Assembly: GCA_965649765.1 (NCBI GenBank)
Contig: OZ287753.1
Span: 16,678,001 to 16,742,000, forward strand
Length of the DNA: 64,000 bases
Source: Bispira polyomma
Lineage: Eukaryota
Direction: 5' to 3'
Shown here: positions 1-64,000 of the stretch, in pieces
How the letters are laid out: every line of letters starts with the position of its first letter
How positions within the stretch are numbered: the first letter of the stretch is position 1
Notes under the pieces: model-generated
Told to the model about the DNA's origin: nothing
Seen by the model: only the letters and a program-made list of their open reading frames with translations
Database searches by the model: none
Translations under genes and position numbers: made by a program

Positions 1-720
1 ATGGTACCTCCTTTTATGCCCTGTATTAGGAATATGAGCCACCTGTGGTAGAGAAGCAATTGAGCATTTGACTAATGCATGATCCGATATGAAATCGCAG
101 ACTTTGACATCCACAATAGCATCCTGATCATAAGGAGATAAAATAAGGTCCAGAATGTGACCATGCAAATGGGTAACTGAGTGTTTTAGATCGCACGAAT
201 CAAGAAAGGTCGACTGTTAATGGATGACGACAAGAAACCAACAAATTACATGAATTATTCTAAAAAATTACAGGTACATGATCCTGGTGGCGATAGACGC
301 AGGCAAACAACAGTGAGCGGCCATGAAGCCCACTATTTTATGTGGTTTTGTAGGAGGATCTGATGATAAAACCAACACCACCACCAATACGTGAGGGATG
401 AGGCGTTTGAGGAAATACAAAATCAGGAGGAGTAAGAGACCGTAGAAAGCTATCCGTATCAGATAGATGGACATGGGTCTCAGTAACACAGAGGAAGTCG
501 AGGTCGTGCGATGTCACAATATCAGCAAGGAGTAGACCCTTGTTTCTTACAGATCTAGCATTTAGCACCCCGAGCATGACAGGACCAGGGACACATCACC
601 GGCGAGTAAGAGTAACAACACAAGACCTCTTCCATTAATGGTGGTTGGAAATTTACGACATGAACAAGTGTATGAAATTTTTTTTGCAACTTTAGCCAAT
701 GAGGTAGCAGATGTATGAGC
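1..720 (-). mobile_element. L2/CR1-clade LINE, degenerate 5' part of ORF2 (APE endonuclease), running off the window start
   Basis: ORF 338..577 reads VLNARSVRNK...DFLCVTETH...RIGGGVG, which are APE motifs. Downstream frameshifted pieces read RPPGS, THLHGHILDLI and ISDHALV. A LLLLLAGDVS..PGP 2A-like remnant precedes it at ~580-625. The upstream boundary is approximate. Confidence 0.85.
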
Positions 721-734
721 TACTCTGAGATGCA

Positions 735-3700
735 ACCTCGTTGCGCATCCGATTTTTGACAGACACAAATATAATCGTCAATGTAGCATGAAAGGTCAAA
801 TCCTTGCTTTCTCATGTGGTCTGCGATAATGTCCGAGCAGCGTTGAAATACGGCACTACCGTGCGCCCACACAAATGCGACTGCAGCGTCAACGTAGTAC
901 TTATTGTCGTGACATATACCAAGTTTAATAGCATCGACAGGGTCTACTCTCAAATTACGAAAAGCTCTGGCTACATCAACCTTGAACATTAGTGGGTCAG
1001 AAAATTTTAAAATGTTAGAAGTGACAGTATCTATGTTAGGAAACTTAAGGAGAAATTTTGTGTTATCATAGGTATCTCTGCTAACGTGATCATTTACTGA
1101 ATCACCCAATGGGTGAGAGAGATTTAGTATAACTCTACGTTTGTCACAGTCTTTCGGTCTGGTTAATAGGGGGGAATTGTGGTAATGTGGATCTGAAAGT
1201 ACGTCCACTGGACCTAACATGGCTAACATTAGACTTCTCTTTGTCTAGATATTGAACAATCGCATTTGAGAGCAGAGTGATGATTAGTCACCTGTTTAAC
1301 CTGTAATTGGTCTGCGTTCTCTAGGGACAATGGAAAACTGAATTTAAGGTATTGGATTACGATTTTGTCTGGGCGATCCTGCGTTATGTTTTCCCATGCC
1401 GCGATGTTTAACTGGGATTTGACAGGTATTCGTGCCTGCCTGTAATTTGGAAGTCCTGTGTCCCTTATGATATTTGCAGCGAGTGTAATGTCCTTCATAT
1501 TTTCTAGCAGAACCGAATCTCTGTCTGGCCCTACAAATTGAAATGGAGTGCTAGTAAGCTTAATGAAGCCTGTGTTCTTATCAGGGTTATCAATGTCTTT
1601 AGAAGGTAAAGTTTTTGAAGAAGAATTAACTTCCATGTCCGGGCCCACCAGCCCATCCAGGTCGTTAATGAGCGGAGCAGAAGTACAACTCACCTTGTGC
1701 ATTTTATCCCATTTATTTATGGGTTTCTGAACTTTATTACTATTAACATGTATATCATCATTTTCAATTATCTTATCTATGATATCACACATAAATTGAG
1801 AATAAGCACAACCAAGTGTTTTATGACATGCCAAGTCTTTGTTGTAGTTGTCATGAGCATTTGCTGCCCCTATTATTTCTTTGTCATTAAACTTATAGAC
1901 CCTGTTCCATTTATGACCAGTCATAATAATTCCTTGTCTTTTAGTCACCCTTAGTTGGAAACCTGGTAACTCGTCTAGACCTGTATAAATAAAATTACTG
2001 TCTGCATTGTCCCACTCCCTAACACAAAAACCTGACATGTCACGACAATTTGGAAATTCTAAATATACCAATGCTTTAGCCCTGGTGTTAATATCATGAT
2101 AATCATAGAATTCATAGTTCATTATCGAAACTATGCATTTAGTCTTAATTGTGCCTCCATACACGAACACATACTGTTTGTCACCTTGATTGACATCTGG
2201 TCTCTGAACATAACAATACCTGTGTCTATAATTAGGTCCATCTATATCAATTGAAAAATTATTGTTACCATTATTATGGTGACCCAGTTGGGTAATCTCA
2301 TTTCTGTCTAATATTTTGATTCCCCATCTCATAGAAATTTCCCTCTCTTGGGCAATTTTCTGCATGATGTTTCATCATGTCTGATTCCCCACTACCAGAC
2401 CTGTCACAGCCTTGTTCAGAGACACCAGAATCAATAGTTTTGACCTTACCAATCGAAAGCATATTTTTAGCTTTTACATTATAGTCTTTCACACTATGGC
2501 ACCCCTGAGGGGCCCTATATAATTTTTTCAAATTATTTGACCATTGACTTTCCACATTACAATTATCATTATACACAACATTATTATAACTAGTGACTGT
2601 GACTTTATCTCTAATACCCTTAAATACTCTACTCTCTCTGTTAGTTCGTTCACTTGGTCGTCGACCAACTCCCTAGCTTGGTGTCTGCTTGTCTGAAGAT
2701 CTTTTTGCAACATTCGCCTTGACACATTTAAATTCTGGGTGCGTGTTCTCCCTATTGGCTGAGCGAAAACAGTGATTACATATATGACGATACTGTCCGT
2801 GGTCGGATTCGTGGTTGCAAGTGCCATTGTTGTAAAATTTACATACATTTTTGGACTTCTGTGCTGCCTGTGGGGCTTGTGCGACATGGCTATTAATCAT
2901 AGCCAACTGTGAGGTGTTCATGCGATTTAGAGCCCACTGGGTGGAGTTCGACCAATCCAACCGACCCTCCTCGACTTCTTGCATATTCAATGCCCAACCT
3001 GACCTAACAGCGGGCCAGGGAAGAGAAGCTGAGTCTCTGAGCGTATAAATCATTTGATACATCATATTCCTCATGGTAGTGAAGTCTGAGACCTGCACTA
3101 TATTAAACAATTGCCCTGCAGCCCGCTGTGACAGTGTGAGGTCGTCGAAACTGGGTCGTTTACGAGCAGTGCCTCTGATCCAACCCTCGTTGGACCACCG
3201 GGATTTAGGGTCAGATGTAATAACATCTGTGGTATTGAAGCGGCCGGATTTTTGCCTAAGGGAGGTCTTACCTTGCGACAAGTCCGTCCTGAGCTGCACA
3301 TCTTAAGCCGCCAGCCATTGGTTCACTGTCGCGTTGACTTCAGGTAAGGTTTTTAGGACATCTGGTCGAGGGATGATGCCATCTCGCTGATAATCGTGAT
3401 GTTGTGCCGCCAGGGGGGCCCTAAGTGGCAAAGCCTGAGTGGCGTGAATGTCTGCGTGCATCTGGGCAGTGTGGTGGTTACTCGGATGGTAACCATGATG
3501 TTGTGCCGCCAGTGGGGCCGTGGGTGGCATAGCCTGAGTTGCGTGGACGTCTGCGTGCGTCTGGGCGGTGTATTGGTTACCCGGTTGAATCAAGGGAAAT
3601 CTGTCTGTAACGGGTGGCCGTAATTCTAACATGGTATTGTTAATGCCCTGCTGTGTAGGGGAGGTTAATGGGGTCGAATTACATGCCCCTTTCAGTTCAA

Positions 3701-3931
3701 CTTTGTCAGCCTCCTATTGATTTCTGAATTCGCTGATTCAAGTCGTTTAAGTATAGACATAACATCTGAAATACCATTCTCACCCTTCGCTGACTCATCC
3801 GTCGCTGTGTCTGTGTCCCTTGAGATCCTAAGTTTCCTCACAACTGGGTCTGTGCCTTTGTTTGTCCCACGTTTTGAAGTCATTTTTTTCTTAGATAATG
3901 GAACACTACCTGGTGCTTTCGTCTTCCCCAT
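735..3931 (-). mobile_element. DIRS-order (Ngaro/DIRS-like) retrotransposon 1, gag plus RT, truncated after the RT YIDD motif by the LINE
   Basis: RT in 720..1229 (SPLLTRPK..RRVILNLSHP..SVND, KVDVARAFRNLRVDP, CYIDD). Pre-RT segment in 1229..2365 (TGLPNYRQARIPVKSQLN..YLKFSFPL). Gag-like 2673..3299 with C-terminal Cys/His finger CKFYNNGTC..H..RHICNHC..HPEFKC. Gag N-terminus in 3303..3931. Stops and frameshifts are present. Homologous to the YR-bearing element at ~25850-30000. Confidence 0.85.
3394..3572. repeat. Two-copy 99-bp (33-aa) tandem duplication inside DIRS gag
   Basis: Peptides TAQTHADVHATQAMPPTAPLAAQHH and TAQMHADIHATQALPLRAPLAAQHH; nucleotide period 99. Confidence 0.85.
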
Positions 3932-4594
3932 AGTGTATATATATTAAAAACAGATAAAATCACTTGTTGTAAGACACATAAAACCTTCAATATATTCCAG
4001 TAAATAAAATTTCGTTTTTTGTTGTTGACCCTTTGAATGCTTGGTCCAATATGGCACCCAAAAGTTGGGACATAATTTCTAATGAAAGGTGGTCTAATTA
4101 GTGATTGGCTAATTGGGAAAAGTGTGAGAAGTATGTACTTGGGAACAAGAATAGTTTTTTAAAAGGGGTATTTACTAGGATGGGGAACTGATTCAGCAGG
4201 CCCTTAAAGTTGTCGTGCTCGACAAACATACAGTTACTACAAACTTGTAAATACAAAGTTCCCCTAGTTTTGTGATCCCTTTTGGGGACAAGTACCCTTT
4301 TGAAAGAACCTACAGGGAGTACCCTTGTCATGATTTTTCTTAATGGGCCTTGTGGTTGACTCAATAATGGCCGAAATTGATCACCTGCAGGGCATGAGCC
4401 CGCCTAAGTCTATCAAGTTTATGAGAATCATCCCATGACACCTTTCCCTCCTCCATTTTACAGGACAAAACCACATGACTTCCCTTAGCCGTGCTCCAAG
4501 AAAAATCATAAGCGTCCTTCATGAGGTTCGACATGTACTAATAATGAAATATAATAATATTTGAAAAACCAGCCACCCACTGGGCCATTGTTAA

Positions 4595-5202
4595 GAAATA
4601 CCAGCGAGTCGCCACCAAAACGACTCGCACCCAACAACTCGCACATACAACTCTCACCCGTTTTTAGAACTTATAACGTTTTGCCGTTCATATATGAAAT
4701 AAATGAGCACACAATTTATTTGAACTTTTGATTATTTTATTTTTATTATTCTTCTAAATTGATACATAAATATATTTATATGCAAAAATAATGAACATGC
4801 ACTGTGGTACTTTCTGTTAGAGTTAAAAATTTTAAATAATGTAATAGAAGATATAAAATCAGAATTCAGTCATTTGTCACTTTCTTCACATTCTCAATTG
4901 ACTGCATCCAGATAGGAGCCCATTCAAAGAAATTTTTTTCCTGTTGTATTTTTTTCCACAATTTCTTGATCTGAGCCTGTATTTGTCTGTATTTCTTGCA
5001 CTGCTTCCTCTTTAGCTTACCCTCGGAAACCAGATGGAAAAAAAACGTGCTTGGGACATTGATTTATTGTACAGTTTATACAGGTAAGTGGTTAATAAAA
5101 GTTATAAATGAAGTGAATATCAAAATTATATAATTTTGGGTGCGAGTTATATGTGCGAGTTGATGGGTGCGAGCCGTTTTGGTCGCGACTTGCTCGCATA
5201 CC
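4595..5202 (-). mobile_element. Non-autonomous Mutator/MULE-type DNA transposon (internal deletion derivative)
   Basis: ~60-bp imperfect TIRs (GAAATACCAGCGAGTCGCCACCAAAACG.. / ..CGTTTTGGTCGCGACTTGCTCGCATACC). Perfect 9-bp TSD CATTGTTAA at 4586-4594 and 5203-5211. Internal minus-strand peptide LVSEGKLKRKQCKKYRQIQAQIKKLW resembles animal MULE transposase C-termini. Confidence 0.8.
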
Positions 5203-7821
5203 CATTGTTAAGGTGTCATACGACAATCTAGATTTGCTATGTCCACCCAAAATAAAGTTTTGGGGCCAGGGAACCTGATTTTTTCACCCAGAGAGTGTCA
5301 CTACTCCCCTATGGGACTTGAACGTACCTGTCTCATTAATCATAACTAACTCCTTGATGCTCTATGCTCGCTGTGATTTACTTAGTGTTCCACCTTGGTT
5401 ATTCGACCACTCAAAACACGTAGTTCGTTTAATATCTAAAAGTTAATATTACACCAGAAATTTGACTTTCACTAGTCGGAGCAGAGTTAAGCACTTGTTT
5501 ATCGTCACCAAGCAGTCTAGCTGCTAATTTACAGTTGCAATCTATAGGATTCTGATAATTTGGTCCACATTTAAGGCAATCATATGTTTTTCTCAGAGCC
5601 ATTTAATATTACCTGAATAATACAAGAACACTTAAGCTTTGATACCAGTGTATGTACTGGTAGCTAATAATTTGGATGTAACAGTGTAGTAATAAAATAC
5701 ATGTACTAGTACAAAACATAAATAAGGGGGACTATTATAATTAAAGGGTATTAAATAGAACAAAGTTTACGACTGTGAAACCTAAGTTACCAAAACAATC
5801 CCAATAATTCGTTAATGGTTAATTTGTTCAGCATTTTGCATACAAGACTTGGGACTGCATACAATCCTTTTACCAAATTTCAGGAAATCATATACGCAAG
5901 ATTCAAAGTATGAGTACAAAACACCACTATGCAGTCGTGACTTTGTCTATAGTGTCTAGAACATCCGTGTGATAAATCCCATCTAAAGTTAGGTAGAACA
6001 ACATAAAAAGTTCCACAGTTTTGACGAAACTAAAATCACAGAATAAAATAATAAAGATGGCGGTGTTGCCCGTTTGACTTCAATGTTAAAAGTAATGTTC
6101 CCACAAACAAGCGGAAAAGCAAGGGTCAATTAGTACAGAGTTCGCCAATTAGCTTAGGGGTCAAGACCCCTGGAATTAGCAAATTACTGAGAGCACTGAC
6201 ATAGCTAGTCCCTGGGGTCTACCTAGCAGTCCTTCATCCTGCGTACCATCAGTAAAAATCAAACATTGACGAGGACAGAAAACTTTGTCTAGTGGATACC
6301 CTGACAAAAAAAGATCGGAACAAAAGGAACACCAGCTCATATTCAAAATATATTTCCCTTTTTCTCCACTTAGTCACCAAATTTTGACGTGTCAACTGGC
6401 ATACATCCCCTTTAAACAGGCAACTACAACTTACAAAAAAATCCCATTGCTGGTGTATGTGACTGCAGTATATTCCTAACTGTGACTAAAAATGTCAACT
6501 AAATTTAGGGCTGACATTTTTGTTTGTTTTACTCACATTTCTGCAGTATATTTCAAGTTTACTTTTGCCAAATAAAAATGTACTTTCATCCTCTAAAATC
6601 ACTCATATTTTAGTTTCTTAAATGACAATTTCCTAAATCTTTAAATAAAAAAGTACAGAGAGCATTATCTGTATACTTAACACCATGCATATATCAGCAA
6701 AGCAATGCCATACACATGGAATATAAACAAATACAGACTGGAGGACACTTAGACCAGTGGGAATCCACTAACAATAATGACTAAGTGTCCGTCCAAATTG
6801 CTATAAAGCCGAGGATATCTCTCAGGGATTACCAATTTTATGGTCATCCCTTGTTTACGAGTTTATTGTGTACACATCCATAAAACAGGATAGTTATTGC
6901 TCAGATTTAAGCCTTGGTAACCTCCCCTACCCAAAAAATGTTTTTTCAATTGTATTTTTTAATATATATTTCCCAGAACATAAATCACATTGAAACTGAT
7001 TATAGACTTTAAAGGCATTGATATTCATAGAAAAATTATCCTATTTGAAGTCAGTTGTCGTGACTGGTTACTCTATATGGGCCAATACACACATTTAGCA
7101 CTAAAAGATACAGTAATTAGCATCAGCAATGGTACCCCTCTCCCACCCATATAACTTGGTTCCATTGCATCATACCTTTTACATTAGATATATATTTATA
7201 TCAAGAATGACTAATCTGTAATAATATAAGGCTAAAGTGAAATAAACCTCTCTGCAAGTGTTTTTGTAACTTCCCTAAATTGTCCCTTTGTTTCAGGTGG
7301 AGGCCATGTTTTGATGGAGAGGGGCAGGCTAATTTTCGTCCATTATCCTCTTTTAGCTCTGATGGTTTCAGGTAATGGTTTAAATGGCTGATTTCCATGG
7401 TCAAGTCTTTGATCGGGGGTGATTACATGACACAACCCAAGTGTCATATTTTTATGATGTCATGTGATACCCCCGTGGGTTAGGAGAATATATATACAAA
7501 TAATTTCAAGTAAAAAAACAAGTGAATCAGGCTGTGGCTGAATAATTTATCAAAAAGGAACTATAAAGCAGGGATTGGCTCACTGAATTACCAAGTTTAT
7601 TATTGTGCAGATAATCTCTCAAACAGCAAGTTTAATTTCATGCTGTCCATTTTGTTGATTTCAATGAAAAACTGGTTAACTAATCAACTAGCAGTCGACA
7701 ACAACAATCTGCATAGTTAGATATAACTAAAGATATACTGACTAGATGTGTTTCTCTGTGGATATTTTGTGAATGTTAAACTGTTCAAAACCTGTATAAA
7801 TACAGGTTATTTTGTTTGGCA

Positions 7822-10800
7822 ATGGCAACCATGCAGAAGAGATATGTGATCTTGTGGACAATTTTGCTTTGTTCTGTTGTTCATTCTGAAGTGCACAAAA
7901 GTGTAGCATGTAAAGAAGAGCTTTGTACAGTACCGGCAGATATTGGTCTGGCAGAAAGGCATTATGTAGACGCAGTGACATCACAGAACGAGGAGAAGCC
8001 TTATATGTGTAAAGCAGGTAAGCTACATATTTATGATTATATTTGGGTTTTATGCAAATTTCCGACAGCTTACTTTAAATATAGTCAAGACTTTTTTGTT
8101 TTTATAGAGCACCCTAGCTATGACCAGATAAACCACCGGCCGGACATACATTTCCCCACAAAAGGAGGAGTTCCATATTCAAGTTTTAAAATCGGGTAGG
8201 TTGGGGCAAAAAAATTAATAAAATCTATTTTTAGGCAGGAAAATTATAATGTGGGGCGGTCTTCCTGATTGAACGGAATGCTGACTCCGATCTTACCTGA
8301 ACCAGGATAGGATTGAACTTACTGGTAATAGGATCTGACGTATTGCCCTGGGATCGAACGTATCATCAATAGGATCTGACATATTTAGATCTCCGACCAT
8401 AAATATCGAACGTATAAAAGTCAAAGTCGGTATGGTATATAATATAGATGACTAAATGAGATGACCTTATGAAATAAAAGAAATAATACCTGTTTAGACC
8501 TCATTTTTTATGAAAGTTTGTTGTAAATAACAGCAACTAATTTTATCGTTTGCGTACATGAACTGCACCAGAAGTGGGTTTAATGTTGCAGGTAGACCAC
8601 TTTTAAACTGATTTCCGTTATTAGGACTGACGAAATGACAAACTAGGCTTAAAATATGTGTCTATATTCTTCCCAACCTTCTAGACCACCCCGTTTTCGA
8701 CCCCGACCCATACGTTTCGACGGGCCAGCGTTAGGACAGGCCGGGAGTGATGTTAAGACCTATCAGACAGAATGTATTGCCAATAGGATCGAACTTATAC
8801 ATTTTTGAAGGTCCGGGACCAAAAGTCGGACACTTTTCCAAAAATCAAACTTTTTGGATATTCTCCCCGACCTTCCCGACCACCCCGTTTTTGGCCCTGA
8901 CCTATACGTTTTGCCAGTTTTCCTGTTATCGATCACCAAGTCAGGGGGGTTGGGTACCAAATCCTGTGGAACCCCCCTTTAAAGGAACCAGTGCTCTTTG
9001 ACTCACTGTCTTCCTATGTGCGATTTTAAGTGTTTTTGAAGTGAAATCTTTTTACCACTAGGCCACAGCGGTCCCCATATGGGAGTTGAACTTGTGAACA
9101 CTTGAAAATGGTGTGCTAATTGGCAAAGCCCACTGTTAGCAGCTAGAAGTTAGCAGCTAGCTTGGAATCCCTTCAAAAGCATCTACACCAATTTACTATG
9201 ATAAGACTAAGCATTTTGCTGGTGATAGAGTCCAGACCTTTGTCAAGGTGCCACAGTCCCCCCCAAAAAAAAATCTCCCGGATCCAACCCTTACCCTGAA
9301 TCTCCTTTTGATCTTTCCATGGCCCATGCCCCATCCCTCCACCAAATTTCATTTAAATTGCAATCTTTGTGTGTGTTTTCCAGTGACAAATCAACCAAAA
9401 GAATATAGTAAACATAAAACCTCCTTGGGAAGTGGTGTAGTGGTAATACACTAGCCTCCAACATCTACAGCAATTTTTGGCGGCCCTGGCGGGCCTGGCA
9501 TGTATGTTGGAAAGTTGGCAGTAGAAGTGCCGAAGACCGTTGGTTTGCAGAGCAGAAAGTTCTCTGCCAGTTAACTACCCATTGTGATATGCCACAACAC
9601 ATATTCAGGGCACCGTTGGCCCCCTCCACCCCACCCAACAAAAACTAAATGTCATTTGTTTTCAAAAATTCAGACCTCTGCTATGAAGAAAAAACCTATC
9701 ATAGAGAAAAAGGTGACATGGTGTGGCCAGAGACAACCCTAGGTCAGAGGGTATACCACCTGTGTCCTTACTCCATGAATGGTCAGGAGTATGCCTGGAG
9801 AGAGTGCCTATATGATAGGCAAGGAATCACTGTCTGGGATGGCCATGGTAATGTCACCCAGTGTCCAGGACCACCCTTGGAGCAGATACTGGACCATCTG
9901 GATCAGACATTAGATCTGCAGGTTGGTGCAGAATCGCATGTACACATGAAAAGTAGTTCTCCCTACTATCACGGCATGTCATAGCAGAAAATACAATTTG
10001 GCAGAATATGAAATTCTGGGGTAATAAGCCAACAGAAACGAGAATTATATAGAAAAAACCCACATAGATTGAAAAATGTGAACTACTGACTATACACTAA
10101 CAAACACATAGAGCTAAAAACTGAAGTGTTGTGATAGTGTGTGAAACTTTGCTTACACACATAGCAATAAATGTTATTTACCAATGACAAATGACTATGC
10201 AAAAAAATTGTATCTCAATAAAGTTGATATTATAACAAGATGTATATATTTTAATTAACTGCAAAGCAATCGCAAAATTCTTTAACATATTATTTTATTT
10301 ATACAGAGTATATTTATTTTGTGTAATATTAAATATAATGGTAAAAAGTTTAAAGAAACCCCAAAAACTCCACAAACTTTAGAATTATATGACAGGTTGA
10401 TAAATAAATAATCACTTTGTACACACATTTTGTACATTAATGGTATTAATTTCCACGATTATAAATAGCCATTTTTGTCTGTCACACAGATCCAATAAAT
10501 CCTGGATGCTGCTTATATTTATATATTTTTCAGTATGTATTGTTCACTGATACACTAAATTGATTAGGACACATACTTTAACGTGTCCTTATTCAAGAGG
10601 AATAAAGGGTGTCAAAGTAAAAACAAAAAAACATAATCCCAAAACTACAAAAATAATAGCTTTCAGAAAATAACTTGAAATTTAAGAAAAACAAACAAAC
10701 AAACAAACAAGTGATATTTTATAACATAAATAAGATTAAAGGATAGCTGTGTGAGTACATTGGACTATTGTTTATTATTATTATTATTATAGATTTTTAA

Positions 10801-13800
10801 CACTCTTTATTGATGCTAGGCATCTTCTAAAGCGCAGAACATCCCTACCTTTTATTTCCCATTGAATTAGGTATGTGCAAACTTTATTTCTAATTATTTT
10901 ATTGTCTAAAGTAGTTTGTTTCTAAAAAAAGTCCCAAATTTTCGTCTATTTTTTTTACAGGAAAACCAAACCTCTAATTTCACTGACCTTTGGGAGGCTC
11001 TGGCAAGTATCGATCACGTGATCACTGTATACAAAGACACACCCATCTCGGATGAAGACATAGTCAGAGCAGTTGATTTCATATATGGCATCTATGACGT
11101 TCATATGTTCAGTGGAACTGCACTGCCTTTAGAATCCCTGGACAGTACCCTGAGGGTCCTGAATACATTTATGGACGAAAACTTACTTGGTTTATTGGAC
11201 AATGTGTATATAGACGGTGTGAAGTCAGTCAGGTATGGAATTGAAGTACACACACACACACGAGTTTCAGTAATATGGGTTATTGATTTAGACATTACAA
11301 ATTGACATTATAGTTTGTCAATATTACAAGTAAAGGACATTACCAAAATGACATTGTAGTTGTCGTTATTAGAAATAACGTGTATTAAAATATGAGTATT
11401 CAATTGGGAACGGGGGGGGGGGGGGTGTAGCTACACATTTTACCAAACTCTGTATATATATATATTAACGTAGTTGTTTTAGGCTTAGTTCGAAATACAA
11501 CCAGATTGAAGAGATTATATCACATTTTGTATAAAAAGCTTTTCAATACAACAGCATTACTTTTGCAAATTTACCAGCTAGAAATAATATACAAATCTAT
11601 CAGACTGTAATTCGAATTTGTTTGTGTATTGTGTTATAAATCACTTCTATCTTCAATTATGGAAGAAAATAATTACATGTGCTAAAAGAGCATATTCCTG
11701 ATACTTGATCAGAACCAAAGCTACTAATGATATCTAAGTTGCAAAACAAGCTAGTGTGCTATGCTATGCTGGTGTGCCATGCTATGCTGTGCTATTATTC
11801 TTTACTTACACCGTATCTCCCTCACAATATGTGACTCAAAACGCTATTGGTTATTTCTACTATTTAGAAGTCCTACAGCAAGTAAAATGTAAATGTAACT
11901 GTGATGCATTTATGTAACGCTTTCACTTGGAAGCTCAAAGCGTTGTACATAGTTTACACCCCAAGCTAGGGTTATTTACCCAATTGTTTACTCTCACTAA
12001 GGGAGCATATTAGCCATACTGCCACATACGACCCAGAAACTAACAACCGTCAGCCAGGTACCCATTTATACATCTGGGTGAAGAAGGATAAGTTTGTGTG
12101 AAGTACCTTATCCAAGGGTAAAATCTCTAGGTCTGCAAAGAGGATCGAACCTGGGACCTCTCGGGACCCTATGATTCAAAGTTGAACACTCTAACCGCTA
12201 GACCACGGATACCACATAAGCATAAAACATAAGCAACAGTCTTCAGGAAATAGGGTGGTACCGTGTAGTTAACTGAAAGTGTGAATGATGCTGTTAGTTG
12301 TATTTATTTACTTTTTAGGTTACTCAATATGTTCCAAGACATCCCACAGAGAGTACACACAGGGGAGGACATGTTCTATAGCTATGACGGGGCAAACATC
12401 AAGGTAAATAGTTTACTCTAGTTTGGGTTTAACATCACTTTTAACAAGTTTGTGTCAAACAGACAGCAAGCAGTTCAGTGGTGGTAAAACTCAGAACGGT
12501 GCAGTTGGCCTTGTAGTTGGTTTTCTGCTGAGTTAATCACCAGCCAATTCTACCACCAACTGCTCCAAATAAATGCTAGGGCTATGGGGATTTACTGAAA
12601 GGAACAATTTGCCAGAATAAGGTATTTTCAATTGTTGGAGTCAACCTTGATGAAAAATAAATCACTCTGTATAAGTAAAAGAAGGAACACTGCACATGCC
12701 CTTGACATCATATGATAGTCACGTGATGGATAATACAAACTTGGGTTTTCCTAAATAGGAACGGTAAATGGCTAATAACCATTATTAACGGAATAACTTG
12801 GAACATTTACAGCAAATGAAGTTTGTAAGTATGCCGTTACATATTTACTATAATTTAGTATAGTAAAAACTCTGTCGCCAACTGCCGCACATCAGTAAAA
12901 ACATGACTGTTTCGGTCACAGACAACTCGGTCTAGTAGTAGACTTACTGATGACAGTCAATTAAAGTACAGAAACATTAGACAGTCATCCGGTACTGGTT
13001 TTTTCCATTGGTCATTGTAATATTATATCACGGTGTTGAAAGCGATATTAAACACTAACTAAAAAAATATATCAATTTAAAGGTCATTGTAGTTATTTAT
13101 GACATGATGATTATCTTTGTTGTGTGCCTTATAACCACCATTGTTAACTTGACTTCTCTTATCCATACACTTTCGTGGAGATCCATATCCTGTTTACTGT
13201 TATGGCTCATGTACACGTTTTATCTATTATAAGTATTTATCACAAAACTACTTTCTTCTTAGCAGCAGTAATTGTACATTTGTTTTAAATGTATACATAT
13301 GTGTTTATTACTTTACAGGCCTATATCATGGTATCAGATGTCAATAGCAATGTTCTGGAGTTTCCACAACAAATGTTTCCGGGGTTTAATATTGTCATTG
13401 GACAAAATATCTCCAGCATGGTGTCACCAAATACTGACATATTTATTCGCGATATTCCCTTTTCTTCAGGTAATAAGGTATTTGTCTCAAACAAAAAATT
13501 ATTTTTGCGTTAATCTAGATTTTGTTACCTTTATAGTCAACATTAGCCAAGTTTTTTGCCTTATTTCGTATTTATTGTAAATACTTCTTTAATGAGTTTT
13601 GCAACAGTCCATAAGCTTATAAGTAATCGACAAACCCTTCAGTTCAAGTTTGCACAAAATATAGAATGTTGCAAAACACACACCCACTAAATTGTTGTGT
13701 GGTCTTTGAATTGATTTGCACATTCCGCAAACACACATTTTGATAAATGCTGCCTTATTTTAAATGTATGTTGACTCATCAACTAGCCTGCCAAGCCTTT

Positions 13801-16800
13801 AATGAAATATTATCAATGCAATCTTCATATTAAGGTGGAAATTAAGAATAAATAAGTCTGTTATGTTATTGTAAAATGCATATATAAACTGTTCATCAAT
13901 TTGTGGCATGTTGCAAAGTGTTCTTGTAGAGTTCCCACATATAACATATATACCACCAAAATAAAGAGTGTTGCATAGAAGTCTATTATCAAGGCATATT
14001 CCAGTTGCCCTGATATCTGCAAGTTGCTAATCTGGAATACCATTCTATTAGATGTTATTCTAACAGGCTGTTATGGTTAAACTTATTGCTCATTCATTAT
14101 GAGAGAAACCCTATTGTTACATTAAACTTTTGATATCAATTGTGGGTCGCCTGTTGTCACATGTCTAAACCATATGTCACCACTTTCAGATGATAAACTC
14201 CTCGTTGGTGTGGTTTTACTGAAGCATGCCTCTCTAATCAGATCATCAGCCAGATTTATGGAAGCAAAGTACTCTGAGCCGGCTCCATGTGGGGACCTTG
14301 GTAGTATTACCACCACCACTACCACTACCACCACTAATACAACTACTACTGCACCTCCACCAGAAAATATCACTGCCTTTTCTGATTATAACCTTGATCC
14401 CATATATATTCATGAAGCAACGTGTTCCTTTTCGTATTGGGAGGAAAACACTCGATATACGCCAGTTGGAAGCCTCGTATCGGTGACTGTCAAATTATCC
14501 ACTGACTCTGGAGATTTTCTGGACCTCAGCCATCACACGACAGTAGCTATTGATAGTATTCCTTGTCCAAGCTCTTATTATGGTGACACATCTTGTAATG
14601 TAAGTATATGGAATCAAAAGTGAAGGTAAAATAACTTTACTATCTGAAGAATAATGGGTCAGTAACACTGTTTACACTGAGGCGCTACAGAAATGATAAA
14701 TACTGGAGTTGTGCATATTAATTTTAAGATTTAAAAACATAAATAAATTTTAGGTTACCTGAGCTAAAGGTTTAAGTTCCTTGAGTTTATGGTTACCTTA
14801 AGTTATGGTTAAAGTTGTCAAATATTGATGATCACCAGAGCAACTGTCCAACCTTGGGTGGCTGCTGGTTTCGTTTGGAGAATAGAAGGTTCCTCAACTT
14901 GTAACAAACATTTAAGTTATAACACAGCTGTGTATAAAATTCCTTGCTTCTAATTAGAAAAAAAGAGGTAAGTATAACCATACGTCCTGTTGTTATAATT
15001 GTTATTTATATATTTTTATACCTTATTTATTTTTATACTTTGGAAAGGGAAGGAGGTAAGGAGGTAAACCATACATAATCATAATAAGGGAGATTTAGTA
15101 TGAATGTGCAGGTACATATAAGAATATAGAAGTACAGTAGAGACTCTATTATAGGAACATGTTGGAAGAGAAAAATATTGTTCGAATAATAGACAGTTCG
15201 TAAAATAGAAAATAGATCTTTGTATAAAACGACAGAAAAATGTAAATTTGACAGATGGAAAATTAGTTCATAAGATTAAATATTTGGATAATAGAAGGTC
15301 GGATAATAGAGGTTATACTGTATTACATATCAACTGAAAGATAATTCTACAAGCTTTCCAATGGTATGACTGATTTGCAAAATACAAATAGTTAAATTGA
15401 TCTTATGTGTAAAACCCTAGAAAATAAGCAAAATGAAATGGCGAAATACCTGCACGTGGGTACATTATTATTAGTTAAATTTATATTGCGCCTTATTATA
15501 GTTACTCAAAGTGCTTAAAATGTACATGTACAATTGTACTAATCCATTCTTATACTTCCATTTTAGTTAGCAGAGGGAGCAGAGTGCTCCACGCTTATGT
15601 TTACAACGTCTCTCAGTGGTAGGTATAACATGTTTTGTGATATTTTTGATATTTTCTCTCAACTATTGACAAGTATATTTGAGGCTACACCAAACACATA
15701 CATTCATTTTTATATATTAAAAAATATATATACAGTATATTCCTACTTTTTATTGATTAAAAGCACTTATTTGCCTTTTTTTAGTGTGATGCTCTTATCT
15801 TAAGTGAGGATATCTGTTTATCAATACTACTTATGCCTCAATTCACATGTCAGCTGCATGGCAGTCAGTGCCAAAAGCAGGCCGATGGTTTTGTAACTTA
15901 TTTTCCCCACCTATTAATTTGGCTGTTCTGTCAAGGTGAAATATAGCCCCGGAAATGAGATGTACAGACAGAAACAGCCAAGTACTGTTAAAGAATCTTA
16001 ATCTAGTAGAAGACTTACAGTAATATTACGGAAATGGGCGGAATTGTGATTTGGCAATACTCCTTTTTCATAACAGTAAGGCGTAAATTGAAACCCGACC
16101 CTACCTCACACAGAATGTAGAAGGTTTGGGAAGGTTATTCGCTGTAGAAAGCAAATTTATTGTATCTTCATACTGTCATGGTGAGAACGTCACATAAAAC
16201 TCTTTCATCAGCCATTGGGTATATGAGCCAGTTACAGGCATTTTGGACCATTTTGTATCAGCCAGTGTGTGTGGGAACCCCAGGCTGGGATCAAACTAAC
16301 GTTCTCTGTATTTGTTAGCCACTGGTGCAAGGCCATGGTGGTTGATATGTAATATTATAACATTACAACAACATGCAGTTTGCTCTTATTTTTTCGGGGG
16401 CACAGTAAGGTAGTACATTTAAACTACCTTATGCCGTGGTCACACTGGCCTTACGTTGCGATTACACACAAAAAAAAAATAGAACACGTAAGTGAAATGT
16501 AAGCATTTGCTTAGTGAATGTAGTGCTCTTAAGTAAATGTAGGCATGCGTGAGTAAGATGGTCCCTTTGATGTTTAAATTTTGTGCTGCTCAAAATTTAT
16601 GTTCATTTTGACCGTTTTGGCCGAAACGGAAGGTGTGTTCGCGAGTAACATATGACACATATTTAATGCGTGTATGAATTAAAAGACAGCAGTAAAAAGT
16701 ACTATACATCTAAATAATATTTAAAACAAACAGAACGAGATCGAAACGTGTTTAGAAACGTGACTAACATATTTTAAAACGTGGCTAACGATACAAACAT

Positions 16801-19800
16801 AATTGAAACGGCTAATAAAACGTGTAAAATGCGTATACAAAAGTGAACAGAACGTGTACAAAACGGCCCATACATTGATTTTTTGTTATGTTTCCCAAAT
16901 TTTTACTTCTTTTTTTTCCCACTTGCTTACATTTATAACAAAGCAAATATAAACACAAACATGCTTAGTGTGATCACAGCATTAACTACAGGATGCATGA
17001 ATTGACCACATCAATAATGAATAGCCTGTGATAAATCCTAGTTACACCCCCCAACAACTATATGGCTTATAAAATTGACATTTCCCTAATCAACAGTCAA
17101 ACGCTAATATTGGTGATGCTTTCAACATAGAAGCTAATTTTGATTGTAGTTTGGACCTCAGGATTATGTCAAACCACTTATCATGGAGATCAGGTTCGCT
17201 GTGAATGCTCAGACCATCGACTGTTTGCACTCTTCCAAGAATTTGTAAGTTGCTCTAAGCTTACATTTGTTAAATATTATTATAAAAGAACTTATATATT
17301 ATCCTCTGGTTGTCCAAATGGTTAGTCGGAGGACAGAAATGGGTCATGACAAAAAGAGCAAAAAAGAACAAAAAATTAGACTTTCTTAAGGCTCAACTCG
17401 ATCTGAAAGTCGCAATTAAATTAGGAACAAATTCAATATCCCCTAATTTCGCCCATTTGGACAATAGAGTCCATTATTGTGGGAAGTATTGTGGTGTCAC
17501 AAAACTGCCATTCCCGAGTACCCGAACGTTGTGATTATCCGAACTAATTAATTGTCTCTTGTAGGTTTGGATAGTTAAGATTTGACATTACTTTGTACAC
17601 ATATCTTTGTAGTTTGATGCTATAGTCAGTGCACCACCGCCCATCTTTCCTGAAGTTGCTTTTGAAAGAACAGAGCTCTCTGGTTTTGTAGTAAGTTATA
17701 TATGATACATATCAAAATGTATGTTCTTTTCTGAGAATGTTAATCTAATAGTGTACATTTTTATCTACAATGTAAACAAAATCTATTAAAATAAACCTGC
17801 AAACGACACAAAACTTATTAAAGGTTTCAAAATTCAATTTGAAATATTGGTGACACGTATTATTAATGTTGAATATCAATGTAGCATGGATCTCATATTT
17901 AAGCTCCTTTACATCATAGATTGTATGTATTGCATCAATATGAATAATCATCTGTCTGTGGAATTATTTTAGGCTTTCAATTACAACAAGCCGATTGCTT
18001 TGGCTGGACATATTTTGGGCGGCATTTCACTGTTTTGTCTGATCCTCACTGTTCTTTCCCATGGTTTATTCAGGTATATATATAGTAAATATATTATCAA
18101 TTAACCATGTGTACAACTGATAAATTGATATATTTATTATTAATTAACCAATTATACAACTGAGAATTTGATACATATATTATCAATTAACTATTTATGT
18201 AACTGATAAATAAATAGATATCATCAATTAGCCATGTATACAACTGATAAATTAATACATCTATTATTAATTAACCGTGAATTCAACTGATTAATTGATA
18301 CATCTATTACTGATTAATGGTTCATTCAACTAAAAAAGTGATAAATTAATAGAAATATTGTCAATTAGCCAACTAATTAATTGTTACATATCTTATCAAT
18401 TAATCTTGTAAACAACTAAAAATGTCATACATCTATTAACCATGGATGCATATTAACCGTGAATACAATTGATATAAATTAATATATATATATTATCTAT
18501 TGACCATGGATACAAGTGATAAATTGGTACATCTATTATTAAGGGGCCCTTAAAACAACTGATAAATTGTCATATATATAGTATCAATAAACCATTTATA
18601 CAACTGATAAATTGATATATTTATTATTAATTATATACAAATAAAATAAATTGGTACATCTACTATCAACTATCTGCAACTGTGGTCCAGTCGATAACAC
18701 ATACGCTTAGTAAGACTTTATGAGGCGGTCATCTATCATTGGTTCTTATTCCCATAGGCAGGGTACAAATCGATGGGGAGGTTGATAAATGGTCATCCTG
18801 AAGTAAGATTGGGGAATGATACTTAATTGTTGTAAGTCAAGTAAGGGTTAATCAGCTATTTGAATACCAGAAAAGGCACATTAATGGGCTGAGTATAAAT
18901 TTGATTAAATACAACAATACAGTTAACCATGGATACAACTGATACATTTATTATCAATTAACCATGAATACAACTGATGAATTGATACATCTATCATCAA
19001 TCAACCAGGAATACCAGACACAAGAGGCCGTCACAGATCCTGATACATTTATGTGTCTCCCTGATTTTACTGACCATCATCTTATACTTGTCCAGTGTTC
19101 TAGTAACAACCATCACCAGATGTGTCATAGCTAACATCCTCAGGTATTCTCATTATTTTTATTTTTTTCAAAAATAAGAATGTAAATGCACAGACCTAGC
19201 TATAGTGACTATACTCATAGAGTGGCCTAAATATAGACAGTAGCATATGTAATTGTAAGGCCTTAGTCTTAACTTAGTTTTAAGCTTGAGACTTTAGTCT
19301 TTGACTTTGGCCGAAAAAAGATTTTGGTCTTAGTCTCAGTGACTGTAAGACAAGATCTTTGGCTAGTGTTAACTTTGCTCTCAACACTAATACTAACAAT
19401 AGGCAGTCTCAAATGTTTTAGACATAAATTTGAAGCTTAAGACTAAGTTAAGACTAAGACATGTGAATACGGCATCCCCAGATCAATAAGTTAAACACTA
19501 GACAGCAATGCATGTCATAAAATAATTTAAAGTTAATAAAAAAACAATTCTCCAACATGTGTGATGTCATACCTAAATTAACATTTGTTGCACCCATCAT
19601 TTCTAAGAACTTGACCATATACTCCAACTTTGTCAATACAATGTTTCTTCTTCAATTCTCTCTCTCTATATTAAATTTCCTGAAGGGATAGTTTATACTC
19701 AAAGGGAAAAAATATTCCAGATCAAGGTATATTTTTTCATATTTTGCTACAATGGCATATTTGTAAAGGTAAACACTCTTGTGAATACAATAATTTTTTT

Positions 19801-22800
19801 ATTAATTGTGTTTGATCATACATACGGTGCACATATCTTAAAAAGAACCTGTACACATATACATTTAGTCTGGGCTTCCTTTTAGCATGTTTTTCTGCCA
19901 ATTTTATCGGTCATTATTTAATATTAGGAAGTGCTTCCTTTGAACATATTTCACATAATCGGCCGACATCTGTTCCACCATAAAAATTTATCTGCAACGG
20001 AGCGAAAATATCGGGAGGGAGGTCGATATCTGAACATTCTACTCCATTCTACTCCACATCGGATAAACGAATTGCTACATCGGCTGATGTCGACTTGGAT
20101 ATTAATAAATCGGCAAACGTCGGTGACTGCTGAAAGGAAGCCCAGGCTAAGTGTAGTTAGGTATAGGAATGCTAATGTTGTCAATACATTTGCAAAGTCC
20201 GATACATGATCCCCACTGCTGCATGTTGTCTATAGATATTACCTGGTGTTTGTGAGTCTTTTCTGGAATGCCACTGAGGCCGTCAACCTCTACCTCATGT
20301 TAGTCATGGTCTTCAACACAGAGATCAGCAAATTCATTCAAAAAGCAGCTATTCTTGCATGGGGTAAGTCATGGTATTCAACACAGAGCTCATGAAATGC
20401 ATCCAAAAGGTGGCTGTTTTTGCATGGGGTAAAGTGGGTTTCTTCATGTTAGTAGTTGAAAAATATCAAGATTACAAACGTATGGTGGGCCAATATGGTA
20501 GACTAGATGAGGTATGATAGATAGGCAGGAATAGAAGGGCCATTATTTTACCTTCTTAAGTGTGATGTTGAGTTTATTTTGGTTTTATACCACTTTTAAC
20601 CTCTTAGTGGAAGTTAGATATAGTGATTTAGGAAACACAGTACCATACTAAATTCCATATATGTACTGCAAATTACACTTTTCAAGAATCTGTAAGCTTG
20701 ATCTAGTGTTTTGTTTTGATATAGACATTTATATTCATCTATAGGCATTTGTAAATATATGTCTTTATATTATGTCTGAAATAGATTTATTATTCTTATT
20801 AAATATATTTTATATCAGCCTTCAGATTGTGTCAATTTTTTTTTTATCCAACCGCCAACTGTAGGTCTTCCAGCTGTCATGATTGCCATCACTCTTGGTG
20901 TTGACAAGAAGACCTTCCATGGCCATTACATCCCTGAGGATCCGGATTCAGAGGAGAGACCAGCTAAGTGTTATTACAGGTTTGAATTAGTATAGTTTGG
21001 GTTTATTGACATTTTCAACACCTCTTGTGTGATATCATGCCGGCAAGTTCATTGGTGTAAAAAATGAGATCAACATAGTCAAGGTTTTCTGCTCTGTAAA
21101 CCACTGGCCTTCAGTAATTAACCGTAAAGTTTTTACCACATGCACAGCGGGACTGAGAATCGAAACCACAACAACTGCAGGAATGAGGGGCGAGACTGTG
21201 TTAACTTCACACCACCAAAGCCCCCATTCTAGGTTGGACTGTGTCAAGGTAACACTCTTAATACCCCAATTCCCACCTCGTCATCGGTAGGTTCAAATAA
21301 CGGCCCTGGCATGTATGTAGAAAAGTTGCCCGTATTCACGAACGTAAACTCAGCTTAAACTCATACGCAACTTAAATACAGGCCATGTGGAAATCTATGT
21401 ACATGGAAATAACTTATACTCGTGACCATTCATTTTAATAGGGCTTTCAATACTGAATTCAAATATGGAATCAGATTTTAGATATATTTGCTGTATCCAG
21501 AGTTATAGAGAATCCAGTTGAGTATGAGTTTAAGCTAGGTATACGTTCGAGAATACCAGCCCAGTGGTTTACAGTTCCTTAATTTTGACAAACTATCCTG
21601 TTCTTCTTTTCTCCACCAATAAACTGTCCTGATATAATACACAAGTGTTAAAAGCTGAAAGAGAAAATTTCAATCCAGAACCTCATCCTCATTCATCGTA
21701 ACAAATTTATGCCTTAATTTGAGCAATGAACCAATAGTATTTTATGAAGTCCAAGGTAACTTGAAATAATTAAAAAACAACAAATAAACAATTGCAACTA
21801 GACCTAGCGCATCGGAGAACCAATGCATATTTGTATCCACCAGAAAGACAAAGCACCCTTGGTAGCAAGCACTTTATCTAGCAAACACCCTAGCTTGCAC
21901 CCAAGCAAGGAGCCTATGATTTCCTGTAGGGCATTTATACTAATAACCTTAAATTGCACAAGTGGGTTTCATATTGCAAACATGTGGGACGAATACGTGT
22001 GAGATAGGCACTTTAAAGTTTGACCTACCCATTTGACCTTGCACAAGGGATCCAAAGTCAAATCTGACCACAGAAAAATATTAGCAGCCCAGGATTTCCT
22101 ATAGGTTGGTTTCACATCCCAAACCTGTACGGCCAATAATATGCACCAATAATATGTTACAGGCACTTTTAAGTTTGGCCAAGAATGACCTTGAACGAGG
22201 GGCCAAAGGTCAAATCGCACCACATCAAAAGATTCCTAGGCCATGATTTTCTATTCCAAAGATATATAGGCACTTTTAAGTCTGGCCACCTGTATTTGAC
22301 CTTGAACGAGAGGCTAAAGGTCAAATCTGAGAACATGAAAAGATTCCCAGCCCATGATTTTCTATAGGTTGGTTTGGCACTCCAAACCTGTCTGACCAAT
22401 AATAAGTTAGATATAAGCACTTTTAAGTTTGGCCATCCGCATTTGACCTTGAACGAAGGGCCCAAGATCAAATCTGACAACATCAAAAGATTCCCTGCTT
22501 ATGAATTCCTATAGGTTGGTTTCAGATCCTAATCCTCTAGGACCAATATTATAGGCAGTTTTAAGTTTGGCCATCCACATTTGACCTTGAACCAATAATA
22601 CCAATTTGGCACTCCAAACCTGTTGGACCAATAGTAAGTGAGATATAAGCACTTTTAAGTTTGGCCATCCGCATTTGACCTTGAACGAGGGGCCCAAAGT
22701 CAAAGTGGACCACATGAAAAGATTCCCAGCCCATGATTTCCTATAGCTTTGTATCAGATCCCAAACCTATAGGACCAATATTAAGCGATATATGGGCACT

Positions 22801-25599
22801 AGGGAAAGTTTGGCCAAAATCGGTCACTTGGGGTATTTTGGCACTCTATCGATGACCTTGAATAAGGAGATTCAAGGTCAAATATCTACATGCTTCTAAG
22901 AACATAAATATCCATTACACATATCACCCGTAAAGAGATTTGAATTTGAATTTGGATATTTAACGTCCACTCTAGTACCTTTTAGTAGGTTATATTGGGA
23001 CGGGTAGTTGGAAACGCTGGAGGAAACACTGCATACAGTCGGTCAAGGATCTGCAGAGAAACCAGCGGCCCACAGTAAGGAACTACCACCTTTCCCACAT
23101 AGGCATCGACGGGATTCGAACTCACGCCGCCCAGAGGTGAGAGATTAGTGATTGTGAAGCGCAATGCTTGCTAACCACTAGGCCACCGTGGCCCCACCTG
23201 TAAAGAGATTCAACCTTCTACAGCTGAGAAACAGACACAGTTAAAAGCCTGATTATTTTCAAAGAAACGCCCGTGGCAGCCATGTTGTTTGTCAAAATGA
23301 GGCTAAAATTACTCTCAGGCAAGCTTTTGTAATAAATAACATTTCCTGTAAATTTCAGGAACCTAGGTGTCACAGTTTTTGCAGGAGAGTGGTAACGGTA
23401 AAATCTCTGCACACAATGACTTGGCCGCGGCCGCGTAACAATGATTGATCCATAGTTTTCGGTGGATACAATAAGAAACATAAAAGTGAAAACAACTGAT
23501 AAGGACCCCAAAATGGACAATGTTACCTTAAAACGGGAAAGAGACTTTGTGTTTCCTTTGTAAAACCTACTAGGAAAGCTGGATCTAGAGCTTTCTCTAT
23601 TGCTGCCCGTATGTTATGGAATGGTCTCTTGGAACTTGGATCACTTAAAACACTTTTGGTATTAGGAAGATACATTTTAGAAGATGCCTCGCATCAATAA
23701 GGCGCATTAAAAATAAAAAATCCGATACAATGTTAGAAAGGCTTTAATAGTTAAACATTTAGCATTTGGTTACATACTGGGCCACCTGCAAATTTATAAA
23801 ATACTATCATATTAGGGTAACATTCTGAACACTAACCACACAAGAAACATATACTGCATGATGTGTCGTGTGTCATGATGAGTTGTATTGGATACACAAT
23901 AGTTTTTCAACTGATACAGTTATTATATTTTTATTTGTTGTCAGTATTTCCCTTCCAGATGCCAGCTAAGACCTACCACCCAGCACTTTGCCTACCTACT
24001 ACCAATGTGTGTTATTGTCCTGTTCAATATGCTGGTTTATATCAGGGTTTTAAAGGAAATCCTTGCTGTAAGGGAATTAGCAGGTGAAGGTTCTTTTATG
24101 ACCAGGCTACAGTGAAACAAACAAAAGCACATAGCAGCTATCTTTTGAAAAAAAAACAAGAAATGGCATGTTACTCCTAAAAAAGTCATTATTGTCATCA
24201 TTAAGATTGGTATTTCTAAAATTTAGATCAGTAATCATTTGCACAAATTCAATCAATAAGAGAACATTCAATTAATATTAGAAACTGCCAATGGTTTTTG
24301 CATAATATTGCTTTCTTTTGGGAACCGGGCGCCAGTTTGTTCTAATTTTGGTTAGTGACTTATTGTAGGTGGCCGTGCAGCCCAAAATAAACAGAAACTG
24401 GTCAAGGTAGTTGGTGCCATGGCAACATTAGTACTACTTGGATTACCCTGGGCATTCAGTATATTTGCAGTTATAGATCCATCAGGAGACGCAAAACTTG
24501 ACACAACAGAGACTGTATTTCAGGTATTGGGCATTTATTTACTCTTCAAATAAACTTTTCAAACATACACCGTTGTAACTTATATCTTTATGAAAATACA
24601 AAAATTTATATATTTTTCTGAAATTTATTCATAATATATTTTCTCATAAATTCTAAAACTGATGTCATATATTTCATTTTGAAATATCGACAGTTAATGT
24701 ATTTACCGTTAATATTTTATTTTCATACAGGTTCAAAATGTTGTGGGCTCAACAGGGAAGTTCTGTAACTTTGTGGATGCTTCATGCCCCCACTTTATAA
24801 CAAAGATATAATTTTCCCAACTTTTACAAAATGCACTAATTAGTGATTTGCAGCCAAAGCTCGAAAAAATTAAACTCATTTACAATTTTTGAACCATGCT
24901 TCTAAGCTCTGTAATAAGATCACACTGGTTCCTATTGTAGTTGCAGGTTTCTAAGTTGTAATGATAATACACTGGTTCCTGTTGTTAATGTAGGTTTCGG
25001 AGAACTGTAATAATATTACACTGGTTTCTGTTGTAGATGCAAATTTCCAAGAACTGTAATATTATTACACTGGTTCCCATTGTTGATGTAGGTTTTTGAG
25101 CTCTGTAATAATTATAAATGTACACTGTTTCCCGTATCAGTAGAAGCAGGTTTTTCACAACTGCAAATAATATTAAACTGGTTGCCATTGTAGAAGCACG
25201 TTTCTAAGCTCCGTAATAATATTACAATTGTTCCTGTTGTAGATAAACGTTTCTGGGCTGTGCAATAATATTACACTGGTTCCTGTATCAGTAGAAGCAG
25301 GTTTCTGAGAATGGTAATAATATTACAATGGTTGCCATTTTAGAAGCAGGTTTCTAAGCTATGTAATACTATTACACTGGTTTCCTTTTTAGGCCCTGTT
25401 TGTAGTGTTTGTCAACCTCCAGGGAGTGTTTCTATTTCTCTTCCACTGTGCACGCAGTGTCAAGGTCAGACAAGCCTGGAAAACTGTCTTCTCTGGGACT
25501 TCAACCACTGGAACCGGGAGTTCTGGAAAGGAGCATAATGCCACCGGCAGTGGAAACAGGAAGACTGCAGAAAACAAGCCCGACTCTGCACATATATAG
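7822..25599 (+). CDS. Adhesion GPCR paralog A (signal peptide-HRM-GAIN-7TM, ADGRG-like 7TM), ~844 aa
   Basis: Coding exons: 7822-8017, 9674-9921 (HRM: LC..WPET..CP..WREC..W..C), 10961-11232, 12319-12403, 13319-13469, 14190-14599, 15854-15887 (micro-exon, weak donor, least certain), 17150-17244 (GPS WTSGLC..CECSDHRLF), 17613-17690, 17973-18073 (TM1), 19009-19143 (TM2 ILIHLCVSL), 20236-20363 (TM3 WNATEAVNLYLMLV.VFN), 20865-20979 (TM4), 23959-24083 (TM5), 24369-24523 (TM6 LLGLPW), 25393-25599 (TM7 NLQGVFLFLFHC). All introns are GT-AG with compatible phases; total 2535 nt. AATAAA at 25692. Confidence 0.9.
9200..9447. mobile_element. Degenerate Helentron/HINE-like non-autonomous element
   Basis: Starts ..AGAGTCCAGACCTTTGTCAAGG and ends AAAACCTCCTTGGGAAGTGGT (degenerate subterminal inverted pair), with internal CCACCAAATTTCAT. 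The architecture resembles the element at 21796-23474. Confidence 0.4.
11885..12215 (-). mobile_element. tRNA-derived SINE with L2-type 3' tail
   Basis: Minus strand shows box A GTGGTCTAGCGG, box B GGTTCGATCC, core CCCTTGGATAAGGTACTT..TATAAATGGGTACCTGG, and tail ACGCTTTGAG..AAAGCGTTACATAAATGC..(TACATT)n. A degenerate + copy lies at ~48670-48890. Confidence 0.75.
15135..15320. mobile_element. Tc1/mariner-pogo (Tigger-like) MITE
   Basis: TIRs CAGTAGAGACTCTATTAT and, reverse-complemented, CAGTATAACCTCTATTAT; flanked by TA on both sides. Confidence 0.7.
16432..16981. mobile_element. PIF/Harbinger-type MITE
   Basis: TIRs TGCCGTGGTCACACT and revcomp TGCTGTGATCACACT; 3-bp direct TSD TTA at 16429-16431 and 16982-16984; internal palindrome AAATTTTGTGCTGCTCAAAATTT. 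Confidence 0.7.
18092..19008. repeat. ~43-bp minisatellite in gene A TM1-TM2 intron (interrupted ~18680-18920)
   Basis: Unit ~TATTATCAATTAACCATGTATACAACTGATAAATTGATACATC, roughly 13 copies plus 2 more. The last copy runs into the TM2 exon acceptor. Confidence 0.85.
19263..19458. mobile_element. Foldback/MITE-like inverted repeat element
   Basis: TTAGTCTTAACTTAGTTTTAAGCTT at the left end and AAGCTTAAGACTAAGTTAAGACTAA at the right end. Confidence 0.55.
19866..20149. mobile_element. MITE with TAG(C/T)CTGGG termini
   Basis: TAGTCTGGGCTTCCTTTTAGCA at left and TGCTGAAAGGAAGCCCAGGCTA at right (22-bp imperfect TIR); CpG-richer interior than the flanks. Confidence 0.65.
20990..21230 (-). mobile_element. 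Old tRNA-SINE copy (core related to the young SINE family)
   Basis: Minus strand reads GGTTTCGATTCTC..GCATGTGGTAAAACTT..TGGTTTACAGAGCAGAAAACCTTGAC..TGTTGAAAATGTCAATAAACCCAAAC. Related pieces at ~9490-9580 (+), ~21280-21660 (+, split by a MITE) and ~44355-44480 (-). Confidence 0.55.
21328..21563. mobile_element. MITE with ~45-bp TIRs nested in a SINE remnant
   Basis: GCCCGTATTCACGAACGTAAACTCAGCTTAAACTCATACGCAACT versus revcomp GCTGGTATTCTCGAACGTATACCTAGCTTAAACTCATACTCAACT. Confidence 0.7.
21965..22885. repeat. ~147-bp tandem repeat (about 6 copies, some deleted) inside the Helentron-type element
   Basis: Unit includes ATAGGTTGGTTT..CCAAACCTGT..GCACTTTTAAGTTTGGCC..TTTGACCTTGAACGAGGGGCCAAAGGTCAAATC..AAAAGATTCCCAGCCCATGATTTCCT. 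Spacing 22356 to 22503 is 147. Confidence 0.85.
22941..23195 (-). mobile_element. Young full-length tRNA-derived SINE (copy 1)
   Basis: Box A TGGCCTAGTGG, box B GTTCGAATCC, (AAATTC)n tail. 15-bp TSD ACC[C/T]GTAAAGAGATT at 22926-22940 and 23196-23210. Near-identical to 28902-29162. Confidence 0.9.
24901..25392. repeat. ~49-bp minisatellite (10 copies) ending at the gene A TM7 exon acceptor
   Basis: Unit ~TCTAAGCTCTGTAATAATATTACACTGGTTCCTGTTGTAGAAGCAGGTT. Confidence 0.85.
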
Positions 25600-25797
25600 C
25601 AAAGCATGGAGTATATTGGGAACCACTGGATTTTGTTTAACTAGTTGTTCATATGCTATTACACTAACCACCCCTCTCTGCTGTCCTGCACAATAAACTG
25701 TGCATCACTTATATTCTTGGGGGAAGAATAATGTCACTGGTAGTGGAAGCAAGATATTGTACCAACTATAGAAAAGCAGTTGGATTCGGTAGACCAT

Positions 25798-25799
<2 letters not shown>

Positions 25800-25838
<39 letters not shown>
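25800..25838. repeat. (TA)n microsatellite
   Basis: Directly visible; lies at the left edge of DIRS element 2. Confidence 0.9.
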
Positions 25839-25842
<4 letters not shown>

Positions 25843-25849
25843 ATAGATG

Positions 25850-28800
25850 AATCATTAATTTTGGCTTAAGAAGCGTAATCAGTTAGAGAAGGGTAGCGGA
25901 TCCAGACCTGTGAGTGTGGCCCCCGGGAAGACAAAGAAGAAACAGACACCTCAGGAAGACGTGGAAGAAGCCCAGGCACCTGGACACAAACTGGACATTA
26001 TTCACAATAAGTTGCAAAAGTTTGAGGAGGATATGACAGAGGAAGGCAGACTTTAGTGCTAAAGTTGCTTTACCTTCACATAGTTCGCCAGTGAGTCGGA
26101 GTTATGCCCAGGATACTGACCCAGCTTTAAACCCTGTTCGCAGGCATTTATGAGATTCTCACTATGACAATGATTTCCATCGGGATGATGTGCATGAGCA
26201 AGATGACGATATACTGCCTAGTCAGAGATATCTCAGGACTAACGATAACATTTAAACCCAGATCGATCGATGTTTGCAGAGGCACAGACGCCAGTATCTT
26301 TAATCACCAGAACAGGGTAAGCCTAAGATAAAGTCGGTTTTGCATAGAACTGCTGGGAACTGTGTCAAGCATATCGTAAATTGGCCACATGAACTCTGTT
26401 ACATAACTTCAACTAATAAACAGCCCTCATATGATGAACTGACACTCATCATGTGGTTTCAAGGTTATTTGGCTTGTGTTTATGAAGAAAAGAGTAGTCG
26501 TATTCGAGATAACATGCTGAAGTACGGCATGCAGCTGATGCGCATTACCCTTGAGACCTCCTGGTACACTGTCAAAACAGCCCATTACCAGCTCCTGTTG
26601 GAGATGGAAAAAGGCAAGATAAATTGGGAAGACAGTCGTGATGTCCACGATCTCCGGTTAACTCAATCCACCTCCTGGTACACTCTTAAACAGCCCATTC
26701 CCAGCTCCTGTTGGAGATGGAAAAGGGTAGTAAGCTCCAGGTTAACTCAATGCACCCTTAAAGATGAAAGCAAATGGGCTGGGGGCAGTGATAAGAGTAA
26801 GGGGAAAAGTACCACTGTAATGTGTAGTGAATATAACAAGGGCACGTGTAGTCAGGCTGAAGATCACATTTTTGGCAATATGATTCTCAAGCATGCTTGC
26901 TTAAAATGCCATAACATGGGAAAACAATTTCAATCAATTTCTCAAATTGATCCACTGTGACAAAAACAAGGGTCACAATAAAGATTTTAACAAGGGTAGT
27001 CAAAACTTGAGTTTTCTGGAATAAGGCTTATTGCACTTCTTAAAATTTAGTTTCCAAAAATTTGACCAGGGTTCTATAAATAAAAAGTTTCTTAAAAAAT
27101 GTGAAAATGTTGAATCTGTAAAGAGTATGTTAAAGAACTGTAATGATAAAATTGTTGCAAAAAGTGTACTTCCTTTGTAAATATAATGTGTCATCCTGCA
27201 TCAAGTGAAACTGTTGTGTGTAAAGATGTCAGGGCTGAGAACAGTTCACGGCCTGTTTGTCCTAGGGGAAAGTTGTGCGCCTTCCAAGTTATAATGTTCA
27301 TTGTTTTAAGGGCAAACCCCTTTTGTTCCACCCCTGTGGTGATTTCAGAGCCTGGTGCCAGCACCACTCATTTCAATTAAAGGGAAAATTACAGTCAGGG
27401 CGAACCCCTTTGTGAGGCCTTGACCTGTAGTATAAAACCTAAAGAATTGCCTGTCAAGGGTGATTGTGACGTAATTGACGTAGGCAAAAATTCAAGTGAG
27501 AACTTTGGCTTTGTGTGTCTGTATAACGAGGTGTTGCACGTCAAGGGGGGAAGTAATCCCATAGAGTATGACTTACTTGAAGATTCGGCTATTAACTCAT
27601 CAGAAAGTTCACTCATTTGATTGCCATAATTACTTGGGTGCTAGGGTCTCTGTGCCCTCTCAATTAAACAAAGCCAATTGGTGAACTGTGTTAAAAGGGG
27701 ATCAGGATTTGGGATTACCTGAGTATTTGGAGTTTGGGTTCCCCCTTGACTTCAATGCTGAGGGCTTTGTGTTCAATGAAAAGGTGAAAAACCATGACAG
27801 TGCCATGGAATATCCAGTTGATGTAGATAAGTATTTTGTCACTAAGCTCCCACATAAGGCTATTGCTGGTCCTTTTCAGGTGAGGCCCTTCAACCAGATG
27901 CAGTTTTCTCCTGTCATGACACGTCCCAAGGACGATCAGAGTAGGCGTATTATTATTGACCTTTTATGGCCCCATGACGCCCCCTCTGTAAATAGTCATG
28001 TGAGTAATGTAATATATGACGGCCTCGACTTCAGTCTTACTCTCATAACTATTGACATGATGGTAGAACGTATTAATGAAATTGGCCCCTCTGCTAAGTT
28101 GTACAAGATCGACTTGTCCCGCACGTTTAGAAATATAAGGATAGATCCTGATTGCTACCAATATGCGAGTTAAAGTTGGAAGAGATACACTTTTGTGGAC
28201 CTTGCAGTCATGATGGGCTACAAACATGGCACCGTTATATGTGAGCGTATCACAGATAATATACATCGCCTTATGAGTCAAAAAACATTTAAGATCTGGA
28301 ATTATATAGATGACCTAGTGTCTGTGGAGCCTTGTGGAAAGGCTAGTTCCTCATTTTAGCATTTGTACCAATTAATTTAATTTCTTGGTCTCCCAATTAA
28401 CCCTAATAAGGTCTGTGAGCCGGCTGAGGCAGTAGCATGTATATGGATACTTGTTAATGCTCGTACTATTATGTTAACAATATCCGCTGATAAACTGACA
28501 TCCATACAGGAGGAGTGTAAATAATGGAGGGGTAAAACCCAGTGTACACAAAGACAACTTCAGTCCTTATTGACAAAGTTATTATATGTTCATAGGTGTG
28601 TCCACCCTGCAAGGCTGTTTCTCAACAGAATGCTTAAATTACTAAGGGACACTTATCCTCAGAAGACAATAACCCTAACAAATGATTTCAGCAGTATCAC
28701 CTCGATGCTGATTTGTAGATTTCTGTTATTTCATGTTCTCCTCTGCAAAAATACCTAACGAATGCTGCCCAGGCCAGATTAGAAACTGCTTTGACACCAA

Positions 28801-30450
28801 AAACAAATCAAGCATATAGCAAGTGTGTTAGGCTTTTGTTAGCTTTCTCTATATTCATGGGAAATACATGTATCGTGTCACTTCAATTTCTGCTCCAATT
28901 TGGAGCCGCAGTGGCCTAGTGGTTAGCAAGCATTGCGCTTCACAATCACTGGTCTCTCACCTCTGGGTGGCGTGAGTTCGAATCCGGTCGATGCCTATGT
29001 GGGAAAGGTGGTAGTTCCTTACTGTGGGCCGCTGGTTGCTCTGCAGAACCTTGACCGACTGTATGAAGTGTTTCCTCCAGCATTTCCAACTACCCGTCCC
29101 AATATAACTTACTGAAAGGTACTAGAGTGAACGTTAAATATCCAAATTAAAAAAAAATCAAATTCTGCTCCAATTTATGGAGTATTTAGACCAGCAGGGG
29201 CTCAAGCCCCCCTCAATTCAAAATTACATTTCTGCTATAAAGCACCAGTTCCACTTGTGGGACTATCCAACCGGGGTCTTTGCTCACGCCTAGATTAGAC
29301 TCTTCCTAAAATCTCTAGCTCTCTCAACCCCTTACACCCTACAGCTTAAAGGGATAATAACCCTCCCAATACTTAGGGCTATTGTTCATCAGTGTAAAGG
29401 TGTTTCACATTCTTATGTGTACAAGGCTTTGTTTTTAACAGCCTTCTTTGGTTTTTTTAGATTGTCTAATTTAGTACCTTCAAGTGTGTCCCAATTTGAC
29501 CCAGAGCGACATCGCATCCGTGACGATTTCATGTGGGGCCCACCTGGGGTGCATGTCATATTATTTTGGCCACAAATTTGCAGAAATACAACCAGTACCA
29601 TGAGGTCCAGATTCTCTCTTTGGGCTGTTGAGAGCTTTACCCTGTGTCTGCCCTCAAAATGATGTTTAGAATAAAAAACAACTATTTAAATTCACAGGTA
29701 TTCGTGGGTAAACTGGGCAACTAGCTTTTACCCCTCACTGCTTATAAAGTGTGACGCAGATTGAGGGAAATTGTTGTTAAATTGTCACTAAATCCTGCTT
29801 CATTTACATTTCATGCCTTTTGTAGGTCGGGAGCCAGCCTGGCTTTTGATAACAATGTTAAACTTTAGTCAATAATCGCTCATGGTGGCTGGAGGTCTTC
29901 AGCTGTGTGGTCTACCTGCAGTCTACTCCTAATGCTTCGGATACAGTGGCCCATTCCCTACAGCACATCATAGCTACCAATATGGCATTTTGGCATTTTA
30001 TATATATACCTAATATGTACACATAGTTTAACTATCATTGAAGTTTGTATAAATATAAAAACCTTAAAGTTTACCTTAAAACAAGGTACCCTAAAGGTAA
30101 CCTTACATTAATTTAAATAACGTTAGGAGGGGGACCTTAAAGAAAGGGAAACACCCGTCTTAAACTCAAGTGAAGGTCACCATAGTTCCAAATTTTATGC
30201 TCACCTGAGATAAGGTGTGGGGTTGACCTTTAAGTAAACTTAAAACTGTAAATAACATAGCTTGATGTTGTAATATTACTAATGTACTAATGAATATAGA
30301 TTTAAGAACAAATGCCCAAATATGCAGAAACATTAAATCTGGTCTATTACTGGCTTCAATCATAAACAGGCTTCCATCCAACTTTTAAGCCCTTGTCCTT
30401 AGACGGAGGCCAATTGTCAGCATTTGTATGATTATTGTGGATAGTAATTA
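25850..30450 (+). mobile_element. DIRS-order (Ngaro/DIRS-like) tyrosine-recombinase retrotransposon 2, degenerate
   Basis: Gag 26340..26960 (NWPHE..PSYDELT..CSEYNKGTC..H..KHACLKC). RT 27688-28690 (FSPVMTRPKDDQSRRIIIDL, KIDLSRTFRNIRIDP, NYIDD at ~28300). Tyrosine recombinase ~28740-29980 (FLTAFFGFFRLSNLVP; FTFHAFCRSGAS..HGGWRSSAV). Many stops and frameshifts; the termini are approximate. Confidence 0.88.
28902..29162 (+). mobile_element. Young full-length tRNA-derived SINE (copy 2) inserted in the DIRS recombinase ORF
   Basis: Box A and box B present; perfect 14-bp TSD TTCTGCTCCAATTT at 28888-28901 and 29163-29176. Confidence 0.92.
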
Positions 30451-31318
30451 AGGTTTATTGTAAATATAATTAATGCTATTTGGTGTCAACACCAAAATGG
30501 AATTGAAACAATTATGTAAAGAGTCTCAGTGTCAATAAAGAGTTTTATTTCCACACAGTGTTTAATTTTTACATGCTGGTTATATGAAGTACTATTTGTG
30601 TGACCTCTATTATTATTTATTCTATTAGAGTGATGTGTATTAAATTACAACATCCAAACACAAACAAAATTACATACAAAGTACTTAGCCATCTATTGGG
30701 CATATATGTCATTATAAACCTGTAATAAAATAGGTGTGAATGGTGAATTGGTTACAATAGGAAAAACATATTACAATAATAAGTGCTAATTGCACCACAA
30801 ATATAGACAAAACTTTTTTTCACCAAATTTATATACATAACATGCAATTTATTCAATATCTGTGACTCAAAGCTCAGGTATGTCGAAAATTAGTGTCGGT
30901 ACGTGAGGGTACTAAAAGGTCTAAAATTTTCACTTCTCAAAAATTGGATTATGATTGATTTTTAAAAGGTATTCTTGTTCACTGTAAATTTTTGTTTTAA
31001 AAAAACCTGAAAAGTGATGGGGTTTAAGGGTTTAGTTTGTAATAGAGATTGAAAAATATTTGGTACTCTTTACAAAGCCTACAGAGGTTATCTTAAGTTT
31101 TTGCTATTTTAAACAATAAACTTTTTGTACCCAAAATTAAGTGCAGCACCCGATACTGGAACAAAATAAGATTATTATACACTTTTCCCATTTTTAGGGG
31201 CAAATATTTGCCCCAGATTTTTTTCCCATTTAGTATTTGCAAATACAAAACGTTTGTTACTTAGCCTGAGTCAAGTTTTCACAAACTTAATAATAATGCA
31301 CAACATTCCGATATATCT

Positions 31319-34300
31319 TCATGCTTTGAGTTGGTTTGCCATGTCCACATTATCAGATTTTGTTGATCCATTGGTAATGCCTGAAGAAGTGGTGGGACTC
31401 CTCATTATGTAAACATTCAGCAGAGATTTCCAGCAGGCTCTGATGTCAGGGTTACGAACACAGTGGAAGAAAAAGATAAATAGACCTTGCAAGCTGATGC
31501 ACACCACAAAGACTACCTGTATCAATAGAATGTAGGATTTAGATTCTGTTTTATTTATTACATCAATCAAAACACTTGTTAAACAACTGATACAGCACCT
31601 ACTAAACATCATCAAGACATGATTTTATTGAATAACCCAACTGATATATTATTTGTAACTTATCAAACTTCCTAGGTAAGTATTATATTAAGACATTAAT
31701 TCTTTTAATCACAGCTTTGTTTACCTGAATAACAATCTCCAGTCTAGAAAGGTGATTGTTAATGTTGGCATCCACCACACCAAAAGCACTGAACAGCCAA
31801 GGTACTCCAAGTAGTACCAATATTGATAGAGCTCCCACTACTTGTGATTGTTTACTCTTTTTCTTTGCTATTGATTACAGAGAGAACAACATTTCAATTT
31901 ACACCAACACCTATATGTCTAGCAGATAACAACCTTTAGGCAACATATTTGGTAATGATACACAGATTTTGAGGAATATCCCCACAGACGTAGATGTGTT
32001 ATTATATGGATGATCTAATTGGAGATTTAAAAATTATCTAGTGTATTTGCAGTATTAAGTGAGATACCTGTACTTATTGCTCCTTCTCTGCCTAATTGAA
32101 TGATGACTCTGAGGACTAGACAGAAGATAATGATGTTGTGGACCAGAATGATGGACATTGGTACCACAAAACCATAGAGCAAGGTGTTTGTCCTCAGCTG
32201 ACACCTGCATATAGATAGGAATGCATGAAGTTTAAGTTAGGCTGACACCTGCAAATTTGTAGGAAAGTCTGAAGATTAATATATACAACACAGATAAATT
32301 TTCAGAAAAGCAGAATAAAGTGTATTGCAATAGATGATATAAATACAACTTGCCATAAATTGTGTTACACCTATGCTGTACATTTATTGAATAATTAAAT
32401 AATTTTATATTTTTTGATAAACACTTACAATGCTTACATTAATCAATAACGGATGACATACAATGAAATGCATATTTTGACTTTGTAGACCTGACTAATT
32501 AAGAAATAGAGATTTTTGACGATTTACCTGAAGGAGCATGTGCCTTTTCCTTCATCATCAAGGGAAAGTATTACATATTGTCCATGAAAAGCCTTGTAGT
32601 TCACTGCCTCACATACACCCACCATCAATATGGGAACACCTTGTTCAAATGAAACTAAATGTAATACAACTTCACCACAAATATGAAGTCTTATTTCAGT
32701 AAAACTTGACAAAATAATGATAAACTTTCATAGTACTAGTATATTTTAATTTATTCCACAAGAACATTATGATTTTTACTAGGGTTCTCATCGTGTAGTT
32801 TACCCACATATTTTAAATCACAAAGGTCTCTCTAGGAAATTAGAAGCAAACTAAAACCCATCTCATTAACCTGGACAATCGATGAGGACAACTTGGCTAT
32901 ATATTAGAATCCTGAAGTATTTTGTATAAGTCATAGATAGTAGACTTTAGAAGATTCTTTCATCAATAGTGAACAAATCTATATGAACAATACTATTGAT
33001 TAAGATACTTACCCCAAGCTACTACAGTGGCCTTTAGCTTGAACCTGGATATGGTATCATTAAAGACCCTCACCAGCATTAGGTACATGTTGAAGCCTTC
33101 TATGCCATTCCACAGTAAACTTACGAATATTGTGTAGTATCTATGGATTACAGGTGATGTAATTTACAAGGTTAAATCAAATAACTTGATATCTTTAAAC
33201 TACTATGAGATCAAGTGGAAGCGAAGACACATGCTAGATATAATGTTGTAGACAGAATATTTGGGAAAAGAGGATTAACATATTAAAGTAATATATGATA
33301 CAAAAGTACACATACCACGTGCAGCAATTAAGTTAAAAGTACATGGTAGCCACGGTTTACTTTCATATTTTCAAAGTAAAATTTTATCAGTGTTGCTGGT
33401 GAAACGTACACCTAGTTGTGTAAAATGAAGTGCTGAAAATAAAATTTACCTTATGGCATTTGCAACACTGCAGCCAACAGTATCATGTGCAAAACTATCC
33501 AAAGTGAAAGTGAAACTAATTAACATAATTAGTGAAAGGCAGAGGTGAATTAATATCCATGTTGGAATACCTCGACGTGCATTCCTGTAAAAGAAAGCAA
33601 TTCCACTATAACTGAATGTTTAAATTGTTTACCTTAGTAACCAATAATGCTTAAAATTGCAGCATTGTGTACTGTTATGTGAGGTAGCATTGTGAACTGT
33701 TATACAATACATTAAAATGTTATAGATATATTCGGCTATTTGTGCTATCTGTTAAATAATTTTTGTACAAGAGGCAAATCATTTACTTAAAGATATGCTG
33801 TTAGAAATGGCGAGTCTTTAGCCTATGTCCCACAAACATGGAATTGTTAAGAATGACAAGGAATGGGGTTACACATTGCAGTTTTCTAATACATGTGTAT
33901 TCGGTGAAGAATCAGACAAGTTTTTAAATATTGAGAGGATTGTGTTTCAAATAGCGAAGAAAATTAATAAACACGAATACTCATGGATGCTGTTGGATTG
34001 GCAATAATTATGTTATTCAGAGCAACGAATTATCAACAGAAATCAGATATACTAATGATCACAGAAAGTCCTGAATAACAAAAATACATCCAGTCACATT
34101 TGCGGTATGATCGCTATAGAATGCTATGGTTGGAACATGATCATGGCCCTACCATTTAGCAGTTTTAAAGAGGCTTAAAACTATTGTCGTGCTTGTTGAT
34201 TAAAACAAAATATTCCGGTTTGTTCAAGTTTCTATACTAACTGGTTTCATTTAAGAATGACCAAGGTTTACTATGATTTCTAATTCAGGGTAAACCATAA

Positions 34301-37300
34301 CTATGATTTTTGAATGTGGGACCTAGACTTTAATTAAAAACAATAACAACCTGGAACGAAACAAACCGTATTGCCACATAAGAGACCACAGTAATCAAAA
34401 GTCCACACAATGACAAGGCATTCCCAATCTTTCCAAATATGGTCAGCTCCTTTGTGTAGGAAAATCCCTGAAAATGTAATTGAGTTAGGTTTATCAAATT
34501 ATGTAACTATATTTCCATGAAACATATTATATACTATAGCACATCCAACATTTAACAAAAACTTATTCCTTTGTAGGTAACTTTGTTCTGCATTGCTTAG
34601 TTACCAGTGTGGTAAATTGTAATACAGTTTAAAAAATAAAATAAAACAGAAATTTATTAGTGACAAACCAGAAAGAGATCTATTCCCCCTATAGGGTTCT
34701 CTGTGACTGGATCCGGAGCAGGGGTACGTTTGGGAGTCTGTTAGAAAGTGTAAAAACATAAAACATGAAACTTGGTATTTACAAGGAGGTAGCTGATATT
34801 GGGCAGAACCGAGACATTGTAAATGTAGGGGTACAGAATATATTGTTAACCTAAATGTTTGAATTTGTTTGTTACACTGGTGTTCAAAAACTATCTATAA
34901 AGGAAGGCGACCCCTGAGCCCCTGGACCACCTCTGGATCCGCCTATTGTGCTATACTAGTGTCAAAGTATAAAGCATTCTATTATATACATATTTAACTT
35001 GCTCAAAATTTTACAATCCCCTCCCTCTAAATCATGTGACCTTGACCATATTCTGACCTCACTGGTCAAGGAGTGCATTGATATACTTATAACTTCCATT
35101 ACCAACATGGTCAATAATTATTCACTCAGAGAGGGCAGTCTTCCAAACTGCTTTAAGACTGCTCATGTAACCCTTCACTCAAAAAACCCAGCCTGGACAG
35201 AAACATCCTAAAGAACTACAGAACGGTGTTAAACCTCAGTTTTATTTCAAAACTCCTTGCGATAGACTTAGCTAAATAGCTAAATAAATTCATCTCCCTA
35301 GATGGTATTGCTACTGCTAACCAATCTGCATACAGGAGCTCCCATTCCACAGAGATGGCTCTACTTAAGATTTAAAATGACATAGCTACGTCAGTTGACT
35401 CGGGAAAGACAGTGGCCCTTATATTAATGGACCTCTCTGCAGCTTTTGAAACTATCCATCACTCCATTTTATATGACTGTTTGACAGACTGGTTTGGAAT
35501 TGATGGCACTGTATTGCTGTGGATCAAATCCTACCTCCTTGACCGTAAACCAAAAATTTATATTGTAGCAGTTTTTCTGGGATATTTTGTCCCCCTTTTC
35601 CCCAGGATTCTGTCTCAGGCAATCTGCTTTTTATCCTTAACACTACCCCCCTCAGTCAAGTCATTTCAAAGTTTAATGTTAACCCTAACATGTATGATGA
35701 TGACACACAGACATACTGTACTCCAGGAACTTTGACTCAAGTATTGCTGAGGTCACTGACTCTTGAAAATCAGTCCAGGAGTGGATGGATTGTGCAAAAT
35801 GAAAATTAAACCCAGATAAAACAGTTCATTATTATATAGGTAACAAACTCACCAAGTCACTTACACCAAAATTTCTTATTTCATCCCTCCAAAACAATGT
35901 CACTCACTATCCACACTTAGTAACGACCTTTGCTAGACAACGGACAATCCCTTTTTAGAATTCAGCGCATCAGAGGATTTTTTTATCAATTTTGCACTAT
36001 ATAAAAGTTTCTATTATTGTTAAATACCCTTGTAATAAGCTTTACTGTTGTCTTCATGTTGAATTAAAACTTACCCAGATTTGAGAAGTGAATAACAGAC
36101 CATTACAATCTAGATATGGTGTTTAATATATTCAATATGGTTATATTTTAATGCTAACTATTTATTATGTTCCACTTATGCAATAAGTTGATACTTACAG
36201 GTGGTGGGAGTATAAATGCCCCAAAAGCTAAGGCATGATGACAGTGACATGTCAGTGTGTCTTCTTCCAAGGTGGAAGCACAGAGATGACTAGTCCATTT
36301 TGCCAGATTATCTGCCAAAACATATATTGGACATTGTATGTGGGATAGGTGGTAAAATGAGGGGCTAGGCGGGATAGGTGTCAAAAGAGGGGTGAGGCCT
36401 ATTGAAATGAGGCAATGCTATGTGAAATAATATAGGTGATAGGGGATGAGATAAAGGGTGAAATGTGTTGGGCAAGGTCAAATAGTCAATAAGGAGGAGG
36501 TTTAGTATCATGAAATATTTAGTACATTTACAATCTCCATTTAATTATTTTAGAATGATTGAATTATAAACTTCAAATCCAGTATTGTTTACATCTTTAC
36601 ATATGTTTAAATAATATACCTGCAGGTGAAGCAGCACATTTGGTGGTAGAGCTCTCAATATTCTGAAACAAATACACACTTGTAATAATACCACATTCCT
36701 GATATCATAATTGTAATGTCAAATTTATTTCTAAAAAATATATCCCCTACCAAATGTGCATCACATATATAACATGACATAATTCACCTATGGTACAAAA
36801 GTTTGTTTATACTTGTCGCCTCAATAGGAAATGATCAGATATATGCAGTGATGTGGCTGTATTACTTTGTTGTATTAAGTTTATATTATGTGAGTATTGG
36901 TCTTCCAATCAGAGTGTCTGTTCATATTACTGTACTAATGTATCTCTTTCAAAAGTGGACTACTAACTAAGTTGAAAAATAGCTTATTCTCAACTAGGTA
37001 TTTTTTGTCACACAATTTTTGTCTCTTGTATTTACCTTAATAGTATATGTCACATTAGCCTTGGAATCCCTGTGTATATCAATGAGCATCAGAGGTCCCC
37101 ATGGAATTCTGCTACCTGTTTGTTTGTCGAACTCGGGATTGTATGTAGGAATGATGGTAAATGAAGATAGATCAAACAAACTATCCTTGATCTCACTTAG
37201 TGATGCAAACTCTGATTGATTGTCATACAGACTTCCTGTATGTGATTGTGTGGACATCTCTGCATCTTTGATCATGGTGTGTGAGTAGATCAGGATTTTG

Positions 37301-40300
37301 CTGAATATATCTATGTGCTCTAGAACTAGAACACTCGCGTGGTGTATATCTACAATGAGTTAGGTAATGAGCTAAGATTGTCAGTGTGAAAACATAGTAT
37401 GGTGGATTACTATCGTATGAATGTTAGTTAAAGCAGTAAACATGATTTTTAACATAGCAGTGTATGTTTTTGAAAAAGTTGAGATATGGATATATTTACT
37501 TATTCACAGCATGATATCTCACATAAAAGTTGAAATATTTGCTAAATGTATATCATGTTAGGAATAAGCTAGCTTTTTACGTCAATACTATTTTGTCGAA
37601 GGTTCAATTGTGTAGAGAAATTGGTCATTTGACACTTTCACTATGTCAAATGTTGACACTAGGTACTATAAATGTTTACCATTTTTATCTTAAAGAGAGA
37701 GTTATTGTGAGAAAAGATGAGTATACCTGTTTCTTCACCAGTACCACCTTGTGTTGTTATGTCTATCTTGTTTATATCATATAATTTGCCATTGGTTTGT
37801 ACAGGATCAGGGATATTTACTGTGAACTTATCACTTAAGCTACTGTTAATCATCTCTGTATAGAAGAACAGGTTTGTACCTGCCACAATAAAATTTTCCC
37901 TTACATTTGATACATCTAACCACTTGGGTAGTTCTTGTAATCGTACAAGTAATCTACAAGAGGAAGAAAAAAGAATTACACCTTTCTCTTAAATATGTAC
38001 AGAATGATATTATTCTTTAGTATATATCAGTAAAGCAGTAGCAATATACTTACAAGTATATGTACCAAGTCATTCGTTTACAAATGTATCTGTTTTTGAG
38101 AGACTAAAAAACATTTAGTGCTTTTATGATGTCACAATGCAAACATGTAATACATGTACAAGGTTTTGAAGTTATTTTAAAAGCTTATAATATAATATTG
38201 GAGATTAGGTAACATGCCATGTAATAAATCGTTATTGTACATGTGATATAAATCTGCCCATAGGTTTACACCCTTTTGTAAACATGTCTATATCTATTAC
38301 TCGTTCACTTCATAAATTTGTGTATAACATATAGCCATATCATATCTGGTGAATTAATCCCCAAAGAGGGTTGTACCTATACAACAATCTATGCACATAC
38401 AAAAGTAAAAATTATCCCGCATTTTGGGGGAAACTCTACCTCTCAGCTAGGTCTGGATATATTTTAAACAACACAGTAAGTTTTCCAGGTTGTCTCAGCA
38501 ACACATCTAAAACGTAGAGAAACTCTTCTGCTACAGATGGTGACAGATATGTGCTGCTAGCTTTAAAGACAGTTATCACGTCACCAAGGAACTCCAGGGT
38601 CAGTTTGATATCCTCAAGATTAAAAGGTGTAGTCTGGTGGTACTTCTCATAAGTGACGTAGATGGTGTGCAATCTCATAGCTTGGAATTCTGGGTTATGT
38701 ATCTCTGTCATGTTTTCCTTGAAGGATGATACAAACATATTTTGTTATTTTTACAAATATATAAATAACAGGGTTATTTTTTATGATGAGACTAGAGAGG
38801 TTTGTGCTACATTTTTATGAAAACTTCTCTCCGTATCTACCTCAGCATATTGATGCATCACGTGATCTTTTTACGTCAATACTCCATTACTGATACGGAT
38901 TCATATATAATATGGCCTCCGTACGTAAATATAGTGACATTTGTAACAAAGATTGTGTAAGGAAATAGTAAAATATATATAACATCATCTTGTCAAATTT
39001 TAGTTTCTAATTCCGTGTAATCGAGATACATCAGGCTGTTTAGTACATAAGACCAGGCCAATCATCCTCTTTATGTCTATGTATAGGTCTCAATTTTAGC
39101 AGTGTAAACGAACATACCACTTCTTCGATGTCTGACTTATCTGTGCAACGTATCTATAATGTATATATCATTGGCAAACGTAGCACAAAACCTTATTAAT
39201 ATAAACCTTTATTTCACTAAAACTGTTCCAAAACTACAGCTTTACAATATGTTTAGCAGTTCACTGGAATTGGCTATTTATAGTTAAAATATCAAGCTTG
39301 GTGAATGTCATATTTACATAAATAATGACCTTTATAAACTGTCGGTATGGTCTGACCATCATATCTTACTGGTATTATCTATCTTACTATACATTAATAC
39401 ACATTAGTACATGGTGTGTTTCCCATTGACTACCAACCAATATAATAAGGACCATTGGTATTCTTACAGTATACTGTAAAAGTATACACTTTTATTAAAA
39501 TAGATTTTGTCTTGATATTTTAACTATAAATAGCCAATTCCAGTGAACTGCTAAACATATTGTAAATGAGTGACATTTTCCGTCAACCTAAAGGGTCTTG
39601 CTAACTGTCTATGAATAAATACGATCCGAATAACAATGTCAGATATGATCATACTGAGAACAGCTCGGATCTTATGGGATATGTATGGAAAATATATTTT
39701 TCATAGCTTGTATAAATTTGGTCGAATCGTACACATTTGGATTGTATCGCAAGGGAGCTTCTTACCCCTTTAAGTTTCCACTATCACAGCATTTACATAA
39801 AAATAGGTACTAAATATATAACCTCTCTTTTGAATTTCTTCAGCTGGTATTTGATTGGCGGATCTGGGCACCCCTCTAGATCCTGGAATGTCCACTTTAC
39901 TGTACCATTGTCGCCTACACTACAGTGACGTTTGACCTTGACCTTTGAGAACTGCGTCCACGGACAGGTCTGCTGCAGTTCGTAGCCGACCTGTATCTGA
40001 GGCCACCGCAGTGTGCCCTTCACTGGGTTGGTTGTCACGTGGAGACGGCAAAGGTCTGCAAAGGTGTCATTAAATCTTATGTATAACTAGTGACATATGG
40101 CACTAGTTTCACAAAGAAAACTTAGTTAAATAACCATGGTACAAGCGATATATATTTGTAAAATTATTTATTTATTTATTTCGTACTCAGAGTACAAGAA
40201 AAATGTAGGGCCAGATGAAAAAAAGAAAAAATAGTTACGTACACCTTCGAATAAAGTAAGGGGATCTTCGTTCTTAAGGTTTGTTTACTTTTCAAAAATG

Positions 40301-41832
40301 GTATTTTCAAAACCTTTATTTGGTTAAGTATTAGTTAGATTTCAAGTTAGAAAGATTCTTAAACAAAGAAAAAGTTTGGTAACCACCATACCAAAAATAC
40401 TTGGTTACGGCGTCAATCGACTCTTTAGGGAATTTTTAATCAAATAAACTGCTAAAAATTTTGTGATAATTTTTAAATTTGTTTTTCAAGAAAAAATACT
40501 GATATTTGTAAACATGAAGACTAACATAGGAAAACAACATCAGCTTACCTGTTTCTATAACCCACAGTTTCCATCAATAACACAAACAGTTCCCCACAAT
40601 TCCTTAAATAAACTTGCATATTAAAGCTGACCTGTCGACTAATTTTAAAACTAGGTAACATCTACAAAGTTGAGCTCGAGGAATGGCTATGTTATGAATT
40701 GTGAGAGGTTACCCAGGTTAAATGACCTGGATCAGCAGTAGAGAAACAGCAACATACTTCACCACACATGCCTTGGCTACGGAAGTTATGATGAACCATA
40801 TTTAAGGTTGTTCGCTACCATTTTTTACCCCAAAAAATAAATTTCAAGATATTTTCATGAAAATTGCAGAAAATGTGCTTTGTTAAATTGTCAATTGGGA
40901 ATTATGCGTCTCTTTGCCCTTTTATAAGCCTTTCTACTACAATCATAATCTTTATCTTCAGAAAAATTCCACATGTTTCCTATTATTCCAAAAGAAACAT
41001 TGAGATTTTCCCAAATTTAGCACGGTGACCTCCTGTTTTATCTCATATTTAGTTACAGTTTGTAATTTAGCACAACTGGGGAGACAAAATTAAATTTTGT
41101 GAGTACCTTTTTATGGAATTTTTTCTTCCAAAAACAGGCTTTTTCATCAAAAACAATGGGCAAATAAATGGAAATACAGACCATATTAAATGCTCTGTAG
41201 GTTTCGAAAGAGCCTGGTGTGACATATTTAACACATTAATCAAGCTTTTTATTAAATAATTTTTGTGAAAATCTTAACTCTGGTAGCGAACAACCTTAAA
41301 TTTCAGAGAAATCTTACAGATATGTCTATTTTTTGGTAAAACTAAGTAAAATGCGGCTGCATGTGAAGAAAAGTAACACCACAAAAACTATTTTGTGTGT
41401 ACTTTAGCATAATGTGTGTTTATGTAGTTACCTGACAATGTAAGTATACTTTATCTCTACTTGTGTGTAGCTGCAATGTGATAAACCGAAACAACTCTAA
41501 CAACACAATGTCATTTTCAGCTATTTTTTCAAGCGGATGGCCATAGGCAATAGACATGGTTTAACAGCATATATCCAGGGGGGCCAAAATATGGCAATAC
41601 ACTATATGTGTGAAAAGGATGACTAGTTTGAAAGCAGAGTCCCCTTCGGCTTACCTGTTCTGCACTCATCTGGCATATTATCATCATTCTCTTCCCTCAG
41701 CTGTCTGGCTTCAGGCTGTATATCATGGACTCTATCCACCACGATTACATTGTTTTCTGAATCTTCATTGGCTACGACCATCAACCTAGCACTTATAAGG
41801 ATGTACAAGCAATATACCATGTACACAGCCAT
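31319..41832 (-). CDS. Adhesion GPCR paralog B (signal peptide-HRM-GAIN-7TM), ~802 aa
   Basis: Coding exons in transcript order: 41655-41832, 39823-40055 (HRM), 38440-38717, 37727-37953, 37036-37349, 36620-36662, 36199-36311 (GPS KWTSHLC..TCHCHHALAF), 34669-34737, 34367-34467 (TM1), 33450-33584, 33013-33140, 32528-32639, 32068-32204, 31725-31867 (LLGVPW), 31319-31516 (SLQGLFIFFFHC). GT-AG introns with consistent phases; total 2409 nt. TM1-TM3 exon sizes (101/135/128) match gene A. Confidence 0.92.
34995..36020 (+). mobile_element. 5'-truncated L2/CR1 LINE RT fragment in a gene B intron
   Basis: Peptides KSCDLDHILTSLVKECIDIL, NQSAYRSSHSTEMALL and LILMDLSAAFETIHHSIL; L2-like tail near 35960-36020; frameshifted. 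Confidence 0.85.
39241..39566. repeat. Perfect 56-bp inverted repeat with 214-bp spacer
   Basis: 39241-39296 is the exact reverse complement of 39511-39566. Confidence 0.9.
40806..41295. mobile_element. Non-autonomous TTAA-specific DNA transposon (Kolobok-type termini)
   Basis: Perfect 15-bp TIR GGTTGTTCGCTACCA; TTAA on both sides (40802-40805, 41296-41299). The GG start fits Kolobok rather than piggyBac (CC). Confidence 0.8.
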
Positions 41833-42388
41833 CTTGTTGTGTCAGTCCTACACCATCTAACCGTGTGGTCCAGAGCAAACACAGAGCATAGAAATTGTTC
41901 CCCCAAAGTGCTAATATTGACCCTCCGAAAGGGTCGCATTAATTTAACAAATCAATGCTATAGCCCAATCCCAGTAAACACAGATGTTTTGGATAACTGT
42001 AAACGTGGGTAGAAAAACTGTCAAAAATGTTTTTACTAAATTTACAATTGTTTACAAGTGTTTACACTGTAATTACCTTTCACAATTGGCTATTATGCAC
42101 TAAATTTATCAATACAAGTTAATATGTTCAATTGGAACTTCTTGTCAATATCCCAAAATATAAACTATAAAGCTTCAAATTAATTCCTTGTGACAGTTAC
42201 CCCTGATCCAAAATCTGACTCAAGTCTATCACATTTCTCAAGTTGCCCCATCCAAAAGTTGCAGAGTTATTAAATACGAACAAATTTATTCCAATAGGTT
42301 TGAGTTCTAATCCACCTTTGTCTCTGTGGCAACACTGAGCTAGGGGTAGACTCTCTTTATAACCTATTTTATGGCTGGATAGCCACTG

Positions 42389-42544
42389 ACGTCACATACA
42401 AATATAGCTATCCAGTCAATTAATGACCCCATAGAGGGAGTATCTATGATTCCACCAATGACTCAAACGTCACATACAAAAAAAGCTATCCAGTCAATAA
42501 ATGACCCCGTAGAGGGAGTATCTATGATTCCAGCAATGACTCAA
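42389..42544. repeat. Two-copy 78-bp tandem duplication upstream of gene B ATG
   Basis: ACGTCACATACAAA..GCTATCCAGTCAAT..GAGGGAGTATCTATGATTCCA.CAATGACTCA occurs twice; the homologous region of gene C (~62870-62940) has a single copy. Confidence 0.85.
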
Positions 42545-42639
42545 CATTTTTCCAAATGTAAGATGCTTATCTGAGATATAACACATCATGTACTATAACT
42601 ATATAACTATCTGAATTATTTCACCTTTCTTTCCTTCTC

Positions 42640-42990
42640 TGGCCTTTACCTGAAACACCCGATATCTTACAGTATGTGAGGGGCCATATCAAAACAATTT
42701 CAAGCTCATCTCAAGCTCAACTCAGAAACACCAGCATCATCAAAGTAAATTGCTGGATGGGTCATTATCTATTAATTAACTTATAAAGGTTACCAGTTAT
42801 AAATAATCCATTCACATACACCCAATACTATCTTTGTAATCATTCTCGCCGAGAGAGGCTTTAAGAAACATCAATCTTTCACTGTAATAACATGTTAGAT
42901 TTATTTTCTTTGGGTAATAGTCTCTATTATAAAAACTATGTATTGGAACTATATATTCCCAGAATTCCATTCGGTCTGCGTAATGCCTAT
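42640..42990 (-). promoter_or_regulatory. Probable 5'UTR exon and core promoter of gene B
   Basis: Donor TTTCAG|GTAAAG at ~42650. Block TGCTGGATGGG..TTATAAAGGTTACCAGT.ATAAATAATC is conserved with gene C (~63160-63220) and contains TATA-like TTTATAA on the minus strand. Confidence 0.45.
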
Positions 42991-45684
42991 GTGAGGGAGT
43001 CTATGTTATACAACAGTTTGTGTCATGAGAATTTACATAACTCTGCCAGTGCGCCTGTTCAGTATAAATGAATGGTTAATAAAAGTCCTGCATCGTTTTA
43101 CTTTTATAAGTAAACATTTAGTAGGCTTTGTTCTTAGCTTTACGGATAAAACCCTCAAGGTCTGTACTTTTGTAAATGGTTAGGTAACCATGTATCCTGC
43201 ATGACCTTTGAGTGATCGATTAGCATGTTGCTGAGGGAAAATGTTTAACTACTTTTATGTAAATGTAACCATTTGTGTAGAACTGACATGTACAGAATAT
43301 ATTCTGCAAACCTATATCTTACACTGACTTTCAAGGTTATTTATATTCTCCAAGGTGACTATTCAAGCCTATTATAGCCAAAAATAGCTCAAATTTATTT
43401 TGGGTAAACATTTTCCACTTTTACAGTATATCAATCAAGCCCAATACTTAAATACAAGCTTTTATAAAACATACCATGTAAATTAACACTGGCAGCACTA
43501 ATGTTTTGGGTTTTAGCCATTGCAAATGATTTGATTGTTTCCTGTCCCTTTAGAGAATAGTGGAAGAAATGACAAATTGGCTGTGATGAACCATTTGTAG
43601 TTAATAGCCCTATTACCTAGACAATAGAGGGCATCTTCCTTTGAAGATGATTACACCAAATAACTTGTCTAATTAGTTGTGTGAACAAGATTGTGTAACT
43701 ATAACCTTGATGACCTTGGATGATTATAAAACACATTATAATCATGATTTACATAATACTCTGGTATGGCACTGGTAAATAACAGTGGCGTAAGCCCAAA
43801 ACCCTGTTTTGCTGGGTGTAATATTAGTCTGGGTGTAATAGTAGGATTTATCTCAGAAAAGCTACATATGTGGTGTAACTCATAATGTATGAAATTCAAT
43901 TGAATATCTTTTTCTAAAAGCCTTGGTTTTCCAAGAATTATGCAAAATTTGGCACTCTGTTTGTTTAGTCTTAGACTTTAAGGTGTTCACTAAGGGTGAC
44001 AGAAAGTTGCATTTAGTTCCAATGGTTATTCTTTTCCTGGTTATTCCTGTTCTTATTTGGATATAGCATCTGGGTTAGCAATAGTGTTGGACAAATTGGT
44101 AAGATATAAATGTAATAACACAAAAGCGATGAAAAAAATCTATATAATCGATTGGCCTTCTATTATTGGCAGAAATGAAGAGATTGAGAAAGTCCATCAC
44201 GAAAGAATGTAGCAATGCATCCAAGCATTATATAAGCCATTAGAGGACAATGCTCTCTTTTCAAAATATCAATTATAAGAACGTTTTAGGATTGGGAGGA
44301 AGGGACATGGATGATAAAATGGTGACACACTTGCCTCTTTAGGGATAAAAAGGTAGTTAGTCAAGGCTTTCTGCTCTGCAAACCACTAACCTTCAAAATT
44401 CTACAGCCAACTTTTCCACATGCATGTCAGTGCCTGGATTTAAGCTAACAACGACATAGTTAGGAGGGAAATATGTTTCCAATATGTCATCAAACTCCAC
44501 ATTTATTTGTGAATGTAGAATATACCAAGTGAAATTTTCACTGAAGTTGTAAACATTTTAGTCTAGCTCAACAATCTTGTTATATAATGTCCATCTGCAC
44601 GAAATATCTTGTGCTGTTATGCAATGCAGTGATTTGGTTGATTAAACAATAACAACACGTCCCACTGTTGACAGACCTTTCTGGCAGGCACTATAAAGCA
44701 ATTGGTGTAAATGCAAGCAAATATAATCTGCAGTTTACTGATTTTTGTCTTTGTTTGATGAATCAGGAAATGACAACTAAATTGGACAGATGTTTTGTAA
44801 ACAAGTTTTGTGGGTGATATCACTTCATTGACACAGATATATATTATTATATTGTTCTTCCCTTTTATAAAATTTAATTCTGGTGGAAAAAGTAATCATT
44901 ATATATATGTCTAAAGATACATTCATAACAAAAGAAAGTGTATTACTGAATTCAATATTTTGTTAAGTGACATATTAGAAAACAAACAAAAGAAACCAAA
45001 CAACTGTAATATAAAGTACACACTTACAAAGTATAGTGTGCAACAATGTATCTCGTATTAGTGTGACACTTTACATAATAAATCTACATATTCAAAAGAC
45101 AGTAGTTTGAATAAACCTTCTTTTTTGAGTATTTAAACATTTTTCTATATTCTGCAACATTTCATCGCTTGGTAAAGGTAAGAAAGTTAAAACATAGACT
45201 ACTTGTTACCTCAGCTCCGCTGAAGTTTACTATTCCTGCATGACCTTTTAGATGCATATATTATCCTTCTAAAATTCCAGTGTCTTTACAATTAATGTCT
45301 GATCAGTCAAGATAGATGAACCTGTGTCAATATGGTGGGGGGGGACGCCTTTGCGACAATACTCTCAGTTCTGGTACCAGTCTTATGGAGGTAATTAGTT
45401 ATATAAGGCCTTTGTGCCTTTATCAGCGCCATTATTGATAATTGGTTCCAGAAGATAGAGTGTTTACAACCCACCATATATCCGCCGATTAATGATTGTT
45501 TTCTAGTTTCAGGCTGCTAACACAACCAAAAGACCAATAAAGTACCACTCATCTGCTGTAAGGTGAGCTAGCCAAGAATCTATGTAAAACCCCTCTTCAT
45601 GGTTATACCACCAGTTAAGGTGGGCAAATAGTTGTTTAGTCTTATTATATTTAAATTATGCTGTAGAATGAACAATTACATAAT

Positions 45685-47220
45685 TTGAGAGCTCTACCAC
45701 CAAATGTGCTGCTTCACTTGCAGGTATATTATTTAAACATATGTAAACAACACTGTATTTGAAGTTTATAATTCAATCATTGTAAAATAATTAAATGGAG
45801 ATTGTAAATGTACTAAATATCCCAGGATACTAAACCTCATTCTCATCGACTATTAGACCTTGCCCTTGCCCAACACAATTAACCTCTCTCTCTCACCACC
45901 TATCACCCATATATTCTCACCTAGCATAGCCTCCTTTCAACATGCCTCCTCCCTTTTTTGACACCTATCGTAGCTAGCCCCTGATTTCACCACCACCTAT
46001 CTCACATACATAGTCCCAATATAAGTTTTGCAAATATTCTAGCAAAATAGACTTGTCATCTCTGTGCTTCCAACTTGGAAGAAAACACAGTGACATGTCA
46101 TTGTCAGCATGCCTCAGCTTATGGGGGCATTTATACCCCCAGCACCTTTGAAGTATTAACTTCTTACATAAGTAGAATGTGCTGATTAGTTAGCATTAAA
46201 ATCCAACTAAAACAAGACCATATCTAGATTGTAATGGCATGTTGTTCACTTCACAATTCTGAGTAAGCTTTTATTTAACAAGAATATATATATATATATA
46301 TATAAAATGGAAGGCTTTACACCATGACACTAGTATAGCCCTGAGACAGATCCAGGGATGGTCCAGTGGGCTATAAACCCCCTGTCTCCTGCCTTTTTAG
46401 AAACTTTTTGAGCTGCGGTAAACAATCAAATTTTAACATTGAGGTTACCAATATTTTCTGGGAGTGGACCCCACAGTTACAGAATCTTGGATCCTCTCAT
46501 GAGCAGCTACTTCCTTGTAAATACCAAGTTTCATGTTGTACTTTTCTACACTTTATAACAGGCTGCCAAACTTACCCTAGCTCTGGATCCAGTCACATAG
46601 AACCCTATAGGATTCTGGTTTGTCATTAATCAATTTCTGTTTGATCATTTGATCTGGTTTAAATTAACGAGCACAGCAAGAATTTTGAACCTCTTCAAAA
46701 CTGTTATGGTATGGCCACAATCTCGTTTCAACCATAGCATCCGTAGTGATCATACCACAACTGTGAGGGCATTTGGAGGTAATTTTTGTTATTCAGGACT
46801 TTCTGTAATCATTAGTATTTGTGATCTATGCAGATAATTTGCTGCTCTCCATAAAATAATCATTGCCCACCCAATAGCATCCATGAGTTTTCTTGTTTAT
46901 TAATGGTTTTCTTTGAAATTTTAAACACAATATTTTAAGAACCTGTCTAATTCTTCGTTAAATCCACACGCCATTGTATTAGCAAAATTGCAATCTGCGA
47001 CCTCATTCCTTGTCATTTTTAACAATTCTTTGTATGTGGGACCTAGACTAAAGATCTCTTTAAGAAATTTTTTACCTGTTGTACACAAAAGATTTAGCAC
47101 AAACAGCTGTTACAAATACCAAAATACATTCATAAAATTTTAATGTATATATAATAGTTCACAGTATTATTGAACATAACACTAGACAGTGCTGCAATTC
47201 AAAACATTATCGGTTAAATT
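45685..47220 (+). pseudogene. Inverted partial duplicate of gene B (pre-GPS micro-exon, GPS exon, spacer exon, intron pieces)
   Basis: 45685-46270 is approximately the revcomp of 36060-36660, 46300-46640 of 34640-34980, and 46680-47220 of ~33650-34190. The GPS exon acceptor is mutated, Trp is TAG, and the TM1 exon is missing. Confidence 0.88.
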
Positions 47221-47229
47221 ATGGCAATC

Positions 47230-48590
47230 TGTAAAAAAAGATCCTCCATAAAGTTACAGATCCTCTTCTATCGGACTGTAACAGCCTTGCTGAAGCAGGT
47301 AATATGTTTGGAAAATATTTTTTTGAGAAGATTGATAAACCATATATGGCTTTCAAACCATCCACCTCTCTCAACCTCCCAACTCCACCACACAGACCAT
47401 GCCTTAAATAAGTTCAGAAAACTATGAAATCCTCAAACACTCAAAACTCTAATCACAAACATAGTAAACTACTCACTTCAAGAGGGATGCTTCCCAAAGT
47501 CTTCTAGAACTGCCAATGTACACTCCTCTACTTAAAAAGTCAAATTTAGACAGAAACCTTAAAAATTACAGACCAGTATCAAAATTGATCTTTGTCTCTA
47601 AGCTGATGGAGAAAGCTGCTGCACTTCAAATAAACGAATAACAGTCCATCAATCATATGGGAAACACACACCAGTCAGCCTACAGAAAAATTCCATTCAA
47701 CTGAGATGGCACTACTGAAAAGTAGCAGTGACATCAACATGGTCTTGGATAAAAATGGTATAGTTGCCCTAATCCTTCTTAACTTGTCCGCTGTGTTTGA
47801 CACAATTGATCACAAGATACTATCCGAATGTCTTAATTCTTGGTTTGGTCTGTCCGTCTCAGTCCTTCAGTAGATTGAATATTATCTACACCACCATGAT
47901 CAAATCATCAGGGTCAGCAGAGCCAAGACATTTTCTTTAGATCTCTTTTTGGTTTTCCTCAGGGTTTTGTCCTTGGGCCACTTTCATTTCACTGTACACA
48001 ACTCCGCTTCGAAAAGTAATATTATCCTTGCACCATAATATCAGCTATAACTTTTATGCAGACGATACACAAATCTACTGCTCTCTCAACTTTAAAGATT
48101 ATTGCCAGGTCCTGGAACAACTTTCTAGCTGCCTCACATCAATCTTGGATGAATTATTCTCAATTGAAATTGAACCCTAATAAGACAGAATATCTATTTA
48201 TTGGCTCCAAACATCAGACTGAAAAGGTTCTAAAGTTCTTTCCAGAACTTCCCCTAGTAACAGCACTCTTCCTGCTGACAGTGCTAAAAACCTGGGAGTC
48301 ACTTTTGACTCTTATTTCTCCTTCAAAAAACATGTTTCAAACATCTGTCGATCCTGCTACTGCAACATCTGTGACTTTTGTCGCCACCTAAGTTTGGGAA
48401 ATGTTGTTGCAGTTGCAAATGCCCTGGTATCAAGTCGACTTGCTTACTGTAACTCGGTACTATAGGGTATTGGACATAGGCAAATAAACAAGTTGCAAAC
48501 AATTCAAAACAACCTATGCAGAATTGTGTGCCATGCTGTCCCTCGGTAAATGTCCTAATTTTTAAGAATGTCCATGTGCAGCAACCTGCC
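47230..48590 (+). mobile_element. L2/CR1 LINE RT fragment
   Basis: Peptides KNYRPVSKLIFVSKLMEK, HQSAYRK..STEMALLK, LLNLSAVFDTIDH, YADDTQIY, LKLNPNKTEYL, KNLGVTFDS and ANALVSSRLAYCNS. Confidence 0.88.
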
Positions 48591-49207
48591 AAGTTATTAT
48601 ATATGCTGTCTCTCTGTTAAATCTGGATAAAAATAATGACTTTCATAATGTATGCAATGATCATGTATAATGGTCTCTGTGACCTAGTAGTGAGAGTGTT
48701 TCACTTTTTATCAGAGTGCTCATGGTTCAATCCTCTCTTCAGATGTGGAGATTTTACCCATGAGCAAGGGTACTTTACACAAAGGCATGGTGTATAAACA
48801 GGTACCTGTCCACAAATGTGTTTTAGTTTGTGTGTTGTATGTGGCTAGTAATCTTTTTACGGAGTAGAAAGTGAACAGCTGGTTGGCCAGAGGACAAACC
48901 CAGACTTCTATGAATAAATACAGTGCAGAAGCATACTCACTTAAGGGGAGACCAAGAATGTTAGTCAGTTTAAATCCAACGATTAAAGCAACATATACTG
49001 GCCAGAATTATATACAAACATATACATGTATACATATGTAGATTTAATATTGTAGGTCTTTATAATAAAGTCTCCATATTAATAACAAACTGTAGTTAAT
49101 GAGTAGTTATGTTGTAAACAATTAGTAACAAAACCAATATGTCTGTTACTTAGCCTAAGTCAAGTTTTTACAAAATTATTAAAAACGCACACCATTCTCT
49201 TTTATTG

Positions 49208-52200
49208 TTATGCTTTGGGTTGGTTTGCCATGTCCATATTATCAGGTTTTGAAGAAGTGGGACGCCTCATTATGTGAACATTCAGTAGAGATTTCCAGCA
49301 GGCTCTGATGTCATGGTTACGAACACAGTGGAAGAGGAAGATAAATAGACCTTGCAAGCTGATGCACACCACAAAGACTACCTGTATTTATAGAATGTAG
49401 GAATTAGATTCAGTTTTTCTGGAATATATCACATCATGAAATAACACTACAGCACCTGATAAACATCTCCAGTACATGATTCTATTGGATGACCCAAGTG
49501 ATCTATTTTTTGTACTTATCAAATAGCTTCTATGAAAGCAAATTAGACCATAGTTCACATATATTATACTAATACATTAATTTCAGGTTTTTTTTTGACT
49601 TGGGATATTTAACGTCCACTCTAGTACCTGTTTAGGTTATATTGGGACGGCTAGTTGGAAATGTTGGAGGAAACATTGCATACAGTTGATCAAGGTTCTG
49701 TACTGAAACCAGCAGCCTACAGTAAGGAACCACCACCTTTCCCACATAGGCACCAACGGGATTCAAACTCACGCCGCCCAGAGGTAAGAGACCAGTGATT
49801 GTGAAGCGCAAGATGAATTTCAGTAGCCAAATATTAATTCAAGTAAAGCAGCCTTTGTTTAAATAACGCAAGTGATCTATTATATGTACCTATCAATTAG
49901 CTTCTATAAATACAAATTAGACCACAGTTCACTTATATTATAATAATACATTAATTTCAGTGGCTGCATATTAATTCAAACAAAGATGCCTTTGTTTACC
50001 TGAATAACAATCTCCAGTCTAGACAAGTGCTTGTTTGTGTTGGCATCCACCACACCAAAAGCGCTGAACAGCCAAGGTACTCCAAGTAGTACTAAGGTTG
50101 CTAGAGCTCCAACTACTTGTGATTGCTTACTCTTTTTCTTTGCTATTGATTACAGGGGGGAACACATATTTCATTTTGCAGCAACACCTCTATTTCGAGC
50201 AGATACAACAACCTTCAGATAACATGTTTGGTAATGATACACAGGTTTTGATACATTTGTTTTAGACATTCTCGAATGCTGATGCAGGCATATATGTATC
50301 AAATATGTGGATGATGTATTTAGAGGAAATATTGGATTGAAACAAACCAGTCTAATTGCAGTACTACGTGGCATACCTGTACAAATTTCTCCTTTTCTTC
50401 CTAATTGAATAATGACTCTGAAGACTAGACAAAACATAATGATGTTATGGACCATAATGATGGACATTGGTACCACAAAGCCATAAAGTAAAGTGTTTGC
50501 CCTCAGTTGACACCTGCATACACATAGGAACATATAAAACCTAAGATATGCTAACACCTGCATATAGGTAGGAACGTATGGAACTTAAGATATGCTGACA
50601 CCTGCTGCATATTTGTAGGACCGTATGAAGGTTAAGTTATACAACACAGGCAGTCTGCTTTTAAATATATAGGCATAACTTGACATAAATTGTGTTACTC
50701 CTATGCTGTATATTTAATTGAACATAACTTTCATAAATATTGTTTACAGTAAGTAATGGTAATTAAGAAACACAAAGAGTGTTGGTTAATTACCTGAAGG
50801 AACACATGCCTTGTCCTTCACCATTAATGGAGAGTATAACATATTGTCCATGGAAAGCCTTGTAGTCTACAGCCTCACATATGCCAACCATTAATATGGG
50901 AACACCTTTTTTGAGTAAAACACAAAATGCAAATCCAACAAGGATATCAAGTCTCATTTTAATTCAGTAAAACTTAAAACTTCAGTAAAAAAATATCGAT
51001 AATCTTTCATAATACTAGTATATGTTCATTTATTCCATCAAAAAAAATCCATCGTGTAGTTGACCCACAGATATTAAGCACAATGCTCTCTCTCAGGTTT
51101 AAGAAGTTTAAAATCAGACTCAACTTTAAGTTTTTGCTCAGTTGCTATAGTGACACATTCAGATTTAAGGTAGATTAAATCCACCTTGAAAATCTGTACC
51201 ACTACAATTGATTGATTGACTTACCCCAAGCTACAGCAGTGGCCTTTAGCTTGAACCTCGATATGGTATCATTAAATACCCTCACAAGCATCAGGTACAT
51301 ATTGAAGCCTTCTATCCCATTCCAGAGTAAACTTACAAAGATTATGTAGTATCTATGACAGTAAATTACAAGTAATATGTAGTTTACAAAATATTACTTG
51401 TTATTTTGAAAATACTGTGGGATCAAGTGAATGCGACCATACAGGATTATACATTGTGACAGACTGAATATTTGGGCAAAAGGTTTAGCACTATAAAGCT
51501 ATATATGATACAAAAGTGCAAAGTACATGTCACAATTAACTTTAAATTGCATGGTATTAAATGTTGATGATAACATTAAATTACAATCATTTTAATGTAT
51601 AAGTGTATTAGTATAGAATGTAGTGCCAAAACAAATTTACCTGATGGTATTTGCAACACTGCAGCCAGCAATAGTATTTGCGAAACTATCCACAGTAAAG
51701 GTGAAGCTAATTAACATAATTAGTGAAAGGCAGAGGTGCGTCAATATCCAAGTTGGAATTCCTCGATGTGCATTCCTGTACAAATATGCCATTCTACATA
51801 ATAAAGAGTTGCTGTTATGTTAGGTTGTATTAAATGTTGTTACATAATGTATCAAAAGTATTTTAAATTTTGTCTGTACATAGCTATTTGTGACAAATAT
51901 TTTTTTGTATAACACAGGAAAATTGAGATGCTCTTGAAAATGATTATTATTTGTAAAAAATGATCAAATGCTCTTGAAAATGATTATCACTTGTAAAACA
52001 TTATCAAATCTTTAGCCTGTGTGCCACATACAAGAAAGTATTTAGAATGAGAAGAAGCGAGGCTACACATTGCAAGTTTGCTAATGCATGTGTATTCGTT
52101 GAAGAACAAAGCATGCGGGTGAAAAATACAGGTTTTTAAAAACTGTTATTTGGGATTGCAAGAATATAAAATATAGATCTGTGCCATCGTAGCAAAGCGG

Positions 52201-55200
52201 CGATAAGAATATCTATCAATTTACTTGAATTAGAAAACATTTGTGTTTAAAATATCCTAAAACCAACTTAGAGTAAAACAAGAATCCTCATCCTCTATTT
52301 TTATGCAGAGCAGCAAATTATCCACATACCAATGATTATCAAATATTACCTAAGAATACCCCCACCCGGCCACAGTTGTGCTATGATTACTAAATAATAC
52401 AATTGTTCAAACATGATTCTGGCCATACCATGAGAGTTTTTCCATTGTTTTGTACTAACCAGTTCCATCCAAGAATGACCAATGTTTAATAGTGCCGTAA
52501 CGACTCCTGTCGACGTAGTCACAGTTGGTCATCCCAAAAGAAAATACGACTTTTGTTGAATTTTACAAATATACTCAAAATATACCCTTACCTTACCACA
52601 TAATTGTTTGCTGTTTATTGTTTATAGTTCTAAACAAGCTTTTATAACTAAATGCAAATTTCAGCTGACAGTCGTTTTTCTCTGTTGGCCATATTTAACC
52701 GGAAATATAAATATTTTATTCAACAAATTTTTGGTACTATACAAAATGCAGAGAGTAAAATAAAAAATTTAAAAAAATAGCTTTAAAATTATCGTTTGGA
52801 CATTTAACTTCTAGTTATTGTAATAAATGTGATTTTGGCGCCATACCTTGACCTTACATGCACACATGCTTTATACTTTAAACATGGCAGACATGGAAAC
52901 AAAAATTGTATTAAATCCAAATGGGAAAAGCTCTGTGTGGAAAGTGTTTGGTTTTTATGAGGTGGAAAAGAAAATAATGAAGTAGAAAGTTGTCTGTTGA
53001 CTTTGCAAGGCTGAATACAAGTATTTTGGTAAGAATTTTTCACCAAAAAATAGTATCAAGTTAAAAGTACTAAAAGTAGTATATAAAGCTGAACATATAA
53101 TATGCTACTTCTGTTTGAAAAGATCTGGAAAACCTATTAAACTACGAAAGTGACATGTAAATGTAATTTAATTGTAGTATACAAGTGTATAACCTAGAAA
53201 TATATTTTATAGTTTGTTTCTGTCAAGCTATTATTAAAAGGGTTCACACAGAAATATATTTATTGATGTTTTCTTTATTGTCAACTTCAAGTAGTTTTTT
53301 ACATGGTTGGACTTTAGTTGGGACGGATTTAAATTGAGTAATTTCTATTTTAAAATGTAGAGTAAAACTACATAAATAATATCTTACTGTCTCAAGATTT
53401 TAACTTATTTATGTCCATACCAACGGCTCCAGTTTTGCTAACACACTAATCTCTACTATTCAGGGCTTCCTTTTCCATCTTTTCATACAGGAAATGCCAG
53501 TACCATGGCTACACACATTTTAAAGGCCCATACAGATGCAAAACCTGCAAAGCCAGCAGCTCAACCAACAATGGCAGAAACCTAAACCAAAATGGCTTCC
53601 CTTTCTCTCTCTAGAAAGAACTACTTGACCCAGGCAATTACCAAGTTTATTAATAAGGATTTAAGGCCGTTGTCTACTGTTGATGGGGAAGGTTTTAAGG
53701 ATTAAGGCATTTATACTTAAGAACACTGTACCCTCAAGACAAACTATAACTGCCGAACTACCAAAGCTTTTTGAAGAAACTGCTATGAAACTGAAAACAG
53801 AGATAAGTATTCTACATGACATAGCCATCACTCATGATATGTGGATAAGCCTAAATACTGAAAGCTATGGTATAATGACTTATCATTATATATCCCATGA
53901 CTGGACCCACACCAGCATACTGCAGACAACATTGCAGCTGTTAAAGATGAAACCAGAGTGGACTGGGGCTTGCCCAAGATTGCTACAGCTGTAACGGACA
54001 ATGCTAATAATGAAACGAAGGCTGTGGCCAATTTAAGTTGGTTACATGTATATTGTCTTGGGTATAATATTAACCTTGCAGTGAAAGCTGCAACAGGTAC
54101 AACCCAAGTTGGCCCGTTCTTAGGTAAGACAAGAAGACTGGTATCTTACCTCTACAAGAAACAAGAATTGTTACTACCAACAGAACATCAGGGCCACAAG
54201 TTTATTCAGGATTTCAGCACTCGCTGGAACTCAATGTTAGATATGATTGAGTGTGTCACTGAGCAAACAGCAAAAGAGGCAACTCCAATAATATCATCAG
54301 AAACTGTACCAACACTTCCCTTTGTTCTTCCAACTTTAGCAAAATTGCAAACCTTATTGTCAGACAGCGAAACAGATTCTGCAACTATAAAAAATGAAAG
54401 TTCAAATGAATTTGAATTTAAACAAGAGATGCCAAAATGATGAGGTCAAAAAGTTTTTGGTAGTCTCTTGCCTGATGCATCCTCTGTTTAAAAATTAAGA
54501 AGATAAAGCAAGTTCCAAGGATCTTTTGTTTGAGGTTTGAGTTAGGTCAAGATAACCCAAGTGTGGTCATTAAAAAGGAACCTGGGCCAGAAACCAATTT
54601 GTCAAGTTCAGTCAACATCCCACCTCTGCCAGATTTACAATTAATGCCCTTATATGTATCAGCATTACCACCAATCTAATCTAATCTAATCTAGTCGTAC
54701 TTTTATAGCGCTTAATCTTTGTACAACAAATTCTAAGGCGCAACAAACCCAAAACGTTAATCGAAAATCAAAAATAGTGGGCGGATGGAAGTCGTAACCA
54801 GGGAGACTACCGTAAATGGTTGCGACGGCCAATGTCCTTAGATGAACCAAATCACCTAACTAATAAACAGGATCCTGATGGTTCAGATGCTCAAAATGTT
54901 CATGAACCATCCACCAAGAAACACAAAGGACATTTACAGGTTTATAATTAGTTTAAAGATGTCATAGTGGTTGCTGAGAACTGTGTCCCTGGCTTAGATG
55001 ATGAAAAATAGAATGAAAAAGAAGTGGAACTGTACTTAACTGAAGAACCATCTAAAGAAGACCCACTGATATGGTGGAATAAAAGGAAGTTGTTCTACCC
55101 ATTGCTGTCAAAGGTTGCAAAAAAATATCTAGACCCACCGCCAGTAGTGTCCCAACTAAGAGAGTCTTCAGTACAGCAGGAACTATTGTGTCAAAGAGGA

Positions 55201-58200
55201 GGGCAAGCCTGTCCAGCAAAAATGATGACAAGCTGATATTTTTTAATAAAAATTTGTACAATTTATAATTTTTCTTCTGTTTGTTTTAGACATTACTAGC
55301 GTAATTTGTGACAAATAGTTTGTTTTGTATTGTATTTTTGTATTTTTTTATGAATACTGAGTAATTACTGAAAAAATATATAATCATGTGTTTTTCTTGT
55401 CATATTAAAAAATCTTCCCACACAAATCAAAAAGTTATATTTTTGGGGTTATCAGAATATCTGAGATTATATTGGCGGGTAAAATTACGGGTGAAAATTA
55501 TATTGAGCTAGATTTAGGTGAGATATAGGAGGAGATCAAAGGGAACAAATAGGTAATATATTATTGGATTTTATTGACATTATAATATATTGGGAAAAGG
55601 ATAATTAAATTTTGTGTTTCACTGCCAAGGTAAGTGACTGCCAAGTAAAATCTCAATTATCGCTAATACCACAGATATGCATACAACGATCATCTGTTTA
55701 CCGTCGATCACCAAGTCAGACTCGTCGACTTTCGAAATTTGATGCAATTTACAGCACTAATGTTCAGTATGGTTTATAAATTAGTGTAAACCACAACAAT
55801 AGTTCGTGAATGTGTTACCTATAGGCTTTAATTCAGCCCACTTACAAACTGGAAAGAAACAAACCGTATTGTGACATAACACAGCACAGTAATTAGAAGT
55901 CCACACAATGACAATGTATTCCCAATCTTGCCAAAAATGGTTAACTCCTTCTTGTAGGAAAATCCCTGAAATAGTTATAGAGGAAGGTTGTTCATATTAA
56001 TTGTTTGTAACTACATTTCTACGATATACATATATTACAGTTGTTTATTGTACATCAACCATTTTAATTTTTTTAAACAGGTTCTTTTGTATGCAACATA
56101 TTTTTTTCATGACTTAGGTTAAGAGTGTGAGAAATTGTACTCAAGATTAAAAGTAAAATATAACAGAAACCAATCAGACCAACCAGAAAGAGGTCCATTC
56201 CTCCTTTAGTGTTTTCTGTGACTGGATCCGGAGTAGGGGTAGGTTGGGGAGACTGTTAAAAGGTGTAGAAACATACAACATGACATCATAAAACTATATC
56301 TTTAGAAGGATATATCTGCTCAAAGACGCATCTAGGACTTTCTGAATGGGAGGATCCACTCCCAGAATGTTTTGTCAACATAAATAATAAAATTATGTCG
56401 TTAGACTTATGTTGCTGCCGCCACCTGGACCCCTCTTTCAGGGATCCACATATGGTACTTTGCTAGTGCCATCTTATAAAAACCTTCTATTATAGAATTG
56501 TTTTTTATGTTATTATAGTAATGAGGAAGTCCAAGTTCACATTACTCCTGTTTTAAGAACTATCCGATGGCTGCCTATTGAGTACAGAGCAATATTCAAA
56601 ACTACTACCTTAGTATATAAATATATCTCAATTCAGGCATCCCTCGGTATTTCAGTCCTTATTTGTCTCCCTATACATGTCAACGAATACAAGGCGTACT
56701 AGGACTGAAGATGCTTTATTAAGTGTCCCTTCCTTTTGTACGATCAGTTCACAAGTGAAAAAGACATTTTAACAATAGTTTCTCATATGATGCTCCTAAG
56801 CTGTGGAATGATCTGCATCGTGATATTTGCAGTACCTCCTCACTTGCCTGTTTTTGGATAAAGCTCCAAAGCTACCTATTTAGCAAGGTTTTTTCCCACC
56901 TTAGCCTCCATACCTTGTTCCCATGTTTTCACGGTGACTACCCCTGTATGTCCAATGACTATATGAAATTGTTAAAATGATTAGAATTAGAATCTGCTAG
57001 CACAGAGATATGCGCTATAAAAGTCAGATTATTATTATTCATGTTATTGATTTCAATTCTGAAAGGACACTGTCATATTGGAAATATGTAAAGCTTTCAT
57101 AGATTGGTGGATAGCAAGCGACCCAGCCAAATTGAGGGGTGTCAGTCACACTGTGCACCAAAGTCTTTTTTAAGAGACCACCCATGTTAAAACTTTGAAA
57201 ACCCAATATTGCAAAGTTAACAACAGGCTATTACAATCTATATATCTTGGTTTAATTGGGATTTTAGTGCTAACTATTCGGCGTGTAGCCATTGCTATGT
57301 AAGAGAAACACCTTTATACTTACATGTCGAGGGAGAATAAATATCCCATAAGCTGAGGCATGCTGACAGCGACATGTTAGTAGGTCTTCTTTCAAGGTGG
57401 AAGCACAGGGCTCACTGGTCCATTTTGCTAAATGATCTGCCACAACATATATTGGAATATACTATACAGTTAAGCTAAGATGTGATGTTGCAGTGATTTC
57501 TGTGGATCGCCTAATAAACATAAAGTGAAATATTGTTGCTTAAAAATCTTTTAAAGATTTTTATCAATTTTAAGACCCAGGTTAAAATTCTTAATGCGGC
57601 AGAAAGGATGTGGCAGACGAGGTTTAGTTTGAAAACATTTGTAACGTTTAATCCTCAGATTTCAGTTATTACTTATAAACTTTAACAGGGGCAATCCATG
57701 ATATTTCTTGAAATGATCATGATGAAACACTTAGAAATCAAACCGCCAGTGCTAGTAAAGTATCCATTGTTTATGCTTACTTGTTGAATATGTGTTTTTA
57801 GTCTCGATCTCTGATCGAATACACCGTTTTATCATTCAACAGCCCTCCTACCTTGCTTTCTTCTCTCCTTCAGGAACCTAAAAAGAGGCAACAAACTCTG
57901 TTTCTTTTGTTAAGCCCTCCAGGAAGGCGGAATCCAGATCTTTCTCCATTGCAGCTCCCTTGTTATGGAACATTCTTCAAGTCGACCACAGATCATTAAA
58001 CACACTTATCGGTTTTAGAAAAAAGCTTAAACATCCTTCCGTGTAACTTTGCTATGTCCATGGATCAAACAGTTGGATCACTGATTCTGCTTTTGCGCTT
58101 TAGAAGATGCCCAGCATCAATAAAGCACATTAAAAATGCATATTAATAATAATCCTCAGCTAATGTTTTACAGAAGAGTATGGTGAATACAAAACATGTA

Positions 58201-61200
58201 GCAGGCCTGGACAAACTCAGGACAATGTACACATATCGAGTATCCCCATTACCTCTTATTTAATTAGTTTTCTATTATTAATGATTGTAACTTCCATTCC
58301 ACTTCTTCTGGATTTTCACATTTGCTAGATTACTATACCTTCATATGAAGCAGCACATTTAGCAGTAGAGCTCTCAATATTCTGAAAAAGAAATTCGAAC
58401 ACTAGAATAAAACCCACATTTCCATCATTATATAGTGCCAAACTCATTTCTAATTATAAAACAATTATAGCCCCCCACAAAATGCACCAGTGTTAGAAGT
58501 ATTATAATGCATTAGCTGCTACTGATGCTACAATTTAGAAGTGTATATAGAGTAGCTTACTTTACTGACTTATCACTGTTATGGAATAAATAGTCAATAT
58601 CTGTTCAGATTGTTCGTCTCAACATTTATTACACCTTGTATAAAATGGTCAGAGACACATGATGTGATGTAGGTTTATGTGCTGAAATCACATTATTTTC
58701 TATATCATGCGAGATCTTGAACCAGGAGAATGTCCCCCCCCCCCCCCCCCCCCCCCACACCACCACCACCACAAACACACACACAAACACCCAACTTTCT
58801 ACTGACTACATATTTTTATTCTGAACTAGAACAGTTTAGACACACAGTTTGCGCCCCACTTATCTACCTTAATAGTGTATGTCACAATAGCCTTTGAATC
58901 TCTGTGTCGTATGTCCATGAGCAACAGCGGTCCCCATGCAATTCTGTGGCCCATTTGTCTATCGGACTTGGGGTCATGTATAGGAAACATGTTCAATGGA
59001 TCAAGCAAATCACCCTTGATCCCGTTATGTAATGGAAACTCTGTTTGGTTGTCATATAGACTCCTCCCTGTGGGTAAATGTGTGAACATCTCATGATCTT
59101 TGATCATGGTGGGTGAGTAGGTCAGGACTTTGTTGAAGATATTTATGTGTTTTAACAGTAGAACACTCGCTCCATGCATGTCTACAATGATTCAAAGGAT
59201 TGCCAGTATAGTAAAACAGAGTATAGTGGATTACTAGGTATGTTATAGGCCTTAAAACTACTTTTTTAAGATGGCTGTGACACTATTTGTTTTGAAAACG
59301 TACAGTCAAAAGTTTAGCTATATTGATATATTTACCTATCTACTGCATGACTCATGCGCTAGATATTTGTAAAAGATTTATAAAACTTCAGCGATTTAGG
59401 ATATTGTGAGAAATGATAAGTACCTGTTTCTTCATTACCACCACTTTGTGTTGTTATGTCTATCTGGTAGCCCACTAGATTATAAGGTTTGCCAGTGGTT
59501 TGTACAGGTTCAGGAATATTTACTTTAATCCTATGACTTGAACAACTGTTCTGGAGCTCTGTGTAGAAGAACAAGTTATTCCGTGCTACTGTAAAATTGT
59601 CTTTAACATTTGCTACATCTAACAATTGGGGGAATTCTTGTAATTGTAGAAGTAATCTGCAAGAGGGAAAACAAGAATCACACCTTCTCTCAAATGTGTA
59701 CAGAGAATGATTTCATTCATATTATGCCCAATAACACAGTAGCTATATACTAAAATACAGTGTTTTCCTTTCCAGTTGTTATCAATACAAAATATATATG
59801 TTGATGCCGTTCACATACTGTTCAAGAATATGTTAAATGCTATTGGATCCTATGCCTTCTCTGTTGTAGCACTTACCCTATATCCTCGCTTACCTCCATA
59901 TACACCTTTCTCCTCCACATAACCCAATCAAGAATTTGCTTTGGAAACGGACTATGATTTTTACAACTTTGTCAATGATGTTGTGCTTTAGAAGATGGAT
60001 GGCATCAATCTGGCACGTTAAACATCTATCATATCATATATATATTTTAATAAATGGGTCATTGCATGAATAATAAACCCATATGAGGTTGAGATACTAG
60101 TGTCTATAGCTATTACTCATTTACATCGTTCACTTGTGTCAGATAGGGGTAATATCTCATCTCTGGTGAATAATCCTCCAAGAGGTTTGACACATATTAT
60201 ACATTTTGGGGTAACTATACCTTTTAGCTAAGTCTGGATATGCTTCAAACAACATAGTAAGTTCTCCTGGGTGCATTAGCAACACATTCAGGACAAAGAG
60301 AAACTCTTCTGCTACAGATGGTGACAGATATGTGCCACTGCCTCTAAAGGCAGGTATGACGTCAGTAAAGAAGAGCAGGGTAAGATTTATATCCTTCACG
60401 TGAAAAGGTGTAGTTTGGTGGTACTCCTCCAAAGTGACGAAGATGGTGTGCAATTTCTTAGTCTGGAATTTTGGGTGAATCATCTCTGTCCTGTTGTCCT
60501 TGAATGATTATAAACTACTTAAATTTTAGACACATGCATTAAGAGGGCTTTTGCATTTCATTAGATTCAATACCTATAAATTAATGCCAAAAAACACTAT
60601 AGCCAAAGTACAGCTATGCAGTATTGGGTACTACCTGTTTTCATGACTATAATAAACGTACCTACTATTCCACTTATTCCAGTATTCAAAGCACTAATCA
60701 ACTTTTACTTGGCTGCCCAGGAACAACCAACCTGTAACCAGCATTTCCCATAGATAAACGTAAGGATGACATCATTTAATAACATACGGAAGGTTCTTTA
60801 ACCTGTTACTGAGTATAGAAGCATAATGACAGTGGACATAGCATATGTCAGCCACTGTATATCTGCCTGTAGCTCATCTTCCCTGGCTCGGTTTGAACCC
60901 AGGTATTTTTAAAAGACTGTATTACCCACTAGGCCACTGCAGAAGGTTCATATTTAAATATATATATATAATAGTTTTACAAAATGCCAACATGGTCTGG
61001 CTATCATATCTAATTGGTATTATATTAAAACTTATGTACATTACTATACATTAGAACATAGTGTGATTCCCAATGACTGAATAACATATCATTTAAAGAG
61101 GGCCATTTTTCGATATTTTAGCTCATGAATATTGATACTAGTGAAAAATAGGTTCAAGTGAAACTTGATTTTGCATTGAGACTTTCAAACTTTACTAACC

Positions 61201-62298
61201 AAATATTAAATCCACTGAACTTCTCAACAGAAATTCCACTTGTACATTATGTCTATATAAATAACTACTGTAACCTCTCTTAATAATTTCTGCAGCTGGT
61301 ATGTAATTGGTGGATCTGGGCACTGCTCTTGATCCAGGAATGTCCACTCCACTGTACCATTGTCACCCACACTACAGCGTCGTCTGACCTTGACCTTTGA
61401 GAACTGTGTCCATGAGCAGGTCTGCTGCAGCTCAAATCCGACCTGTATCTTAGGCCACTGTAGGGTGCCCTTCATTGGGTTGACTGTCACATGATGGTGA
61501 CACAGGTCTGGAATGGAAACATTGAACCTTGTGTATTTGGTGAGATATGGGCCAGTTTCATGAAAGAAAACTTAAGTGCACCTAAGATTCGAATTTAGGG
61601 AAGGTTTTCACTTAAGAGACCATGGCACAAGCGATTGGGCTAGATAACCAACAAAAACATTACACCAAGTAAAGGAAGGTTTTTTATGTTATTATTATTT
61701 TGAGTGAATAAGTCAGATTAAAAAGATCCAGTCCATTCAGAACTATCTATGCAGGGTGACTTTTTGCGTGGGCAGTTGCACCGATATCTATACCTCAAAA
61801 AACTAGACTGGCTGGAATTTTGTTCAAAATTCACATTACCACATTCAAGGCTGTAGTGACTCAACAGCCCTCCTACATTGCTTCCCTTCTCTCTTTCAGT
61901 AACCTAAAGCGAGGCAATAGATTCTCTGTTTCTGATGTTAAACCCACCACGGGAAGACTGGAAACACTCTTGTTATGGAACAGTGTCGCAGTCAACCTCA
62001 GATCATCAGACACAATTTGTAGGATAAAGCTTAAAACCTATCTTTTTAACATCGACTTCCCAACGTAGTTTTCCTCCTAGGTGGCATTAGTTTTAATGCA
62101 CAGACTCTGCGACTTACCTGTTCTGCACTCATCAGGCATATTTTCATTATTCTCTTTCCTCAGGTGTCTGGCTTCAGGCTGCAGATCATGGACTATATCT
62201 AGCATGATGAGATTGTTTTCTGAATCTTCATTGGCCATAACTATTGACTTAGCACTTACAAAGATGTACAAACAATGTATCATATAATCAGCCATCAT
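49208..62298 (-). CDS. Adhesion GPCR paralog C (tandem duplicate of B), ~797 aa
   Basis: Coding exons in transcript order: 62118-62298, 61275-61507, 60221-60498, 59424-59656, 58868-59181, 58339-58381, 57324-57436 (GPS KWTSEPC..TCRCQHASAY), 56184-56252, 55865-55965, 51641-51775, 51225-51352, 50794-50905, 50377-50513, 50000-50142, 49208-49381. GT-AG introns; total 2394 nt; 12 of 15 exon lengths identical to gene B. Confidence 0.92.
49587..49815 (-). mobile_element. 5'-truncated tRNA-derived SINE (copy 3)
   Basis: Same body as copies 1 and 2 but lacks box A; TSD AATTTCAG at 49579-49586 and 49816-49823. Confidence 0.85.
50505..50640. repeat. 44-bp tandem repeat containing the TM5-exon splice acceptor (3 copies in C; 2 in B at ~32197-32280)
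   Basis: Minus-strand unit GTGTCAGCATATCTTAAGTTCCATACGTTCCTACCTATATGCAG. Confidence 0.8.
52490..55759 (+). mobile_element. Full-length but dead hAT (ZBED1/Ac-like) DNA transposon in the gene C TM1-TM2 intron
   Basis: TIRs TAGTGCCGTAA and TTACAGCACTA. Degenerate 8-bp TSD ATGTTTAA / ATGTTCAG. BED finger KSSVWKVFGF..VVC.LCK (~52927-53030), IAITHDMW, VTDNANN, DFSTRWNSMLDM, and dimerisation domain DPLIWWNKRKLFYPLLSKVAKKYL. Confidence 0.9.
54675..54830 (-). mobile_element. Short retroposed 3' end with (ATTAG)n tail nested in the hAT
   Basis: (CTAAT)n run, then L2-like tail revcomp GCGCCTTAGAA..AAGCGCTATAAAAG; CCAAT on both sides is a possible TSD. Confidence 0.5.
56520..57040 (+). mobile_element. 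L2 LINE 3' end fragment
   Basis: Peptides HITPVLRTIRWLPIEYRAIFK and FSYDAPKLWNDL; tail GCGCTATAAAAG..(ATT)n. Shorter related 3' fragments at ~23560-23720, ~57770-58150, ~59830-60020 and ~61730-62070. Confidence 0.75.
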
Positions 62299-63029
62299 GT
62301 TGTGACAGTTCTATATAATCTAGTCATGTGACCTACATATTTTTATTTTATCCAGATATATTTTTATGTCACAATACCTTAAAATGTCTTCTGTGATTCT
62401 TATATTTTGTCCCATGTGATGTACATATCATACAAATTCTTTTCCAAAGTGCTAATATTGCATTATTGCACAAGACAATGTTATATATCCCAATTCCAAC
62501 TAAGGCGATGTTTTGGGTTACTGTATGTGTGAGCATTTAGCCAGCAGAAAGTTCACACTGGAATTACTTTTCACAATTGGCTATTATGTACTAATTTTTT
62601 CAACACAAGGTAAAACGTTTACTTAGAACTAATTGTCACGATCAAACTCAAAAGCAAAAATAGCTAAAATTAATTTGTACTAAATCAGATACAGTATTCA
62701 ATTCACCTCTATCACTTTTAACAAGTAGCACCATCCACAACTTGCAGAATTATTCAATACTAATAAATTTATCCCAATAGGGATGGGTTCCCATCCACCA
62801 TTGTCTCTGTACCAACACGGAGCTAGGAGAAAAGCTCTTCATAACCTCTTATATAGATGGATAATCACTGGCATCATGAACAAACAAAGCTACCCCAGTC
62901 AATTACTGAGGGAGTATCTATCATTCTCAAGGACTCGGCATTTTTTATGTGTAAGCTACCAACCTCAGACATGACATACAAGGTACTATAAATATATAAC
63001 TATCTGAGTTATTTCTTCTTTTCCCATCT

Positions 63030-63380
63030 GGTTTTTACCTGAAGCAACTTTGATAACATCTGACATCTGACAATATGTGTGGTAGCGTATTGTTCAAACA
63101 GATTTCAAGGTCAACCCAGACTTAAGCTCGACTCACAAACACCAGCATTGTCGAAGTGAATTGCTGGATGGGGCATTATGTTTTATTACTCTTATAAAGG
63201 TTACCAGTAATAAATAATCAACTACACCCAATGTAGTCATTCTTGCAGAGAGATACTTTTAAGTTTTACTGTTCTAACATATATAATTCATTTTCTGTGG
63301 GTAATAGACTATATTATGAAAAGTACATATTGGAACTATATTGTTTATTCCCAGATTTCCATACGGTTTGCACAATGACG
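63030..63380 (-). promoter_or_regulatory. Probable 5'UTR exon and core promoter of gene C
   Basis: Donor CTTCAG|GTAAAA at ~63039; collinear similarity to the gene B upstream block 42640-42990. Confidence 0.45.
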
Positions 63381-64000
63381 ATGTGTCCTTGTAACATAAG
63401 GACACTATCCTAATTTACACTGGCAGCACTGATGTTCTCGGTTTTATCTATTGCAATTAATTTGATTGCACCCTGTCCACTATAAAATGGTGGAAGGAAA
63501 TAGCAAATGAGCTGTTATGTACCATATGTGGTTAATCGCCCTATTACCCTAAGGGATAGGGAATATTCCCTTGAAGAATGGATGATGGCTGATTACATCA
63601 AATAACTGGTCTACATGACTAGATATGCTACTCAGATGCAAACTGAACTGCAAGGTTTTCACCAATATTTTGCAAAATTTGACACTTTTACTGCTCGGAA
63701 CTTTTGTAAGTGTAAAAGCCTGGTTCCATTAGGCTTAAATCCATGAGCATACATTGCAGCAGGTTTGTGGCTTTTCATCCACGTATAGATATGACCCATC
63801 ACCTCCCAAAAATCCACCACCTCCCTAGTCGAACTGTCACAAAGTGAAGGCATGTTTTAAACTAACATGTTACATACCTGCCACAAAAGTGACACATACC
63901 TCAACTAGTACCCACTAATGAGAAAATAATACATAACGAACAAAAAGAAATTCCCACTAATGCATTTTGGATAAGTTCAAGACTTTAGTGACAGCGCGAC

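What the first reader, a model, noticed from the sequence alone, without database searches (positions are those of the whole stretch)
17198..57380. GPS cleavage triad differs in each paralog: D-H-R (A), H-A-L (B), H-A-S (C)
Seen, aligned on CxC: A is CECS-DHR-LF (17212-17220), B is CHCH-HAL-AF (TTA codon at 36229-36231), C is CRCQ-HAS-AY (TCA codon at 57354-57356). Established: GAIN autoproteolysis needs His(-2) and a Ser/Thr/Cys nucleophile at +1. Inference: only C can self-cleave, B lost cleavage through a single TCA>TTA change, and A lost it independently. The cluster is a natural cleavable versus non-cleavable series.
Basis: partly seen in the sequence, partly recalled or inferred. Interest (0 to 1): 0.72.

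Follow-up and report, generated by a model that had tools for sequence, protein, structure and literature searches.

The report
Adhesion receptor family that lost self-cleavage
The three neighbouring adhesion receptors do differ at their self-cutting site, but they belong to an old invertebrate receptor family in which nearly every member lacks that site, so the one copy that looks cuttable likely regained the motif by drift and is predicted to cut poorly or not at all.

Summary
Observation confirmed: A D-H-R, B H-A-L (TTA), C H-A-S (TCA), each in an intact spliced HormR-GAIN-7TM gene model. B's TTA is in read contigs of two samples (possibly the assembly's source). A missed fourth, broken, inverted copy D, closest to B, keeps TCA, so TCA>TTA in B is well polarised. 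The rest of the reading fails. A, B and C belong to a clade of ADGRG-related receptors (13 genes here, plus starfish, crinoid, acorn worm and two nemertean proteins; 100/100). 17 of 18 lack H-x-S/T; ten paralogs elsewhere in this genome all have Gly at +1. B+C nest inside (AU p=0.0004), so A did not lose the site on its own; C is the exception, most simply a re-acquired motif. C lacks the His-orienting Phe (C-x-F-W) and the Gly of Gly-Cys that 40 and 42 of 42 canonical relatives keep, so cleavage is doubtful. The clade also lost the ECL2 Trp and Met3.47 used in tethered agonism. Mixed cleavable/uncleavable paralogs are known (ADGRF; about 30% of vertebrate aGPCRs). The residual interest is the apparently undescribed clade and a possible regained site.

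The parts
7822..25599 (+). Gene A: adhesion GPCR, 16 exons, 850 aa; signal peptide-like start, HormR, GAIN (with a Thr-rich insert), long linker, 7TM
   Evidence: hand-built GT-AG model, open frame; HRM and 7tm_2 Pfam hits on exons; 28% identity to B
15567..15618 (+). A small exon with the Cys that in canonical GAIN starts C-x-F-W; here C-S-T-L (no Phe, no Trp)
17150..17244 (+). A GPS exon; triad D-H-R at 17212-17220
17613..17690 (+). A linker exon (Pro-rich) between GPS exon and TM1 exon
   Evidence: homologous position in B and C
31319..41832 (-). Gene B: adhesion GPCR, 15 exons, 802 aa, intact
   Evidence: 73% aa identity to C; 7TM dN/dS vs C 0.18
36620..36662 (-). B small exon, C-A-A-S in place of C-x-F-W
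36199..36311 (-). B GPS exon; triad H-A-L at 36237-36229 (TTA at 36231-36229); Leu in place of the Gly of Gly-Cys
34669..34737 (-). B linker exon (Pro/Thr-rich)
45676..47216 (+). Copy D: inverted, broken partial duplicate of the B/C type covering the small exon, GPS exon and linker exon; H-A-S (TCA) at 46108-46116; stop codon in place of the GPS Trp, splice sites lost, a one-base insertion after the motif, TM1 exon deleted
49208..62298 (-). Gene C: adhesion GPCR, 15 exons, 797 aa, intact
58339..58381 (-). C small exon, C-A-A-S-Y in place of C-x-F-W
57324..57436 (-). C GPS exon; triad H-A-S at 57362-57354; Pro in place of the Gly of Gly-Cys
56184..56252 (-). C linker exon (Pro/Thr-rich)

Best explanation
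A, B and C are intact members of an old invertebrate clade of ADGRG-related adhesion GPCRs in which 17 of 18 sampled members lack the H-x-S/T triad, and C's H-A-S is likely a motif re-acquired by drift in a GAIN domain that is predicted to cleave poorly or not at all. Shown: the triads, the clade, the loss across the clade of the C-x-F-W Phe/Trp, of the ECL2 Trp and of Met3.47, the longer GPS-to-TM1 linker, weaker constraint on the GAIN/GPS than on the 7TM between B and C. Inferred: the clade's ancestor gave up autoproteolysis before protostomes and deuterostomes split; the GAIN kept its fold as a scaffold with the last strand covalently attached; positions -2 and +1 then drifted among small or one-step residues (Asp, Gly, Ala, His; Gly, Ala, Asp, Ser); His and Ser came together in the B/C/D ancestor; B later changed TCA to TTA at little cost. 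The receptors would signal uncleaved, probably through ligand binding to HormR/GAIN or to the altered 7TM pocket rather than through a released Stachel.
For: TM3-exon search of the genome gave 13 loci of one type; the GPS of the 10 outside the window reads GLG, GLG, GPG, STG, GTG, GPG, EQG, GPG, APG, GPG: 10 of 10 without His, all Gly at +1. The five best-matching full-length relatives in a 1.84-billion-protein HMMER scan read VLD (Acanthaster), ILG (Saccoglossus), DLD (Antedon), FYA (Lineus), FSA (Tubulanus) (names). A 7TM-only tree (GPS not used) groups all 18 at 100/100 against 17 canonical-triad receptors; the 13 own genes 100/99; B+C 100/100 inside. Placing B,C outside the other 16 is rejected, p-AU 0.0004 (group named after seeing the tree). 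His at -2: 2 changes on the tree, against 4-5 independent losses if retained (and my count on that tree). Accessory determinants: 40 of 42 canonical-triad long relatives have C-x-F/Y-W and 42 of 42 W-x-x-x-G-C; 0 of 8 aligned clade members have the Phe-Trp and A, B, C have L, L, P for the Gly; candidate small exons in 5 of the 10 paralogs read C-V-K/H. PMC13062082: H-X-S/T is not sufficient; this Phe orients the His; this Gly is strictly conserved in cleaved human receptors. 7TM: Met3.47 to Asn 18/18 (canonical Met 17/17); residue after the ECL2 Cys is Q/T/R in 18/18 (canonical W 12, F 5); these residues serve tethered agonism (PMC9046087; PMC9489211). B vs C dN/dS: 7TM 0.18, HormR 0.25, GAIN 0.57, GPS exon 0.74, linker 0.89; GAIN+GPS+linker vs 7TM Fisher p=4e-6. 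A relative (P0029) folds as HormR-GAIN-7TM (pLDDT 71.8; Foldseek to 4dlo 3.8e-13, 8oek 3e-12).
Against: No biochemical data; loss of the Phe lowered but did not abolish cleavage of ADGRL1, and B3 R855H gained 6.5% cleavage without it, so C may be partly cleaved. Ala at -1 is not disqualifying by itself (H-A-T in 4 of 42 canonical relatives). The order among A, B+C and the two Gly clades is weakly supported (85/61, 72/62), and only five non-own full-length members were found (two word-index searches added none), so repeated loss is not excluded. The GPS exons of 4 of the 10 paralogs were assigned on weak scores (E 4e-6 to 0.46) plus position and strand. Raised GAIN dN/dS could also reflect diversifying selection on a ligand-binding ectodomain. 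The C-x-F-W equivalence rests on a sequence alignment, not on a model of C. W6.53 and F/Y at +3 are kept, so Stachel-type activation is not excluded.
Confidence: 0.6

Rival explanations
1. One reading: C is truly self-cleaving, having kept the ancestral triad; B lost it by TCA>TTA; A and the others lost it separately.
For: C has H-x-S and Tyr at +3; D confirms TCA as the B/C/D ancestral codon; loss of a triad is easier than gain; A's Asp is one base from His.
Against: Needs 4-5 independent losses of His plus loss of the Phe, Trp and Gly around a site kept active; GPS exon dN/dS 0.74 between B and C; B stays intact and constrained in its 7TM after losing Ser.
Confidence: 0.12
2. C re-evolved a working cleavage site: His and Ser were re-acquired in the B/C/D ancestor and give real (perhaps partial) autoproteolysis, later lost in B.
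For: Nesting of B+C in a triad-less clade; both catalytic residues in correct register; partial cleavage without the Phe is documented (B3 R855H 6.5%); a Tyr two places beyond the Trp position in C (C-A-A-S-Y) might stand in for the Phe.
Against: Accessory residues absent; B lost Ser without visible harm; no sign of constraint on the GPS exon; the 7TM pocket lacks the ECL2 Trp and Met3.47, so cleavage would have little to trigger.
Confidence: 0.2
3. B's TTA is an assembly error or a segregating allele, so B and C do not differ.
For: Single-base difference; only 2 samples of 1 study checked, possibly the assembly's source; contigs drop rare variants.
Against: 3 of 3 runs give a contig identical over 301 bases, depths 95, 21, 15; B differs from C/D at two more motif codons (CAT for CAG, TTT for TAT), so this is ordinary divergence.
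Confidence: 0.08

Closest known systems
ADGRG2/G4/G6 (GPR64, GPR112, GPR126)
   Same: Best PDB sequence hits of the clade's TM2-TM3 exon: ADGRG2 E=4.7e-14, G6 1.4e-11, G4 1e-10; HormR-GAIN-7TM order; Foldseek matches of a relative's model to ADGRG2 7TM and Gpr126 ectodomain.
   Different: Separate clade (100/100) from canonical ADGRG-like receptors; very short N-terminus before HormR; no triad in 17 of 18; no C-x-F-W; linker +1 to TM1 Gly 41-48 residues vs 23-31 (median 28.5, n=36); ECL2 C-Q/T/R plus an extra ECL2 Cys; Met3.47 to Asn.
ADGRF cluster (GPR110/F1, GPR116/F5 cleaved; GPR111/F2, GPR115/F4 uncleaved)
   Same: Related paralogs differing in GPS consensus and cleavage: F2 and F4 lack a consensus GPS and are uncleaved, F5 needs cleavage (passages of PMC9489211; PMC9563031).
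   Different: In ADGRF the cleaved state is the background; here non-cleavable is the background and the triad is the exception.
ADGRB2/BAI2 and ADGRB3/BAI3
   Same: HormR-GAIN; B2 carries HLS yet is uncleaved for lack of Phe S10.49 and the Gly before Cys S12.50 (PMC13062082), the same two deficits C shows.
   Different: Unrelated subfamily; ADGRB keeps the following Trp and has long TSR-bearing N-termini (recalled).

Membership tests
Adhesion GPCR (class B2) | Secretin-type 7TM | tested here: met
   7tm_2 hits on separate exons, E 0.0008-0.06, below cut-off singly; PDB hits are all aGPCRs; tree
Adhesion GPCR (class B2) | GAIN domain directly before TM1 | tested here: met
   GPS Pfam hit for B, C; profile of 39 canonical ectodomains finds A, B, C at E 2e-7 to 2e-9 over HormR and subdomain A, subdomain B weak; fold shown for relative P0029 only, not for A-C
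Cleavage-competent GAIN | His(-2) and Ser/Thr/Cys(+1) | tested here: inconclusive
   met in C (and dead copy D); not met in A or B
Cleavage-competent GAIN | Phe/Tyr S10.49 (C-x-F-W) stacking on the His | tested here: not met
   C-S-T-L in A, C-A-A-S in B and C; 40 of 42 canonical relatives have it; by alignment only
Cleavage-competent GAIN | Gly before Cys S12.50 | tested here: not met
   Leu, Leu, Pro in A, B, C; 42 of 42 canonical relatives have W-x-x-x-G-C
Cleavage-competent GAIN | Observed NTF/CTF processing | not testable with these tools
   needs expression and blotting
Stachel-activated aGPCR | T-x-F-x-x-L-M consensus | tested here: inconclusive
   F/Y at +3 kept; +6/+7 are F-I (B, C) or F-Q (A) (consensus from PMC13197933 section 9)
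Stachel-activated aGPCR | ECL2 Trp after the disulfide Cys and Met3.47 core | tested here: not met
   Gln and Asn in A, B, C; 0 of 18 clade members keep either; the TM6 Trp (6.53) is kept in all 15 that have TM6 in the alignment
ADGRG (vertebrate-type G2/G4/G6 orthology) | Falls within the canonical ADGRG-like clade on a 7TM tree | tested here: not met
   separate clade, 100/100; outgroup limited to ADGRG-like hits, midpoint root, so sister status is not shown

The most novel reading that the evidence does not exclude
An undescribed bilaterian adhesion-GPCR subfamily abandoned autoproteolysis and tethered agonism wholesale more than half a billion years ago, and within it paralog C has re-evolved a working GPS cleavage site, with B as its one-nucleotide natural knockout.
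Probability: 0.15. Interest if true: 0.78.

Novelty: new variant of a known kind. Interest (0 to 1): 0.42.

Why it matters
Why many aGPCRs self-cleave and others do not is listed as open (PMC13197933 section 10). A whole clade that lost the triad, the His-orienting Phe, the ECL2 Trp and Met3.47 together is a natural test of whether cleavage and tethered agonism are lost as one package, and a place to look for ligand-driven activation of uncleaved receptors. B and C (73% identical, Leu vs Ser) remain a clean pair for asking whether a bare triad suffices in a degenerate GAIN.

Tried and rejected
No RNA holder listed for B; no evidence either way on expression. Reads were laid on B's GPS exon only; A, C and D were not checked in reads. 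Word-index protein searches: one search found nothing, only the query, another the query and P0025; too insensitive to widen the clade. PF01825 search of the genome returned 11 matches, none from the window; used only to obtain a canonical outgroup. 20 kb on either side of the window hold no further paralog at tblastn E 0.01. Alternative register for A (H-R-L) considered: still no nucleophile. B and C as haplotypes rejected: dS 0.35. B as pseudogene rejected: open frame, splice sites intact, 7TM dN/dS 0.18. GPS exon of B/C borrowed from a canonical gene rejected by eye: it shares K-W-T-S and F/Y-G with paralog g12773 and lacks Gly-Cys. hhalign of A and B/C ectodomains recovered HormR (and helices for A) but not subdomain B. 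Spliced A, B, C were not folded. Earlier-findings look-ups returned nothing. Paper searches for this clade or for a regained GPS found no description; the sequence supplement of PMC6900090, whose tree includes Saccoglossus, Acanthaster and Lingula aGPCRs and unnamed invertebrate clusters, could not be read, so the clade may already appear there.
Full report
1. Observation. Hand-built GT-AG models give open frames: A 7822-25599, 16 exons, 850 aa; B 41832-31319, 15 exons, 802 aa; C 62298-49208, 15 exons, 797 aa. B and C are 73% identical, A and B 28%. Single exons hit Pfam HRM, GPS (B, C; not A) and 7tm_2 below the curated cut-offs. The models are not RNA-confirmed; no RNA holder was listed.

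B's TTA: one contig in each of 3 of 3 runs (2 samples, 1 study, possibly the assembly's source) covers 36170-36470 with no differing letter. This removes an assembly-only error but not a rare allele.

2. A fourth copy. Self-comparison of the window shows an inverted partial duplicate, D, at 45676-47216, also returned by the genome DNA search. It is dead: a stop at the GPS Trp, lost splice sites, an inserted base, TM1 exon missing. It is 81% identical to B and 74% to C, B and C 73%; over a shared block the sites unique to C, D and B number 40, 22 and 16. D and C share CAT GCC TCA GCT TAT; B has CAT GCC TTA GCT TTT.

3. The wider family reverses the story. A search of the genome with B's TM3 exon gave 13 loci (a lower bound). 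I fetched the 10 outside the window and located their GPS exons: GLG, GLG, GPG, STG, GTG, GPG, EQG (one extra residue), GPG, APG, GPG. Ten of ten lack His and have Gly at +1; four of the ten were assigned on weak scores plus position. A profile search of 1.84 billion proteins returned 150 rows, most of them short fragments; the five long proteins that score best against A, B and C are from Acanthaster, Saccoglossus, Antedon, Lineus and Tubulanus and read VLD, ILG, DLD, FYA, FSA. Of the other long rows 42 carry a canonical triad (HLT 33, HAT 4, HMT 3, HTT 1, HLS 1); the rest had no readable GPS and were left out.

A tree on 7TM segments only (35 rows: 13 own genes, those 5, one canonical own gene, 16 of the 42 canonical relatives) joins the 18 at 100/100. 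The 13 own genes form a clade (100/99), B+C a clade within it (100/100); A is not their sister. Holding B and C outside the other 16 is rejected (p-AU 0.0004; hypothesis named after seeing the tree). His at -2 needs 2 changes; keeping it from the ancestor needs 4-5 losses by my count. The root is a midpoint and the outgroup is limited to ADGRG-like hits. Inference: the triad was lost in the clade's ancestor, shared by protostomes and deuterostomes, and H-A-S is the exception. A's Asp and the Gly, Ala, Glu, Val and His seen at -2 are all one base from an Asp codon, which makes drift back to His easy (from the genetic code).

4. Can C cleave? PMC13062082 (abstract and 12 passages read) shows that H-X-S/T is not sufficient: ADGRB2 with HLS is uncleaved; a Phe (S10.49) stacking on the His and the Gly before Cys S12.50 mark cleaved receptors; restoring His alone in ADGRB3 gave 6.5%, His plus Phe 24.5%. 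I take S10.49 to be the Phe of C-x-F-W (recalled numbering, consistent with the passages). Among the 42 canonical relatives 40 have C-x-F/Y-W and 42 W-x-x-x-G-C; none of the 8 clade members aligned has Phe-Trp, and A, B, C have Leu, Leu, Pro for the Gly. C therefore resembles ADGRB2. Against this: partial cleavage without the Phe is documented, H-A-T occurs in 4 canonical relatives, and C has a Tyr two places past the Trp position. Between B and C, dN/dS is 0.18 in the 7TM, 0.25 in HormR, 0.57 in GAIN, 0.74 in the GPS exon, 0.89 in the linker (Fisher p=4e-6 pooled, 0.004 for GPS+linker): both genes are maintained, the GPS is loosely held.

5. The 7TM changed too. All 18 have Asn for Met3.47 (canonical Met 17/17), Gln/Thr/Arg after the ECL2 disulfide Cys (canonical Trp 12, Phe 5) and an extra ECL2 Cys (residue numbering by my alignment). 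Met3.47 belongs to the core under W6.53 (PMC9046087 passages) and the ECL2 Trp is needed for Stachel activation (PMC9489211 passages). The +1-to-TM1 distance is 48 in B and C and 41-44 in three relatives against 23-31 in 36 canonical ones (not measurable by this rule in A, P0045, P0059), and has its own Pro/Thr-rich exon here. W6.53 and the aromatic at +3 persist. The GAIN fold is kept in relative P0029 (AlphaFold mean pLDDT 71.8, pTM 0.49; Foldseek 4dlo 3.8e-13, 8oek 3e-12, 6v55 7e-11). Most likely these receptors work uncleaved, with the last GAIN strand as structure rather than agonist (inference).

6. What is known. Paralogs that differ in cleavage are familiar: ADGRF2, F4 and CELSR1 lack a consensus GPS while ADGRF5 needs cleavage (passages); 30.6% of 13,611 vertebrate aGPCR sequences lack His and/or Ser/Thr (PMC13470171 passages). 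Invertebrate-only aGPCR clusters are acknowledged in PMC6900090 (passages and section 12), whose passages do not mention cleavage; its sequence supplement was unreadable. Three searches (listings only) found no account of this clade or of a regained GPS. PMC13197933 sections 9 and 10 supplied the consensus motifs; PMC8584163 (passages) and PMC12488864 (abstract) added nothing decisive.

7. Verdict. Observation confirmed; interpretation partly supported. The finding as written is ordinary. What is really there is a local piece of an expanded, old, triad-less ADGRG-related clade, with one lineage that probably drifted back to H-x-S. Interest 0.42; new variant of a known kind.

Noticed in passing
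window 45676-47216 (+): Inverted, broken partial duplicate of the B/C-type gene between B and C, retaining H-A-S.
   Followed up: yes
G000 C6 ~38.57-38.65 Mb, C6 ~75.78-75.93 Mb, C14 ~2.55-2.59 Mb, C13 ~4.30 Mb, C6 ~12.77 Mb (L015-L044): Ten more members of the clade in small clusters, all with Gly at +1; in the seven on C6 the TM2 and TM3 exons are one exon (intron absent), unlike A, B, C and the C13/C14 genes.
   Followed up: partly
window 14190-14599 (+): Gene A carries a poly-Thr/Pro insert flanked by extra cysteines inside its GAIN subdomain B exon, absent from B and C; possible O-glycosylated loop.
   Followed up: no
window 20368-20433 (+): A 65-base tandem copy of the end of A's TM3-TM4 exon, with its own donor-like site, directly after the true donor.
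   Followed up: no
window 338-4400 (-) and 26300-29700: Two decayed retroelement-like stretches with reverse-transcriptase-like and, in the second, tyrosine-recombinase-like frames (DIRS/Ngaro-like by eye, from ORF translations; label recalled).
   Followed up: no
window 53665-54440 (+), inside the intron after C's TM1 exon: Broken hAT-like transposase remnant (by eye); LINE-type reverse-transcriptase remnants at 34960-35800 and 47468-48465.
   Followed up: no
window 22945-23196, 28901-29157, 49589-49811: A ~250-base interspersed repeat in three copies (88-94% identical), also seen in several fetched loci.
   Followed up: no
L006/L010/L011 (G000 C1 ~46.882 Mb): A canonical H-L-T GPS exon followed by several degenerate tandem copies of itself.
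   Followed up: no
P0095, P0105, P0108, P0111: Otherwise canonical ADGRG-like relatives with H-A-T, showing Ala at -1 occurs with an intact C-x-F-W and Gly-Cys.
   Followed up: partly
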